From positions 1,536,001 through 1,600,000 of the forward strand of contig CAWJDT010000001.1 of NCBI GenBank assembly GCA_963841735.1: 64,000 nucleotides of DNA. The letters run 5' to 3'. The number at the start of each line of letters is the position of its first letter. Position 1 is the first letter of the stretch. Of this stretch, positions 1 to 64,000 are shown in pieces. A model generated the notes under the pieces. The model was not told the origin of the DNA. It saw nothing but the letters and a program-made list of their open reading frames with translations, and made no database searches. The position numbers were made by a program, and so were the translations under genes. Source of the DNA: an uncultured Actinomycetes bacterium (lineage in GTDB: Bacteria; Actinomycetota; Thermoleophilia; RBG-16-64-13).

Positions 1-1619
1 ATCAGCGCGATGGAGAGCGTATGCATCGTCACGCGATTGAGTTCGCCAAAGCGTCGCACTTGAAGCTCGGTCTTGACAAACCCGGAGCGCGACCATCGCA
101 ATATGGTGAGATACAGCTTGACCTTTCGAAACTCGCGCCAGCAGAGGAGGCTGAGGTCAAGACCCTCGCGACCGAGCTTGTGCAGCACGGTGTGTTCGTT
201 GTAGAGCCCGAGGTGCAGCGCTCCAAAGCGAGTCAGGCATCGATCGCTTTGGAGGGTCCAAGGACTCAACTCAGGCTGATGTTTACGAAGATCCTGGGAC
301 TTGGTCACCTTATTCCGCTTGGACGCCGTGGCAGATTCGAGTTACCGTACAGGGGATATGGGATTCTCGAGTGGTTGAAAGAACCCTCGGCCGAAAGACT
401 CCTGCCTGCTGCTGTGGAAGAGGACGCCGGGCCCGAGATCGGGGAGGACGCCGCAGATTCCTCCGGATCCGAAGGCCGTTCGGAGCTGGAGGTGCCGATC
501 GGTACACTCAGAAACGCAGACAGACAGCTCATGATGAGTTTCGCCTCGGATCGCTCTCCCGCTTCTTCTTCTACCGCAGATCAGGGGGGGTCTCTTGTTC
601 CATTGGTGGAAGCTCGGGAATTGCGCGATTGGCTCAAGGAGGTCGACTGGCCGACGACCGGGTATATCGGTGCCTTCGGATTCGAAGACCGCAGCGTAGG
701 TGTTTGGAGGTACTTCCAGCGCCATGGCGTCGCACCTCTGCGAGCCACTATGGTCGAGTACGATAGGCCCGGCAAACGGGCCGACATTGAGGCCGTCTTG
801 GCTGAGCTTGATTGCCCGTGGACATCGGCGAAGCGTGATGAAGAACAGGGAGCCGCGGAGAGCTATGCCCTGTTTGCTCGCCGTCTACTTGTCGGCGCAG
901 AAAGCTGCGCACATCTCCTGATCGACACCACTGCGCTCACAAAGCCGCTCATATACGAACTAGTCAGACAGAGCCTCTCAATCATGGGCCCCACATTGGT
1001 GCTTCATGCCTCTGCCCAATTCTATCCTCCTTCGGACAGCGATTTGGCTGCTGTCCTGCCTTTGGAGGAAAGCGACGTACGCCGAGAACTTGATCGGATG
1101 GTTGGCGGAGAACAGGGGCCGTTCACTTTTGAAACGGTCGCAGATCAACCTCGAGACCCTGGAGCCCCCAATGTCCTGGTCGCATTCATTCCTCTGAAGT
1201 TTCGGCGTGTAGAGACGATCCTGGCGGACCTCAATCCAACTGTGATAGAAGCCATAGCCAGCATGCACTCGAGCGGAGAAAAGGCAGTCCGTTCGGTGGT
1301 CGGTCGTCTTCTGGCTGATGGGTACAGTACGGCTCATGGAGGTGAGACACACGAGTGCGGGGCACTAGATATCTCGGCCACCTACTCCCTACTGCGAGAT
1401 CTGTATCGGCGTCATGCTCTCGAGCAAGGACACAACTTCGACCTGTCGCTCACTGGCAGCAAATTGCACACGGTTGCGACTGCCATGATGGCTTGGGCGC
1501 AGCCAGTGAGTGGGGTCTACTACAGCAGGCCATCGGACTATAACGAGAGCGCCTTCAGCATGGGTACTGGTGAGATCCAGTGCTATCGTCTGATTCCGTC
1601 CCGCAACGGGACGACCTAG
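1..1619 (+). CDS. 3' part of a large putative defence/conflict-system protein with C-terminal Rossmann/CARF-like domains; probably starts before the window
   Basis: 532-aa ORF whose frame is open to the window edge. Motifs GFEDRS, LIDTT.LTKPLI, SLTGSKLHT and VYYSRP.DY..FS.G.G resemble proteins I recall next to ORC/CDC6-like ATPase + PRTase conflict systems. Assignment is tentative. Confidence 0.45.
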   Translation, partial: QRDGERMHRHAIEFAKASHLKLGLDKPGARPSQYGEIQLDLSKLAPAEEAEVKTLATELVQHGVFVVEPEVQRSKASQASIALEGPRTQLRLMFTKILGLGHLIPLGRRGRFELPYRGYGILEWLKEPSAERLLPAAVEEDAGPEIGEDAADSSGSEGRSELEVPIGTLRNADRQLMMSFASDRSPASSSTADQGGSLVPLVEARELRDWLKEVDWPTTGYIGAFGFEDRSVGVWRYFQRHGVAPLRATMVEYDRPGKRADIEAVLAELDCPWTSAKRDEEQGAAESYALFARRLLVGAESCAHLLIDTTALTKPLIYELVRQSLSIMGPTLVLHASAQFYPPSDSDLAAVLPLEESDVRRELDRMVGGEQGPFTFETVADQPRDPGAPNVLVAFIPLKFRRVETILADLNPTVIEAIASMHSSGEKAVRSVVGRLLADGYSTAHGGETHECGALDISATYSLLRDLYRRHALEQGHNFDLSLTGSKLHTVATAMMAWAQPVSGVYYSRPSDYNESAFSMGTGEIQCYRLIPSRNGTT

Positions 1620-1737
1620 CTAGGCGGCTCGTCAGGAGCGACGGGGCCGACGAGACAAAGTCCGGTTGAACTTTCCCGAGTTCAGCGGCTAACCTGTATC
1701 CCCAGTGGGGCGGTCGTAGCCAGCTTGCCCTCGAAGC

Positions 1738-1957
1738 GCGATGCTCTGCTCCACCAGGTCGCGGTCGTGTCGCAGATGGGCGAGCAAGGCCCGGCGCCAC
1801 TCCGCGCCCTTCTCATGCGCCGCCTGGGCGGCCGCGTAGCCCACGACGTTCACGCGCGGGACGATCCTCTCATCGCCCGGGCGAAGGCAGCCCGCAGCCT
1901 TGCGTCGGAGATGACCGCGAACGAACAACCCAGCCCCGGCGTGTTGAAGGTCTTGCT
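1738..1957 (-). pseudogene. Diverged internal fragment of the malY/patB gene (copy of ~11919-12139)
   Basis: Aligns by eye in direct orientation with 11919-12139. Translates IVPRVNVVGYAAAQAAHEKGAEWRRALLAHLRHDRDLVE versus IVPHVNIMGYAAAQAAYEKGAEWLRALLAYLRDNRDLVE. Confidence 0.9.
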
Positions 1958-2248
1958 GGTCCATCTCCCAAGGTGGGACCCCGTGCCTCATGACCACGCC
2001 CGCCTGGTGCGCGTCGCCACCCGCGCCCAGACTAGCGCCCCGCGCCCCCGCACGGCCGGTCAGAACAGCACCAGATCTTGCCCCCCGCTCCTAGGGCCCC
2101 TGCTCCTCGGCCCCCTGCCCCTCGCACCTACTGCTCCCGGGCCACCCGACCGTCCGCGGCACCGCCGGTTAGTCCGCCCCCACGACGCGGTATCTAACAG
2201 GTGTCACTGAAGGGCGTCACAGCACCCCGCCGCCTCACGGAGGTCGCC

Positions 2249-2592
2249 ATGCAGACACGCACACTGGGGAGCGCCGGACCGCGGGTATCCGTGGTCGGGC
2301 TGGGGTGCAACAACTTCGGCGCCAAACTGGACCAGCGTCAGACCACCGCCGTGGTGCACGCCGCCCTCGATGCCGGCATCACCCACTTCGACACCGCCGA
2401 GAGCTACGGGGGCGGGCAGTCGGAGGTGTTCCTGGGCAAGGCGCTGGGTGGCAGGCGGGAGTCGGTGGTGGTGGCCACCAAGTTCCAGGATCGACCGAAG
2501 GGCGAGCCCTACCGGCCGGGGATACTGCGCAGGCGCTCCTGCAGCTGCAGGAGCGGGCAAGGTGGTGCAGGTGGGCGGCGCCAATCTCCACC
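2249..2592 (+). pseudogene. Truncated 5' duplicate of the aldo/keto reductase gene
   Basis: 2246-2536 is nearly identical to 3518-3808 (two synonymous differences seen). It then jumps via AGGCGC microhomology to a degenerate copy of 3915-3977. Confidence 0.95.
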
Positions 2593-2756
2593 TGTGGTTT
2601 ATGCTCTCACGGGCGCCTGCCGGCGAGTGGTAATCTGCGCCGCGCGATGGGACGATCACCGTTGGGGACGTGCGTCTGGAGCGCGAGAACATCGGCGACG
2701 CAGAGGCAGATGTCCGAGTTCGACGGGACCCCGAAGCGCAGCGTGACATGTGGCCG

Positions 2757-2777
2757 ATAATCATGTAATCTGATTAT
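2757..2777 (+). promoter_or_regulatory. Inverted-repeat operator upstream of vapBC
   Basis: ATAATCA-N7-TGATTAT, ~27 bp before the antitoxin start; typical of TA autoregulation. Confidence 0.6.
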
Positions 2778-2803
2778 ATGAGGCTACCGCAAGGAGTTGT
2801 CAG

Positions 2804-3073
2804 ATGCCCGACGTCACCGTGACCAAAGTCGCACGTAACTTCGCCGAGTATGTCAATCGTGTTGCCTACCGGCGAGAGTCGTTCACGCTCGTGCGCGGGA
2901 ACAAGCCGCTTGCCGAGTTGCGTCCGCTGCCGGCTGGGATCTGTCTTTCTGAGCTGCCTGGCTTGTTTGCCTCGCTGCCTCGGCTGTCTGTGACCGAAGC
3001 CGATCTATTCGCTGTCGACCTTGAGACCGCTCGTGGCGAACTCGGCGAGGCGGGCGATGCATGGGAGTCCTGA
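2804..3073 (+). CDS. vapB: Phd/YefM-family antitoxin
   Basis: 89 aa with VTKVARNFAEYVNRV..ESFTLVRGNKPLAEL, AAGGAG RBS, overlaps the PIN toxin gene. Confidence 0.88.
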   Translation: MPDVTVTKVARNFAEYVNRVAYRRESFTLVRGNKPLAELRPLPAGICLSELPGLFASLPRLSVTEADLFAVDLETARGELGEAGDAWES

Positions 3074-3468
3074 TCGACGCCAGCATCCTCATAGAGGCTG
3101 AGCGTGGACGCCTCGATCTTGGGCCTCACGTCGCTCGCCGCGGAGACGAGGACGCTTTCCTCTCTGTGGTCACTGCGAGCGAACTGCTTCACGGCGTGCA
3201 TCGGGCGACCGACCCTGATATCCGAGCCAGACGGGCCGCCTTTGTCGAGGCGGTGCTTGAACGTTTCCAGTTGCTCTCGGTCGATCTAGCCTGCGCCCGC
3301 GCCCATGCCCGGCTGTGGGCCGAGATGCGTCAGACCGGTGCGCTCATTGGCCCGCATGACTTGTGGCTGGCCGCGAGCTGCTTGGCTCACGGACTGACAA
3401 TGGTCACGGGCAACGTCCGCGAATTCGCGCGCGTGCCGGGGCTCGATCTTGAGGTATGGGCAGACTGA
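3061..3468 (+). CDS. vapC: PIN-domain VapC toxin
   Basis: LIDASILI, SVVTASELLHG, IGPHDLWLAA, VTGNVREF.RV.GL. Confidence 0.93.
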   Translation: MGVLIDASILIEAERGRLDLGPHVARRGDEDAFLSVVTASELLHGVHRATDPDIRARRAAFVEAVLERFQLLSVDLACARAHARLWAEMRQTGALIGPHDLWLAASCLAHGLTMVTGNVREFARVPGLDLEVWAD

Positions 3469-3520
3469 GGTGTGGGTCTCGTCGAACTTGCTCATCGGTA
3501 CTGAGGCTGATCACTAGGCC

Positions 3521-4450
3521 ATGCAGACACGCACACTGGGGAGCGCCGGACCGCGGGTATCCGTGGTCGGGCTGGGGTGCAACAACTTCGGCGCCAAACT
3601 GGACCAGCGTCAGACCACCGCGGTGGTGCACGCCGCCCTCGATGCCGGCATCACCCACTTCGACACCGCCGAGAGCTACGGGGGCGGGCAGTCGGAGGTG
3701 TTCCTGGGCAAGGCTCTGGGTGGCAGGCGGGAGTCGGTGGTGGTGGCCACCAAGTTCCAGGATCGACCGAAGGGCGAGCCCTACCGGCCGGGGATACTGC
3801 GCAGGCGCATCGTCGAGGGCTGCGACCTCAGTCTCGGCCGGCTGGGCACCGACTACATCGACCTCTACTACCAGCATCATCCCGATCCGGAGGCGCCCGT
3901 GGAGGAGGCCCTGGAGGCGCTCATGCATCTGCAGGAGTCGGGCAAGGTGGTGCACGTGGCCTGCTCCAACTTCGACTCGGCGCTCGTGGAGGAGGCGGTG
4001 GCTGTCGCCCGCAGGCTGGGCTTCCCGGGGTTCGTGGCCGATCAGATCCACTGGAACCTCCTTTCCCGCGACGTGGAGGCCGGGACGGTGCCGGCGCTCC
4101 GCAAGCACGGCCTGGGCATCGTGCCCTTCTTCCCTCTGGAGGCGGGTCTGCTCACGGGCAAGTACGTGCAGGGGGAGGAGTGGCCCGAGGGCTCCCGGCT
4201 GGCGACCAACCCCCGTTATGCCGGTTTGGCCACCAGGGAGAACCTCGCGCACGTTCAAGATCTGGTCGTCTTCTCCGCCGCTGCGGGACACAGTCTGCTG
4301 GAGCTGGCCTTCGGATGGTTGCTGGCGCAGGAAGGCGTGGCCTCGGTCATCGCCGGCGCCACCACCCCCGAGCAGGTGCTCGCCAACGTGCGGGCGGGGT
4401 GCGCCTGGCGGCTCTCAGAGAAGGAGATGGCGGCGGTGCCGGCGAGGTAG
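3521..4450 (+). CDS. Aldo/keto reductase
   Basis: [45 protein letters not shown]. Confidence 0.95.
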   Translation: MQTRTLGSAGPRVSVVGLGCNNFGAKLDQRQTTAVVHAALDAGITHFDTAESYGGGQSEVFLGKALGGRRESVVVATKFQDRPKGEPYRPGILRRRIVEGCDLSLGRLGTDYIDLYYQHHPDPEAPVEEALEALMHLQESGKVVHVACSNFDSALVEEAVAVARRLGFPGFVADQIHWNLLSRDVEAGTVPALRKHGLGIVPFFPLEAGLLTGKYVQGEEWPEGSRLATNPRYAGLATRENLAHVQDLVVFSAAAGHSLLELAFGWLLAQEGVASVIAGATTPEQVLANVRAGCAWRLSEKEMAAVPAR

Positions 4451-4597
4451 GGGGGCGCGGGGTACGCGTTACGCGCCGCCCGCAATGTCCGCCAAGGTCG
4501 GTCTTTGGTTTGGTGCCACGCCCCTCGAGTGGGCGGCAGTATGAGTCCCGCATGTCCCAGGACAGACTGCTCTTGTCCACGAGAGCATGCAAGATAC

Positions 4598-4628
4598 TTG
4601 ACGGAAACATCATATGACGCGATATACT
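4598..4628 (+). promoter_or_regulatory. Promoter with a TCATATGA palindrome, upstream of the DUF4160 module
   Basis: TTGACG-N19-TATACT (long spacer) enclosing TCATATGA. The same palindrome recurs at 23913-23922 before the paralogous remnant. Confidence 0.5.
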
Positions 4629-4638
4629 GGAGCAGTCA

Positions 4639-4890
4639 ATGGCTCTCTTCCGGCTTGTGTGCGGTGGAGTAAGGGTCGAGGTCTGGGAGGTGGATCACGG
4701 GCCTCCGCATTGTCACGTGAGTGGACTGCATCAGGCGGGAACGGTCGTGGTGGATCTCGTCAGTCTGAGAGTCACCAAGCCGCCGGGGCTCTCGCTTCCC
4801 CCGTTGGTCAGGCGTTGCCTGCGGGACCATCAAGAGGACCTGCTTGAAGCATGGACCCGGGTCATCAGCTACCCGGAACAGAAGGAGTGA
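4639..4890 (+). CDS. DUF4160-family protein (putative TA toxin)
   Basis: 83 aa with DHGPPHCHV and C-terminal HQEDLLEAW. Confidence 0.8.
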   Translation: MALFRLVCGGVRVEVWEVDHGPPHCHVSGLHQAGTVVVDLVSLRVTKPPGLSLPPLVRRCLRDHQEDLLEAWTRVISYPEQKE

Positions 4891-4897
4891 CCATCCA

Positions 4898-5458
4898 GTG
4901 AGCACGAAGACCAGCCCTGAAGTGAGCTCCGTCGCTTATTCCGAGTTGGCGAGAGTGACTGAGGCTAAGTTCCTTGGACTCGACGCGGTGCTTTACGTCC
5001 TCTTCGGCGACGGGCTCGAGAGAGCGGTCCCTTGGACGAGCCTTCCCTTCGCCCGTGGGCTCGCGATGGAGCCGGCGACTGCCCGGGCGGGTCACGGTGG
5101 AGAGACTGTTGTGCTCGCAGACAAGACCGGCCGCGAGGTGAACGTGAGTGCCGAGAGTCTCAGAGCTGCGCTTGATGATCAGTACCGTGCGGCTCTTCGC
5201 CGCGCAGACGACGGCGAGCGCAGGCTGGTAGGGGCGAGGATACGCTCGGTCAGGGAAGGCGCCGGCTTCAGTCAGCTTGAGTTGTCGCGGCGCAGCGGCG
5301 TCGCCCAGGAGTCGCTCAGCAGAATAGAGACGGGCCACACCGATCCGCGTTTGGGCACTCTCCGGAAGGTGGCTCAGGGCATGGGGCTGTCGCTGAATCA
5401 ACTGCTGGAGCGGCTCACCCAGGACGAGATGGCGGCCACGCCAAAGCCGCTGGCTTGA
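4898..5458 (+). CDS. DUF2442-like + XRE HTH protein (putative antitoxin/regulator)
   Basis: GTG start after AAGGAG; N-terminal LYVLFGDGLERAVPW; C-terminal SQLELSRRSGVAQESLSRIETG..DPRLGTL. Confidence 0.8.
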   Translation: MSTKTSPEVSSVAYSELARVTEAKFLGLDAVLYVLFGDGLERAVPWTSLPFARGLAMEPATARAGHGGETVVLADKTGREVNVSAESLRAALDDQYRAALRRADDGERRLVGARIRSVREGAGFSQLELSRRSGVAQESLSRIETGHTDPRLGTLRKVAQGMGLSLNQLLERLTQDEMAATPKPLA

Positions 5459-5485
5459 ACGCACCCGTGCTACGCTGAGTCGAGC

Positions 5486-6685
5486 ATGGGCAACGAAACG
5501 ACCACTCGACAGAAGTACCTCGGCAAAGCTGGACTCGTCATCTTCCTAGGAGCGATCGGCGCATTTCCCGCCCTCTCCACCGACATGTACCTGCCTGCGC
5601 TGCCCGACATGACCGCCTACTTCGGCGTGCCGGAGTATCAGACCAATCTGACGCTGATACTGTTCTTCATCTTCTATGCCGCGGCCCTGCTCATGTGGGG
5701 TCCGTTCAGCGATCGTTTCGGGCGGCGGCCTGTATTGCTAATAGGGATGAGTGCCTACGCGGTAGCGGGCGTGTTCTGCGCGCTCTCGCAGAGCATCTTC
5801 CAGCTCATGGCGTTCCGCGTGTTGCAGGCCATCGGAGCGGCGGCTGCCAGTACGGTGGCCACCGCTATCGTCAAAGACACCTACGAGGGGCGCAGGCGCG
5901 AGATCACTCTGGCCGTTGTGCAGTCGATGACGGTCTTTGCTCCTCTAATAGCGCCCATAATCGGGGGGCAACTCCTGCGGTTCACCTCTTGGCGGGGCGT
6001 GTTCGTCTTCCAGGCCTCCTGGGGTCTGCTGATGTTGATAGGCGCCGTCCTGTATCAGGAGACGCTGCGAGAGAAGCTGGTGGGCGGGGCGCTGGCCTCG
6101 CTCAAACGCCTGGGGGTGGTGCTCCAGAACCGGCACTTCGTGCTGATGCTGACGATCTTCACTTCGGTCAGCATCACTACCATGGCCTTCGTCGCTGCGT
6201 CCTCGTACATCTACCAGGTCACCTTCGGCACAAGTGAACAGACCTTCAGCTTCTTCTTCGCCATGGTCGGGGGGAGCGTCGCCCTTGGCCCACCTTTGTT
6301 CCTGCTGTTGTCGCGCTGGCTGAAGCGCACCACCATCATCACCGGTTGCCTGCTGATGATCCTGGTCGGCGGCGTGTTGGTGATGCTCATCGGCCCGCGG
6401 GGCCCTTGGGCGTTCATCCTGCCCTTGATGCCCGTCGCCGTCAGTCGTTCCTGCATGCGTCCTCCCGCCACATATCTCATGCTCGCGCAACACGAGGCCG
6501 ACGCTGGGTCGATGTCGGGCATCATCCTTTCGGCCCACATGGTGTTCGGGAGTGTGATCACCGTCATCGTATCTCTCAACATCTGGAACCGAGTGGAGCT
6601 GGTGGGCGCGGTGACAGCGGGCCTGGCCTTGTTCAGCGTGATCTTGTGGCTGGTCTTGGGGCTGCCCCGCGCGCGCGGTATCTAG
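5486..6685 (+). CDS. Bcr/CflA-family multidrug MFS transporter
   Basis: LSTDMYLPALP, GPFSDRFGRRPVL, APIIGG; about 12 hydrophobic segments. Confidence 0.93.
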   Translation: MGNETTTRQKYLGKAGLVIFLGAIGAFPALSTDMYLPALPDMTAYFGVPEYQTNLTLILFFIFYAAALLMWGPFSDRFGRRPVLLIGMSAYAVAGVFCALSQSIFQLMAFRVLQAIGAAAASTVATAIVKDTYEGRRREITLAVVQSMTVFAPLIAPIIGGQLLRFTSWRGVFVFQASWGLLMLIGAVLYQETLREKLVGGALASLKRLGVVLQNRHFVLMLTIFTSVSITTMAFVAASSYIYQVTFGTSEQTFSFFFAMVGGSVALGPPLFLLLSRWLKRTTIITGCLLMILVGGVLVMLIGPRGPWAFILPLMPVAVSRSCMRPPATYLMLAQHEADAGSMSGIILSAHMVFGSVITVIVSLNIWNRVELVGAVTAGLALFSVILWLVLGLPRARGI

Positions 6686-6830
6686 GTCTACTCCACCACC
6701 ACTCCGCAGCGGGCGACCATTCCTGCATCCACCTGGATCTCGGGCATGTCCGCGTCCCTTTCTGTCTCGCGCCTTGACTCCGGCCAACTCTATCGGGAGA
6801 GTCGCGGGTGGTCAATGACAGGCAAGGGTA

Positions 6831-6860
6831 TTGACTCGATGTATACACTCAGGGTATAGT
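6831..6860 (+). promoter_or_regulatory. Sigma70-type promoter for the padR operon, probably near-leaderless
   Basis: TTGACT-N18-TATAGT ending 7 nt before the ATG at 6868. Confidence 0.6.
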
Positions 6861-6867
6861 GCACGGC

Positions 6868-7401
6868 ATGAGTGTTTCCTACGCATTGTTGGGCCTGCTT
6901 GACCAGCCGCCCCATCGGGGGAGTCACGGGTACGAACTGAAGAGGCAGTACGACCAGTTCTTTGGTCTTGGCAAGGCCCTGCCCTACGGACAGGTCTACA
7001 GCACTCTGGCCAGGTTGGTGCGCGACGGACGCATCTTGGAGGTGGGCAGCGCCCCCGGGGAGGGGCCGGAACGTCGGCTCTACGCTATCAGCGAGCAGGG
7101 CGAGCAGGACTTCGCCTCGTGGCTCGCGACGCCGGTGGTACCCGAGGCCGATCTGCAGAGCTTGCTGGCCATGAAGATGACCCTCGCCCTGCTACTCAAC
7201 CGCCCGGCCGACGCCTATCTGGATGCTCAGCGGCATGCGCATCTCGAGCGTATGCGCGAACTCACCGCCATGCGTCGGGAGGCGCCATTGGTGGACCAAC
7301 TGCTTATGGACCACGCGCTCTTTCATCTAGAAGCCGACCTGCGCTGGATAGACCTGACCACGGGTCGCCTGGACAACCTTGCCAAGGAGTTGAAACGATG
7401 A
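6868..7401 (+). CDS. PadR-family transcriptional regulator
   Basis: ALLGLL..HGYELK..GQVYSTLARLVRDG..RRLYAI..G; C-terminal HLEADLRWI. Confidence 0.93.
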   Translation: MSVSYALLGLLDQPPHRGSHGYELKRQYDQFFGLGKALPYGQVYSTLARLVRDGRILEVGSAPGEGPERRLYAISEQGEQDFASWLATPVVPEADLQSLLAMKMTLALLLNRPADAYLDAQRHAHLERMRELTAMRREAPLVDQLLMDHALFHLEADLRWIDLTTGRLDNLAKELKR

Positions 7402-8135
7402 GCCACGCTGCCATCCTGTCGTGTGATGACGTCTATCGGTCGTTCGGCGCGACGCCGGCGCTGCGCGGCGTCGATTTCTGGGCCGAGGCCGGCGAGATAG
7501 TGGCCATCATGGGGCCTTCTGGCTCAGGCAAGTCGACGCTTCTGCATTGTCTGGCCGGCATCCTGGTGCCCGACAAGGGTGAGGTGCACTTCGCGGGTTG
7601 TCGGGTAGACAACCTGTCGGAGACGGCGCGAAGCAAGCTCCGTCGGGAGAAGTTCGGCTTCGTGTTCCAGTTTGGGCAACTGGTGCCCGAGCTTACGGCT
7701 GAAGAGAACATTGCCCTGCCCCTTCTTCTAGCCGACCGGTCTCGGGCCGACGCGTTCTCGGCGGCCGCGCCGTGGTTTGAGCGTCTGGGGCTGGAAGGTC
7801 TGCAAGGACGGCTGTCGAGCGAGTTATCAGGAGGGGAGGCGCAGCGCGTGGCCTTGGCGCGGGCGCTCACAGCGCGGCCCCAGGTGCTGTTTGCCGACGA
7901 GCCTACCGGCTCGCTGGATTCTCTTACAGGCGAGCAGGTCATGGACCTCTTGGTCGGAACGGCCAGAGAGCAAGGCACCACCGTGGTCATGGTCACCCAC
8001 GAACCTCGGGTGGCTGCCTATGCAGATAGGGAGGTCGTGGTACGGGATGGGCGTGCGACCGGACTTGGTCACGTTGCCGCGGCCCCGGGCGCCGGCGGCG
8101 CCGGCGCGCTGCAGTTCTGCGGAGACCCGGCGTGA
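7398..8135 (+). CDS. ABC transporter ATP-binding protein (LolD/MacB-like)
   Basis: GPSGSGKS, LSGGEAQRVALARAL, FADEPTGSLD, VTH; ATGA overlap with padR. Confidence 0.95.
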   Translation: MSHAAILSCDDVYRSFGATPALRGVDFWAEAGEIVAIMGPSGSGKSTLLHCLAGILVPDKGEVHFAGCRVDNLSETARSKLRREKFGFVFQFGQLVPELTAEENIALPLLLADRSRADAFSAAAPWFERLGLEGLQGRLSSELSGGEAQRVALARALTARPQVLFADEPTGSLDSLTGEQVMDLLVGTAREQGTTVVMVTHEPRVAAYADREVVVRDGRATGLGHVAAAPGAGGAGALQFCGDPA

Positions 8136-10354
8136 TAAGGCTGGGTCTGCGCCTCTCGCTTCGGGGGGCGCGAGAGGGCAACATCAGACTGCTGCTTACG
8201 GCACTGGGCGTCGCGCTGGCGGTAGCCCTTCTGCTGCTGACCATGAGCGGCTTCAACGCACTGAAAGCGCGAGACATGCGCGGTGGTTGGCAGTACACAA
8301 GCGAGAACAATCGCGCGCCCAGCGTGGACGAGAGCCAGTCAGACCCGCTGTTGTGGCGCATGTCGACCGATCAGTACGACGGCCGGCTGATAACCCGCGT
8401 GGAGGTAGCCGCGACCGGGCCCGCTTCGCCGCTACTGCCAGGACTAGACCACCTGCCGGCGCCGGACGAGTACTACGTGTCGCCGGCCCTTGCCGAGTTG
8501 CTAGATACAACGCCGCCCGAACTCCTGGGGGCGCGCTTTTCGGGCACGCGGGTGGGCACCTTGGGCGACGGGATGATGGACTCGCCGGATTCGCTCATAG
8601 TGGTACTGGGGCGCTCGGTGGCCCAGGTGGATAGCGGTTGGTACTACGAAACGGTGCGGAGCATAGAGACTTCTCCGGTGCAGCACGATTGGACCTTCAT
8701 TATGCGTATTGTGCTTGGCATCGGGGGGATCGGGCTGATGTTGCCGGTGCTTGTGTTCGTTACCACTTCCACGCGGCTCGCGGCCGCGCGGCGTGAGGAG
8801 CGGTTGGCGGCGCTCCGGCTGGTAGGGGCCACTCCCGGCCAGGTGAACGTGCTCGCCGCGGTGGAAGCTATGTTGGCGGCCGTGTCAGGCACAGTTCTGG
8901 GGTTTGCGCTGTTCTACGCCTTCCGTCCTCTGGTGGCGCTGGTGCCGTTCACGGGAGAGCGCTTCTTCACCAGCGACCTCGCGCTGGGTCCTTTGGCTAT
9001 CGTGGCGGTGGGAGTGGGAGTGCCGGCGGCAGCTGTGGTCGCCAGTCTGCTGACCCTGCGACGCGTACAGGTGTCGCCGCTGGGCGTGACCCGCAAGGCT
9101 CCGGCGCGCCGGCCGAGCGCTTTGCGGATGCTGGTGCTTGTCATAGGGTTCCTGCTGCTTCTTCTGCCCAACTGGTTCCAGGGCTCTGGCACGCGCTTCT
9201 ATCTGGTGGTAGGGGTGTTCGCGGGTATCGGGTTGGGCATCGCCGTGGCGGGACCTTGGCTGACCTACGTGGGCGGGAGACTCTTGGGGGCCCTTGCGCG
9301 CAAAGACTCCACCCTCATAGCCGCACGCAGGCTGTCAAGCGATCCGCGCCGGGCTTTCAGGGCTATCAGCGGACTGGTTCTGGCCGTGTTCGTGGGCACC
9401 GTGTTTGTGACCATCGTGGCCACCGCTCTTAGAGACTCGAGGGGAGTGCTCGAACCACGGGAGATACCCGCCGCGACCCTGGTCGTGCAGCCCGTGGAAG
9501 ACCAGGAAGGCACGCTGTTGTCGGGACAGGCCGCGGTTGATTTCGTGGCCGGGATAGAGAGTCTGGAAGGGGTAGAGGAGACCGTCCCGGTCTTCGTAAC
9601 GGATGCCGATGGCGGGGGTGCGCCTGTGCCCGGCGAGGAGACGGTGTTGCTTGTGTCCGAGTCGGACTGGACTCGGCTGGGCGGTGCGTCGCAGGATCTA
9701 AATGGCAGCGGGTATGTCGCTATCTCTATCGGCGAGCTCATGGGGGGCCGCCTGAGGACTTTGGGCGGCCCCATCCCGACGCAGCCCATGGGGGAGCAGG
9801 AGGCGATGACCGCGGGCATGATGGCGGAGCTGCTGGTCATCACCGACGGCGAACAAACAAGCGTAGAGAGAGCCAGGACGTTCGTAGAGACGCACTCCCC
9901 GTTCGGCATGGATCCCTACACCATGGGCGAGATGAGCGCCGAGCAGGGGGCCATTGTCAACCTCCTGGGGCGGCTGGTATACGTGGGAGTGATCATAAGT
10001 CTGTTGATCGCCGGGTGCAGCCTGGCGGTGTCGGTGGCGGGAGGTCTGGTGGAGCGCAAGCGGGCCTTCGCCCTGTTGCGGCTCGCGGGCATGCCGCTCC
10101 GCCGTCTGTACAGGTCGGTGCTGCTGGAGGCGGCGGTGCCTCTGGTGCTGGCCGCCGTGATCTCGTCCGGGGTCGGCTTCCTGGTGGCCGCGATGATCAT
10201 ATGGAACACGGGTACCGACCTGCCGGTGGCCCTGCCTGGACTCGGCTACGTGGTCGTGGTCGTGGGCGGACTGGCGGCCGCCCTAGGAGTAGTGGTCGCT
10301 ACGCTGCCCCTGGTGGGGCGGATGACCGCGCCCGGGGCCGTGCGCATGGAGTAG
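8132..10354 (+). CDS. FtsX-like ABC permease
   Basis: Two FtsX motifs: RREERLAALRLVGAT and ERKRAFALLRLAGM. Confidence 0.92.
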   Translation: MIRLGLRLSLRGAREGNIRLLLTALGVALAVALLLLTMSGFNALKARDMRGGWQYTSENNRAPSVDESQSDPLLWRMSTDQYDGRLITRVEVAATGPASPLLPGLDHLPAPDEYYVSPALAELLDTTPPELLGARFSGTRVGTLGDGMMDSPDSLIVVLGRSVAQVDSGWYYETVRSIETSPVQHDWTFIMRIVLGIGGIGLMLPVLVFVTTSTRLAAARREERLAALRLVGATPGQVNVLAAVEAMLAAVSGTVLGFALFYAFRPLVALVPFTGERFFTSDLALGPLAIVAVGVGVPAAAVVASLLTLRRVQVSPLGVTRKAPARRPSALRMLVLVIGFLLLLLPNWFQGSGTRFYLVVGVFAGIGLGIAVAGPWLTYVGGRLLGALARKDSTLIAARRLSSDPRRAFRAISGLVLAVFVGTVFVTIVATALRDSRGVLEPREIPAATLVVQPVEDQEGTLLSGQAAVDFVAGIESLEGVEETVPVFVTDADGGGAPVPGEETVLLVSESDWTRLGGASQDLNGSGYVAISIGELMGGRLRTLGGPIPTQPMGEQEAMTAGMMAELLVITDGEQTSVERARTFVETHSPFGMDPYTMGEMSAEQGAIVNLLGRLVYVGVIISLLIAGCSLAVSVAGGLVERKRAFALLRLAGMPLRRLYRSVLLEAAVPLVLAAVISSGVGFLVAAMIIWNTGTDLPVALPGLGYVVVVVGGLAAALGVVVATLPLVGRMTAPGAVRME

Positions 10355-10467
10355 GGAGGCTCGCTCCGGGCGAAAGGCCCGCGCCGCGGGCTCGCCTCGC
10401 GCTGCGCCGCGCGGCCCGGCCACCGCCGACGGTCAGCGGATCCTGCGGCTGCAGACCCCAGCGGCGC

Positions 10468-10514
10468 CCTCACCCCCCGAGCGCCACTCTGCGCCCTTCT
10501 CATGCGCCGCCTGG
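10468..10514 (-). pseudogene. Collapsed remnant of the malY 3' end
   Basis: CCTCACCCCCCGAGCGCC (malY stop region, ~11688-11705) is fused at GCGCC to GCCACTCTGCGCCCTTCTCATGCGCCGCCTGG (~11977-12008). Confidence 0.7.
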
Positions 10515-10539
10515 AATACGCGGCCAAAACTGGTGAGCG

Positions 10540-11151
10540 CTAGACCGGTCCTCCGCACTTGGCGCAGAACTTCGCGCCCGGCACGAGCGGGCTACCACAC
10601 GCAGCGCAGAAGGCCTGGGTGGCTTTGCTCTGCGGCCCCGTCGGCCCGCTTCCCTTGCCCTTCTGGCCGAGCATGTACAACATAGTGCCCAAGCTACCCA
10701 GAGCAACCGCGGCCAAGACCGCTATCAGCGCTATCCACCCGCCCCCAAGCCCGTCACCACCGTCAGCGTCGGTCGCTGGGACTTCGGTGGTCGTCGTTGT
10801 CGTGGGCGCCGCCGTTGTAGTGGGCATCCCGGTGGTCGTGACCGCCCCCGTGGTCGTCGGAGCCAGCGTGGCGGCGGTCTGCGGCGCTGTGGTAACCGAA
10901 GCAGTGGCCGTCGTGGAAACACCGGCGGTGCTGGTTGTGAGAAATGGCGCGAAGATGCTTGGGTCGGTGAACCAGTCCGGGTCTATCGATAATCCTGGGT
11001 CGACGGGTACGGCCGTACCGATGTCGATCGACACCGACGACGGCGGCAACAGGCCCAGGCTAGTACCCGGCCTTAGCGTCATGACAAGGACCGCGAAGGC
11101 AAGGGTGCAGAGCAGAATAGTGACTATCCTACGGCTGTACTCGGTCTTCAA
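10540..11151 (-). CDS. Membrane protein with Thr-rich linker and C-terminal zinc ribbon
   Basis: Signal peptide, TTA/TTT-rich stretch, TM helix, FCAACG..L.PGAKFCAKCG. Confidence 0.85.
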   Translation of the reverse strand: MKTEYSRRIVTILLCTLAFAVLVMTLRPGTSLGLLPPSSVSIDIGTAVPVDPGLSIDPDWFTDPSIFAPFLTTSTAGVSTTATASVTTAPQTAATLAPTTTGAVTTTGMPTTTAAPTTTTTTEVPATDADGGDGLGGGWIALIAVLAAVALGSLGTMLYMLGQKGKGSGPTGPQSKATQAFCAACGSPLVPGAKFCAKCGGPV

Positions 11152-11689
11152 AGTAGTACCCTTTCCTCGCTTCTGTCTAGTCTAGCGCTACGCTCGCAAC
11201 ATGTACATCATGCAAAGGCCCTATGGTGATGGAGGGGTCGTGGGGTCCAGATGCCCGCCAAGCAGGGCTCCGCGGGTGTTTCCACCACCATCAGAAAGAG
11301 CCAGCTCTCCCAGGTAGGAACGCAGGTGATATCGGGCCATGAAGCTCTCGGCGGCGGCGATAATCAAAGGCAGCTCCACCGGCGACCGTTCTCCGGTCGA
11401 ATACGAGAAGATGCCAACTGAGAATTGTCCTCAAACCTTTGCGGTCTAACGCGAAACAGTCAACGGAAACGGGGCAACTCCAAGACCAGGTGCACGAACA
11501 TCCTCACCCCATCGCGGATGGTTTCGGCCAACGCCCCGGGCATGGTGTCCAATTCCTGCCTGGTGGAGGTCGCGAGATGGGACGGCTAGACACAGGGCAT
11601 TGGAGTTGCCCTGCACGCTGCGATCTCTACAAAGAACTCACCGCCCTTGGGCCGCGGTCGGCGAGGGGGCACCATGGATGTCCCTCGCC

Positions 11690-13009
11690 TCACCCCCCAA
11701 GCGCCCCGCGCATCCTCTCCAGTGCCTCCCCGAGCAGCGCCCGGCTGCACCCAAAATTGAGCCGCACGTAGCCGGGGGCGCCAAAAGCGGCCCCGTCCGA
11801 GAGCCCCACCCCTGCCGCCTCGAAGAAGCCCACCGGGTCATCGAGCCGAGCCGCGCGGGTGTCGATCCAGGCCAGGTAGGTCGCCTCGACATGGGTCATG
11901 GTCAGGCCCGGCATGGTCGCGACGCTCCGCTCCACCAGGTCGCGGTTGTCTCGCAGATAGGCGAGCAAAGCCCGGAGCCACTCCGCCCCCTTCTCATACG
12001 CCGCCTGGGCGGCCGCATAGCCCATGATGTTCACGTGCGGCACGATGCCGTCCATGGCCCGGGAGAAGGCGGCCCGCAGCGTCGCATCGGCGATGACCGC
12101 GAACGAACAGCCTAGCCCCGGCGTGTTGAAGGTCTTGCTCGCGGCCATCAGCGTGACCGTGCGAGCGGCCATCTCAGGCCCCAAAGTGGCTATTGGGAGG
12201 TGGGTCTTGTCCTCGTCCAACACTAAGCCCGCGTGGATATCGTCCGAGCCTATCACCAGGTCGTGCCGCACCGCGACCTCGGCCAGCGCGGCCAACTCGC
12301 GGGCCGACCAGACCCTCCCCACCGGGTTGTGCGGCGAGCAGAGCAACAGCAGCTTTCGAGAAGGCTGCTGAACGCCGAAGCCCCGGCCGCCAGAACTCAC
12401 TGGGCGGCGCGATAGCACGTCCTCGGTCGCGCCAATAGCGCTGCTATTCGCGCTCCCTGCGTTCTTCTCTCCCGCGTACCCAGCGCGCTCTGGCGGCGAG
12501 GCGTCGCCGTTCAGCAGCCTGGGGCTCCGAGGACTGAGCGACCGCTCCAGAGCCTCCAGATCCATCTCCCAGCGGGAGGTGTTCAAGCGCAGCGGCACTC
12601 TGACCACGGCGCGGTCGGCATACTTGGGCGCGGACAAGAACGGGGGATAGATGGGAGTGAACGTCACCACCTGGTCGCCGCGGGTCCCGACCGCCCGGCA
12701 CAGCACGTTGAGGCCCGAGACGATCCCAGGGAGCCAGACTATCCACTCCGGAGCTACCTCCCAGCCGTAGTCGGCCAGCAGCGAGGCGCGAACGGCCTCC
12801 ACCAGCCCGCAGGGGGCATTGGCGTAGCCGAAGATTCCGTGGGCGACCCGCTCCTGCAGCGCGGCGATGACCGCGGGCGGCGAGCGGAAGTCCATGTCGG
12901 CCACCCAAAGGGGGATGACGTCCGTGCCGCGATACTTGTCCCACTTGTGGCTGGCGGTATCGCAGCGATCGATCACAGTGTCAAAACCGAAGTCGGATGT
13001 GTCGGGCAT
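11690..13009 (-). CDS. patB: MalY/PatB-family PLP-dependent C-S lyase carrying a 53-aa in-frame insertion
   Basis: PLWVADMDF, HGIFGY, CSPHNPVGRVW, SDDIH, AASKTFN.PGL, EATYLAWID, GYVRLNFGC. Confidence 0.93.
   Translation of the reverse strand: MPDTSDFGFDTVIDRCDTASHKWDKYRGTDVIPLWVADMDFRSPPAVIAALQERVAHGIFGYANAPCGLVEAVRASLLADYGWEVAPEWIVWLPGIVSGLNVLCRAVGTRGDQVVTFTPIYPPFLSAPKYADRAVVRVPLRLNTSRWEMDLEALERSLSPRSPRLLNGDASPPERAGYAGEKNAGSANSSAIGATEDVLSRRPVSSGGRGFGVQQPSRKLLLLCSPHNPVGRVWSARELAALAEVAVRHDLVIGSDDIHAGLVLDEDKTHLPIATLGPEMAARTVTLMAASKTFNTPGLGCSFAVIADATLRAAFSRAMDGIVPHVNIMGYAAAQAAYEKGAEWLRALLAYLRDNRDLVERSVATMPGLTMTHVEATYLAWIDTRAARLDDPVGFFEAAGVGLSDGAAFGAPGYVRLNFGCSRALLGEALERMRGALGG
12362..12520. mobile_element. 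159-bp palindromic (MITE/RPE-like) element inserted in frame in malY
   Basis: 13-bp terminal inverted repeats AGGCTGCTGAACG / CGTTCAGCAGCCT; length is 53 codons; internal sequence aligns with the elements at 28494, 29844 and 37432. Confidence 0.85.
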
Positions 13010-13252
13010 GGTGGACCTCGCTCATCGTTGGCGGGCGGCGCCGACGGTTTCGTCGCGAACCCACGACACACGATACACGCCCCTGGGCCACGTCGCGCGC
13101 GCAGCGGTGCTCGCAGGCGCATAGTCTAGGCCAGTAGATGATGCCAACCGCCATCTTTGGTTTGATACCCGCCGGCTCCATTCCCGCTACGCTGGCTGCA
13201 CAAGCAGTGGCACGAGCAGTGGTGCGATGAGCAAGCCGCGTCGGCCTTGGTG

Positions 13253-13275
13253 TGTACGGTGATATGCCGTACAAT
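13253..13275 (+). promoter_or_regulatory. Operator palindrome overlapping the -10 box of the DUF1778/GNAT module
   Basis: TGTACGG-N7-CCGTACA overlapping TACAAT. Confidence 0.7.
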
Positions 13276-13311
13276 CGGTAGCGGAACCTGGATGCATCAA
13301 GGGGGAACACC

Positions 13312-13632
13312 GTGGCTCATCCACTGGCTGGCGCTCGTGGCACCGCCTCCGAAAGCGGCTCGACGACGAGAGAGGCTCGTTTGGAGGTACGACTTACACA
13401 GGAACAGAAGTCGCTGGTCGTGCGGGCCGCTGCCGTGCGGGGAGCGACGGTGACCGACTTCGTGCGCCAGATCGTTCAGGACGCGGCAGCGCAGGTGGTT
13501 GCCGATCACGACCTGCTCCGTCTCTGCGCTGAGGACCAGGAGGCCTTCGCGGCCGCTCTTCTCACCCCCAGGGAGCCGACCGAAGGGTTCGAGACCGCAT
13601 ACGAGGACTACCGGAAGCGAGTGGGAGGCTAG
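13312..13632 (+). CDS. DUF1778 (TacA/AtaR-like) RHH antitoxin
   Basis: REARLEVRLT.EQK.LV.RAA..TVTDFV..LC.EDQEAF..ALL.P.EP. Confidence 0.9.
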   Translation: MAHPLAGARGTASESGSTTREARLEVRLTQEQKSLVVRAAAVRGATVTDFVRQIVQDAAAQVVADHDLLRLCAEDQEAFAAALLTPREPTEGFETAYEDYRKRVGG

Positions 13633-13635
13633 CCG

Positions 13636-14160
13636 GTGGCCGAGCGGGGCCCTGGGTTTCGGATCGAGTCGCTCGGGCCCGAACACGACCGGTGCGAGTT
13701 CTCGTGCGGGGTCCCTGGTCTTGACGCCTATCTCCGTGAGCACGCCGGCCAGGATGCTAAACGCCACCTGGCGTCGACTTTCGTCTTGCTGGAGTCCGGC
13801 CCCGTAGTCCTCGGGTTCCACACGCTATCCCAGCAGATCATCAGCCTCGACGACCTCCCGCCCGAAACTGCGCGGAAGTTGCCGCGCTACCCAGTCTTGC
13901 CCGCCACTCTCATCGGCCGCCTCGCCGTAGACGGCCAACGCCGGGGGGAGGGTCTGGGGTCGCTCCTTGTCATGGATGCGCTTCATCGGAGTTGGTGGGC
14001 GGCGAAGACGGTGGCCTCGTATGCGGTGAGGGTGGACGCGACTGACGAGGACGCGCGGGGATTCTACCTGCGTCGCGATTTCGTTCCGCTTCCCAAAGAG
14101 CGGCTGAAGCTGTTCTTCCCGATGGCCGACCTCGACCGCCGCTTTGCCCGGGGGCAGTGA
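13636..14160 (+). CDS. GNAT acetyltransferase toxin (TacT/AtaT-like)
   Basis: HDR.EFSCG..LDAYL, PATLIGRLAVD..RGEGLG, VDA..A.GFY. Confidence 0.92.
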   Translation: MAERGPGFRIESLGPEHDRCEFSCGVPGLDAYLREHAGQDAKRHLASTFVLLESGPVVLGFHTLSQQIISLDDLPPETARKLPRYPVLPATLIGRLAVDGQRRGEGLGSLLVMDALHRSWWAAKTVASYAVRVDATDEDARGFYLRRDFVPLPKERLKLFFPMADLDRRFARGQ

Positions 14161-14420
14161 CCCGACCCCTGTGGGAGTCCGCTCACCGCCGGGTAACCAC
14201 CCATCTCTCGCGAGAATATTCGCGCAAATTGCGCTCTTTTCGTAGAACGCGCGGTCTCCAGAGGCACATCCCGGTAGCTGTTGGACACCTACTCAAGTAG
14301 AAGCGGTGGGACGCCATGGGAAGCGTCAGCTATCCACGCCGCAGACGCGAAAGGGGGGGCCTATTGATCATTCACTCTTAGGGTAAGCAGGCGTGATTGC
14401 AGGTACTAAGCACGGAGTAG

Positions 14421-14855
14421 ATGAGGAAAGAGATGAAGAAGAGACTCTGCTATATTGCTCTGATTGCGGTGATGGGGGTTCTTCTGCTGAGCGGATTGGC
14501 TCTGGGATATACCCGTTCCATCAATCTCTATGCTAGCAACATAGGGGGGGGCGGCACGCTGTACGGCTATCACAACTACTACTCGTACAACACGACTCAG
14601 TGGCGCAACACCACCATGCAATACCGAGTCACGGGGAATACCAGGTCCTCAAACGACGTGTACATCAAGTTGTACAACCAGGGCACACTCGTCTGGACGC
14701 ACTCTCGTGGTGACGTGGTGGGCGGCGCGGCTCTGTTTACCACCGACGTCTCCCGAAGCACCTACAAGAACGCAACCAAGAGTTGGTGGAAGATAATCGC
14801 CGACGTGAATAACTACCCTGATCCGTCTGCTGAGGGCTGGATCGGCACCTTCTGA
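14421..14855 (+). CDS. Small Sec-secreted protein, possibly bacteriocin-like
   Basis: Signal peptide plus a Y/N/T/W-rich ~115-aa mature part; lower GC than its flanks; first gene of a coupled operon. Confidence 0.75.
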   Translation: MRKEMKKRLCYIALIAVMGVLLLSGLALGYTRSINLYASNIGGGGTLYGYHNYYSYNTTQWRNTTMQYRVTGNTRSSNDVYIKLYNQGTLVWTHSRGDVVGGAALFTTDVSRSTYKNATKSWWKIIADVNNYPDPSAEGWIGTF

Positions 14856-16003
14856 TGAAGTGCCAGAGAGCCCTTGCCCCTGCTCTTGTGGCCTTCGCGG
14901 CTCTTGTGGGAGTCGGGGCTCTCTGCGCCATTCTTCTTGGGGTCGGTGGGGGGGCCGCCGCTTCTTCCGAGGGCGACGTCTCGGCCCAGGCACCTCTGCG
15001 CCTAGTGCTGTCGGCGACGCAGGACGGATCGTTGATCTTCTCTTGGGACCCCGAAAAGGACAGTGTTGGGGGGGCGCACGTGTTGGCATATGCTCGCGAC
15101 GGGTCCCTTCTCTGGGACATGGCGGGCAGCGAGATCGGCATTGAGGCCGGTCTGCCGTCTGCCGTCGTCGTCCAGGCGGCACTCCCGCAAGAAAGCGGGG
15201 AGCCCGGCGCGCTGAGTGTCCTGCGGGTCGGCACCGGTGGCGTACAAGAGCTTGCTCGGTCTCAAGGCGAAGTGAGGCTCTTGCGCGCGGACTCGAGCGA
15301 GGCGGTGTACGTCGAAACGCTTTGGAACGAACTCGGGGTGCCACATTCGACCATCGTGACCATGGGCGAGAACGGGCGCCAGGACACGGATGTGCCGGGC
15401 GACGGGCAGACCGAAGGCATCGGTATCTCCGGCGACGGCCTTGTGCTTGCCGTTGTGACTAAGAACGACGAAGGCAACAAGCTCGCGTGGTTCAAGAGGG
15501 AGTCAGGCGGGCCATGGAGGCTGGTGAGCAACGCGCCTAGCCCTGCCTACTACGTGTCTCTGTCGGCAGACGGAAGCAAGGCGGTGCTTGGCCCGGAGGT
15601 TCCCGTGCTCGTGGAGCGTGGCCTGGGCGAGTCGGTGGAGCTTCCGGTGGACTATGTCGCCGAGGCCCGTTTTGGCACCTCGCGGCTTCTTCTTCTTGAT
15701 TTCCGGGTTGTGGCAAACACGATGCGCACCGTGGTGAATGCGGTTGGCCTAGGGTCCAACGCCGTGGAGTGGAGTCGCGAATTCACCGGGGAACAGCGCA
15801 TCGCCTGCGACAAGGAAATATCGCAACTGGCCTATGTGCAGGCGGGCGAGAGGGAGATAGTGGTGGTGGATCTGTCTGGGGAAGCAGAGCGCATCTATCC
15901 GGTGGAGCCGGCGGTCGACGTGGCCTTCTTAGACTCGAACACGTTGTTGGTTGTTCTGCAGGACGGATCGGTGACCACCTTGGAGATGGGAGACGGGCAA
16001 TGA
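14855..16003 (+). CDS. Exported beta-propeller-like protein
   Basis: N-terminal hydrophobic segment, repeated IS.DG..L / LSADG motifs, TGATG coupling to the upstream gene. Confidence 0.7.
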   Translation: MKCQRALAPALVAFAALVGVGALCAILLGVGGGAAASSEGDVSAQAPLRLVLSATQDGSLIFSWDPEKDSVGGAHVLAYARDGSLLWDMAGSEIGIEAGLPSAVVVQAALPQESGEPGALSVLRVGTGGVQELARSQGEVRLLRADSSEAVYVETLWNELGVPHSTIVTMGENGRQDTDVPGDGQTEGIGISGDGLVLAVVTKNDEGNKLAWFKRESGGPWRLVSNAPSPAYYVSLSADGSKAVLGPEVPVLVERGLGESVELPVDYVAEARFGTSRLLLLDFRVVANTMRTVVNAVGLGSNAVEWSREFTGEQRIACDKEISQLAYVQAGEREIVVVDLSGEAERIYPVEPAVDVAFLDSNTLLVVLQDGSVTTLEMGDGQ

Positions 16004-16764
16004 CTCAGGCAGACCCATCGCTGTCACCTCCGCCGGTGATCGAACTGGATGCGATATCGCTGTCGCGGAGGGGTCGCAAGATACTCGACGAGGTGAGCCT
16101 CTGCGTCACGAAGCCCGGTAGGGTGTGTGGCATCCTGGGGGCAAATGGGGCGGGCAAGACCTCTCTTCTCAAGGTGATAACAGGACTTGTGCGGCCGGAT
16201 GGGGGGACGGTACGGATGCAGGGGGGAGTCGTTTCTCACGGCACCATGCCGGCTCAGGTGGGTGCGTTGATCGAGGAGCCCCGCTTCTACCCCTGGCTCT
16301 CTGGCAGGGACAATCTCTTCGTTGCCGCGGGCGGCAGGAGCGATCGGGTGGCGAAGGTGGACGGCATTCTCGCCGCCATCGGCCTGGATGGGCGCGCCGA
16401 CGACCGTGTGAGGGTGTTCTCACAAGGGATGCGGCAGCGGTTGGGGATCGGCAGGGCTCTTCTCGCCGACCCGCCAATCGTGTTTCTGGACGAGCCCGCC
16501 AATGGACTGGATCCGGAGGGGATAGCCTGGCTGCGCACTCTGCTTGCTTCTCTGCGAGAAAGGGGAACGACGGTCGTCGTTACGAGCCACGTGCTGTCGG
16601 AGGTCCAGCGCACTTGCGACATGGTGGTGGTCATGAGCGCAGGAAGAATCGTGGCTGGTGGAGCCATGGCGGATGCGCTTGCCGGGTTCGCTTCGCTTGA
16701 GGACCTGTATTTCAGTCTTGCCGGCCAGGCGACGGCGCAGGCCACGAAGCGGTGGGTTCTGTGA
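16000..16764 (+). CDS. ABC exporter ATP-binding protein (BcrA/LanF-like)
   Basis: GANGAGKT, IEEPRFYPWLSG, FSQGMRQRLGI, LDEPANGLDP. Confidence 0.93.
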   Translation: MTQADPSLSPPPVIELDAISLSRRGRKILDEVSLCVTKPGRVCGILGANGAGKTSLLKVITGLVRPDGGTVRMQGGVVSHGTMPAQVGALIEEPRFYPWLSGRDNLFVAAGGRSDRVAKVDGILAAIGLDGRADDRVRVFSQGMRQRLGIGRALLADPPIVFLDEPANGLDPEGIAWLRTLLASLRERGTTVVVTSHVLSEVQRTCDMVVVMSAGRIVAGGAMADALAGFASLEDLYFSLAGQATAQATKRWVL

Positions 16765-17573
16765 ACACGGTGGCACCCTCGCGCCGCCGCCCTTTCTTCT
16801 TCGCCAGCCATGTTCCGGCACAGACGCTTCTGACTGGTGTCTACGCATTTGCGCTCGCCGGCGGCGCGGCGGCTTTCGTCTCGCTGCTGAGCGAGCGCAC
16901 CGATTACGGTGCGGGCTATGGGGTTTGGTTTGGAGGTCTGGTTGCTGTGGCTTTGGCTATTGCGGCGGCGCCGATCGCGGGGGCCCGAGTGGGGGGCTTG
17001 GACTGGGACCTTGGAACCATCAAAGACCTTCACTTGGGCGGGCAGAGGGTATTTGCTCTGCAGGCATACGCGCTCGGGCGCGCTGTTGCGGTGGGACTCC
17101 TCCTAGTTATCGCAGGTGTGCTATCGGCGTTGATGGTGTCAGCTCTGGCTACTGTTGGAGGGGCCTCGTGGCGCGGGAGCGCGGGAGTGGTATCGGCGGG
17201 GATGATCGCCCGTCTGCTACTCGCCGGCGCGGTCGGACTACCGTTCGTCGCTCTGATCGGCTGGGCCTTCGGGGCCGTCTTCCGCTCTGCGTTTAGGGGG
17301 GCGCTCGTGGTCGAAGGGACGCTGCTGGTCTACTTTCTGGTGATGCGATGGGTGCTTGATTTTGCCCCTCTCGAATATGTCTATCGCTTCTCGCCGTGGG
17401 GGGCTTTGATGGCCATGGTCGCGGGCGCGTACAAGCATCCCGTGGTTGTTCTGCAGCCGGCCATGGGTCTGGGGGAGTCGGTGTTGGTCATGCTGGCGTG
17501 GACCGCGGTGCTTCTCCTAGTGGTGTGGCTCTCTTCAGTGCGCCGCGATATTGGAGGAGGCGGTGCCTCGTGA
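16761..17573 (+). CDS. ABC-2-type permease
   Basis: About 6 TM segments, DWDLGT motif, C-terminal RRDI; GTGA overlap. Confidence 0.8.
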   Translation: MNTVAPSRRRPFFFASHVPAQTLLTGVYAFALAGGAAAFVSLLSERTDYGAGYGVWFGGLVAVALAIAAAPIAGARVGGLDWDLGTIKDLHLGGQRVFALQAYALGRAVAVGLLLVIAGVLSALMVSALATVGGASWRGSAGVVSAGMIARLLLAGAVGLPFVALIGWAFGAVFRSAFRGALVVEGTLLVYFLVMRWVLDFAPLEYVYRFSPWGALMAMVAGAYKHPVVVLQPAMGLGESVLVMLAWTAVLLLVVWLSSVRRDIGGGGAS

Positions 17574-18877
17574 GCTGGTACGCGCTGCTTCCAGGTGAAG
17601 CGAGGGTGGCGCTTCGCCGGCCGACGACCTCGGTTGGCGCCGCCTTGTTTCTCTTGATGGGGGTCGTTTTCGGTCTGGCGGCTTCCGACCCCACAGGCAA
17701 TGGGCCGGCCTCGTTTGTGACCGCCGTGATCTTTGCTTTCGGCGCGGGAGTCGAAGGAGGCGTCATAGTGGCCATTCTCATGGGGGCAGGCGCCGGCGGA
17801 GAGGACCACGACCTTGGCACAAACAGAGACCTGTGGTTGTCGAATATTGGCCCGCTTGAGAACTTGGCCTGCAAGCTGCTGGTTGCAGTGGATCTTGTTG
17901 TTGCAGCGGCGCTTCTGCTGTTCGTTGGTGGAGCGCTTGCGGGTCTGATCAACATCTTGTTCCGCGGAGGGGCGCTATACGCCGAGTCCTTTGCGGGACA
18001 GTCGAGAACCATGTGGCAAGGCCTGGCAGAACTCGTGGTCCTTATGCCGATGGTCGTCGTCGCAGTCGCATGCACGGCGCAAGTTCTTCGGTCGAGGTTG
18101 CTTGGCGGCGTGGTGTGGATGGGCATCTATTTCGTGTACTTGCTTAGCGGTGTCTGGCTTTCGCGGATCGACTCATTGGCAGGTGTTGTCAACTTCACTC
18201 CCATCGGGAGTGCGATTGCTCTGGTCAAGGGCAAGGGGTGGGGTGCCGCTGCTTCTATGCCAACATGGACGGCGCTGGTAGTCACGGTGGGCTGGTTGGC
18301 CTTGTTTCTCACGGCCGCAGTGTGGAGAGAGAAGGGGAGGGGAGCACAAGCAGAACGCCCCGGTGGACGAAGCCGCCTGTCGCGCGCGCGGAGTGCCTTT
18401 GTTCAGGGCCGCGCCACTCGCTCCCGGAGCCCTGTCCGTTGGCCCAGGCATCTCGCCGCCGTTGGCGGCTTGGTATTGCTGCTAGGTGTTGGCGGCTTGG
18501 CCGGAGCCGACGGGCTCGTCCGGGCGGGCGCGAACTTCGACCCTATCCACCAGGTCTTGACCAACAATCTGAGGGCAGACTACCTCGAACACCTCGCTAC
18601 TCTTCTGAACGCGGGTGAGTGGGAGGAAGCGCGCCGTTACATCGGTTCTTCCGGTCGTGCCGGTCTGGCTCTCATTGAGGAATTGCTTGAGGGTGAGGGA
18701 GCCAGCCGTGTCGGTTTCGGGGAGACATCAGTGGGAGCTCGCTCTTACGGCGCCTTGTACGTTGAGCGGACCGTGGTGGACGCCGACGGTACCACGGTCC
18801 ACAATCAGACCTTCGCTGTTGACCTCAGCTACGAGGCGGGGTCATGGCGCTGTGCGGGCATAAGCATGGCCCGATAG
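17570..18877 (+). CDS. ABC-2-type permease with an extra C-terminal extracellular domain
   Basis: GEDHDLGT motif, 6-7 TM segments, then a soluble ~120-aa tail; GTGA overlap. Confidence 0.75.
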   Translation: MSWYALLPGEARVALRRPTTSVGAALFLLMGVVFGLAASDPTGNGPASFVTAVIFAFGAGVEGGVIVAILMGAGAGGEDHDLGTNRDLWLSNIGPLENLACKLLVAVDLVVAAALLLFVGGALAGLINILFRGGALYAESFAGQSRTMWQGLAELVVLMPMVVVAVACTAQVLRSRLLGGVVWMGIYFVYLLSGVWLSRIDSLAGVVNFTPIGSAIALVKGKGWGAAASMPTWTALVVTVGWLALFLTAAVWREKGRGAQAERPGGRSRLSRARSAFVQGRATRSRSPVRWPRHLAAVGGLVLLLGVGGLAGADGLVRAGANFDPIHQVLTNNLRADYLEHLATLLNAGEWEEARRYIGSSGRAGLALIEELLEGEGASRVGFGETSVGARSYGALYVERTVVDADGTTVHNQTFAVDLSYEAGSWRCAGISMAR

Positions 18878-18897
18878 TCTCTTGACGGTCGGCTCCG

Positions 18898-19027
18898 CGT
18901 CCAACACCAAGCCCGCAGTGCTCTCGTCCGAGCCGATCACCAGGTCGTGCCGCACCGCAACTCCGCCAACGCGCTTAGCTCGTCCGCGAACGACCCCCGC
19001 CCCACCGGGTGGTGTGGCGGGCAGAGG
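18898..19027 (-). pseudogene. Degenerate internal fragment of malY (copy of ~12214-12343)
   Basis: GTCCAACACCAAGCCCGC..TCGTCCGAGCCGATCACCAGGTCGTGCCGCACCGC..CCCACCGGGT matches malY in direct orientation. Confidence 0.85.
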
Positions 19028-19046
19028 ACCAGCTCTCAGCGAGTTC

Positions 19047-20144
19047 CTAGGCCGACTCCCTCATGGACTGCAACTCCAGCGCCACCTTGATCTGTTCCAG
19101 GGCCTTCGCCTCTATCTGGCGGATGCGCTCGCGGCTGACGTTGAAGCGCGAGCTCACTTCGGCCAAGGTGCGCGGATGCTCACCTTTGAAGCCAAAGCGG
19201 AGCTCCACTACCTTGCGCTCGCGTTCGTCCATGCCCTGGAGGACTTTGGCCAGGTTCTCATTGGCGATAATGCCCGAGACCACGTCGGCCGGATCGGGAG
19301 TGCTCTGGTTTTGGATCAAGTCGCCCAGTTCGGCGTCCCCGTCGTCGCCGATGGGAGTATCAAGCGACGTTGTGCGCCGGGCGATTATGCGTATGTCCTG
19401 CACTTCTTGGGGTTCGATGCCCAGTTCGTCGGCCAGCTCCTCGTCGGTCGGTTCTCTGCCCGTCTCCTGAAGCAGCTTCCGTTCGGTGCGCACCATCTTG
19501 TTGATCTTCTCTATCATGTGCACCGGGATGCGGATGTTTCGGTCCTGGTTCGCGATGGCTCGCGTGATGGCCTGCCGTATCCACCAAGTGGCGTACGTGG
19601 AGAACTTGAAGCCCTTGTGATGGTCGAACTTCTCCACCGCGCGTATGAGGCCGGTGTTGCCCTCTTGGATGAGGTCGAGAAAATCCATCTCCTGGGTGTA
19701 GTAATTCTTGGCGATGGAGATGACCAGGCGCAGGTTGGAGCGGATCAAGTGATCCTTGGCCCGCGTGTCGCCCAACTCGATGCGCTTAGCGAGTTGGATC
19801 TCTTCGCTCCTAGTAAGCAGAGGGATCGTCCCGGCTTCCTTCAGGTACAGTCGAAGAGGGTCCTGAGACACCGTCTGAATCGACAGATCGAGGGTGGGCT
19901 CGATGTTGTCGAGGACACCCCGGGCGACAGGGCTTTGCTCATATATCTCCGTGGACTGGTCAAAGAGCTGCGAGTACAGGTCTTCGATCTCTTCCACGCT
20001 CATGTCGTACTCTTCCACCAGCGCCATGATCTCGTCGCTGGTGACGTAGCCCCGCTCTTGGCCTAGCTGCAGAAGTTCCTGGACGTCTGCGATGGGGCGA
20101 ACGTCTTGTTGAAGATCAACTACGGTCATCTCATCTTCCCTCAA
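19047..20144 (-). CDS. RpoD/SigA-family sigma-70 factor, probably a paralogue
   Basis: Region 1.1 [56 protein letters not shown]. Confidence 0.93.
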
Positions 20145-20240
20145 TCATCGTCATACGCAACTGTCAACTGTGCCCTTGGCATATCCTTGGGCCTTCATAG
20201 AACAGGGTCCGCCACATCTCGTAGCGGGCCCGGGCACGCA

Positions 20241-20268
20241 GAAACGCCGGCCCGAAGGCCGGCGTTTC
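20241..20268 (-). terminator. Intrinsic terminator of the RRM gene
   Basis: On the minus strand GAAACGCCGGCC-TTCG-GGCCGGCGTTTC: perfect 12-bp stem, cUUCGg loop, 35 bp after the stop codon. Confidence 0.75.
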
Positions 20269-20303
20269 GTCACTGGTGTGAGGAGTAAGTCGCTGAGCGA
20301 CTA

Positions 20304-20624
20304 CTACCAGCGGTTACCGCCGCCGCCGCCACCGTAGCCGCCCGAACGGGGCTCACGAGGAGCTTGTTCCTTGGCTGAGTCTACCTTGAGGGCGCGGCCG
20401 TCCATCTGGGTGCCGTCAAGAGCGGCTTTGGCCTTCTGAGCTTCCTCGGGTGATCCCATCTCTACGAAACCGAAGCCTTTGGGGCGGCCGGTGTCGCGGT
20501 CGGTGATCAGGGCGACCGAAGTCACTTCGCCGTGAGCCTCGAAAGCGGTCCTGATGCTCGCCTCGGATGTTTCGTAGCTGAAGTTGCCCACGTACAGTTT
20601 TGCTGAATTCACTAGATCCTCCAT
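20304..20624 (-). CDS. RRM RNA-binding protein with Gly-rich tail
   Basis: KLYVGN (RNP2), RPKGFGFVEM (RNP1), GGYGGGGGG. Confidence 0.95.
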   Translation of the reverse strand: MEDLVNSAKLYVGNFSYETSEASIRTAFEAHGEVTSVALITDRDTGRPKGFGFVEMGSPEEAQKAKAALDGTQMDGRALKVDSAKEQAPREPRSGGYGGGGGGNRW

Positions 20625-20752
20625 GAACGGAGTTATATTGCGACACGCGAGAGGGAAAGACTGGAGACTGGGCGAGGAGGTTTAGAAGCTCGGCGCTTGG
20701 CCTAGAGAAGATTCCTAACGGATGCTTGTTCGCAGTGTAGCACGACTTGGCA

Positions 20753-21094
20753 TCAAGCGGTGAAAGTCAAGGCCGCGCGACAGAAGAGCAGCCTGCGCGA
20801 ACTGGCGACAGCTCGGCTCAACGCCCGCACCAGCAGACGCAACTCCGCCGCAATTGTGACATCTTCGAGCAGGGCCAGCAAGACCCAGACCCACGGCTCC
20901 ACTGTGATCCACGTATGGGAGCCTCGCCCCCAGATCGTCTCGCGATGGTCGGTGAAACCCACGCACGACGCGTAGAGCGACAAGAGGACGGCGCTGAGCA
21001 AGGGGTTGGTTATTAGGTTGACCGCCAGAAGCGCACGCCGCTGCCGGCTGAATGACCCATGCGACGACGGTGGTTGCCGCCGGCAACCCGCCAT
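20753..21094 (-). pseudogene. Probable remnant of a small membrane protein gene
   Basis: LLAVNLITNPLL..VWVLLALLE..AE looks like a membrane protein, but there is no clean start or RBS. Confidence 0.3.
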
Positions 21095-21258
21095 CGATCA
21101 GTAGGCGCGCACGGTCAGTTCCTCCGCCACGCGACCGAGGTTCCGGGCCGCCGTAGTCCCCCGCGTGGTCCCCGCGCAAGACACGCAAGGGAGGTCTGAG
21201 TGTTAGTGTTGATCCATCGCGTCAGTGCCTGTATCCATCGTGTCCGAGGAGGGCCGGA

Positions 21259-22008
21259 ATGAGAAAGCACGCTATGTTCGCCGGTGCCGTGTTCGCGACC
21301 GCGGTCCTGACCCTCCTGTTGCTGTCTACCGCCCTGCTCGGCTGCCAATCATTGGAGACTGCTGCGACGGCATCGGCCGTCGAGACGACCGCGGGCACCG
21401 CGGCAACGCTCACGACCCTCGCGCCCGCCACTACCGAGGCGCCCACCACCAGCCAGTCGCCCACGACGACCGCGGGTACCCCGACCTCCATTGCTCCAGA
21501 GATGATCGCCGGCGTCCCGTCGGTTCTCTACGAGGACGACCTGCTCTCGCTCTATCGGCCGGACACCAGCGCCATCACCAATGGAGGTTTCGAGCAATTC
21601 CTCCCGCTGACCCAGTCGCCCCAAGTGGCGATCGTCCTACCCGAGGAGCTCTTCGACGGTACGAATCTGATCGAGGCGGGTGTCTACATGGGCGTGAAGG
21701 CGGTGGCCGATCTCCCCGGCTTCTGGGAGGATCCGTACGGTCCCCTCGAGGAAGCCGCGGGCAATACCGACTTCGCCGGTCTGACCTGGACCACCTTCAC
21801 GGCGTCGGAGGGGGCCGCGGGCAACACCTACGATCAACGGATATACCGGACGGTCTCGGGCGACCGCTGCTTCGAGGTCGTGGAGTTTCTGCACTCGGGC
21901 CAAATAGGGGCCTACGAGCCGGGAACCGTCGAGGAGTTCGACAGGGCGAAGTTCGAGGGCTACCTGGAAGCTATCGTGCGGTCACTCACACTGCAGGGCG
22001 TGATGTAG
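21259..22008 (+). CDS. Lipoprotein with Thr-rich linker
   Basis: GAGGAGG RBS, lipobox LLGC, T/A-rich linker, C-terminal EGAAGNTY..IYR..CFEV domain. Confidence 0.85.
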   Translation: MRKHAMFAGAVFATAVLTLLLLSTALLGCQSLETAATASAVETTAGTAATLTTLAPATTEAPTTSQSPTTTAGTPTSIAPEMIAGVPSVLYEDDLLSLYRPDTSAITNGGFEQFLPLTQSPQVAIVLPEELFDGTNLIEAGVYMGVKAVADLPGFWEDPYGPLEEAAGNTDFAGLTWTTFTASEGAAGNTYDQRIYRTVSGDRCFEVVEFLHSGQIGAYEPGTVEEFDRAKFEGYLEAIVRSLTLQGVM

Positions 22009-22060
22009 CGCCCGGGAGTAGCCCTGGTCACCACCGGGGAGATCTTGCCAAAGCCTTGTA

Positions 22061-22119
22061 CCGTTTGGACCGGGGCTGACCCACCCCTGAAGCGAGTCTG
22101 ACCCCACCCACCGCGGGCC
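22061..22119 (+). repeat. Partial copy of the intergenic repeat at 26350-26461
   Basis: CCGTTTGGACCGGGG..GAAGCGAGTCTGA.CCCAC..GCGGGCC shared. Confidence 0.75.
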
Positions 22120-22246
22120 ACTAGCAGTTCTCCGTATGCCACCACCACCTTCTCTTGATCGTCCAAGCTCCAACCTTCGTCCGATGCGGCCCTCTGGCAA
22201 CCTCCTACCATGGACGGAGGCAAGAGAGTGCCCCATGGGATAGAAA

Positions 22247-22552
22247 ATGGAGATATTTCATACTATAATTGGATTGAACGGGGACGCGGTCCGCTTCGAG
22301 TTCGATCAGCGCAAGAGCTCGGCGAACAAGCTCAAGCACGGCATCGACTTCGTAGAGGTCCAGAGACTGTGGCATGACATGGCGCTTGTGGAGGTCCCCG
22401 CTCGTTGCGAGGATGAGATGCGGCGGTTAGTGGTCGGCGTGATCGATGGGAAGCATTGGTCGGCGGTCATCACTTACCGCGAGAAGAGGATCCGACTGAT
22501 CTCCGCGCGTCGCTCACGTGAAGAGGAGGTGGCGATCTATGAAGGCCGATGA
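22247..22552 (+). CDS. brnT: BrnT-family toxin
   Basis: FEFD..KS..NK.KHGIDF..RIRLISARR. The true start may be slightly downstream (TATAAT at 22264). Confidence 0.92.
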   Translation: MEIFHTIIGLNGDAVRFEFDQRKSSANKLKHGIDFVEVQRLWHDMALVEVPARCEDEMRRLVVGVIDGKHWSAVITYREKRIRLISARRSREEEVAIYEGR

Positions 22553-22766
22553 GTTTGACAAGCGCTTCGATGCCGGGCAGGACGTCACCGATGCACTCGA
22601 CGTGGCGGCTGCCCGACGACCCTTGCAGAACATGCGGCGCGTGAACGTGGACTTTCCTCGGTGGATGGTGGAGTCACTCGACAGAGAAGCGGAACGCCTG
22701 GGAGTCACCAGGCAGTCGCTCATCAAGATCTGGATCGCCGAGCGGCTGGAACGGCTGGCCTCCTAG
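22539..22766 (+). CDS. brnA: BrnA-family (CopG/RHH) antitoxin
   Basis: MKADEFDKRFD.G.D..RVNVDFP.WM..LDREA..LGVTRQSLIK.WIAERL. Confidence 0.92.
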   Translation: MKADEFDKRFDAGQDVTDALDVAAARRPLQNMRRVNVDFPRWMVESLDREAERLGVTRQSLIKIWIAERLERLAS

Positions 22767-23099
22767 GCCGCAGCGGCCGGAGGTTTCGGCAGCGGCCCTC
22801 CACGCCTCATATCAATGTGACGCGCCTCGCGCTTGGTGACCACAGCAGTGAGCGTGCGGCAGGCACTGGAGCGAACGGTCGGTCGAGGGCGGAAAGAGCT
22901 TGTTGGGGCCGACGCGCCAGTCTGAGGGCGCGTCCTCACCCTAGCCTCTCAACCTGGGCGCCATGATCGACGCCGTGGTCACGACCTACAACCAGGCAGA
23001 GCAACCGTTCGCCAATCTCCATCCTCGGGCTGAACTCGCTCCGGCCAACGCCATTCTAGTCTGGGCCTTTGAGGTGCGCGGGCAAAGGCCCGGTGCCTA

Positions 23100-23115
23100 T
23101 TATCACATGTGATAA
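23100..23115. promoter_or_regulatory. Perfect 16-bp palindrome, putative operator
   Basis: TTATCACATGTGATAA just upstream of a DUF4160/XRE module. Confidence 0.7.
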
Positions 23116-23139
23116 ACTCCGTCTAGAACGAGCGATAGC

Positions 23140-23345
23140 CTGGGCGAGAAGAGGGTCAGAGGATTCGTGTTTCGGTCCTACGTCGGAGATCATCCGCCCC
23201 TTCACGTGCACATCTTCCGCGAGGGGCGGCAGATCGGACGTTGGGACATTGAGCACCAGTGTCCCCTGGACTCTTTCCCCTTACCAGCAGGCTCGTTCGG
23301 GCCTTGCGAGAGGCCGGATATCTAGACAGCGAGGAGGAGCGATGA
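23140..23345 (+). pseudogene. DUF4160-family gene with one frameshift (not in the ORF track)
   Basis: GEKRVRGFVFRSYVGDHPPLHVHIFREG..IGRWDIE. One C is missing in the C-run at ~23277-23280; the other frame continues LTSRLVRALREAGYL to a TGA overlapping the next ATG. Confidence 0.7.
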
Positions 23346-23893
23346 CTGGCACATTCGAGAGCCCCGACACGATTGAGAGTCCCGACACGTTTGAGACCCG
23401 CCTCTCGGACGTTGCCTACGTCGACTCCATGGCTACTCTGGTCGTCAAGTTCCTGGCGGGCCGGACATACGCGGTGCCGTTGGCCGAGCTGGAAGGCAGC
23501 GACGGATCCTCGGTGAGGAGCGTGGCCCTGGGCTCCTATGGGTACGCGGCCGTCGTCGAACAACAGTCGGGCAACCGGCTGGAAGTGCCGTGGGACGTCA
23601 TCCTGTACCACGCCGAGCCGTCGTATCACTTCCACAAGCACGGCAGCGCCGTAGCCGCCGCCGCCGCGGATCGTCAGGAGATCGGAGAACGGGTCCGTCT
23701 CGAACGCCTCGAGCGGTCGTGGACGCTCGCCGACCTGAGCGCGCGCACGGGCATCAAGATCCCCAATCTGTCCCGCCTGGAGAAGGGCAAGCACCTGCCA
23801 TCGCTAGAGACGCTGGAGAAGGTGGGCGGCGCCTTCGGTCTGCCGGTGGCCGCGCTGGTGGCCACGAGGCGCGCGGTCGGCGTCGCCCCGTGA
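23342..23893 (+). CDS. DUF2442-like + XRE HTH protein
   Basis: GAGGAG RBS; LVVKF..GRTY.VPL; WTLADLSARTGIKIPNLSRLEKG...PSLETL. Confidence 0.8.
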   Translation: MTGTFESPDTIESPDTFETRLSDVAYVDSMATLVVKFLAGRTYAVPLAELEGSDGSSVRSVALGSYGYAAVVEQQSGNRLEVPWDVILYHAEPSYHFHKHGSAVAAAAADRQEIGERVRLERLERSWTLADLSARTGIKIPNLSRLEKGKHLPSLETLEKVGGAFGLPVAALVATRRAVGVAP

Positions 23894-23912
23894 TCATGGC
23901 TCTGACTAAAAG

Positions 23913-24319
23913 GTCATATGACTTATAGTTGGGGAGCCGATGGCTCTCTTCCGACTCGACTGCGATGAAGCACAAGGAGTGACAGTCTCATGAGCGCGCA
24001 GGTCAGTACCGAGGTGAGCGGCGCCGCATCTGCCGGTGCGGACGGCGAGTCGGTAGTGGTCAGCGATGGCTCCGGCAGGCAGGTGGGAGCGAGGCTCCGT
24101 GCGGTCAGGGTGAGCACGAACCTGAGCCAACTGGAGTTGTCGCGGCGCAGCGGCATCGCGCAGGAGTCGCTCAGTAGGATAGAGACGGGTTGGCGTGATC
24201 CGCGCCTGGGCACCCTCCGGAGGCTGGCTCAAGGCATGGGCCTGTCGCTGGACCAACTGCTGGAGCGCTTGCGGGTTGACAGCGGGCCTGCCCTGAAGGG
24301 TGGCTCCATATCGGTCTGA
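23913..24319 (+). pseudogene. Internally deleted paralogue of the 4598-5458 module; only the HTH ORF 23990-24319 remains
   Basis: GTCATATGAC operator; ATGGCTCTCTTCCG start joined to the AAGGAGTGA end; HTH AQESLSRIETG..DPRLGTLR..AQGMGLSL.QLLERL nearly identical to the first copy. Confidence 0.85.
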
Positions 24320-24408
24320 AACTCCGGCCTGGCGGAGCGACCCTTGAATTGCGCAGGCAGTTGAGTAAAATAACTCATGGCATTGAGTAGCGAGTCAAGA
24401 GGCGGCTG

Positions 24409-25599
24409 ATGTACCAACGCACCCTCACTCACACCCTCGCGCAGCGACTGGCGGGCGAGCGGCGCTTCATCCAAGCCCTCGTAGGCCCGCGGCAGGTAGG
24501 CAAGACCACCAGTGTGATGCAGGCACTCGAAGGTCTGGGTATCCGCCACGTCTACGCGAGCGCCGACGAACCCGGCCTGCGCGGCCCTGCGTGGCTGGAG
24601 CAGCAGTGGGAGCAGGCGAGGCTCCTTGCTCGTTCAGAGACCACCTGCCTCCTGGCGTTGGACGAGATCCAGAAGATCCCCGGCTGGTCGGAGACCGTGA
24701 AGCGGCTCTGGGACGAAGACACGCGCGCAAGGCTCGATCTTCGTGTGTGCCTGCTGGGGTCATCGTCACTGCTCATCACCAGTGGTCTCAGCGAGAGCTT
24801 GGCAGGGCGCTTCGAGTTGCTGAGGGCGACTCACTGGCTGTACCGGGAGTGTCGCGAGGCGTTCGGCTGGGACCTCGACACCTATCTGTTCCATGGGGGC
24901 TACCCAGGAGCGGCGGGCCTCATAGACGATCATCAGCGTTGGCGCGCCTACGTGCTCGATTCTCTGGTGGAGACCACCGTTTCGCGCGACATCCTTCTTA
25001 TGACCCGGGTAGACAAGCCCGCGTTGCTTCGACAGCTCTTCTACTTGGCGGTGGAGCACTCGGGCCAGGTACTCTCGTTCACCAAGATGTTGGGTCAACT
25101 TCACGACGCGGGAAACACAACCACCATCGCGCACTACTTGGAGTTGTTGGAGCAGGCCGGCTTGATCCGCGGCCTGGGCAAGTTCTCCGGCAGCAGGGTC
25201 AGGCGGCGGGCATCTATCCCCAAGCTCCTCGTGTTGAACACGGCGCTGATGACCGCGGTCGACGGCCGGACGCTGAGTGAAGCTCGCGCTGACGGCCGGT
25301 ACTGGGGCAGGCTCGTCGAATCGGCGGTGGGGGCTCACCTTAGCGCGGTGTACGGGACGGCCGGTGCGGGTCTCTACTATTGGCGCGAGGGCAATCAGGA
25401 GGTCGACTATGTGCTGCAGAGCCGCCCGTCCGTCGCAGGGACCCCGGCTCTGTGGGCCATCGAGGTCAAGAGCGGCAGTCGACGCTCGGACGGCTCTGGG
25501 ATGGAACGGTTCTCTCAGGTCTTTGGACCGGCTAGAAAGTTGCTGGTGGGACAAGGTGGGCTTCCGTTGGAGGAGTTCTTCTTGGGCGAGTTTAGCTGA
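24409..25599 (+). CDS. AAA_14 ATPase with DUF4143 / PD-(D/E)xK C-terminus
   Basis: GPRQVGKTT, LDEIQK, GSSSL..SESLAGRF, GGYP, LYYWR..EVDYV..AIEVKSG. Confidence 0.92.
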   Translation: MYQRTLTHTLAQRLAGERRFIQALVGPRQVGKTTSVMQALEGLGIRHVYASADEPGLRGPAWLEQQWEQARLLARSETTCLLALDEIQKIPGWSETVKRLWDEDTRARLDLRVCLLGSSSLLITSGLSESLAGRFELLRATHWLYRECREAFGWDLDTYLFHGGYPGAAGLIDDHQRWRAYVLDSLVETTVSRDILLMTRVDKPALLRQLFYLAVEHSGQVLSFTKMLGQLHDAGNTTTIAHYLELLEQAGLIRGLGKFSGSRVRRRASIPKLLVLNTALMTAVDGRTLSEARADGRYWGRLVESAVGAHLSAVYGTAGAGLYYWREGNQEVDYVLQSRPSVAGTPALWAIEVKSGSRRSDGSGMERFSQVFGPARKLLVGQGGLPLEEFFLGEFS

Positions 25600-25600
25600 A

Positions 25601-25623
25601 GTCTGGCCCCGTCTGGACCGGGG
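25601..25623 (+). repeat. Short copy of the left end of the 26350 repeat
   Basis: GTCTGGCCCCGTCTGGACCGGGG versus GTCTGGTGCCGTTTGGACCGGGG, right after a stop codon. Confidence 0.55.
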
Positions 25624-25732
25624 TTCGGGGCGGGCCGGCCTCCGCCAATCTCAGCCTTAGGTCTGATGCCCCTCTCACGGTCGCGTGGGAGACTGACCTT
25701 GTGTTCCGAATCAACCCCCGAGATACCACTCG

Positions 25733-25820
25733 TTGACATGACAGCAGCGCTCAGGCATAATCCAGGTACTTCCTCCCCGTCGAACACGCCGCAAGGCCTT
25801 CGGCGGGGTACTGTTTTTTT
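25733..25820 (+). ncRNA. Promoter + hairpin + U-tract: putative small RNA or attenuator upstream of the NYN gene
   Basis: TTGACA-N17-CATAAT, then CCCCGTCGAA..TTCGGCGGGG followed by TACTGTTTTTTT. Confidence 0.5.
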
Positions 25821-25829
25821 GGGCCCAAA

Positions 25830-26305
25830 CGCGCTTCTACACCGGGGTCCCGGCCGAGAAGGCTGATCCCCACTGGTACGGCTTCTGGACGAGCAAGCTG
25901 GCCATGATGGGGCGGCGTGGCGTCCACGTCTGCTCGCGCGAACTCCAGTATCACGACGAGATGGTCGCGCTGCCCGACGGCACGTCTGTCACGGTGCGAC
26001 TGGGCCGGGAGAAGGGTATCGACGTGCGCATAGCTCTCGATATGGTGCGGCTCGCGCTCTCCAACGCGTACGATGTCGCCCTCGTCCTCAGCCAGGACCA
26101 GGATCTTGCGGAAGCCGCCCTGGAGGTCCGTGACATCTCGATGACCACCGGCCGGTGGATCAAGGTCGCCTGCGCGTACCCGTGGAGCCCGGCCTCGCGC
26201 AAGCGAGGGATCAACAACACCGAGTGGATCCGAATCGATTCCGACATGTACGCGGCATCGGCAGACCCGCGGGACTACCGCGTGTCGCGGTGGCCCGCGG
26301 AGTAG
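25830..26305 (+). pseudogene. 5'-truncated NYN-domain (LabA/DUF88, PIN-like) nuclease
   Basis: RFYTGVP, EKGIDVRIALD and LSQDQDL are present. The N-terminal catalytic DGxN strand is absent. Confidence 0.8.
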
Positions 26306-26349
26306 CCTGACCTCGGCCCGCGGACTCGTCGCCCGCAAAGCTATCAGAG

Positions 26350-26461
26350 TCTGGTGCCGTTTGGACCGGGGGCGACCAACGCCCGGAAGCGAGTCTGAGC
26401 CCACTCTCAGCGGGCCCCGCGGCGTTTCTTCTTGTGCCGCTCCGTTCCCGGTGCTATAAGG
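26350..26461 (+). repeat. ~110-bp intergenic repeat ending in a sigma70 promoter
   Basis: Aligns with 27585-27695; TTGTGC-N17-TATAAG with extended -10 TG in both copies. Confidence 0.85.
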
Positions 26462-26507
26462 GACGAAGTGCCATGGCGCTATCCAGCGGGAAATCTCACG
26501 GGGGCAC

Positions 26508-27071
26508 ATGAAGAAGCAAGCTCAGGTGCTGTTTCTTTGCGCGATTGTGTTTGTCGTCCTGCTCGCCGGCCTCCTCTTGGCCGGATGCGACAAGGGCCGC
26601 AGTTCTTCTCCGCCTGCTCCGGCGCCTGTCTCCGCGACGACAACGGCCGTGACCTGCCCTGAGGCCATCTACAGGGCTGCGAAGTGGGGAGAGCCGGTGA
26701 CCATCGAGGGGTTGGAGCGGATGACTGTAGAGGCCCCTCAGATCGATGCCGCTGCCACACCTGCGGAAGTGCCTGGGTTTCCCGGACGCGTAGTTGTGTG
26801 TTGTTCGATCACCATCGAGAATCTCGGGAGCCGGCCTCTCCACTACGATGAGTCATGTTTCCAGCTGAGTTCGCGAAACGAGACCTGGATAGGTGGGGGG
26901 GAGGGAATCAAACCATCCTCGGTTCCGGCGCTCGGCTCAGGAGAACTGCCACCAGGGGATGTCGTTCGGGGTGCGATCGCGTTCCAGTTCACCGAGGAGG
27001 CGGCGACCGTCGCCGGGCATCTCAGGTTCTACGACCTGCCATCTCTCACCGTGAGCATCGATTGGAACTAG
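26508..27071 (+). CDS. DUF4352-like lipoprotein
   Basis: Lipobox LAGC; ITIENLG..L.Y..FQL..LGSGELPPG..VRG.IAF. Confidence 0.8.
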   Translation: MKKQAQVLFLCAIVFVVLLAGLLLAGCDKGRSSSPPAPAPVSATTTAVTCPEAIYRAAKWGEPVTIEGLERMTVEAPQIDAAATPAEVPGFPGRVVVCCSITIENLGSRPLHYDESCFQLSSRNETWIGGGEGIKPSSVPALGSGELPPGDVVRGAIAFQFTEEAATVAGHLRFYDLPSLTVSIDWN

Positions 27072-27087
27072 TCGGGCACTTCTGCGG

Positions 27088-27111
27088 TCACCCCACCCTC
27101 TTCGGCATAGC
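27088..27111 (-). pseudogene. Last 8 codons of dnaE2 (fragment 1)
   Basis: CTTCTGCGG-TCACCCCACCCTCTTCGGCATAGC matches 42339-42371; AMPKRVG* versus AIPKKVG*. Confidence 0.8.
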
Positions 27112-27252
27112 TATCGTGACCCTCCCAAGGGCAACGAGGTTCTCCATGCCCTCGGTCTTCATGCGCAGACAGCAGGGCCTGATTTCAATAGACGCAGGGC
27201 ATGCGTACTCCTGGGAGCGGTACTCCTCGTCGGCGCGCTCGCGACGCTTGCA

Positions 27253-27543
27253 GTGACAGCGGCTGTATCCCGGTCCTTCTGGTCGATATGGGGCCCGATG
27301 CTTGCAGGGATCGCGCTTGCTGCAGGGGGTGGGTTCTTCTTGTTGGTGGGGAGCGGTCGCCAGGTATCCAGTGCAGCTTATTCGAGCGGCGGCTTGGGAG
27401 CCCTACTCATCGGGTTGGTCCTGACGTTTCTGGGGAGCGTTGAGAGTGGTCCGCCTATGCTGGTTCCTGGAATTGTGCTTTGTCTGGTTGGCATTTCACT
27501 AGCCGCGAGATCCCGGAAACGCGACGACTTTACTCAAGAGTAG
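27253..27543 (+). CDS. Small membrane protein
   Basis: 96 aa with three hydrophobic segments. Confidence 0.5.
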   Translation: MTAAVSRSFWSIWGPMLAGIALAAGGGFFLLVGSGRQVSSAAYSSGGLGALLIGLVLTFLGSVESGPPMLVPGIVLCLVGISLAARSRKRDDFTQE

Positions 27544-27584
27544 CGGGACTACCCTTCGGCAGCGCCCGTGCTTCCGGGTCAAGA

Positions 27585-27695
27585 TCTGGCGCCGTTTCGA
27601 CTGGGGCTTAGCCACGCACGCGAGTGAGTCTTGGCCCATTCTCAGCGGCCCCCCGGCCTTTCTTCTTGTGCCGCACCGCTCCCGATGCTATAAGG
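27585..27695 (+). repeat. Second copy of the promoter-bearing intergenic repeat
   Basis: See 26350-26461; -35 at 27666, -10 at 27689. Confidence 0.85.
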
Positions 27696-27696
27696 A

Positions 27697-28458
27697 AAGG
27701 TCATCTTCGCCACCCATTCTCCACTGTTCGTTGACCTGGAAGTCTTCGATTCCGTTCGGTACATACGAAAGGAAGCCGATACGGACGGCGGCCCTCCCTG
27801 CTGCCACGTGAATGCGTGCCGGCTAGAGAGCGCTGCCGAGGAAATGGAGCGGCTCTGTGGGCGCCCACGTGGCGAATTCACGGCGAGATCCTTCAAAGCT
27901 CATGCGGCCCCCGTCATGAACGACATTGTGAATGAAGGCTTCTTTGCTGACGCGGTAGTGGTGGTTGAGGGTTTGTCGGAGGTGGGGGTTCTGTGGGCGC
28001 TGCAGCAGGAACTTGGTGAGAAGTGGCTGGAGCGGTCCATTGTTGTGGTGCCGGCTGGTGGCAAGAACAGTATTGATAGGCCCGTGGTGATATTCCGCGG
28101 CCTGGGAATCCCCACGTACTTCATCTTCGATGCCGACAGAGGTCAGAAGCCTGATGTCAACGAGCGCTACCTGCGCATGGCTGGAGAGACGCCAACTCCT
28201 GCTCCCTCAACAGCAGTCGGGCGCAATTACGCGGTCTTTCAAGACAAGATAGAGACTGAGTTGCGACAGGCACTCGGAGAGCCGCTATTCGAATCGCTGG
28301 GACAATCGGTCGCGTCAGAACTGGGCTATGCAGGCACGAGTGACCTTCTGAAGAACCTGGATGGCGCGGCCGTGTTCGTGTCCCGGGCCTATCGCGACGG
28401 GTCTTCAATTCCAGTCCTCGAGGAAGTCGTGCGCGCAATAACTAGGCTAGTTACTTGA
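27697..28458 (+). pseudogene. 3' half of an OLD-family ATP-dependent nuclease (TOPRIM domain)
   Basis: Begins at KVIFATHSP (ABC H-loop), then EGFFAD.VVVVEG.SE, GGK, IFDAD. Walker A/B motifs are missing. Confidence 0.85.
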
Positions 28459-28493
28459 GACGAGCGCACCAGCAATGTTTCGAACGACCTTTC

Positions 28494-28674
28494 GACGCTT
28501 CGCCGCTAGGACGCGATGCGCGGGGTGAGTCAAGGGGCCAGGGAGCGTTCGTAGCAGCGCTGCGGGCGCGACTGAGGACGAGGGATCGCACCGCCGCGCG
28601 GACTCGGGGGCGAAGACTTCGTTTCGACACGATCTCAGACGTGGGGGAGCTCGTAGCTCATGCGCACTCCCATG
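28494..28674. mobile_element. Left-truncated palindromic element followed by a ~30-bp dnaE2 piece (fragment 2)
   Basis: Aligns with 29860-30004; right end CGACACGATCTC; then GGGGAGCTCGTAGCTCATGCGCACTCCCAT (MGVRMSYELP on the minus strand). Confidence 0.85.
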
Positions 28675-28777
28675 TGTCGCCGGACATCCGGTCTGAGACG
28701 GCGCGCCAAGCTGCTACCAAAGGCCGAGTCCGGTCGTAAGATCCGTGGCTAGCCTGAGAGTATGGCACCGAGAGCTG

Positions 28778-28796
28778 ATAACTATGATGTTATAAT
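28778..28796 (+). promoter_or_regulatory. Operator overlapping the -10 box of higBA
   Basis: ATAAC-N6-GTTAT overlapping TATAAT. Confidence 0.55.
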
Positions 28797-29151
28797 GAGC
28801 AATGAGGACAGGTGGCGGGTCGAGCTGTTCACTACGGCAGCAGGGCGGTGTCCGGTGCAGGAGTACATCGATGAACTGTCCAGTCAGGAAGCGGATAGGG
28901 TCACTCACGTCCTGGAGCTGCTCCGAGAAGCTGGGACCCAGTTGCAGGCGCCGCATGCCCGAAGTCTTGGTGACAAGCTCTGGGAGCTGCGAGTTGTCGG
29001 TTGCCTGCAACATCGCATCCTCTACTTCGCAGGGTCGGGTCGGCGACTGATACTCGTGAACGCGTTCGCGAAGAAGACAAGATGGACCCCTCGGAGGGAG
29101 ATCGAGACAGCCAGAAGGCGGATGACCGAACTCGAAAGGCGGGCTGACTGA
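28795..29151 (+). CDS. higB: RelE/HigB (Gp49-like) toxin
   Basis: GRCPVQEYIDEL, PHARSLGDKLWELRV, RILYF, AFAKKT..TP..EIE.A..RM. Confidence 0.9.
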   Translation: MSNEDRWRVELFTTAAGRCPVQEYIDELSSQEADRVTHVLELLREAGTQLQAPHARSLGDKLWELRVVGCLQHRILYFAGSGRRLILVNAFAKKTRWTPRREIETARRRMTELERRAD

Positions 29152-29477
29152 TGGACGACTTGGACCGTTACATAGCCGAGCGCGAAGCGCGTGACCCAGA
29201 GTTCAAAGCTGCTCGGGAGGAGTCACGGGCGCAGTTCGAGTTCCAGCGGACTCTCGTCATGTATCGGATCGAAGCCGGTATCACCCAGCGGGAGATGGCA
29301 AAGCGGCTTGGGGTCAAACAACCCGCCTTGGCTCGCTGGGAGGCAGGGGAGACCATGCCGACACTGGAGACGCTGTTCCGAGTGGCGAAGGCGCTGCAGT
29401 TGGACTTCACCGTGACCCCCGAGTCGCCTCTTCTTGTGACGCCGCACCGGGTGCAAAAAGCGGTGGCTACCGGGTAG
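29151..29477 (+). CDS. higA: XRE HTH antitoxin (HigA-like)
   Basis: DPEF..RIEAGITQREMAKRLGVKQPALARWEAG..PTLETL; TGATG coupling. Confidence 0.9.
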   Translation: MDDLDRYIAEREARDPEFKAAREESRAQFEFQRTLVMYRIEAGITQREMAKRLGVKQPALARWEAGETMPTLETLFRVAKALQLDFTVTPESPLLVTPHRVQKAVATG

Positions 29478-29487
29478 GCACTCGTCG

Positions 29488-30385
29488 CTATCCCACCTTC
29501 TTCGGAATAGCCCGCGTCCCCGCTCCCGGAGCGACGACCTCGGGCGTCGCGCCTTGCCCCCCGGCCTTCCTCCTCCCCAACACCTCCTCCAGATCCAGCA
29601 CCTCCTCGGCCACGATAGCCAACCCCCGTCTATGATTGTTCTGCAGCCTTCCCCTAACCAGGAAGTAGCTGGCCCGGGCCACCACCGGGGCGATCTTGGA
29701 GAGCTTGCTCTCGAAGCACACGCACTCGTAGAGGCCGTAGGCGTCCTCTAGGGTGAGGAACATCGTCCTTTTCCCCGAGCGCATCCAGGGGTTCTGGGCC
29801 CGTTCGTAGACGCCGGCCACCGTCACCGGCACCTCGTCTCCCAGAGCTCGTGTCGGAATGACGCTTCGCCGTCAGGTCGCGATCGGCGCGGGTGAGGCAA
29901 GGACGCAGGGAGCGTTCGTAGCAGAGCTACGGGCGCGACTGAGGACGATGGATCGCACCGCCTAGCGCGAACTGGGGGCCAAGGCTTCGTTTCGACACGA
30001 GCTCAAAGCTGGGCAGCTCGTAGCTCATGCGCACACCCATGCGGCGGAGTTCTTCTTCGTAGAGGGCCAGGGGATGACAGTCACAGTGAGCCCCAGCAGT
30101 TCGAGCTCGGAGCGGACCTTGTCCTCCAGGCTCCAGCGGCGCTCCAGTCCCGCGCGGCTGGGCGGGGAAAAGAATGCCCGCAGTTGGCCGCGCCTCCCTC
30201 CGGACGACCCGGCCAGCGCCTCCAGGCGATCGTGAAGAAGTGGCAGTCTCCAGAGCAGTTCGGTGCGGTCGGGCTCCAGGGAGTCGAAGGCCCCCACCCG
30301 GATGAGGTTCTCGGCCACGGTGCAGTCGAGGCGGGTGCGCAGGTAGAAGTCCTCGAAGGATGTGAAGGGGCCGTGGCGGCGCTCC
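29488..30385 (-). pseudogene. dnaE2 3' fragment 3, with the palindromic insertion and a frameshift
   Basis: ERRHGPFTSFEDFY..MFLTLEDAYG..AIPKKVG*; corresponds to 42348-43080 but with a different C-terminal allele. Confidence 0.95.
29844..30004. mobile_element. 161-bp palindromic element
   Basis: Terminal inverted repeats GAGCTCGTGTCG / CGACACGAGCTC; absent at the same site in the 33299-33866 piece and in the full gene. Confidence 0.88.
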
Positions 30386-30418
30386 AGGACGCCTCCAGCG
30401 AGACTGGCGGAGCGGAAG

Positions 30419-30512
30419 TTGACAGGCGCAGATCGTACTTGATAGGCTGCAATGTGATGCACCAATCGTAACGTCGGATGGGTTGGGACCCATCGGGGGG
30501 GTGACGAATTGG
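30419..30512 (+). promoter_or_regulatory. Promoter and conserved structured leader (copy 1)
   Basis: TTGACA-N18-TAGGCT; ~50-nt nested hairpin almost identical to 33944-33994. Confidence 0.55.
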
Positions 30513-30722
30513 GCGCTTACATATCTCAGTCAAACCTCAGCTCCTTTGTCTGCGGGCTGCGCCCCGCCCTCACTCCCCCAGATCACGTCGCGCCGGTCAT
30601 GGAAGCCCGGCCGAAAACGCGCATGGTGATGGCCGATGGTCCCGAAGGGAGGGTCGCCGCAACAACGTAGGTGCCCATTCCAGCAAGGGGAAGCGTTCCA
30701 AGATCAACAAGGGGGTAAGCGC

Positions 30723-30897
30723 ATGTGGAAACGTCGAATAACGTTCAGCTTCGTGGTCCTCGCTCTGCTGCTCTTCTGTACGGCAGTCTTCCTGGTCACC
30801 CGGTCCGAAGCGGCAGCCACTTCCACGGAGTACCAACAAGCGCAGAGCGTGCAGGGAACCAGCGAGCGTGAACCGGCCGCACCGCAAGCAGCGCGGG
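30723..30897 (+). pseudogene. 5' stub of a secreted protein paralogous to the 34184 gene, cut by IS21
   Basis: RRITFSFVVLALLLFCTAVFL..RSEAAAT..EPA..QAARV versus RRRTFSFIVVALLLFCTAVLL..RSEAAAT..EPA..QAARV. Confidence 0.85.
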
Positions 30898-31014
30898 TAC
30901 GATAACCTAATAGTTGACCACTTGGAGGCCGTTCGTTCATCGAAAAGTTGACCACCTTCAAGACAAGTCCTGTACCGTCGTCGCCCGAAGCGATGACGGA
31001 CAGGGGGAAGGCAT

Positions 31015-32476
31015 GTGCTGAAGATGGTCGACGTGGAGTTCATCAAGAAGAAGCACGTAATCGAGGGCTGGCCGATCCGCAAGATCGCCCGGCAGCTCGA
31101 AGTCTCGCGCCAGACGGTGCGAAAGGTTCTGGCCTCCCCGGCCGAGCCACCCCGCTATCAGCAGCACCTGCCTCGTTCGCAACCGGTCATGGGCCCATAT
31201 CTCCCCGTCATCGAACGCTGGCTCAAGGAAGACGAGACCGCGCCCCGCAAACAGCGTCACACCGCCAATCGCGTCTACGACCGCCTGGTGTCGGAATACG
31301 ACTTCCCCGGATCTGAAGTGACCGTGCGCCGGGCGGTGCGTGCCCTGCGGGGCCGGCGTGTGGAGATGTTCGTGCCCTTAGAAGCGGTACCGGGCAAGGT
31401 GGCCCAAGCCGACTTCGGTCAAGCCCACGTGCTGGTCGCCGACGCCGTGCAGAAGGTCTTCATCTTCTGCCTGCGGGCCAAACACTCCAAGGTGCCCTTC
31501 GCCATGGCTTACCCCACCGAGAAGCTGGAAGCCTTCCTGGATGGTCACGTCCGGGGTCTTGAGTTCCTGGGCGGCACCTTCCATGAGATCTGGTATGACA
31601 ACCCCAAGACCGTCGTCACCAAGATCCTTTCTGGGCCGGAGAGAGTCGAGCACGAACACTTCAGCCGCCTGCGGGCCCACTACCTGTTCGATAGCTCCTT
31701 CTGCACCCCCGGAGAGGCTCACGAGAAGGGCTCGGTGGAGAACCTGGTCGGATACGTGCGCAGAAACGCGCTGGTGCCTGCCTCAAAGCCCTTTGCCAGC
31801 CTCGAGGCCCTGAACGCTCACCTGCGCGCCTTCTGCGAGCGGGAACGGGACCGTCATGCTGACGCGTGGGCACTGGAAGAGTCTGCTCTCGGGCCTTTGC
31901 CCCTTCACCCCTTCCGGGCCGCCACCTCCCGGCCGGTCTCGGTCTCTAAGACCGCGCTGGTCCGCATCGACCACAACCGCTACTCGGTGCCGGCCGTTCA
32001 TGCCGGCCGTCTCTTGCGGGCTGAGGTCTACGCAGATAAGGTTGAGATCCATGCCGACGCCACGCTCGTGGCCACCCATCTCCGCAGCTACCGTCGCGAC
32101 CAGAGCTTCCTGGATCTGGCCCACTATCTGCCTGCCTTTGCGAGAAAGCCTCGGGCGGCCGGCTGCTGCGCCGCCCTTCATCAGGCCGATCCGGTGTTCT
32201 TGCGCGCCCGGGACCGTCTGCTCGCCGATCCCGGTGGATACCGGGTCTTTGCCGAGATTCTCATGCTGGGGCTGCGCTTCGATCTTGAGATCCTGGCCGA
32301 AGCCCTGGGCGAGTGCTCTAGCCTCCGGGAGACTCTCGGTCGAGGGTGTCCGCCAGCATTGTCTTAACCTCACCCACCCGGCGCCGCAGCATGTGGAGGT
32401 GCCTGAGTTCTTGGCTCTGCGCCTTCCCCGGCCGGATCTTTCTCGCTACGACGCCTTGGCGGCGGTGGCCCGATGA
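31015..32476 (+). CDS. istA: IS21 transposase IstA, frameshifted near 32316
   Basis: HTH IRKIARQL.VSRQTVRK, AQADFG, WYDNPK, EKGSVEN.VGYVR. The C-terminus LASGRLS..PDLSRYDAL is in another frame and ends overlapping istB. Confidence 0.92.
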
Positions 32477-33240
32477 ACTCAGAGGTCGTCGCGGCCCAGG
32501 TCAAGCTCTTCACCCAGGAGCTGAAGATGCCGGGGCTGCGCACTCATTTCGAGGAGATCGCCCGAGAAGCAAGAGGCACCGGGGAATCCCACGAGGCCTA
32601 TCTGGTTGCCTGTCTGCGGGCCGAGATCGAGTCCCGGCGAGAGCACCGGCTGCAAGATCGCCTGAAACAAGCCCGCTTCCCCCACCGAAAGACGCTCGAT
32701 GAGTTCGACTTCACCCTGGTGCCGTCGGTCTCCAAGGAAGAGGTTCTCAGCCTCGGGCAGGGTGAGTTCGTGCGCGCCCGGGAGAACGTCATCCTCCTGG
32801 GGGCCAGCGGCACCGGCAAGACCCATCTCGCCCAGGCCATCGGACACGCCGCCATCTACGCCGGCGCTCGGGTCCGCTTTACGAGCGCGGTCGCGCTGGC
32901 CCAAGAACTACTCGCGGCTCAGGATGAGCATCGTCTACCACGCTACCTAAAGAGCTGGCAGAAGAGCGACCTTGCCATCGTCGATGAACTCGGATATCTG
33001 GCACTCGGGCCGGGAGGCCCCTTGCTCTTCCAGTTCTTCGCCGAGCGCTACGAGAAAGGCTCGGTGCTCGTGACCTCCAACCTGGAGTTCTCCCGCTGGA
33101 GCGAGGTCTTCGGTGATCCGGTGCTCACCGCGGCTCTTCTTGATCGCCTCACCCACCACAGCCACATCCTGGTGTTCGAAGGGGAGTCCTACCGGTTCAG
33201 GGAGAGCCAGAAGCAGAAGACGAGATCTCAGGCGAAGTGA
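32473..33240 (+). CDS. istB: IS21 helper ATPase IstB
   Basis: GASGTGKTHLA, IVDELGY, TSNLEFSRW, ALLDRLTHH, GESYR. Confidence 0.96.
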   Translation: MNSEVVAAQVKLFTQELKMPGLRTHFEEIAREARGTGESHEAYLVACLRAEIESRREHRLQDRLKQARFPHRKTLDEFDFTLVPSVSKEEVLSLGQGEFVRARENVILLGASGTGKTHLAQAIGHAAIYAGARVRFTSAVALAQELLAAQDEHRLPRYLKSWQKSDLAIVDELGYLALGPGGPLLFQFFAERYEKGSVLVTSNLEFSRWSEVFGDPVLTAALLDRLTHHSHILVFEGESYRFRESQKQKTRSQAK

Positions 33241-33298
33241 CCGGGGTGGTCAACTATTCGATGATCGAGGTGGTCAACTTTTCGGTTGACGAACACAC

Positions 33299-33866
33299 AC
33301 CAGGAAGTAGCTGGCCTGGGCCACCACCGGGGCGATCTTGGCGAGCTTGCTCTCGAAGCACACGCACTCGTAGAGGCCGTAGGCGTCTTCTAGGGTGAGG
33401 AACATCGTCCTTTTCCCCGAGCGCATCCAGGGGTTCTGGGCCCGTTCATAGACGCCGGCCACCGTAACCGGCACCTCGTCGCCCATACTGGGGAGTTCGT
33501 AGCTCATGCGCACGCCCATGCGGCGGAGTTCCTCCTCATATAGAGAGAGGGGATGGCAGGCAACCGTGAGTCCCAGGAGTTCGAGTTCGGAGCGGACCTT
33601 GTCTTCCAGGCTCCAGCGGCGCTCCAGGCCCGCGCGGCTGGGCGGGGAAAAAAACGCCCGCAGTTGGCCGCGCCTCCCTCCGGACGACCCGGCCAGTGCC
33701 TCCAGACGATCATGAAGAAGTGGCAGTCTCCAGAGCAGTTCGGTGCGGTCGGGCTCCAGGGAGTCGAAGGCTCCCACCCGGATGAGGTTCTCGGCCACGG
33801 GGCAGTCGATGCGGGTGCGCAGGTAGAAGTCCTCGAAGCTGGTGAAGGGGCCGTGGCGGCGCTCCT
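33299..33866 (-). pseudogene. dnaE2 fragment 4
   Basis: Matches ~42514-43081; same right breakpoint (..GGCGCTCC) as fragment 3. Confidence 0.95.
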
Positions 33867-33900
33867 AGACGGTTTGACCGCAGCCGCCTCGCCAGGAAGG

Positions 33901-33994
33901 TTGACAGGCACAAGCCGGGTCTGATAGCGTTCGACGCCTTGCACCAGTCGTAACGTCGGATGGGTTGGGACCCATCGGGGGGGTGACGAATTGG
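33901..33994 (+). promoter_or_regulatory. Promoter and conserved structured leader (copy 2)
   Basis: TTGACA-N18-TAGCGT; GATGGGT-TGGG-ACCCATC hairpin inside an outer TCGT.AC/GT.ACGA stem. Confidence 0.55.
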
Positions 33995-34183
33995 GTGGTC
34001 GCGGCCTCATACCTCAGTCTCACCTCAGCTCCTGTGTCTGCGGGCTACGTCCCGCCTTCACTCCCCCGGACTATGTCTCGTCGGTCGACGCGCATCGCGA
34101 CGGTTTCTGGTACTGAAGGGGGGCGCCCACAGCAACGTAGTTGCCCATTCCAGCAAGGGGAAGCGCTTCAAAGGGGTAGACGC

Positions 34184-36334
34184 ATGTCGAGACGTCGAAG
34201 AACGTTCAGCTTCATAGTTGTTGCCCTCTTGCTTTTCTGTACGGCAGTTCTCCTTGACAGCCGATCCGAAGCGGCCGCCACTATCGACGAGGTGCAGCCA
34301 ACGCACGACGCCCAGTGGATCACAGAGAGTGAACCTGCGGTGGTGCAGGCGGCAAGAGTTCGTGAGCTCTCGGAGCTGAGAACCGACAGGTCCAAGACCT
34401 TCGAGCTGGCTGATGGGCAAAGAGAATGGGTGGGCTACGGAGAGGCGGTTCACTACCGAGATGCGAGTGGCGCGTACCAGGACATCGACGACAGCATTGT
34501 GACTGATGCCAAGCAGATTGACGGAAGCAGCTATTCCTTTAGGAACGGAGCCAACGCCTTCACCGCTCGGTTCGGGGCGGATGCAGCCGATCCCCGGCTT
34601 ATCATGATTGAGTACCAGGGCGCTTCCATCGCCTTCGGTCCGGCTGGTGCGAAGGCCTCCGTCGCGACAGAGACGGCTGACGTCAAGAGCGAGGCCCTCG
34701 CCGACATGACCTACGGAGAGAACCTGGTCGGGTATCCAGAGGTCTACCCGGGAATCGATCTCTTCTACGAGCTCAAGACATACGGGGTCAAGGAATACCT
34801 CACGTTGCGGCACCAGACCACCTCAAACGAGTTCACTTTCAATCTGATTCTGAAAGGGCTCACCCCGAAAGAAGCCGATGGCCGCATCACCTTCGTGAAC
34901 GACCAGGGCGAGACTCTCTTCTGGTTGGGCGAGCCTGTGGCGGTGGACGAGGCCGGGGTGGCAACCAAGGATGTTGCCTACACGATCTCCGGCAAAGGAA
35001 GCGAGTACAAACTCACGGTCAAGGTGTCACAGACCTATCTCGATGACGCCGAACGCGTCTATCCGGTGATCGTGGATCCGGACTTCCTGATCACTGGGAA
35101 CGCCGATACCTATGACACATACGTGAGTTCGCGGTATCCCGATTCCATATACACGTACAACACCTACCTGAGGACTGGCAGGGACAGCGACTACTACACA
35201 AGAAGGACCTATCTCAGGTTCGACTTGAGCGATGCATACGGCATCGGGTCGGACAATGTCACGGGTGCCTACATCCGTCTGGAGAAGTACAGCGGAGCAA
35301 CCCCGGCGATAACCGCGTATCGCAATACCGGCAGTTGGTCTTCGGGGACAGTCACCTGGAACAATCGGCCATCCTATACCACCAGCGAATGCTCGACCAC
35401 TGCATACAACGATAGTGGCGCCTGGTGGCGCATGTACAACCTCACAGTGGTGAAGAAGTGGCTGAATGGGACATATCCCCAGTGGGGGTGGATGATCAAG
35501 GACGCCGCGGATTTGTCTGGAACGACCCAGTGGACCACCTTCTACGCCTGCGATGCCCCGTCGCCCCACAAGCCCGAGCTCCACATCCAGTACAACCTAA
35601 GTCCGATAGCCGCTGCTTTTGGCTACAACGTGGACGGGCCGGGACAAGATCCGAATCCTGACATCCACACTTGGTACGCAGCACAAGACGCGGCTTCTTG
35701 CATGGCGGGTGTGGGGTACAGCGCCCAGGCCTACAAGAACTACAGCGCCTACACTCTGTACAACAGCTTTGGCCCAGACGCAATCTGGTACTGGGCGTTT
35801 CACGGTGGCGTAGATGGGGGCTGGCTCACAGCAAAGAAGTGCGTAGACGATCCCCCGTACGTTGCGAATTAGGTGCAGTATCTTGAGGCATTGCCTAACC
35901 ACGCCAACACCCCGGGAGCTGATTCGAACACCAACGGAGCTCACTTCTATCTGAACAACCTGAATGCAGCTACGGCCACAAGGACTCTCTTGGCAGTCTT
36001 TCAAGGATGCTACACAGGACTGTACAGGGTCGGCCACAACGGCGACCGGAACTACAACTTGTGTGGTGTGGTGGTATTGAAGGGCGTCGATTGCTCCATC
36101 GGTTTCCAAGATGAGATAAGTGCAAAGGTGAATGACGACAACAACCCCACGCGGTATTGGGCCGACTGCTTCTTCAGTTCTCTAGCCGCCAATGACTTGG
36201 GAGTATCCGACGCCGCGGCATGGGCATCCTGGGCGTTTATTGATCACTATGGCGACTTCGGAGGGTATGACTCCTACATCATATTCGGCGACTACAATCT
36301 GAAGATCCTGCCGCAGCGCTACGGAGGGGGCTAG
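34184..36334 (+). CDS. Large secreted protein: WapA/Rhs-like N-terminal region, DNRLRE-like domain, caspase-fold-like C-terminus; interrupted by an in-frame TAG at 35870-35872
   Basis: Signal peptide; RT..SKTFE..DG, AVHY, YPVIVDP; DTYVSS.YP..RTYLRFDL..KPEL.I.Y; FHGG and FQGCYTG. The ORF at 35873 continues in the same frame with no RBS. Confidence 0.75.
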
Positions 36335-36405
36335 GCCGTCTTCCCGGTGGAGACCGAGCTTGATGGCAGTGTGATTGAGGGTACCGATAGCGATTGGAGA
36401 AGACG

Positions 36406-36873
36406 ATGAGGAGAACAAAGCTCAACATTCTGGTGGTTGCTCTTGCCGTCCTCTTGATTGGTGGCTTGGTCGCCGGTGTCATCCTAGCCAGGACAGCCGC
36501 CGTCGTTGCCCAGCCCGACCTCCTCGCGGTTGCCGGGAAGCAACTGCAGACGGCTCTGGGAATCCCGGAGCAGGTGGTAAGCGTTTCCACCTCTCAGAAC
36601 CCCGCGCTTCCGGGCACAGATACTGTTCTCCAATGGGATGGTGGCCGTGCCTGGGTCAATAGCGATACGGGTGCAATTGTGGGACTGCTTCAGGAGCGAA
36701 CGGAAGGCGACAACAAAGCCCCCTTCCTGGAAGACTCGCAACTGGCCGAAGCGGCAGCCAGCTTCCTCGCAAGTGTGGGGTGGGATGACATTGCTCTCGC
36801 TGCCGCTGGCTTCAGGGGCGGGCGTGGGCTCGACGGCATGGAGGTCAGACTCGGCAGTCGGCCGTTGTTGTAG
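36406..36873 (+). CDS. Membrane-anchored exported protein, possibly internally deleted
   Basis: GGAG RBS and N-terminal TM; the C-terminus looks abrupt. Confidence 0.55.
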   Translation: MRRTKLNILVVALAVLLIGGLVAGVILARTAAVVAQPDLLAVAGKQLQTALGIPEQVVSVSTSQNPALPGTDTVLQWDGGRAWVNSDTGAIVGLLQERTEGDNKAPFLEDSQLAEAAASFLASVGWDDIALAAAGFRGGRGLDGMEVRLGSRPLL

Positions 36874-36909
36874 GAAGCACCGCATCCTCTTGTTGCGAAG
36901 GGTGCACAA

Positions 36910-37325
36910 ATGAGGTATCCGAGACTGTCTCAGGCTTTGGGCGTTGTCTTCTGCCTTGTTGCGCTTGGGATTGCAGGCGGCTGCTCGCACGGGAGTGTTC
37001 CAGCCGACCAAGACGGCGGGGACTCGTCATCAAGCGCATCTGGTTCGGTCCCACCCCGTATGCCCGATCCGATCACTACTCGTTGGCCGCTCGGGCTCGA
37101 GAACGTGGTGGCCGCCCAGGGAGACCAGCTGTGTGTCGTTGACGCCCAAGGGCTCGTATTCCGCGAACGGAACCCCCCGCTCACAGTCATGGCGCGGGAC
37201 GAACAATCGGCTACGTTCAGCTATGCTCTGAGCAACAACGGAAAGTACATCGCCTACCTTGCCACACGCGGGGAACTGCTTGTGCGGGCAACAGCTACTG
37301 GGCGACAGACTGGGTCGGTGCCGAT
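36910..37325 (+). pseudogene. TolB-like propeller lipoprotein truncated by dnaE2 fragment 5
   Basis: Lipobox AGGC and LSNNGKYIAY; the frame runs into dnaE2 sequence at ~37326. Confidence 0.7.
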
Positions 37326-39132
37326 TAGGCGTCCTCTAGGGTGAGGAACATCGTCCTTTTCCCCGAGCGCATCCAGGGGTTCTGGGCCCGCTCGTAGACG
37401 CCGGCCACCGTCACCGGCACCTCGTCTCCCAGAGCTCGTGTCGGAATGACGCTTCGCCGCTAGGACGCGATCGGCGCGGGTGAGGCAAGGACGCAGGGAG
37501 CGTTCGTAGCGGAGCTACGGGCGCGACTGAGGACGATGGATCACACCGCCCAGTGCGAGCTCGGCGGCCAAGGCTTCGTTTCGACACGAGCTCAAAGCCG
37601 GGGAGCTCGTAGCTCATGCGCACGCCCATGCGGCGGAGTTCCTCCTCATATAGAGAGAGGGGATGGCAGCTCACCGTGAGTCCCAGGAGTTCGAGTTCGG
37701 AGCGGACCTTGTCCTCGAGGCTCCACCGGCGCTCTAGGCCCGCGCGGCTGGGCGGGGAAAAGAATGCCCGCAGTTGGCCGCGCCTCCCTCCGGACGACCC
37801 GGCCAGCGCCTCGAGGCGATCATGAAGAAGTGGCAGTCTCCAGAGCAGTTCGGTGCGGTCGGGCTCCAGCGAGTCGAAGGCCCCCACCCGGATGAGGTTC
37901 TCGGCCACCGGGCAGTCGATGCGGGTGCGCAGGTAGAAGTCCTCGAAGGATGTGAAGGGGCCGTGGCGGCGCTCCTGTTCGATGCGGTCGAGGGAGCGGT
38001 CGCCCATCTGCTTGAGGTACTTGAACCCCACCCGCAGGGCCCGGCCGGCGTCGGGGGCGATGCCGGCGCTGGGGGCGAGGCAGGCGCCCGGCTCCACGCC
38101 GCCGCGGGCGCGGGGCGCGCGGGGGAGGGTGAGGTCGCCGGGGTCGGGGGCGGCGCCCCGTGGGCGCGCCGCCTCGGCCGGCGGTAGCTCACCACCCGGT
38201 GTCAGACTGACGGCCGGTGGGGCGGCGCTCCCGGTCGAAACAGCGCCAGATTTCGCATCATCCCCACGGTGATCGTCGGCGGAAAGCTGCTGCTCCAGCG
38301 CCACCCGCAGGGCCTCGGCATAGGCCGACTCGCCCTCCTGCTCGGCGGCCAGCTCGGCCAGGTCGGCCTCGGTGAGGCCCCAGTGGTGCTCGGCGGTCCA
38401 GGCCTGGGCGAAGGGGTCGTAGGGGGCTTGCGCCCCGGGGGTGTGCGGCGCCGCTCCGGAGGTGTCCCAAACGGTCGGGGGTTCGGTGTCTTCCACGGTA
38501 AAGCCGCGCCCCGAAAGGTTGATGTCAAGGGGTCTAACCTCCAGCCCGAAGCGCCGGGCATCGTTCAGCACCGTTCTTGGGGTGTAGAAGCCCATGGGGT
38601 AGTTGTTCAGCACCGAGCACAGGAACTCGGCCGGGTAGTAGGCCTTGAGGTAGGCGGTGGCGTAGGCGATGACGGCGAAGCACACCGAGTGGCTCTTGTT
38701 GAACCCGTAGGCGGCGAAGCCCTCCAGCTGGCGGAAGACCTCGCGGGCGGCGTCGGGGGGCACTCCCTGGGCGATGGCGCCGGCGATGAAGGTCTCGCCG
38801 ATCTTGGCCATCTCCTCCCGGCTGCGGTCGCGGGTCATGGCGCGGCGGAGGGAGTCGGCGTCGGCCAGGTCGAACCCGGCCACCGACTGGGCTATGCGCA
38901 GCACCTGCTCCTGGTAGAGGATCACCCCGTAGGTATCGGCCACGGCCTCGGCCATGGCGGGGTGGGGGAGGACGACAGGCTCCAGGCCCCAGCGGCGGTC
39001 GATGAAGGGGCCGATCATCTCGGCCTCCAGCGGTCCGGGGCGGTAGAGGGCGATGGCGGCGATGACGTCGTCGAAGTCCCGCTCCTGCAGACGGCTGGCG
39101 AGGTTGCGCTGGCCGGCCGACTCCAGTTGGAA
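37326..39132 (-). pseudogene. dnaE2 fragment 5 (1.8 kb), with the palindromic insertion
   Basis: Matches ~42595-44276 (FQLESAGQ..YGVILYQEQ..FNKSHS..FLTLED); linker allele differs from the full gene. Confidence 0.96.
37432..37593. mobile_element. 162-bp palindromic element
   Basis: Same terminal inverted repeats and insertion site as 29844-30004. Confidence 0.88.
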
Positions 39133-39539
39133 GTCTGGTGCATCACGCTACTTTCTTGCGACGTGGCTGCACTGTGTTTGCCGGCGGAGTCCTGTGCTCG
39201 CCGAGGTCCACTCTTCTGGCAATCGGACGCATGGCGCGAGAAGGATCCTCGCAAATTGCGGGTTTCGTGCAGGAGGAGCTGTCGAGAATGGCACCATTCG
39301 GTAGGAGCCGGACATTTGTATGAGTAGGAGCGATGAGGTGCAAGGGGCCTCACCATGCACGCCGCAAACACTGATGGAGGGGCCTATCGAGTCTTCGGTC
39401 TGAACTCATCGGGGGGCCAGAGATGAGAGGCCCACCTTGACAACACAACAACGAAGCCTTGATGCGGGTTGTGCAATGACGGTAGCGGTTTTGAACGCAC
39501 TTTGTGTTTGACCCCATGCCAACAAACGGAGGAGGGACG

Positions 39540-40943
39540 ATGAACACTAGGCGACTCGCGGTCACAGCACTCGTAGTCGCAATGTCATTGCTGGTGCTCT
39601 TCAGCTCGATAGCCCTGGCGGCAGATGACGCATATCCGGCTGGCTATGAAGTGAGACTGCCAGCCATAACCGACAGCGCGCTTGACTATTCGGCGGTCAC
39701 GACGGTCATAGCGGGCTACTTCACGACCTACTACCGAAGCATAGAGCAATTGGCCGTAGCGCCGGAACTCGCCGACTACATCATCGATAACGACGAGACC
39801 CACTTGTACACTTGCGCCTTGCAGTATTCGATTGACTGGCGCAAGGCGTCCGGCCCTGACCTCGCCGGCATAGTGGATACCAAGGTGGAACGTGTCGACA
39901 TCAAGTACGCAAAGCAGAGCAGCGATCGGCCGCTTGAGGTAGTGGCAGCTGTGGGGGTCGGCTTTCGTTATCTTGCCGATCCTTCGCAAACAAGGGCCAG
40001 GGCAGAGCTTCTGTGGGAAATTGGGATAGATACGATAGACGGCGACCTTAGGATAGCGAGCCTCAACTCGGAAGCCAGCGACTATCGCTGGCGGAAGGCA
40101 GAAGTTGAAGAGAAGCTCAGGAGCGTCGATAACGCGGCGTATACGAAGACCGATGCAATCGACGAGCTGTATGCAGAGCTTCACTCTCAGATCAGTTCAC
40201 ACGTTGTCGGGCCCACAGAGGTACCGACCCCTGGTGAGGATACATCTGCAGAAGAAGAGGACAAGGCGGCTGCCGTAGCCGCGAGCCCGTCCATCATGAT
40301 GTATTCGCGGCCTTACGACGGGTATAAGGCAGCCTATTATGGCAGATGCAAAGGAGACAGCGCAGGAACGGGGATATTCCGCAACATGCACGACTGTGGT
40401 GGCTACGACTGTACCAACTTTGTGTCTCAGTGCATCTGGGCTGGCTACGGTGGAACCCAGAACTATGACATTACCACTCAGCAAGGGATGGCTGCGTGTG
40501 CCCAGTTGGCCCGACAGGACTACAGACAGATCCGATACAACCAGGCCGACCCCTGGTACGGGCGTAGCGTACTCAGTCCCCCCACGTATCCAGCACAGGA
40601 CTGGATATCAGTAGACTACCTATATGGCCATATACAAACGGACTCCATGGGACCCCGAGGCACGCACCACAACAATCACAATCTCTATAACAGCTCCATA
40701 GGCCAGAGTCTGGCGGTGTACGTGGGTCATGTTATTCAAATTGACCATGCGGCTTATGCCGCCCCGTATTATCACTCGATGATGGTGGTTTCTAGCTGGG
40801 GCACCCTGTCGAATCCCTATGCCATCTATGTGGCACAGCACGATGGCAACTATTCCTTTCGTCAGTTTTATGACGCTATGTACGAAAACAACTGTTGGTA
40901 CGCACGAACTATCAGGTTTACAAGCGGTTCGTTCAACGAGTAG
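39540..40943 (+). CDS. Secreted protein with C-terminal Amidase_6 (NlpC/P60-like) domain
   Basis: GGAGG RBS, signal peptide, DCTNFVSQCIWAG, YHSMMV, VAQH. Confidence 0.85.
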   Translation: MNTRRLAVTALVVAMSLLVLFSSIALAADDAYPAGYEVRLPAITDSALDYSAVTTVIAGYFTTYYRSIEQLAVAPELADYIIDNDETHLYTCALQYSIDWRKASGPDLAGIVDTKVERVDIKYAKQSSDRPLEVVAAVGVGFRYLADPSQTRARAELLWEIGIDTIDGDLRIASLNSEASDYRWRKAEVEEKLRSVDNAAYTKTDAIDELYAELHSQISSHVVGPTEVPTPGEDTSAEEEDKAAAVAASPSIMMYSRPYDGYKAAYYGRCKGDSAGTGIFRNMHDCGGYDCTNFVSQCIWAGYGGTQNYDITTQQGMAACAQLARQDYRQIRYNQADPWYGRSVLSPPTYPAQDWISVDYLYGHIQTDSMGPRGTHHNNHNLYNSSIGQSLAVYVGHVIQIDHAAYAAPYYHSMMVVSSWGTLSNPYAIYVAQHDGNYSFRQFYDAMYENNCWYARTIRFTSGSFNE

Positions 40944-41008
40944 TTCGGACAGCCGACGCGGGGGCGCATGTTGCTACATGCGCTCCCGCATCATCATGCG
41001 AGGTGGTA

Positions 41009-42082
41009 ATGAAGAGGGTTAGCGCAGTTGTCCTGAGCATCGGCGTTTTGTGCGCGTATCTGGTCGGCTGTACAGGAGCGGAAGGGGCAGTGACCAGCAG
41101 TGGCTTCTCGGCTACCGCAGAGACGGCGATAGGACCTGAGACGGGCACTGAGACCGGGGTGGCGAGCTTTGTCTGGCGACCAGACGCGAAGCAGGGATAC
41201 GGTTCAGACGTTGCCAATAGACGGGCCTACGGAAACCTCGATGGCGGCGACGGGATGCTCTACTTTCGGGCCTACAATGGCCGTGAGTCTCCGCTTTGCT
41301 CGCTGTTCTCACTTGATGAGGCAACTGGCGAGACCAAGGAGTTGGCAGACGATTGCTACGGCATGGTGAATCTTGCCGGGGACTGCGTCTTCTACATAGG
41401 TGAGGTGAGTGAAGGGGTCTTTTGCTACAACACACAGACTCGGCAGGTGACCCAGGTGTATGAGGGGCCGGTGCTCAATCTGCTGGCCACAAGAGACTAT
41501 GTATATATCATCAGCCAGGCACTTGAGCTGCTAGAGCTGGAACGGGGGAGCGGGGCAATACGAGAGGTGATGAAAGGCGTCTGGTACCAGTATCTAGAGG
41601 CGATCCAGGGCGCTGTGTATTTTGCCCAGATGATGCCTGACGAGATGCACTGCAGATTGTACAGAATACCTCCCGGGGCTCCAGGTGGTGCGGATCCCGT
41701 CTATGACGGGGTCGCGTGCCCACTGAAGGTGATGGGGACGCGCGTCCTGTGCGGGGGTAGTGAGAGCGCCGAGTTGCTCGACATGGACAGCGGGCAGAAG
41801 GTGAGTCTGTATCGGTGGGATAGCGGGGCGGGTTTGCCGGCTGCCAATGGGAATGGCGTGTTCCACGTCACGATCGACGATCAGGGATATGCAGAGCTGT
41901 CCGTGTTCGACTTAGAGCGCGAGACAACGTCCACGCTGATGCCGGTACATGGTGGGGCGGTCTACTTCGTTGATGGAGAGATGTACCTCGTGAGCCCGGC
42001 GAACCTTGACATAGAGCGGGTCATTCTTGATCCGAGCGATCCGCGTACTGAGTGGGTCGTGCGGGGTGACAGTCCGAGATAG
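41009..42082 (+). CDS. DUF5050-like beta-propeller lipoprotein
   Basis: GAGGTG RBS, lipobox LVGC, repeated DG.LYF / GD.VFY / DYVY / GAVYF strands. Confidence 0.75.
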   Translation: MKRVSAVVLSIGVLCAYLVGCTGAEGAVTSSGFSATAETAIGPETGTETGVASFVWRPDAKQGYGSDVANRRAYGNLDGGDGMLYFRAYNGRESPLCSLFSLDEATGETKELADDCYGMVNLAGDCVFYIGEVSEGVFCYNTQTRQVTQVYEGPVLNLLATRDYVYIISQALELLELERGSGAIREVMKGVWYQYLEAIQGAVYFAQMMPDEMHCRLYRIPPGAPGGADPVYDGVACPLKVMGTRVLCGGSESAELLDMDSGQKVSLYRWDSGAGLPAANGNGVFHVTIDDQGYAELSVFDLERETTSTLMPVHGGAVYFVDGEMYLVSPANLDIERVILDPSDPRTEWVVRGDSPR

Positions 42083-42136
42083 GAGGGAGGGCCGCAAGAC
42101 CTTGAGAGGGCGCGGGGCACCGATGGACGGGGAGGG

Positions 42137-42347
42137 AACGAGACCTGGATAGGTGGAGGGAAGGGAATCAAACCATCCGCGGTTCCGGCGCTCGGCTCGG
42201 GAGAACTGGCCCCTGGGGATGTCGTCCACGGTGCGATCGCGCTCCAGTTCACCGAGGAGGCGGCGGTGACCGGGAAGCTCACGTTCTACGACCTACCCTC
42301 CCTCACCGTGAGCATCGAGTAGAACTAGTCGGGGGCCGCTTCTGCGG
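42137..42347 (+). pseudogene. 3' fragment of the DUF4352-like gene plus its spacer to dnaE2
   Basis: Aligns with 26877-27087; a TGG>TAG change near the end. Confidence 0.92.
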
Positions 42348-45300
42348 TCACCCCACCTTCTTCGGTATGGCATTAGTCCTGGCTCCTGGCGCAACCACCT
42401 CCGGCGCTGGTTGCCCTCCAGTCTTCCTCCTCCCCATTACCTCCTCCAGATCCAGCACCTCCTCGGCCACGATAGCCAACCCCCGCTTATGGTTGTTCTG
42501 CAGCCTCCCTCTCACCAGGAAGTAGCTGGCCTGGGCCACCACCGGGGCGATCTTGGCGAGCTTGCTCTCGAAGCACACGCACTCGTAGAGGCCGTAGGCG
42601 TCCTCTAGGGTGAGGAACATCGTCCTTTTTCCCGAACGCATCCAGGGGTTCTGGGCCCGTTCGTAGACGCCGGCCACCGTCACCGGCACCTCGTCGCCCA
42701 TACTGGGGAGCTCGTAGCTCATGCGCACGCCCATGCGGCGGAGTTCCTCCTCATATAGAGAGAGGGGATGGCAGCTCACCGTGAGTCCCAGGAGTTCGAG
42801 TTCGGAGCGGACCTTGTCCTCGAGGCTCCACCGGCGCTCTAGGCCCGCGCGGCTGGGCGGGGAAAAGAATGCCCGCAGTTGGCCGCGCCTCCCTCCGGAC
42901 GACCCGGCCAGCGCCTCGAGGCGATCATGAAGAAGTGGCAGTCTCCAGAGCAGTTCGGTGCGGTCGGGCTCTAGCGAGTCGAAGGCCCCCACCCGGATGA
43001 GGTTCTCGGCCACCGGGCAGTCGATGCGGGTGCGCAGGTAGAAGTCCTCGAAGGATGTGAAGGGGCCGTGGCGGCGCTCCTGTTCGATGCGGTCGAGGGA
43101 GCGGTCGCCCATCTGCTTGAGGTACTTGAATCCTACCCGCAGGGCGCGGCCGGCGTCGGGGGCGATGCCGGTGCTGGGGGCGAGGCAGGCGCCCGGCTCC
43201 ACGCCGCCGCGGGCGCGGGGCGCACGGGGGAGGGTGAGGTCGCCGGGGAGCGGCGGCGCTTCGCGCCGCGCTCCGGCCGGCGGTGGCTCACCACCCGGGG
43301 TCAGACTGGCTGTCGGCGGTGCGGCGCTGCCGGTCAAAACAGCGCCAGATTTCGCATCATCCCCACGGTGGTCGTCGCCGGAAAGCTTCTGCTCCAGCGC
43401 CACCCTCAGGGCCTCGGCATAGGCCGACTCGCCCTCCTGCTCGGCGCTCAGCTCGGCCAGATCGGCCTCGGTGAGCCCCCAGTGGTGCTCGGCGGTCCAG
43501 GCCTGGGCGAAGGGGTCGTAGGGGGTTTGCGCCCCGGGGGTGTGCGGCACCGCACTGTCGGTGTTCGGCGCCGCCTCACCGTCGGTCTGCGGCAGCGCCT
43601 CACCCGCGGCCCAAGGGTCCGGCGGCACCTCGTCCTCCACGGTAAAGCCGCGCCCCGACAGGTTGATATCCAGCGGCCGCACCTCCAGCCCAAACCGCCG
43701 CGCGTCGTTCAGCACCGTCCTTGGCGTGTAGAAGCCCATGGGGTAGTTGTTGAGCACCGAGCACAGGAACTCGGCCGGGTAGTAGGCCTTGAGGTAGGCG
43801 GTGGCGTAGGCGATGACGGCGAAGCACACCGAGTGGCTCTTGTTGAACCCGTAGGCGGCGAAGCCCTCCAGCTGGCGGAAGACCTCGCGGGCGGCGTCGG
43901 GGGGCACGCCCTGGGCGATGGCGCCGGCGATGAAGGTCTCGCCGATCTTGGCCATCTCCTCCCGGCTGCGGTCGCGGGTCATGGCGCGGCGGAGGGAGTC
44001 GGCGTCGGCCAGGTCGAACCCGGCCACCGACTGGGCTATGCGGAGCACCTGCTCCTGGTAGAGGATCACCCCGTAGGTATCGGCCACGGCCTCGGCCATG
44101 GCGGGGTGGGGGAGGACGACCGGCTCCAGGCCCCAGCGGCGGTCGATGAAGGGGCCGATCATCTCGGCCTCCAGCGGTCCGGGGCGGTAGAGGGCGATGG
44201 CGGCGATGACGTCGTCGAAGTCCCGTTCCTGCAGACGGCTGGCGAGGTTGCGCTGGCCGGCCGACTCCAGTTGGAACAGCCCGATGGAGCCTCCGTTGCT
44301 GACGATCTCGTAGGCGGCGGGATCGTCGGGCGGTAGCTCGTAGGGCCGGATGCGCCGGCCGGTGCGCTGCCTTATCAGGTGCACGCACTCCGAGACGGCC
44401 GAGTGGGTGCGGAGGCCCAGGATGTCCATCTTGACCAGGCCCAGGGCGGCGACGTCGTCCTTGTTGAACTGGAGAACGACGACCCCTTTCGCGGCCCACT
44501 GGAGCGGGGCGTAGTAGGTGATGGGCTTGTCGGCGATGACGAAGCCCCCCAGGTGCGTGCCCAGGTGCATGGGGAAGGAGTCGAGGCGTTCGACCAGGTC
44601 GAGGACGCCGGGGGTCCGGGACTGCCGGGGGCGCCGTCACCGGCGGGCGCGCCCCGTCTTGTAGCGGCGAGTCCTTCAGCTCCGGCCAGGCTCCGGCCAG
44701 ATACTCCCTCATCCGCGCCGCGTCCCCGTGGTGGGGCACGTGCTTGGCCAGGGCGTTGATCTCGGTGGGCGCGAACCCCAGGGCCTCGGCCACGATGCGC
44801 ACCGCCGAGCGGGGGCTCATGGTGTTGACGTTGGCCACCACAGCCACGTTTTGGTCTCCGAAAGTCTTGTAGATGTGCTCTATCACCTCGTCCCGGCGCG
44901 ACGAACAGAAGTCCACGTCGATGTCGGGCATCTCGCGGCGGTTGGGATTGAGAAACCGCTCGAACAGCAGATTGTGGCGGATAGGCTCCGACGCCGTTAT
45001 GTCCAGCGCGTGGCAGACGATGGAGTTGCCGGCCGACCCGCGGCCGCTGCACGCCACCCCTTTGGCGCGTGCCCACCTGACGATGTCGTGCACCACCAAG
45101 AAATAATGGGCGAATCCCATCTGCTGGATCATGCGGAGCTCCTTCTCCAGAAGCTCCACCGCCCGCGGGGGCACGGGCTTGTAGCGCCGGGCGATGCCCC
45201 GGAAGCAGCGCTTGGCCAGGAGCGAGTAGGCCGTCTCGCCGGCGGGCAACGCCGACCTGGGGGAAGTGGAAGGTGCCGAGGTCGAGGTCTACGTTGCAGC

Positions 45301-46842
45301 GCTGGGCGATGGCCCACGTGGCGGCGAGCGGCGACGTCGCCGGGGCGCCGGCCTCCGTCCCGACCGGCGCTGCCGGCACCGTCCCAGCCCGTCTCACGCT
45401 CCACCTTGTATGCAACATACGTTGCATTGCAATACTCATGCATCAGACCGTAGTCTGCTGGTGCCCAATCGCCCCACCAGTCCGGGGGCTCTTCCTCGGC
45501 GCCGATCAGCCCCAGCAGCGGGCTCGGCAAGAGTCTCTAGCTCAGCCTTAGACTGAAGGTAGCGGACGCCGGGCACTGGTTCCGGATAGCCCGACAGTGG
45601 CTTATCGCGGCCGGCGGCGCGGCAGACCAGGTGAAGCGCGCGATCATTCTCACCTGCGTAATGGGCATTGGTGGTAAGCACGGTGCCGACGCCGCAGGCG
45701 TCCGGCCAGGCGGGCCAGGCGCTCGCAGTAGGTGAGGCAGGAGAGGCGCCAGGGTCGGCCGTCGCGGTGGAAGCCGACGTCGAAGTCGGCGGGATTGAGC
45801 CGTCTGTGGGGCGCCGCGGGGCAGGTCGGGACGGGCGGCGCTGCGGGGCGGCGACCAGACGGCGTAGCGCGCGTCTGTGCGGGCGCCTCGGCCACAGCCG
45901 TGCGCCAAGATGCAACCAAAGTTGCAGAAGAAGCAAGTACGCAACGGGGCAGAATGGGGGGCGATGACTGTGGAGTAAGGCGGTGACTGTGGGGAAGGGG
46001 GCCGGGCAGCGCTGGGGCCCAGGGGGCGCAGGCCTTAGGGCTGCGGCCGGCTGCGTGGTGGGGCGATGCCGGAGACGGTTGCCGTCGGCGCGGATCTTCT
46101 CGTAGACAGGGGAGCCGTGCTGGCCGGCGTGGGCCTCCTGGTGAGGTTCGTAGCCGAAGTACTGCAGCTCTACATAGAGGTGGTCGCGATGCGAAGAGCG
46201 TCGCAGAGGCGGAGGAGGGCGGCGCGGGCCTCCTCGTCGCGGCCGGCGTCGACGAGGGAGCCGATCTCTCCGTGCCTGCAGCCGGTGAGGCAGATGAGGC
46301 CCTCGGCGTGAGCGGCGAGTGACTCGACGGTGACGGTGGGGGGCCGCTCCCGCTCGGGATCGGCCAGGTGGGCGGCGGAGAGCAGGCGGCATAGGTTGGC
46401 ATAGCCCTCGCGGGTCTCGGCGAGTAGCACCAGGTGGTGCGGGTCGGCCGGGGCGCCGCGGCGCGCCGGCGGCTGCGGCCGCGTTGCGCGGCGTCTGCGC
46501 CGGCCGTCGCGGCTCGGCGGTCGCCGGCACCGCGCCGCCACCGCCGGGCAGCAGCGACTCCACCCGCACCTCGGCTCCGAAGATGGGCTTGATGCCGTGC
46601 TTGGCGCAGGCCTTGGCGAAGCGCACGGCGCCGTAGAGGCCGTCGTGGTCGGTGAGAGCCAGGGCCGGCTGCCCCAGCTCGGCCGCCCGGGCGACCAACT
46701 CCTCGATCCGGCTGCCACCGTCGAGGAACGAGAAGTTCGAGTGCACGTGCAGGTGGACGAACGGGGTGGAGTCGGTCGGCGCCTGGGCCTCGGCGTCGGC
46801 TGAGGCGAAGGAGTCGCCCGGTGGAGATTGGCTATTTATCAT
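42348..46842 (-). CDS. dnaE2: Error-prone DNA polymerase III alpha (DnaE2-like); several frameshifts in the 5' half (sequencing errors or pseudogene)
   Basis: PHP FVHLHVHSNFSFLDG, ALTDHDGLYG, TTNAHY; GRGSAGNS, FERFL..PDIDVDF, KMDILGL, OB-fold RSGK..FLTLED; SOS boxes upstream; pieces lie in several reading frames. Confidence 0.88.
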
Positions 46843-46863
46843 TACAAGGGCCGGCCCGTGTTG

Positions 46864-46909
46864 TGAACATATGTTCGTAGGAAACAGCAGTATAGCGAAC
46901 AAATGTTCG
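46864..46909. promoter_or_regulatory. Two Gram-positive-type LexA (SOS) boxes
   Basis: GAAC-ATAT-GTTC (46865-46876) and GAAC-AAAT-GTTC (46897-46908) directly upstream of dnaE2. Confidence 0.9.
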
Positions 46910-47276
46910 TGAGCCCAAGCCGCAGTGGTTCTACCTTGGCTGGTTACCTCACCCGTCAGACGGACATGGAACCCCCCGATTGATCGCTACGCTCAGTGTC
47001 GATTCCGTTGGGCGGCCCTACGTACCAACAGACAATACTTCCCGGGGGTCCAGCCGTGTCCTCCGCTTGCTCAGGGGTCAGTGCTTTGGTAGGGTGACTA
47101 TCAGACAGTAGTTTGGCAGTGCTAAAGCGCCGGGCATTTGGCAGCCCGGCGAGGATCGCAAGTCCGAGAGCCGGAGGGGTGGATGATCCAAGCGCCGTTC
47201 AATGCGTCCTGGAGCACCTCATATCGTCATGTCCTGCCGCCCATGTTTGACCTTCGCCGATCTCGGTCATCAAACG

Positions 47277-47352
47277 TCTAGGTCATCATCCATCTAGGTC
47301 ATCATCCATCTAGGTCATCATCCATCTAGGTCATCATCCGTCTAGGTCATCA
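47277..47352 (+). repeat. 16-bp tandem repeat, 4.75 copies
   Basis: TCTAGGTCATCATCC(A/G) head-to-tail, no spacers. Confidence 0.95.
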
Positions 47353-47510
47353 GTCCGGAACCGCCGGCCTGGTTTCAACGGAAAGGAGCGTGTGGCAAGA
47401 AGAGAAGAATCCGAGCCCTGCTACGAAGTCGTCTCATTGCTGCGAATCTTCAGACAGTCGGTTGGTCAGGTGCAGTTGGGAGGAAATCTCCCGAATTCTT
47501 ATTTGAGGGG

Positions 47511-48689
47511 ATGGTTTTGATGAAACAACGCGTATCTTTGATGCTCGTGGGGGCCATGATCTTGATGGTCGCTCTTGCCGGAGTGGTGGTGGCTGGTTGT
47601 GGCAACGACGAAGGCACGACTACCACTGTTCCCCAGGCCGCTACTACAGTGACCACGGGCGCCACTACAGTTACAACGGGCGCAACTACAGAGACCACAG
47701 CTTTCACTGGTGACGTCATCACGCTCAAGTATGCCGATCAGAACGCTGAAACCGGCTGGGTGGGCAAGGAAGCTGCCAACCCGTGGCTGGACAAGGTCGA
47801 AGCGGCTACCGGCGGCCAGGTAAAGATCGAACGCTACTTCGGCCAGACCCTCTTTCCCGGCAAGGACACCTGGGAAAGCCTCAAGGCCGGCATAGCCGAT
47901 CTCGGGTGGTGCATGCACCAGTACTGGGCCAACTTGACTCCGCTCGCCGAAGTGGTGACCCTGCCGTTCATGCCCTTCGAGAGTGCCGAGCAGGCAGGCG
48001 CGATTATGTGGCAGCTGTACACGGAGTTCCCATCGATCGCTGCGCAGTTCTCGGACAACCATCCGGTGGCGCTGTGGGCCTCCAGCCCCTACTACCTACT
48101 CACCACCGATAAGGCCGTGCGCACTCCTGCGGACGTCAAAGGCCTCAAGATCCGCGCCGTCGGTGGACCGCCGACCGATTTGGTCGAGGCTCTTGGCGGC
48201 GTCGCCGTGAGCATGCCGATGCCGGATACCTATCAAGCCCTTCAGACGGGAGTACTCGACGGTATTCTGACCAACTGGGAATCGCTGTATTCCTTCCGTC
48301 ACTATGAAGTAGGCAAGTACCTGACCGTCATACCGTTCTGCACGGGCCTGTTCGGCATCAGCTTCAACAACAACAGCTGGGACAATCTCCCCGACAACGT
48401 GAAAGCGGCCATTGACACCGTGAGCGGGATGGAAGGCTCGAAGTTCTGGGGCCACAACATGTTCGACACGGCTGCCGCGGCGGTCAAGCAGATCGCTGAA
48501 GACGGCGGCTATAACCTCGAATACATAACCCCCACGGCCGAGGAGATCGAAACCACGTGGAAGGCGCAGTACGGTCAGCCGTTGTGGGACGAATGGGTTG
48601 CGAACATGGTCGCCGCGGGCAACACCGATGCCCAGGCCATCCTTGACAGGTGTCTCGAGCTGATCGAGAACGGCGTGCCGGGACAGTAG
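47511..48689 (+). CDS. dctP: TRAP transporter substrate-binding lipoprotein
   Basis: Lipobox VAGC, Thr-rich linker, DVKGLKIR, YQALQTGVLDG. Confidence 0.93.
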   Translation: MVLMKQRVSLMLVGAMILMVALAGVVVAGCGNDEGTTTTVPQAATTVTTGATTVTTGATTETTAFTGDVITLKYADQNAETGWVGKEAANPWLDKVEAATGGQVKIERYFGQTLFPGKDTWESLKAGIADLGWCMHQYWANLTPLAEVVTLPFMPFESAEQAGAIMWQLYTEFPSIAAQFSDNHPVALWASSPYYLLTTDKAVRTPADVKGLKIRAVGGPPTDLVEALGGVAVSMPMPDTYQALQTGVLDGILTNWESLYSFRHYEVGKYLTVIPFCTGLFGISFNNNSWDNLPDNVKAAIDTVSGMEGSKFWGHNMFDTAAAAVKQIAEDGGYNLEYITPTAEEIETTWKAQYGQPLWDEWVANMVAAGNTDAQAILDRCLELIENGVPGQ

Positions 48690-48749
48690 TCTGCGGAATC
48701 ACGCGACACTGACAAGAGCCTACAACACTAACTAGCAAGGTAGACTGGC

Positions 48750-49286
48750 ATGATCCTGGCCCGCACGTGGAAAACGTTGGACGCGATACTCGAGCGGACC
48801 GCCAGCATCTTCTACGGTATTGGGAGCGGCATCCTCGCGGTGCTCATGGTGTTCACCTTCGTGGATGTCGCTCTCCGATACTTCTTCAATAGTCCCATCA
48901 AGGGAGACTACGAAATCTCTTCGTACCTGATGGTGCTGGTGATCCCGAGTGGCCTTGCACTCACCTCTCTCAGGAAGAGGCACATCAGGGTGGACGTATT
49001 CACCCAGTTCCTGCCCAAGAGGGTACAGTCAGGGCTGAGCACCTTCGCCTATCTGCTCACTCTGGGTTTCGTCGGTTTCATGGTCTGGCAGACCGCGAAG
49101 TACGCCTCGCTACTCATCGCTTCCATGCAGCAAGCGACCACCATAGCTATTCCCGACTTCCCGTTCGTCATCGTATGCACGATCTATCTCATCATGTTCG
49201 CACTCGTGATCCTACGTGATCTGATCATCTATGCTCGTCTTACCGTGCGTGGCGGGAAGGAGGATGACGCTCATGTCGCCAGTTGA
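48750..49286 (+). CDS. dctQ: TRAP small permease
   Basis: DVALRYFFN.PI.G.YEI, HIRVD; 4 TM segments. Confidence 0.92.
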   Translation: MILARTWKTLDAILERTASIFYGIGSGILAVLMVFTFVDVALRYFFNSPIKGDYEISSYLMVLVIPSGLALTSLRKRHIRVDVFTQFLPKRVQSGLSTFAYLLTLGFVGFMVWQTAKYASLLIASMQQATTIAIPDFPFVIVCTIYLIMFALVILRDLIIYARLTVRGGKEDDAHVAS

Positions 49287-50577
49287 AATCGGCATAATTG
49301 GAATGGGCGTCCTCTTCACCCTTCTCTTTTTGGGGGTCCCGGTCGGTGTGGCTCTCGGAGCAGTCGGCTTTGCGGGTTTCGCCGCGGTTTCAGGATTCAA
49401 CTCGGCCCTGGGGATTGTCAGAATCGTGCCGTATTCGACGTTCTCGAACTACGGTCTGATAGTGATCCCGCTCTTCGTCCTGATGGGCAACTTTGCCTTC
49501 CATTCCGGCATGAGCGCAGACTTGTACAAGACCGCCCGCGCCTGGTTTGGCCGGGTGCGTGGTGGTCTGGCTATGTCGACCGTGGCGGCGTGCGCCGCGT
49601 TCGGCGCCGTCTGCGGCTCCAGTGTCGCCACCGCGGCCACCATGGGCAAGATCGCTCTTCCGGAGATGAAGAAGCACAACTACGATGACAGCCTCGCTAC
49701 CGGGACTCTGGCCGCGGGAGGAACGCTGGGTATCCTCATTCCTCCCAGCGTGATCATGATCATCTACGGGGTGCTGACGGAGAACTCCATCGGCAAGCTG
49801 TTCCTCGCCGGGTTTCTGCCGGGGATTATGCAGGCGATCTTCTACATAATCCTCATCGGTGGCATATGTATGGTGTACAAGAATAAGGGGCCCGCGGGCG
49901 CAGCCGTATCCATTTGGAACAAGGTGAAATCCCTGCGGCATTCTTGGGCCGTGCTGATTCTATTTGCACTTGTCATCGGGGGCATCTACTTCGGCATCTT
50001 CAGTCCTGTCGAAGCCGCCGGCATCGGTGCATTCGGCGCACTCGTGATCTCCCTTGCGAAGCGGCAGCTCACCTGGAATGGGTTCCAAGCGAGTCTCACC
50101 GACGCGGTCATGACATCGAGCATGATCTTTCTCATCATGCTCGGGGCCAACATGTTCGGATACTTCCTCGCGGTGACCAGACTTCCGCAGGCCCTATCCG
50201 ACTCGTTGCTGGGCATGGATGTCAGCAGATATTGGATTCTCCTGATCATCATGATCGTCTACATCGTACTCGGCATGTTCATGGACTCCATGGCCATGAT
50301 CCTCGTTACGTTGCCGATCTTCTATCCGGTCGTCATGGAGTTGGGTTTCGACCCGATATGGTTCGGGATCATCGTGGTGAGGGTCGCCGAGATCGGATTG
50401 ATCACACCGCCGGTGGGGATGAACCTCTACGTGATCCAGGGGATAGCAGAAAAGGTGCCGATGGGCAAGGTGTTTAGAGGAGCGGCACCGTTCGTAGTGG
50501 TGGACTTTGTGCACGTCGCGGTGCTCGTGGCATTTCCAGTGATCGCGACGTTCCTGCCCAACCTGCTTATGAAGTAG
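49273..50577 (+). CDS. dctM: TRAP large permease
   Basis: IPLFVLMG, GSSVATAATMG, GGTLGILIPPS, ITPPVGMNL. Confidence 0.95.
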   Translation: MSPVEIGIIGMGVLFTLLFLGVPVGVALGAVGFAGFAAVSGFNSALGIVRIVPYSTFSNYGLIVIPLFVLMGNFAFHSGMSADLYKTARAWFGRVRGGLAMSTVAACAAFGAVCGSSVATAATMGKIALPEMKKHNYDDSLATGTLAAGGTLGILIPPSVIMIIYGVLTENSIGKLFLAGFLPGIMQAIFYIILIGGICMVYKNKGPAGAAVSIWNKVKSLRHSWAVLILFALVIGGIYFGIFSPVEAAGIGAFGALVISLAKRQLTWNGFQASLTDAVMTSSMIFLIMLGANMFGYFLAVTRLPQALSDSLLGMDVSRYWILLIIMIVYIVLGMFMDSMAMILVTLPIFYPVVMELGFDPIWFGIIVVRVAEIGLITPPVGMNLYVIQGIAEKVPMGKVFRGAAPFVVVDFVHVAVLVAFPVIATFLPNLLMK

Positions 50578-50621
50578 GTCCGGTAATCCACAGATAGCTC
50601 TAGGTTGGCGCGCGAAGTGAT

Positions 50622-50657
50622 ACGGCCCCCGTCCGGAATACCGGGCGGGGGCCGTTG
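50622..50657 (+). terminator. GC-rich hairpin after dctM
   Basis: ACGGCCCCCGTCCGG-AATA-CCGGGCGGGGGCCGT, weak U tail. Confidence 0.6.
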
Positions 50658-50946
50658 TCGATGGCCGGCGCGGTCTCAGGGTAGTCCTCGTAGGTGAGGC
50701 AGCCAATGCAACGGGGATTGCGCAAATTGGGAACTGCAACATACCTGGCAAATGCGGGGTTTGTCTTTTCAAGCTTTAGCCAGAGGGCGCGCGGTCGGCC
50801 GAAGCGCAGCGCGGGTTGCCGTATCCGCAACGTACCCGAGGCATACCATACTGGTCGTTGCTTTGTGAGTGCGCACCATCTCAGCTGGTGTTATGGTTGA
50901 GAGAGTAGGTATATGAGGCGGAAGAGGACGGAGTGGAAGAGGCGCC

Positions 50947-51612
50947 ATGGCGGATCTCGTCAAACTGGACCTGAAGAAGCAGCTCAAGCACCTCTACCGG
51001 CCATCGGTTGGGAAGGTCGCCGTGGTCGACGTGCCCGAGATGCAGTTCGCCATGATCGACGGTCAGATCGAACCACACATGTCCCCTGGTGATTCTCCTC
51101 TGTTCTCCGTTGCCATCGGGGCGCTCTTCGGGCTGTCGTACACTCTCAAGTTCATGTCCAAGAAGAGGCTCATTGACCCGATGGACTACACGGTGATGGC
51201 GCTGGAGGGCTTGTGGACTACGCCCCAGGGCGGCGCCGACTACGCGGAGACGAACGAATGGCTCTGGACGCTTATGATTATGCAGCCTGATCACATCACC
51301 CTTGAGATGTTCGCCGAGGCCTTGGCCGAGCTAAAGGGCAGGCTGGCCAAACAGGGCAAAGACGGGGGAGATCCGGCCGTGTTCGACCGTATGCGCCTGG
51401 AGCGATTCAACGAGGGTCTCTGTGTGCAGGCCCTGCACGTCGGGCCCTATCTGGACGAACCGCGCACTCTTGAGCAGATGAGTTTGTTCGCGGACGCTAA
51501 CGGCTATAGCTTCTACGGCAGGCACCACGAGATCTATGTGGGCGATCCGCGGACGGCCAAGCCGGAAAACCTCCGGACCGTGCTGAGGCACCCCGTGATC
51601 AAGACGAAGTGA
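50947..51612 (+). CDS. GyrI-like domain protein
   Basis: DLKK..K.LY.P, YTVMALEGLW, W.LMIMQPD, H.GPY..E, HHEIY..DPR. Confidence 0.9.
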   Translation: MADLVKLDLKKQLKHLYRPSVGKVAVVDVPEMQFAMIDGQIEPHMSPGDSPLFSVAIGALFGLSYTLKFMSKKRLIDPMDYTVMALEGLWTTPQGGADYAETNEWLWTLMIMQPDHITLEMFAEALAELKGRLAKQGKDGGDPAVFDRMRLERFNEGLCVQALHVGPYLDEPRTLEQMSLFADANGYSFYGRHHEIYVGDPRTAKPENLRTVLRHPVIKTK

Positions 51613-51801
51613 CACACCCCATACCTGTCGGACGGTTGGTGTGACGCTTAAGCGCGGCGGCGGGTTGAGCCGGGGCGGTATCGCCAGCCCGGTGGATGGC
51701 CTCGGTGGCTCTAGCGTCGGAGCGGTCCTCATTCTACAATCGCCTATGAGCAGTTGAGCCTGGGTGAGTAGGCCGGGTAGGGAACCGCATTTATTCGGAG
51801 G

Positions 51802-52716
51802 GTGGCCACCATGGATTCATGCAGATTGAAGGGCAGGTGCCGGTCGACGGTACGGTCGTCGGGTAGGCCGCTTGCCGGAGTGGTCGTCGCTGTTGCCTTG
51901 CTGATGGGGTTGAGTTTGATTCTTGTGGGTTGCGGCCCGAAGGTGGGGGCCACCCAGACGGTGGTGCTAGAGGAGCCGCTGGCCAGCGCCGCGGTCACCG
52001 ATGTCGAGCTGATCATGGGCGCCGGCACCCTCAAGGTCGCACCGGGGGCGATAGGGCTGATCTCAGGCACCATCCGCTGCAATGTGGAGGACTGGCTACC
52101 TGAGATCAAGCGCAATGATACCCGTCTCGTCATTGGGCAGAAGAGCCGAGATGCAGTATCAGACGCGGTGAGCAGCACCGTCAACAACTGGGATGTGAAG
52201 CTGGGTAGGTCGCCCATGCGTCTGACGGTAGTGGCTGGGGCATATGAAGGGTCCTTGGATCTGAGCGGCTTGACTCTGCAGGGACTGAGCGTCGAGGACG
52301 GCGCCGCCAAGAGCCAGATCAGGTTCAGTTCGGCAAACCCGGGCCAGATGGAACGTTTGCGCTACAAGACTGGCGCGTCTACCGTGTCCCTACTCGGACT
52401 GGCCAACGCCAACTTCAAGTCTATGGAGTTCACGGGCGGAGCCGGCACCTACAGTCTGGACTTCTCTGGGCAACTGCGTACCAAGGCTACCGCGCGGGTG
52501 GTGGTGGGCTCGGGGACTGTGCGTATTCAGGTGCCGGCCGACACCGCGGCTATAGTCAAGGTCAGCGGATCGCGGGCGGCCATCGACCTGCAGGGTGAAT
52601 GGGTGACCAAGGGCACGACCCACAGCACTCCCGCCCTCGACCTTGTCAAAGACGGCAAGATCCTGACCATCGAATTGGAGATGGGCACCGGCACAGCCAC
52701 ACTAGTAGTGAAATGA
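51802..52716 (+). CDS. Toast-rack / DUF2154-like lipoprotein (start uncertain)
   Basis: Lipobox LVGC; repeated MGAG / GA..LDLSGL / GAG.Y.LDFSG beta motifs. Confidence 0.7.
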   Translation: MATMDSCRLKGRCRSTVRSSGRPLAGVVVAVALLMGLSLILVGCGPKVGATQTVVLEEPLASAAVTDVELIMGAGTLKVAPGAIGLISGTIRCNVEDWLPEIKRNDTRLVIGQKSRDAVSDAVSSTVNNWDVKLGRSPMRLTVVAGAYEGSLDLSGLTLQGLSVEDGAAKSQIRFSSANPGQMERLRYKTGASTVSLLGLANANFKSMEFTGGAGTYSLDFSGQLRTKATARVVVGSGTVRIQVPADTAAIVKVSGSRAAIDLQGEWVTKGTTHSTPALDLVKDGKILTIELEMGTGTATLVVK

Positions 52717-53519
52717 CGGTGTGTGGGGGCGGCGAGCCGCCCGAGTCCGTCGGCGGCGGGGCGGTGTTCCTGCGAGCGGTGGAGATACGCGGAGATGAGT
52801 TCCCCTCCCCTGCGGTCTATCCCTTCGACATCCCGGCCCTGGGGCGCCGCCAGACGCTAAGGTTCGAGCAGAGCGTGAGCTTCTTTGTGGGCGAGAACGG
52901 CTCGGGGAAGTCCACCCTCATCGACGCCGTCGCGCGCCGGTGCGGACTGCACCTATGGGCAGACGGGAAGCGTTGCGCCTCGCCTGCGTCCAGTGGCCGG
53001 CCGGCGGCGCACGCGGTGCGCGGACGGTTGAGCGACTACGTGAACGTCACCGTGGCTCGGGGTCCTGTGCGCGGCGGGATCTTCAGTGCCGAGAGCTTTC
53101 GCGAATGGGCCGAATTCCTGGACGACCTCAGTCAGGTCGACCCCGGTCAGGCGAAGTATCACGGGGGCAAGGAGCTCACTCTGCGTTCGCGGGGAGAAGG
53201 CCTGCTCGCGTATTTTCGGGGGCGCTACCGCATACCGGGGCTGTACTTCTTGGATGAGCCCGAAGCCGCCCTGTCCCCGGCCAGCCAGATCGAATTGCTG
53301 CGGCTGCTCGCAGCCTTTCGCGAGCAGGGTCACGCCCAGTTCGTCCTGGCTACTCACTCACCCATCTTGATGGCCTTGCCGGGGGCTCAGGTGTTTTGCT
53401 TCGACGGGGGTGTCATAGAGGAGACCCGATTCGAGCAGACGGCCCACTACCGTCTCTACCGTGATTTCATGGCCGATCCGGCGACCTTTCTGGCGAAGTT
53501 GAGCCCGCGAGAGCTCTAG
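52713..53519 (+). CDS. Stand-alone ABC-type ATPase
   Basis: YPF.IP, FFVGENGSGKST, S.GE, LDEPEAALSP, ATHSPIL. Confidence 0.9.
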   Translation: MTVCGGGEPPESVGGGAVFLRAVEIRGDEFPSPAVYPFDIPALGRRQTLRFEQSVSFFVGENGSGKSTLIDAVARRCGLHLWADGKRCASPASSGRPAAHAVRGRLSDYVNVTVARGPVRGGIFSAESFREWAEFLDDLSQVDPGQAKYHGGKELTLRSRGEGLLAYFRGRYRIPGLYFLDEPEAALSPASQIELLRLLAAFREQGHAQFVLATHSPILMALPGAQVFCFDGGVIEETRFEQTAHYRLYRDFMADPATFLAKLSPREL

Positions 53520-53645
53520 TACTCTGACCCGCAGGTTCGCCGGCGCAAAGCCCTGGTACGCAAAACGAGCCGGATGATCCGGCTCGTTTTGCGTTCGCAT
53601 CCCAACGGCGCCCGCCGGCCTGCCGGCCTGGGGGCGCTTGCAGCG

Positions 53646-54095
53646 CTATTCGATGGTGAGAGTCACTTGGAAGGTCTGATCTGGAGTAGCACCGGAATCG
53701 AATTGCTGGGCGTACGTGATCACCAGTTCCGCCTCTCCCTTGGCCAATGCCTTGAATGTCAGGGTGGCTGTGCCTCCCGAGCCTACGATGGCTTGGTCGG
53801 TGGAGTCGGTGGTGTACTCGGCCTCACCCACCTGCTCGAGCAAGGTGGCGTCTTCGGCGCTCAGCTTGGCCGCCCACGAATAGCCGGTGGTGGCATTGGC
53901 CGCGAGCACAACTTTGATGGTGTCGCCTACCTTGACGGTGAAGGCCTTGCCGTTGTCGTTGGCAGCTAGGTTCCAGGAGCCGCCCGCGGCGCCGGCGTCA
54001 TCGCCGCACCCGGCGGCCGCCACCGCGATCAGGGCCGCGACCAGCACAATGATGGCTGTGCCGAGACCGAACTTGCGAACATTGTGCCTGTCCAT
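53646..54095 (-). CDS. Chagasin / I42 protease-inhibitor-family lipoprotein
   Basis: Lipobox AAGC; DNGK..VKVGD.I...L.ANATTGYSW; VGSGG..F.A...G. Confidence 0.88.
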   Translation of the reverse strand: MDRHNVRKFGLGTAIIVLVAALIAVAAAGCGDDAGAAGGSWNLAANDNGKAFTVKVGDTIKVVLAANATTGYSWAAKLSAEDATLLEQVGEAEYTTDSTDQAIVGSGGTATLTFKALAKGEAELVITYAQQFDSGATPDQTFQVTLTIE

Positions 54096-54181
54096 CGCTA
54101 TACCCCTTATCCTCGTCTTGCTGTGTTGTCCTGTGCTGTGCAACGCCTCTGAGACGAACCGGGGGGCTTTCTGGTTTCGGG

Positions 54182-55315
54182 CTATGGGGAGGATTGTTGC
54201 GCGCGCGCGGTGGCCTTGCGGAAAGCGCGTCGCCGTCGCCAAACGACGAAGCCCAAGAGAAGTATGACGGCTACCGCGGTGGTGACTATCACCACGGCCT
54301 TCATGTCCTGGACGATCATGGCCACGATGTTGGTGGCCAGGGTGACCGTCCACAGTACGAGGGCGGTGCGGGCTTGCGAAAGCCCCCGGTCCAGGAGCCT
54401 GTGGTGGAAGTGGTCTTTGCCGGGGGTGCTGAGAGGGTTGCTGCGCTTTATCAGCCGGCGTACCACCACCTGCGCTGTATCCAGGAGTGGCAACAGGAAG
54501 GGCAACAGCAGAAATACCACGGTAGGTGCCAAGGCGAAGACGGTGGTGACCTTGAGACTCCCCAGGATGGTCGAGGCCGCCAACACATAGCCGAAGAAGT
54601 AGGCGCCGGAGTCGCCCATGATGATGCGAGAGGGGGCGAAGTTGTGACGCAAGAAGCCGAGGGCCGCCCCGCCCATGGCCGCCAGTAGGATGGTCGCGGC
54701 GGCTCGGGACTCGAACTGGGCCGACACTGCGAGCAGGCACATAGAAGTGATGAAGCTGACCCCACCGGCAAGGCCATCCACCCCGTCGATGAGATTGATG
54801 GCGTTGGTGATGGCGACGATCCAGATCACGGTGAACACGACCGAGATAGTGAGGGCGAAATCGCCTCCGAACTCCACCGGGATGCGAATGCCGGTGCCGA
54901 CCAGCAGCAGGGCTGCTATCAGCTGTATCGCTAGGCGGAAGACCGGGGGTAGACCGTACTGGTCGTCTATGAAGCCGGCCAGGATCATGAACGATCCCCC
55001 GAGCATGATGGCCAGTATCTGCACCTGCACGTCCAGGATGACTATGCGGCGCATCAGAGTGGCGATGACCAGCGCCAGGATTACCGCGGCGAAGATGCCA
55101 AGGCCACCAGCGTTAGGTAGAGGCTCCTTGTTCAAGCGCCGGGCGTTCGGCTCGTCCGCCCAGCCTACGCGCAGTGAGTACATACGCATGCGGGGCATGA
55201 ACCACCAGGCCGCGACGGCAGCGATCAAGAAAGTAAGGACTACTGTCACCCAGCCCAGCCGACCAGGGGCGTAGATGCCGAGGGTTTTGAGAAAGTCGGT
55301 TATCGGATCGAGCAT
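54182..55315 (-). CDS. WecA/TagO-like polyprenyl-phosphate GlcNAc-1-P transferase (MraY/GT4 family)
   Basis: D.PNARR, GFIDD, NAINLIDGVDGLA, MGDSGA, DHFHHRL. Confidence 0.93.
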   Translation of the reverse strand: MLDPITDFLKTLGIYAPGRLGWVTVVLTFLIAAVAAWWFMPRMRMYSLRVGWADEPNARRLNKEPLPNAGGLGIFAAVILALVIATLMRRIVILDVQVQILAIMLGGSFMILAGFIDDQYGLPPVFRLAIQLIAALLLVGTGIRIPVEFGGDFALTISVVFTVIWIVAITNAINLIDGVDGLAGGVSFITSMCLLAVSAQFESRAAATILLAAMGGAALGFLRHNFAPSRIIMGDSGAYFFGYVLAASTILGSLKVTTVFALAPTVVFLLLPFLLPLLDTAQVVVRRLIKRSNPLSTPGKDHFHHRLLDRGLSQARTALVLWTVTLATNIVAMIVQDMKAVVIVTTAVAVILLLGFVVWRRRRAFRKATARAQQSSP

Positions 55316-55420
55316 CGTACAGGCATCCTATCATCGGCGGAGGATACAAGAGCGTTCCGCGGCCAATAGGTCGGACGAGGCATAAACGACGTCGGATGGC
55401 GACCAGACCCAGGCGTTGGG

Positions 55421-56155
55421 TCAGCGCTTGCGGTGGACCAACCTGAGTGCTGCCCAATCTCGATCGATCGCAGCCACCTTGACATCCACAAGAGCGTGGG
55501 TGAGGCCCAGCCTGCGGACCACGTTCTCGTTGAGGTCGTCGAAGCGGCCTGCCCCTCGGCCGGACTGCTTGAGCCACGATACCCAGAGGCTGCCCCCGGG
55601 GGCCAGTTTGTCGCGCAGCAGGGCAAACGACTTCACGAGGTCTGTCCGGTCGCGGGCGAAGACGTGGATATAGTCGAACATGCCGTCGTGCGAGACCAGG
55701 CCGTCGGCCTGGTCGAATACCAGGAAGCCGGCGGGCAGAGGGAACAGGGGATTGTCGTCGTCCGCAGGCGGCGCGATGATCGCCCCGGCGTCCTCGGGTC
55801 GGAGTCTTAGCTTCTTGTGGAGTGGGTTCTCGTCGACAGCTGCCGCCGCGGGGGAGGTCGCGGGCGGTGTCGCGCTCACCGGTTTGTCGCCGGAAGTCTC
55901 TAGGGGGGCAGCTTCGAGCGGCGCTTTGACCGGCGAAGCGGCCGGCGCTTTGGCCGAGGCTTTGTTGGCCGGCGCTCTAGCCGGCGCTTTGGACGGCGCT
56001 TTGGACGGCGCTTTGGACGGCGCTTTGGACGGCGCTTTGGACGGCGCCGACTTGTTGGCCTTCGTGGCTGTCACGGGCTGCTTCGTGGCCCCGGCGGCCT
56101 TGGTGGGCTTCGCGGGGGGCGTGGCCTGGGGTTTGTCAGTGTCTTCTTTTGGCAT
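55421..56155 (-). CDS. DUF3052-like protein with K/A/P-rich N-terminal extension
   Basis: KKLRL..G.LWVSW.K..DLNEN.VR..LVDVKVAAID.DW.AL. Confidence 0.75.
   Translation of the reverse strand: MPKEDTDKPQATPPAKPTKAAGATKQPVTATKANKSAPSKAPSKAPSKAPSKAPSKAPARAPANKASAKAPAASPVKAPLEAAPLETSGDKPVSATPPATSPAAAAVDENPLHKKLRLRPEDAGAIIAPPADDDNPLFPLPAGFLVFDQADGLVSHDGMFDYIHVFARDRTDLVKSFALLRDKLAPGGSLWVSWLKQSGRGAGRFDDLNENVVRRLGLTHALVDVKVAAIDRDWAALRLVHRKR
55983..56047. repeat. 12-bp coding tandem repeat (KAPS)n
   Basis: GGCGCTTTGGAC x5. Confidence 0.9.
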
Positions 56156-56309
56156 ATCTTCTCCGCGGGCAATGGGTTGGGCCTGCAGCCCGCTATCTGC
56201 GCCATGTTAGCATTTTGGGCGCTCTGGACTAATGCTTCGGCTTGCTTTAGCCTTTTCGGCATCCGTCGCGATCCGGGTCTGGTGACGGCCTGACCCCGAG
56301 GAGGGAAAC

Positions 56310-57128
56310 ATGTTCTGTGCCAAGTGCGGTCAATCCCTTGAAGAGGGCAAGCGCTTCTGTATCAGCTGCGGTGCCCCCGTGACCGCACCCCCTACTCCGC
56401 CGGGTTTTCCGCCGGGGCCCTTGCCGGGTCCTCCGCCGGCGGGCAACCACACCGGTCTGATCGTCGGCTCGATCGTGGCTGGGATCATTGTTCTCGCCGG
56501 GCTGGGCGTGGGCCTCTGGTTGGGACTACGCGACGACGGCAAGACGGATTCCACGACGGTGGTCTCGGGCACCACCAGTAGCTTTGCCGGGACAGGGGGT
56601 AGCGTAACCACCGGCGGCGGGACTGCCCCCAGCTCTGGCGGCGCTATCACCACCCAGACGATCCCCAGTTTGACCGGCTCGACCGGTCCTCCGGGAGTTA
56701 CCGGTAGCACCAGCACCACCGCAGACCTGCTCGCCGAGTGGTACACGTTCCACGATAACCTGGTCTTGGAGTTGGACTACGACAATGGGCGCATCCCGGA
56801 ACTGGCCGATGCGATCAACGCCACCACTCCCGATGTGCCCGACTGGGTGTATGAGGAGCTGTCCGACATGGCCGACAGCCTGGGGGCGGCGAGCCAGACC
56901 ATGGCCGACACGACGGTGCCTCCGGGATTCGACGACGCCCACTTCTGGATCATGGAGGCTGCTGCGCACATGGGCAACCGCATACAGGCAACCATGGACG
57001 GCATCTCGCTCATTTGGTCCACCGGCTCCATCAACTCGGCGAAGGCCTCCTTCGATATCGGTCGAGCCGAACGGGATGCCTACGTGGACGCCCTAGGGGA
57101 GCACTATAGCTTCATGCCCGCGGATTGA
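56310..57128 (+). CDS. Zinc-ribbon membrane protein
   Basis: MFCAKCG..FCISCG, Pro-rich linker, TM, T/G-rich linker, helical tail. Confidence 0.85.
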   Translation: MFCAKCGQSLEEGKRFCISCGAPVTAPPTPPGFPPGPLPGPPPAGNHTGLIVGSIVAGIIVLAGLGVGLWLGLRDDGKTDSTTVVSGTTSSFAGTGGSVTTGGGTAPSSGGAITTQTIPSLTGSTGPPGVTGSTSTTADLLAEWYTFHDNLVLELDYDNGRIPELADAINATTPDVPDWVYEELSDMADSLGAASQTMADTTVPPGFDDAHFWIMEAAAHMGNRIQATMDGISLIWSTGSINSAKASFDIGRAERDAYVDALGEHYSFMPAD

Positions 57129-57190
57129 CGCGCGCCGTGGCGCCGGTGAGACCCGCCGGCGTGGGGCGCTCCAATCAATCGGGCCGGGGG

Positions 57191-58279
57191 CTACTCTATG
57201 GTGCGCGCGTCCGCCAACGACGCAAGGTCGGCGTCGCTGAGGCCTGTAAGGAAGTCCAAGAGCACAGCCCCAGACTGCCTTACCACCTCGAGGTCGCAAT
57301 GCTCGTATGTGTCCCCTGCCTTATGGTAGGTGGGGTCGTCCCGCCATTCTAGCCAGGCCACGGGGTAGCCTGCCGTCTCGAAGGCCTCGTGGTCGCTGGA
57401 ACCGGTGGGGCCTGTATCCCGGCTGTAGGAGCAGGGGATTCCGGCCTCAGTCGAGCGGGTCAGCAGCATGTCGGTGAGCAACTGCGGCCCCCGGCCCATG
57501 TTGCGCACTTTGAGGTCCTGCCCGTAGGCCACCATGTCTACCGAGATCATCCCTGCCAGCGCTGTGCGCTGCTGCTCGCTCATGTCCTCTACGTAGCGGC
57601 GGGAGCCGAAGTGATGATGACTGCTGTCGGAGTCGATCATCTCTTCGGCACCGAAGAGCACGAACTCCAGACTGGGGGTGATGTCGGCGTCGACGAGGTC
57701 GCGGGCCAGTTCGAGGACTACTGCCACGCCAGAGGCGTTGTCGTTGCCTCCCGGCGTGGTGGTCTTGGAGTCAAGATGACCGCCCACGGTCAGTACCCAG
57801 TGGGAAGAGCCTGGCTTCACGGCTCGTACGTTGTGGGATGTCTTGCCGTTGGGCAGAGGCACTTGGGTGACGGCTACTGAATAGCCCAGACCGGTTAGAT
57901 AGCCCGCCGCGTAGCTGACGGCGGCGTCTTCGGCTTCACTGCCGGAGGGTCTTGCCCCTATGTCGACGGCCAGCGCCTGGATATGCTCCATAGTTAGACC
58001 GGCATCGAAGGCTAGGGGTGGAGTGGGGGGCGGCAACGTGGTGGTGGGGAGGCTGGTGCTCGAAGGGGCAGGGGCGGAAGTTGTCACCGGGTCGGAGGTC
58101 ATGGGAGTCGTTGTGGTCGCGGCGGGTGCCGTCGTGGTTGTGGGCTGGTCCCCGGGGGTCGAGGGGTTCGCACCGGGCCAGAAGACGAATATGGCCAGCC
58201 CGGCCGCGACAAGAAGGAGGACGAGTGCTCCTATCAGCAGGCGCGTGTCCTGCCTTCGTCTGCGTGTAGTCGGGCGCAT
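57191..58279 (-). CDS. M28-family aminopeptidase, membrane-anchored
   Basis: GGHLDS, GGNDNASG, FGAEE, SVDMV, SDH..F, YH..GD. Confidence 0.92.
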   Translation of the reverse strand: MRPTTRRRRQDTRLLIGALVLLLVAAGLAIFVFWPGANPSTPGDQPTTTTAPAATTTTPMTSDPVTTSAPAPSSTSLPTTTLPPPTPPLAFDAGLTMEHIQALAVDIGARPSGSEAEDAAVSYAAGYLTGLGYSVAVTQVPLPNGKTSHNVRAVKPGSSHWVLTVGGHLDSKTTTPGGNDNASGVAVVLELARDLVDADITPSLEFVLFGAEEMIDSDSSHHHFGSRRYVEDMSEQQRTALAGMISVDMVAYGQDLKVRNMGRGPQLLTDMLLTRSTEAGIPCSYSRDTGPTGSSDHEAFETAGYPVAWLEWRDDPTYHKAGDTYEHCDLEVVRQSGAVLLDFLTGLSDADLASLADARTIE

Positions 58280-58283
58280 ACGG

Positions 58284-59228
58284 CTACTGCGCGCCCCAGA
58301 AATGCAGCTCCGATACAGAGGTGTCTTCGGCCTTATTGGGCCCTTCCGCCGCTTCGTACACGGCTGTGATGGTGACGCGCACGGAGGTGACCGTGTGCGA
58401 GATGCTTAGAGCGATGACCTGCGGTTCGCGAGAATCCGCTACCGAATATGACTCCACGGTGCCGTCGGAGAAACTAAGGTCGAAGCTGCGCACCCTGCCG
58501 TTAGAAATCCACCTGTCCCAGCCGTCCGTGGTCTTGTCGTAACCGGGCACGATGCGGAGCTGTTGTATGGTCACCGGGTCGGCGAAAGTGAACTCGATGA
58601 ACTCGCCGATGCCGTACCCGGCTACTCCTTCGGCCCAACAGGTGGTGGGGTCGGTGTCGATGAGATTCGCCTTGCTGTAGCTGGTCGAGCCCTGCGCGGC
58701 CAGCGTGGAAGACACGTTGATGTCGGCTTGGGCCGAGAGGTCGACTGGCGCGGTTTCTACGGCGGAGGTCGTAGTGGTCTGGCCGGCCGTGCTCCCGGTT
58801 GTCTGGTCATTGGGGACCGTGGTGCCCGGGCCGGCGGTGGTGCCCGCGGCTGTGTCGGTCGAGACGGTGCTCGCGCTCCCGGAGTCGTCGCGGAGGAGGA
58901 AGTACGCGGCGATGGCGGCGCCGGCGCAGAGCACGAAGACCAGCCCTGCGACGAAGACCCACATACCGGCACGCCCACGCGGCGGATCAGATCGCTCCCA
59001 TGATTGGGAGGGGTCCCAAGACTCCAGGGGAGGGGACGGCTCCCAGGGGTTCGGGGTGGCCTGCGGGGCCGGAGGGCTCGGCGGGGCGATCGCGGCCAAC
59101 ACCGGGGCGACCGGCGGGACTACCTCCGTGATTGCGTCCGGGTCGATTGCCGCGGTCGCCGGAGCGCCGCAGAAACGACAGAATCTTGTGCCACCTTCGA
59201 TCTCTTCACCGCACTTGGCGCAGAGCAT
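58284..59228 (-). CDS. Zinc-ribbon membrane protein with a discoidin-like extracellular domain
   Basis: MLCAKCG..FCRFCG, TM, NLID.DP.T.WAEG..G.GE, GY.K, SEL.F. Confidence 0.85.
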   Translation of the reverse strand: MLCAKCGEEIEGGTRFCRFCGAPATAAIDPDAITEVVPPVAPVLAAIAPPSPPAPQATPNPWEPSPPLESWDPSQSWERSDPPRGRAGMWVFVAGLVFVLCAGAAIAAYFLLRDDSGSASTVSTDTAAGTTAGPGTTVPNDQTTGSTAGQTTTTSAVETAPVDLSAQADINVSSTLAAQGSTSYSKANLIDTDPTTCWAEGVAGYGIGEFIEFTFADPVTIQQLRIVPGYDKTTDGWDRWISNGRVRSFDLSFSDGTVESYSVADSREPQVIALSISHTVTSVRVTITAVYEAAEGPNKAEDTSVSELHFWGAQ

Positions 59229-59261
59229 CGCTCACCTCCTCGGCTGCCGACAGGGATCACG

Positions 59262-60206
59262 CTAGAGGGCGATCACCCGGAAGGCTCGTACGTTGATCTG
59301 ACCTTTGCCGCAGTAGATGCCAACGGTGCCGGCTTCGAGTGCCCGGTTGTCGGTGGCTCGAGCCAACTCGGCGTCTTCGAAGCGCAGCTTGAGGGTGTTG
59401 TCGTAGACTTCAATCCGGTACTTGTGCCACTGGCCATCGAGAGCGAAGTGGGCGTCGGCGATGTCACTCTCACCGAATCCTATGACCAGGCGCTCGTTAT
59501 CTCCGTTGAATCCCGCCCAGTAGCCGAGGCCGTTGGTCATGCGGGCCATGAGGTACACGTCGGTGCCGGCGTCGGGAGCCAGTATCTGGACCTCGCACTC
59601 CACCGCGTAGTTGCGCTGCTCGCCCAGGTCGACCGGGGCCACCGCGAAGGAATCGCTGCTGCCGTCGGTGACAAGCATGCCGGCGATCGTCTTCCACTGA
59701 CCGGCGGCCGCCCACCCGTTGAGGCCTGTCGACCAGTCGGTGATCTCATAGAGCACGGTGTCCGCGGGCGGCGGCGGGATGGTGGTGGGCAGGGGTTGGG
59801 TCGTGGCGGCACCGTTCTGCGTGGTGGTCGGGCCGTCAAACAGCGTGGTGGTCGGGGCGCTGCTCGGGGTAGTCGTGGTCACCGGCAGCGTGGTGGTGGT
59901 CACGGGGGCGATGGTGGCTGTAACTACCGAGTCGGCGATGGTGGTGGTCACGGGGGCGATGGTGGTTGTAACTACCGAGTCGGCGATGGTGGTGCTGGGG
60001 ATGCTGGAGGTGGTTGCCGCAAGAGTGGCGAGCGTAGAAGTCTCGGCCGCGGACGTCCCAGAGGCCCGGCCGCTGTCCAGGCTGCAGCCCGTTGCCAGCG
60101 GGAGCAGCAACATCGCCAGTGCAAGAATGTACATCGACCGGGCGGATCGTGCCCGCCTGCACCGATCGAGACGCGCCCTCTCGCGGAAGCTCTGTAGCCT
60201 ATTCAT
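59262..60206 (-). CDS. Lipoprotein with Thr-rich repeats and a ConA/DUF1080-like domain
   Basis: Lipobox ATGC; 48-bp tandem duplication (~59893-59990); GQWHKYRIEV..G.VGI. Confidence 0.75.
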   Translation of the reverse strand: MNRLQSFRERARLDRCRRARSARSMYILALAMLLLPLATGCSLDSGRASGTSAAETSTLATLAATTSSIPSTTIADSVVTTTIAPVTTTIADSVVTATIAPVTTTTLPVTTTTPSSAPTTTLFDGPTTTQNGAATTQPLPTTIPPPPADTVLYEITDWSTGLNGWAAAGQWKTIAGMLVTDGSSDSFAVAPVDLGEQRNYAVECEVQILAPDAGTDVYLMARMTNGLGYWAGFNGDNERLVIGFGESDIADAHFALDGQWHKYRIEVYDNTLKLRFEDAELARATDNRALEAGTVGIYCGKGQINVRAFRVIAL

Positions 60207-60399
60207 CGCCGCCCTCCTTAGGAATGCATGCTGGTTGTTGCACCGCGCGTCGTCAGAGCGACCGGGCGCCACATGTAGCAAAGTACCATCCCGAGGCCGA
60301 AATACCAGCTTCTGGACAAGACCGGCGTTGCCAGAGGGTGGGCGGTGAAGCGTCGTGACACGTACTTGTGAAGAGAACGTTTGCTCCGCAGCCCATTTC

Positions 60400-62823
60400 C
60401 TAGCGGTGCCGACCCAGCCGGAGTGAGTTGCCCACCACCAGCAGACTACTCGCGGCCATCGCACCGGAGGCGATGATGGGACTGATCAGACCCGTGACTG
60501 CGAGGGGGATCGCCACCGCGTTGTAGGCGAAAGCCCATGCCAGGTTCTGGCGGATATCCCCCCGAGTGCGGGCGGAGAGCTTGACGAACCAGGGCACAAG
60601 CGTGAGATCGCCGCGGGTGACGATGACGTCGGCCGCGTCGGCGGTCAGATCGGCACCCTCTGCCATGGCCACGGCCAGGTCGGCCTGGGCAAGGGCGGGA
60701 GCGTCGTTAACCCCATCGCCCACCACAGCAACCACCTCGCCTTCGCCTTGCCAGAGGCGGATCCGACCCACCTTGGCCTCGGGGCCGAGGCCTCCTGAGT
60801 AATCACCCGCGCCGACTTCGAGCGCCACCGATGCAACCGGCTCGGCGGCGTCGCCGGAAAGGATGCTGGTCTTGATGTTCTGCCTCGCCAGAGCGGCAAA
60901 CGCCTCCCGGGCCGTGGGGTTGAGTTCGTCGCGCAGCGTGATGGAGCCGAGGGGTCGGTCGTCCCGGGCGACCCACACCGTGGTGCCCCAGGCCGCCGCC
61001 GGACCTTCGACGGCAGAGGGGGCCGTCTCGGCGCGGAGCGTGGTTGGGTCGAGGCCAAGGTAGGCGGGAGATCCTACCCTCACTCGGGCTCCGCCCAGAG
61101 AGGGCACGACTGCACCGCAGCCCCGTCCGCGTATGGCCTCGAAATCGGTAGCCGTGGGAAGCGGCCCTTCGCAGGCGGCCACGATCGCCTGGGCTAGGGG
61201 GTGTCCGGAATACTGTTCCACGGCCGCGGCCAGGCAAAGCAGGTGCTGTCCCGCGTCGCCGGTCGGTGATGTCGGCGGATCAGGCCCCAGCAGGTCGGGA
61301 GTGAGGACCATGACTCGGTCGACTGTCAGGCGTCCGCGCGTGACGGTGCCGGTCTTGTCGAAGACCACGCGCTTCACCGTTGCGGCCAGCTCCAGCGCCG
61401 CCGGGTTTCGTACCAGCACCCCCGCGCGGGCCGCCGCGCTCAGAGAAATGGTGAGGGCGAGCGGAGTGGCCAGACCCAAGGCGCACGGGCAGGCGACTAC
61501 CAGGACGGTGATCGCCGCGATGAAGGAACCAGGCGCGGGCCGTCCCAGCGCAAGCCTGACGGCGAACGAGACGACTGCCACCAAGATGATGCCCACAGCG
61601 AAATACGCGGAAGCCCTGTCGGCGAGCCTCTGGCTGCGCGGCTTTGTCGCCAAGGTCTCCTCGATGAGCTGGGATATCTTGGCCAGCCTGCTGCCGGTCA
61701 CCGGGCCGGTCGTCCGGGCCACCAGCGAGCCGTCTAGCAATAGGGTGCCGGCCATGATGTGGTGTCCGGTCTCCTTGTCCACCGGGAACGACTCTCCGGT
61801 GAGCAGGGATTCGTCCACCGCTCCCGCGCCCTCGGTGACCGTGCCGTCGGCTGGAATGCGTTCACCGGCTTTGATGAGGATCTCGGCTTCAGCAGGCAGA
61901 TCCGCGGCGTCCACCCTTACCCAGGCGTCCTCGACGCGGGTCCAGGCGCAGTCGGGCTGGAGGTCGAGCAAGGCGTTGAGGTCGCGACGTGCCCTGGTGC
62001 CGCCCAGGGATTCCAGGTAGCGCCCGATCATCACGAAGGTGGTGATCATCGCGGCTGAGTCGAAGTACGTGGCTCCCGAGGCACTGACTGTGACATATGC
62101 GCTGTAGACGAAGGCCGAGAGCGTTCCCAGAGCCACAAGGGTGTCCATGGTCGCGGTGCGGGCCAGCAGAGCGCGCCAGGCCCCTCGCAAGAAGGAGAGG
62201 CCGCCGACAAACAGCACGGGCAGGGTCAGTCCCATGGCCAGATACTGGAGAGTGCGCACCTCCGAACCCGCGTAGTCTCCCTGGCCGTAACGGGGATAGA
62301 GTAGAGCGAGATAGATGATCATCACCTGCATCCCGAAAGAGACCGCCACGATCAGCTGAAGGAGGATGCCCTCGAGCCGTCTCTCGACACCGGCGTGCGC
62401 GCGGTCGGAAAGCACCCGGGCCTGATATCCGAGGGACTCCAGCCTCGCGAGCAGGGCGTTTGCCGAAGCCTTGTCGGGGTCGTAGCTGACGCGTCCGCGC
62501 TCGGAGGCGAAGCTGACGTCGACGTTGCGCACCCCGGGCTGATGACGCAACAGCGCCTCGGCGGCCGTCGCGCATCCTGTGCACCACATGCCTTTCAGGG
62601 AGAAATAGGCGGTCTCGCTGGGGCCGACCAGGGAGGCGACCGGCCGGCTTTTGGCCACCGGCTTGGTGAGTATCTGTTGGAGAAGGCCGCTCTCGTCCGC
62701 CAGTTCGTAGACTCGAGCGCAGCCCTCACAGCAGAAGCGTTTCTCCTCGGCTTTGATCGTCCGCGAGACTGGGAGAGGCGCCTGCAGACCACACAGGTCG
62801 CAACTGGAGTGTCGGTCTACCAC
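60400..62823 (-). CDS. Heavy-metal (Cu) P1B-type ATPase, CcoI/FixI-like
   Basis: CDLCG..FCCEGC, GMWCTGC, LTGES, ACPCALGLATP, DKTGT, GDGVNDAP, YN; GTG start overlapping the upstream stop. Confidence 0.93.
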   Translation of the reverse strand: MVDRHSSCDLCGLQAPLPVSRTIKAEEKRFCCEGCARVYELADESGLLQQILTKPVAKSRPVASLVGPSETAYFSLKGMWCTGCATAAEALLRHQPGVRNVDVSFASERGRVSYDPDKASANALLARLESLGYQARVLSDRAHAGVERRLEGILLQLIVAVSFGMQVMIIYLALLYPRYGQGDYAGSEVRTLQYLAMGLTLPVLFVGGLSFLRGAWRALLARTATMDTLVALGTLSAFVYSAYVTVSASGATYFDSAAMITTFVMIGRYLESLGGTRARRDLNALLDLQPDCAWTRVEDAWVRVDAADLPAEAEILIKAGERIPADGTVTEGAGAVDESLLTGESFPVDKETGHHIMAGTLLLDGSLVARTTGPVTGSRLAKISQLIEETLATKPRSQRLADRASAYFAVGIILVAVVSFAVRLALGRPAPGSFIAAITVLVVACPCALGLATPLALTISLSAAARAGVLVRNPAALELAATVKRVVFDKTGTVTRGRLTVDRVMVLTPDLLGPDPPTSPTGDAGQHLLCLAAAVEQYSGHPLAQAIVAACEGPLPTATDFEAIRGRGCGAVVPSLGGARVRVGSPAYLGLDPTTLRAETAPSAVEGPAAAWGTTVWVARDDRPLGSITLRDELNPTAREAFAALARQNIKTSILSGDAAEPVASVALEVGAGDYSGGLGPEAKVGRIRLWQGEGEVVAVVGDGVNDAPALAQADLAVAMAEGADLTADAADVIVTRGDLTLVPWFVKLSARTRGDIRQNLAWAFAYNAVAIPLAVTGLISPIIASGAMAASSLLVVGNSLRLGRHR

Positions 62824-63608
62824 AGCATGAACCGGCCGATGTTCACGGAGTGCACGACGCCAAGGGCTGCCAGACCGCGCAGACAGAGCTGCAGCCCGAC
62901 CAGGAACACGATGACCCCTGCGGCCCGCATCAGCCACCGGCGGCGGGGCGAGCCGAGAAAACCGATTCCCGACTGGACTATAGCCAGCGCCGGGAAGGTG
63001 GCGAGGCCGAAGACCAACATGGCGAGGGAGCCGCCCCAGGGGCTGCCGGTCCCGGCTCCCACGAGGAGGGCTCCGTAGACGAGGCCACAGGGCAAGATGC
63101 CGTTGATGGCGCCGAGTAGCGCTGGTCCCCAGTGTCCCGGGAGCCGCAAGGCCCGCAGGGTGGCTCTGTTCCACCAACGGGCTCCGCCCGCTCGGGCCAA
63201 GGCGGGGAGCAGGCCGGCGTACCCGAGGCCCAGTACCAGCACCGCCAGGCCGATCGCGATGCCGACGACTGCGCCGAACGTGGTCATATCTCCGGCGAGA
63301 CCGAAGAGGGAAGCGGTGGCGCCTACGATGGCGCCCATGACCACGTAGACCGCGATGCGGCAGGCGTGATAGACGAAGGTGGCGGCGACCGGCATGCGGC
63401 GCATGGAGGGAGCGGCAACTTGCCTGGTGGTCTCGGCGGCGGCTTCGCAGGCGGTCGCGGCGCCGGCGGCTTCGGCGCCAGCTCTCCGCTCGGCGAAGCG
63501 AATACCCGTCATGGCCACCAGGGGCCCGCACATACCCAGACAGTGGCCCACGCTCCCAAGCAGACCCGCGACGAAGAGGGCCGCCAGAGTACTGCCGGCT
63601 ACCGGCAA
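62817..63608 (-). CDS. DsbD_2 / TauE-like membrane protein (cytochrome/copper biogenesis)
   Basis: GLLGS.GHC.GMCGP, NG.LPCGLVY, FGL.T.P. Confidence 0.88.
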   Translation of the reverse strand: MPVAGSTLAALFVAGLLGSVGHCLGMCGPLVAMTGIRFAERRAGAEAAGAATACEAAAETTRQVAAPSMRRMPVAATFVYHACRIAVYVVMGAIVGATASLFGLAGDMTTFGAVVGIAIGLAVLVLGLGYAGLLPALARAGGARWWNRATLRALRLPGHWGPALLGAINGILPCGLVYGALLVGAGTGSPWGGSLAMLVFGLATFPALAIVQSGIGFLGSPRRRWLMRAAGVIVFLVGLQLCLRGLAALGVVHSVNIGRFMLW

Positions 63609-63618
63609 GTCGCGCCTC

Positions 63619-64000
63619 TCACTTTGTCGCCATAGCGAAGGAGACCGAGACTTCCTCGCCCTGCGCAGTAGTAACTGCGACGAGGGCCTCCCACTCACCG
63701 GCCATGGTGAAAACCACCTGCGTGGCGTATTGCCCCGGCGCCTGCTCGACTGCCTTCGGCTGGTTGCGGGGCATGGGCATCGCGGGCATGGTCATGTCCA
63801 GCTGGACCTGTGCCGCGGTGACCGGCTCGCCATCCTCGTCGGTGACTGTGATTAGAAACTGGGCCTGGCTACGCGGCCCGGGAGGGTACGGAGTGACCAG
63901 AGCTGTGACGGTGAGGCCGCTTTTCGTCTCGGGGCCGAACATCCGGGAAGCGCCCGTGGGGTCGTCTTGGGCGCCGCATCCCAGGGCTCCGCCGAGGGCG
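63619..64000 (-). CDS. FixH/YtkA-family lipoprotein (start beyond the window)
   Basis: G.PV..A.V..TMPAMPM..PG.Y..FTMAGEW; lipobox ALGC near the edge. Confidence 0.85.
   Translation of the reverse strand, partial: ALGGALGCGAQDDPTGASRMFGPETKSGLTVTALVTPYPPGPRSQAQFLITVTDEDGEPVTAAQVQLDMTMPAMPMPRNQPKAVEQAPGQYATQVVFTMAGEWEALVAVTTAQGEEVSVSFAMATK

Follow-up and report, generated by a model that had tools for sequence, protein, structure and literature searches.

Layout of the polymerase locus

The window, by which we mean the whole stretch of 64,000 nucleotides analysed, contains a resident dnaE2-like polymerase gene with SOS boxes (hereafter dnaE2), downstream of which five 3' pieces of the gene lie on the same strand and alternate with low-GC cargo. 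The five partial copies had been reported in a preliminary description of this DNA and were recovered by self-BLAST. Features are listed below in the reading direction of the polymerase gene.

46865–46908, no strand: two LexA/SOS boxes (GAAC-N4-GTTC; box positions 46865 and 46897) upstream of the polymerase gene
42348–46840, minus: resident second C-family polymerase gene, DnaE2-like (start approximate)
42137–42321, plus: remaining 3' part of a DUF4352 gene allele, 87 % identical to 26877–27071
39133–42136, plus: cargo unit of leader, Amidase_6 protein (39504–40943) and DUF5050 protein ending at 42082; 57 % GC
37326–39132, minus: displaced allele end c5, 3'-truncated; self-BLAST 92.8 % over 1578 nt and 96.2 % over 106 nt
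37432–37593, no strand: hairpin dispersed repeat, MITE-like, in c5
33867–37325, plus: cargo unit of leader, DNRLRE/CBM96 protein (33965–35872) and three partner ORFs; 59 % GC
33299–33866 (33298–33866 by self-BLAST), minus: displaced allele end c4, 95.6 %; 3' side cut by IS21
30897–33298, plus: single-copy IS21 with istA (31015–32367) and istB (32473–33240); IstA and IstB above NCBIfam cut-offs
30386–30896, plus: leader, then the 5' stub of another DNRLRE-like cargo gene, 73–80 % identical to 33867–34338
29488–30385, minus: displaced allele end c3, own stop present; 92.1 % overall, self-BLAST 93.1 % and 90.1 %
29844–30004: hairpin insert in c3
28675–29487, plus: cargo, higBA-type pair (28762–29477; Gp49/RelE and HTH)
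28494–28674, minus: c2, a 31-bp gene piece (match 28644–28674, 30/31), then a truncated, more diverged hairpin insert
27112–28490, plus: cargo, small membrane protein (27253–27543), repeated leader (27585–27695) and OLD TOPRIM gene (27808–28458)
27088–27111, minus: c1, the final 24 bp of an allele including the stop (21/24)
26508–27071, plus: complete DUF4352 lipoprotein gene, with which the visible array ends (25.5 bits, just under the cut-off)

The resident polymerase comprises PHP, catalytic, finger, HhH and OB domains separated by long, low-complexity linkers, ends after the OB fold and retains intact catalytic motifs. PRK05672 was its best model, yet scored below cut-off; on a full-length relative the same model reached 818 bits against a cut-off of 939, approximately equal to the score of the DnaE model. 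As assembled, the 5' half of the gene contains six frame changes, which are likely sequencing indels; open frames of the polymerase in relatives span 1400–1600 aa. Its earlier designation as SOS-induced agrees with the predicted LexA boxes upstream, as in front of lexA in this genome, where GAAC-N4-GTTC also occurs twice. An SOS box was present at 51 of 56 relative polymerase loci, a count of overlapping locus sets and not of genomes. The locus shares the upstream LexA box with the imuA-imuB-dnaE2 cassette; no imuA or imuB partner adjoins the polymerase, and the sole IMS match in the genome (89.7 % complete) reads as DinB. Variable genes flank the polymerase gene on both sides. Literature look-ups, restricted to papers available without subscription, returned nothing on dnaE2 in Thermoleophilia.

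Only two of the five displaced copies reach the stop codon, and both of the differing tails quoted earlier are present. The c1 remnant sits inside an 87 % match of 26877–27111 to 42137–42371 that bears the DUF4352 gene end. This had been taken as the original junction; the gene end does occur at both ends of the array, but a conserved original neighbour it is not, being found in 0 of 60 relatives at the DNA level. Compared with the resident gene, c5 is a mosaic of blocks at approximately 99, 90 and 99.7 % identity. Many breakpoints differ between units, as had been stated for all of them, but the starts of c4 (33866) and c3 (30385) share one (43081/43080), and the leaders next to these two copies are 80 % alike. 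Genome-wide, the local repeat pairs passing our filter numbered 42 direct versus 1 inverted (chance check).

The plus-strand cargo between the copies matched the families previously named, namely an OLD TOPRIM remnant (5'-truncated), a Gp49/RelE and HTH pair, CBM96/DNRLRE, Amidase_6 and DUF5050. Cargo units have a GC content of 57–61 % versus 69 % for the polymerase gene, and cargo is rich in toxin-antitoxin pairs. The last partner ORF of the DNRLRE/CBM96 unit is cut by c5. In one relative (G016), the Amidase_6 and DUF5050 families come directly after the full polymerase gene; the exact cargo donor was not found, the amidase unit having one distant match in the 60 relatives. We asked whether a conserved leader preceding three fragments could be the end of an element and rejected this: with respect to the anchor it points either way, and elsewhere it precedes secreted-protein cargo, so it is read as a cargo leader. 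Two insertions had been overlooked in the preliminary description. The IS21 element lies within the array and cuts c4, with no target duplication visible and a probable adjacent deletion. The hairpin repeat (161–162 bp) occupies the same insertion site in three copies, shifts the frame as assembled (+164 and +163) and is related to repeats at other places in the genome (20 profile hits). An Rfam scan of 20000–48000 gave no matches at E<=0.1.

Allelic gene ends and arrays in related genomes

That the copies differ like alleles was borne out, as nearly all differences from the resident gene are synonymous: 25 synonymous and 0 non-synonymous in the conserved domains of c5, 21 and 4 in c4, and 30 and 6 in c3. 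The pN/pS ratio was 0.00–0.07 for the window copies and 0.06–0.30 for another five fragments of this genome, whilst two fragments at approximately 0.5 and one at 1.48 were counted against the displacement reading given below. Differences that are almost solely synonymous indicate that the pieces are ends of once-working alleles. In the tree, the window copies cluster with their own resident gene (99/72, rough support), a result that local duplication would also give, whilst one G049 fragment groups with genes of other genomes (98/55). Positions 28674–29843 are 93 % identical to the full-gene end and next genes of the relative G004, in which the unit of gene end and higBA follows the full gene, making G004 a donor-like primary locus for this one unit only.

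We surveyed the family in 61 genomes. As anticipated, the dnaE2 interval carries different cargo in relatives, with approximately 27 distinct first genes in 34 loci by crude gene calls. Downstream, same-strand dnaE2 arrays were found in seven firm and two weak cases among the 42 genomes in which the gene end gave a long match. The layout also stands behind other ordinary genes within this genome, including a restriction gene, and across the family arrays accompany the type-ISP-like restriction gene (9 of the 27 genomes that gave any match) and the hydrogenase gamma subunit gene (5–6 of 53). By contrast, the dnaE1 control gave none (0/57). Arrays of equal layout on non-SOS genes lend no support to anything special about dnaE2 or SOS, contrary to the initial emphasis; the anchor would instead be any gene that is dispensable and borders a variable region, as shown for three genes. 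Literature look-ups of the same scope found no earlier paper describing arrays of this type at ordinary genes.

Several joins recur. Re-used junctions comprise c3/c4, two G010 fragments sharing 90 identical bases upstream and two G008 fragments, and at the restriction gene independent joins cluster at one spot. A fresh event appears in G072, where the gene is followed by a HicAB-like pair and a 253-bp fragment at 99.6 % identity. Repeats in the arrays range from 24 bp to 2.1 kb. No displaced 5' pieces of dnaE2 were seen among the best 150 of 343 matches. Identity had been predicted to fall with distance, and it does so in the dnaE2 array (99.0, 95.6 and 92.1 %) but not in G014, G010 or the restriction-gene array of this genome; judged from these comparisons, age order read from identity does not generalise.

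Probable insertion without an adjacent integrase

Taken together, older allele ends and unrelated cargo are stacked in the region, and this stack was probably built by insertion without a recombinase. Incoming DNA of a related strain would pair with the gene and bring its own gene end and neighbours, so that the previous end and its cargo are pushed downstream. A first, rare step would be a one-sided, homology-anchored insertion, yielding a new illegitimate join of the cargo's far (promoter) side to a point inside the resident gene. A second, easier step may then follow, since cargo flanked by two pieces of one gene can be inserted by ordinary RecA crossovers: self-flanked cargo would enter any gene-bearing cell, copying the same join, through either an out-of-register double crossover or a loop-out circle and its re-entry. 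The stack has since been eroded by deletions, IS21 and hairpin inserts, and decay is visible in the array as remnants of 24–50 bp, truncations, and IS and hairpin inserts. Displacement by incoming DNA, as originally proposed, is supported in part: by allelic ends, variable cargo, the donor-like G004 locus, the absence of an att core, attC site or nearby recombinase, and the presence of competence genes, but not in its dnaE2/SOS specificity or general age order. The further suggestion that the repeats let cassettes excise or swap freely is doubtful because most loop-outs would be expected to leave a broken polymerase.

Joins formed by homology-facilitated illegitimate recombination (HFIR) carry a short, GC-rich stretch of microhomology where the illegitimate join was made, and the usual product does not retain a duplicate of the anchor, which tells against the reading here. 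At the G004-like higBA unit, and at this one unit only, foreign DNA is seen joined to a single homologous anchor. The one testable junction showed microhomology of 9/12, a value reached by 2.9 % of 2183 positions, with a donor only 93 % alike. HFIR is rarer, by several orders of magnitude, than homologous recombination (cited by Kirchberger et al., PMC5361080).

Gene content suggests that uptake may be by natural transformation. As had been suggested, com and dprA genes are present elsewhere in the genome, in comEA-comEC and comM-dprA operons (comEA and comM named by sequence and position), and comEC occurs in 54 of 61 family genomes. A MutS domain was found in only 2/61, and NucS gave no full match in the family (26/61 with weak partial matches only), such that the lineage appears to be without both. 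Loss of NucS in M. smegmatis raises recombination at 85–95 % identity 3–10-fold (PMC5290159), and missing mismatch repair may likewise allow 85–95 % identity to be tolerated here. It is conceivable, and we put it forward tentatively, that this Thermoleophilia family runs integrase-free cassettes at several loci in parallel, with gene ends in the place of attC and RecA in that of IntI, spread by transformation and aided by loss of both mismatch-repair systems.

The best reading is that displacement here would be of the kind known from rhs, T6SS and tpsC loci, acting on ordinary genes with arbitrary cargo. At rhs loci an intact gene is followed by 5'-truncated core fragments of the same clade, variable in length and in the same orientation, with intervening genes and the old end shunted downstream (Jackson et al. 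2009, PMC2935791). The polymerase array repeats this layout, and its fragments, as at rhs and tpsC, are ends of functional same-clade alleles. The exchanged rhs tip, however, is a variable toxin domain, whereas here the conserved HhH/OB gene end is a mere handle and the payload is unrelated neighbours; no variable toxin tip with a cognate immunity gene was found in the polymerase array. Vibrio cholerae T6SS effector-immunity arrays, for which HFIR was proposed and which were likened to integrons, also grow by sequential insertion at a conserved anchor without a recombinase, but are selected for the immunity genes of one system with non-homologous incoming and displaced parts (Kirchberger et al. 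2017, PMC5361080); the parts are alleles in the present family, where three or more unrelated genes act as anchors. Neisseria tpsA/tpsC and maf cassettes similarly contain 5'-truncated copies among ORFs, decaying by frameshift and truncation; the species is transformable, gathering of intervening genes was suggested as their purpose, and recombination at these polymorphic toxin loci was demonstrated experimentally, whereas ours is deduced from sequence (PMC3848433, PMC1797815).

Hotspots free of mobile genetic elements likewise rely on housekeeping recombination without an integrase, are enriched in transformable species and diversify through double recombination in the core genes that flank them (Oliveira et al. 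2017, PMC5635113). There, two different flanking genes allow an interval to be replaced; in the present arrays a single gene provides both arms, so that content grows and allele ends accumulate. Many hotspots of gene gain lack mobile-element genes (PMC5635113), and the arrays bear on how these gain content rather than swap it. In many genomes, and at three or more loci on ordinary genes, each insertion has left a scar that can still be read, so strain sets can serve to test how far one-sided insertion, circles and out-of-register crossover each contribute; the process is also tied to a lineage apparently without both MutS and NucS. If the cassette reading is true, any cargo that has come to lie between two fragments of a shared dispensable gene would turn into a self-flanked cassette for every gene-bearing cell. 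Fragments labelled as pseudogenes in assemblies can be neither errors nor simple duplications.

Competing explanations

Site-specific integration, as integron cassettes or tandem integrative islands, could be suspected of leaving the repeats. The genome carries attC clusters and, on contig C6, an IntI-like integrase gene, and integrons and CALINs are likewise ordered, growing arrays rich in toxin-antitoxin and secreted-protein genes. The C6 gene is not adjacent to the array, however, and none of the eight tyrosine-recombinase matches or the single serine-recombinase match in the genome lies near it, in agreement with the earlier remark that no integrase lies in the window. An attC profile that recovers the genome's own integron sites gave no hits in any of the three arrays, whose multi-gene units have their own upstream regions and whose repeats are long coding alleles. 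Tandem islands at a gene 3' end have a fixed att core per unit and an integrase, neither of which was found at or near the array, no shared core being visible among the 14 polymerase-fragment junctions listed. No reverse transcriptase was found in G000, on which ground a retro-mechanism was also rejected. We consider site-specific integration largely refuted here and give it next to no credence. A mechanism driven by the polymerase or its SOS induction could draw on the conserved boxes, the variable genes on both sides and the two full polymerase copies in each of G041 and G053, but equal or longer arrays stand on genes without a nearby SOS box among the boxes listed, and this reading is highly improbable.

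Joining of co-occurring strains' haplotypes in tandem is a concern in a metagenome-type assembly with frame errors, and strain mixing would equally yield synonymous differences. Seven read runs contained only 5–6 % of the sequence words; the four that were mapped gave short stretches belonging to other organisms and no read bridging a cargo junction, which bears neither way on the joins. Against this, the layout recurs in many independent assemblies, including those of 120–370 contigs (G005, G006, G008, G015, G016 and G017), the dnaE1 control is clean and the array shows decay; we thus regard the dnaE2-like array itself, on its sequence, as real and an artefact as very improbable. Local tandem duplication and deletion within a single lineage, the copies having gained an allelic look when foreign alleles later converted them, fits the clade of copies with the resident gene, the near-identical blocks of the c5 mosaic and the existence of 99 % partial duplications. 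It cannot, however, supply unrelated low-GC cargo behind each end, nor does it sit well with a c3-higBA unit that is the primary locus in another species (G004) or with the G049 fragment, and we judge it improbable. Circle entry with single-crossover integration was proposed for rhs tips (PMC2935791). As the main route here, a circle of gene fragment and cargo, arriving in a phage particle or vesicle and integrating by one crossover, would explain both the old end kept without deletion and the re-used junctions. We nonetheless think it unlikely, since it does not create the first junction, a point the rhs authors leave open in the text cited (PMC2935791), many different breakpoints exist and most loop-outs would presumably break the resident gene. 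Stepwise, homology-anchored displacement is the reading we retain as probable.

Two simple polarities were also considered. Replication polarity as a cause was rejected, as GC skew places dnaE2 head-on to the fork and the restriction and hydrogenase anchors co-directional with it. Strict 3' polarity was likewise rejected, given reverse-polarity cases at other genes (aldo-keto reductase and DUF362).

The array and its polymerase gene

The resident polymerase gene ends at 42348 on the minus strand, and self-comparison of the window with alignments placed five partial copies downstream in the same orientation, as the preliminary description had proposed; domain and profile matches likewise agreed with its naming of the cargo families. 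The cargo, unrelated gene blocks between the gene-end copies, lies on the plus strand at 57–61 % GC versus 69 % in the polymerase gene. That description had missed an IS21 element and a hairpin repeat of 161–162 bp.

Features of the array (window coordinates)
42348–46840, minus strand, resident polymerase gene
37326–39132, minus strand, copy c5, with hairpin repeat, stop region missing
33299–33866, minus strand, copy c4, stop region missing
30897–33298, IS21 element that interrupts both c4 and a stub belonging to a second DNRLRE-like gene; no target duplication is visible
29488–30385, minus strand, copy c3, with hairpin repeat
28494–28674, minus strand, copy c2, with truncated hairpin repeat
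27088–27111, minus strand, copy c1

The hairpin repeat occupies the same single site in its three carriers, is absent from the resident gene and c4, and has relatives across the genome. Copies c4 and c3 start at the identical base, with related leaders ahead of both. Judged from sequence, the array appears real and recurrent, with the layout as assembled.

The resident gene encodes a second C-family polymerase ending after the OB fold. Over its last 740 residues the best match was to the DnaE2 model, yet this fell below cut-off, and no ImuB was found in this genome; 'DnaE2-like, stand-alone' is therefore the safe name. Two LexA-type boxes precede the gene and the same box occurs twice ahead of lexA; the box was present in 51 of 56 relatives' polymerase loci, which overlap in genomes. 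As assembled, the 5' half contains six frame changes, as does, similarly, the gene in G004 and G010 (8–10 contigs). Sequencing indels are the likely cause, since many relatives keep open frames of 1400–1600 aa.

Across the family, the second polymerase is 1400–1600 aa long and SOS-boxed, with long variable linkers within and around the PHP domain, and imuA/imuB are not beside it; G041 and G053 each carry two full copies. The hairpin repeat also lies within coding genes (L023 3764–3923; L039 9014–9185; window 12376–12506), in some cases in frame, as in the G001 polymerase (1584-aa frame) and the window's aminotransferase. Such inserts resemble the in-frame palindromic elements of Rickettsia. 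The linkers of the polymerase are matched by further short repeats. A short tandem repeat of ~17 bp (four to five copies, window 47300–47350) lies upstream of the polymerase promoter.

Divergence of the copies and the locus in relatives

The suggestion that the copies differ like alleles was upheld. Within conserved domains, synonymous and non-synonymous differences from the resident gene numbered 25 and 0 for c5, 21 and 4 for c4, and 30 and 6 for c3. A promoterless duplicate decaying in place is expected to show a ratio near one between the two classes. Because the differences are mostly synonymous, the ratio being far below that expectation, c3–c5 probably diverged while still working genes. 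Six further fragments in this genome gave pN/pS of 0.06–0.30 in five cases and 0.52 in one, and four comparisons in G014 gave 0.12, 0.30, 0.46 and 1.48, the last from the shortest fragment. A tree of the HhH/OB region with 52 rows, whose bootstrap had not settled, placed the three long window copies with the resident gene (99/72) and a G049 fragment with polymerase genes of other genomes, groupings which suggest that donors were mostly close strains. Window 28674–29843 (c3 end and higBA) was 93 % identical to the full-gene end and next genes in G004, and the unit displaced in the window is a primary locus there.

We compared 61 genomes of this family, variously labelled Thermoleophilia, Gaiellales or Actinomycetes in databases. 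The last 753 bases of the polymerase gene matched in 47 of them, with long matches in 42. Extra same-strand pieces lay downstream in the genome under study and in G014 (three), G049, G016, G041, G001 and G012, with weak or contig-end-spanning ones in G004 and G020; among the matches listed for the 61 genomes, none lay upstream. Different cargo had been anticipated, and by crude gene calls the first genes past the polymerase at 34 loci formed some 27 groups. DUF4352, whose junction with the polymerase stop had been taken as original, was found at DNA level in 0/60 relatives. The arrangement is therefore not invariant, and DUF4352 is merely the oldest neighbour visible in the window's lineage. 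Directly behind the polymerase gene of G018 (L033 6017–19711) stand some ten modules of toxin-antitoxin type, all facing the same way, among which neither gene-end remnants nor attC matches were found.

Proposed routes of formation

Breakpoints had been described as differing between units; many junctions are indeed unique, as one-sided insertion would give, but c4 and c3 share theirs. Such re-used junctions, where two fragments have their upstream sequence in common, also occurred in G010 and G008, as expected if an existing join were copied by homologous recombination. Since both kinds are seen, we favour a two-step route, in which a rare anchored illegitimate join would create a self-flanked cassette that could then spread via RecA. 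At the single testable junction, microhomology was 9/12, a score reached by 2.9 % of positions. Competence genes, proposed as worth seeking, are present: comEC and dprA, adjoined by comEA-like and comM-like genes, with comEC in 54/61 genomes.

The alternative of a common att core with a nearby recombinase was not borne out: no shared core was visible in 14 polymerase-fragment junctions and no recombinase matched near the arrays, in keeping with the reported absence of an integrase from the window. A profile for attC, made from the integron of this genome, gave 0 matches in the arrays at the three anchor genes (polymerase, restriction and hydrogenase) while detecting 15–16 sites elsewhere in the genome, and one weak match over 119 loci. 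No reverse transcriptase was found in the genome.

The predicted fall in identity with distance, read as age order, held in the window array and failed in G014, in G010 and in the restriction-gene array of this genome; identity thus seems to report donor relatedness, not age. If loop-out took place through c5, c4 or the 5' portion of c3, the polymerase left behind would be frameshifted or truncated; the stack therefore probably behaves more like a ratchet than like a library from which cassettes can be switched.

The family appears to lack MutS and NucS mismatch repair alike: a MutS domain occurred in 2/61 genomes and weak, partial NucS matches in 26/61 (mostly about 40/124 positions), with no NucS match in the genome under study. 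Two other Thermoleophilia possess NucS, unlike this family. Lack of both is also reported in Coriobacteriia.

At the integron of this genome (G000:C6:25193–32518), an IntI-like integrase carrying an IS110-like gene insert is accompanied by some six toxin-antitoxin cassettes that bear attC-like sites. Further attC clusters lie on contigs C1 (390–392, 812–816 and 1358–1362 kb) and C5 (146–149 kb). Integrons are uncommon in Actinomycetota. A conserved leader of ~110 bp with a small palindrome, a candidate promoter or element end, precedes secreted-protein cargo in a number of arrays from different genomes (window 39222–39346 and 14213–14316; G000:C1:434674; L021 10175–10288 and 14847–14974; the G010 and G008 hydrogenase arrays); the copy at 39222 had no Rfam match.

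Gene-end pieces at other genes

The preliminary description tied the array to dnaE2; such arrays are not specific to it. A genome-wide scan found 42 direct local repeat pairs versus 1 inverted, the following cases among them. A restriction gene whose C-terminal motif suggests a type-ISP-like enzyme (in NCBIfam it had just a weak methyltransferase match) has three displaced ends with toxin-antitoxin cargo. A hydrogenase/sulfite-reductase gamma subunit has two, accompanied by HerA-like and SIR2 cargo (the latter below cut-off), and an aminotransferase, an oxidoreductase and an NYN gene give one case each. In counts that include kin, which are not independent, the restriction gene had tandem pieces on the same strand in 9 of the 27 genomes that matched it at all, with as many as four on a contig; the hydrogenase subunit had them in 5 firm and 1 weak of 53, and the 3' kilobase of dnaE1, a thin control of a single gene, in 0/57. 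Were the arrays long-read assembly artefacts, they would not be expected in fragmented assemblies, where several of them sit, which argues against that explanation. At two loci the layout is mirror-image, with a 5' piece retained upstream.

The same layout and displacement idea are on record for rhs loci (circle model; PMC2935791), V. cholerae T6SS arrays (HFIR model; PMC5361080) and Neisseria tpsC cassettes (PMC3848433). In those systems a variable toxin tip is what gets displaced; in these arrays its place is taken by a conserved gene end, a mere handle, on unrelated ordinary genes. The integrase-free hotspots of Oliveira et al. exchange content between two flanking core genes, whereas these arrays add content via one. 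No earlier description of arrays of conserved gene ends on ordinary genes was found in openly accessible literature. The proposed displacement would thus be a known process in a different form, with ordinary conserved gene ends as the handle.

In window 1737–4450, a displaced aminotransferase piece (1737–1957, 88 %) is followed by an aldo-keto reductase 5' piece (291 bp, 99.3 %), a small pair resembling a toxin-antitoxin module and then the complete reductase gene; the reductase arrangement is a recent mirror-image event. At G000:C1:1605062–1611858, two NYN gene copies, 92 % identical, surround a third DNRLRE-type cargo gene, so one cargo family uses different anchors.
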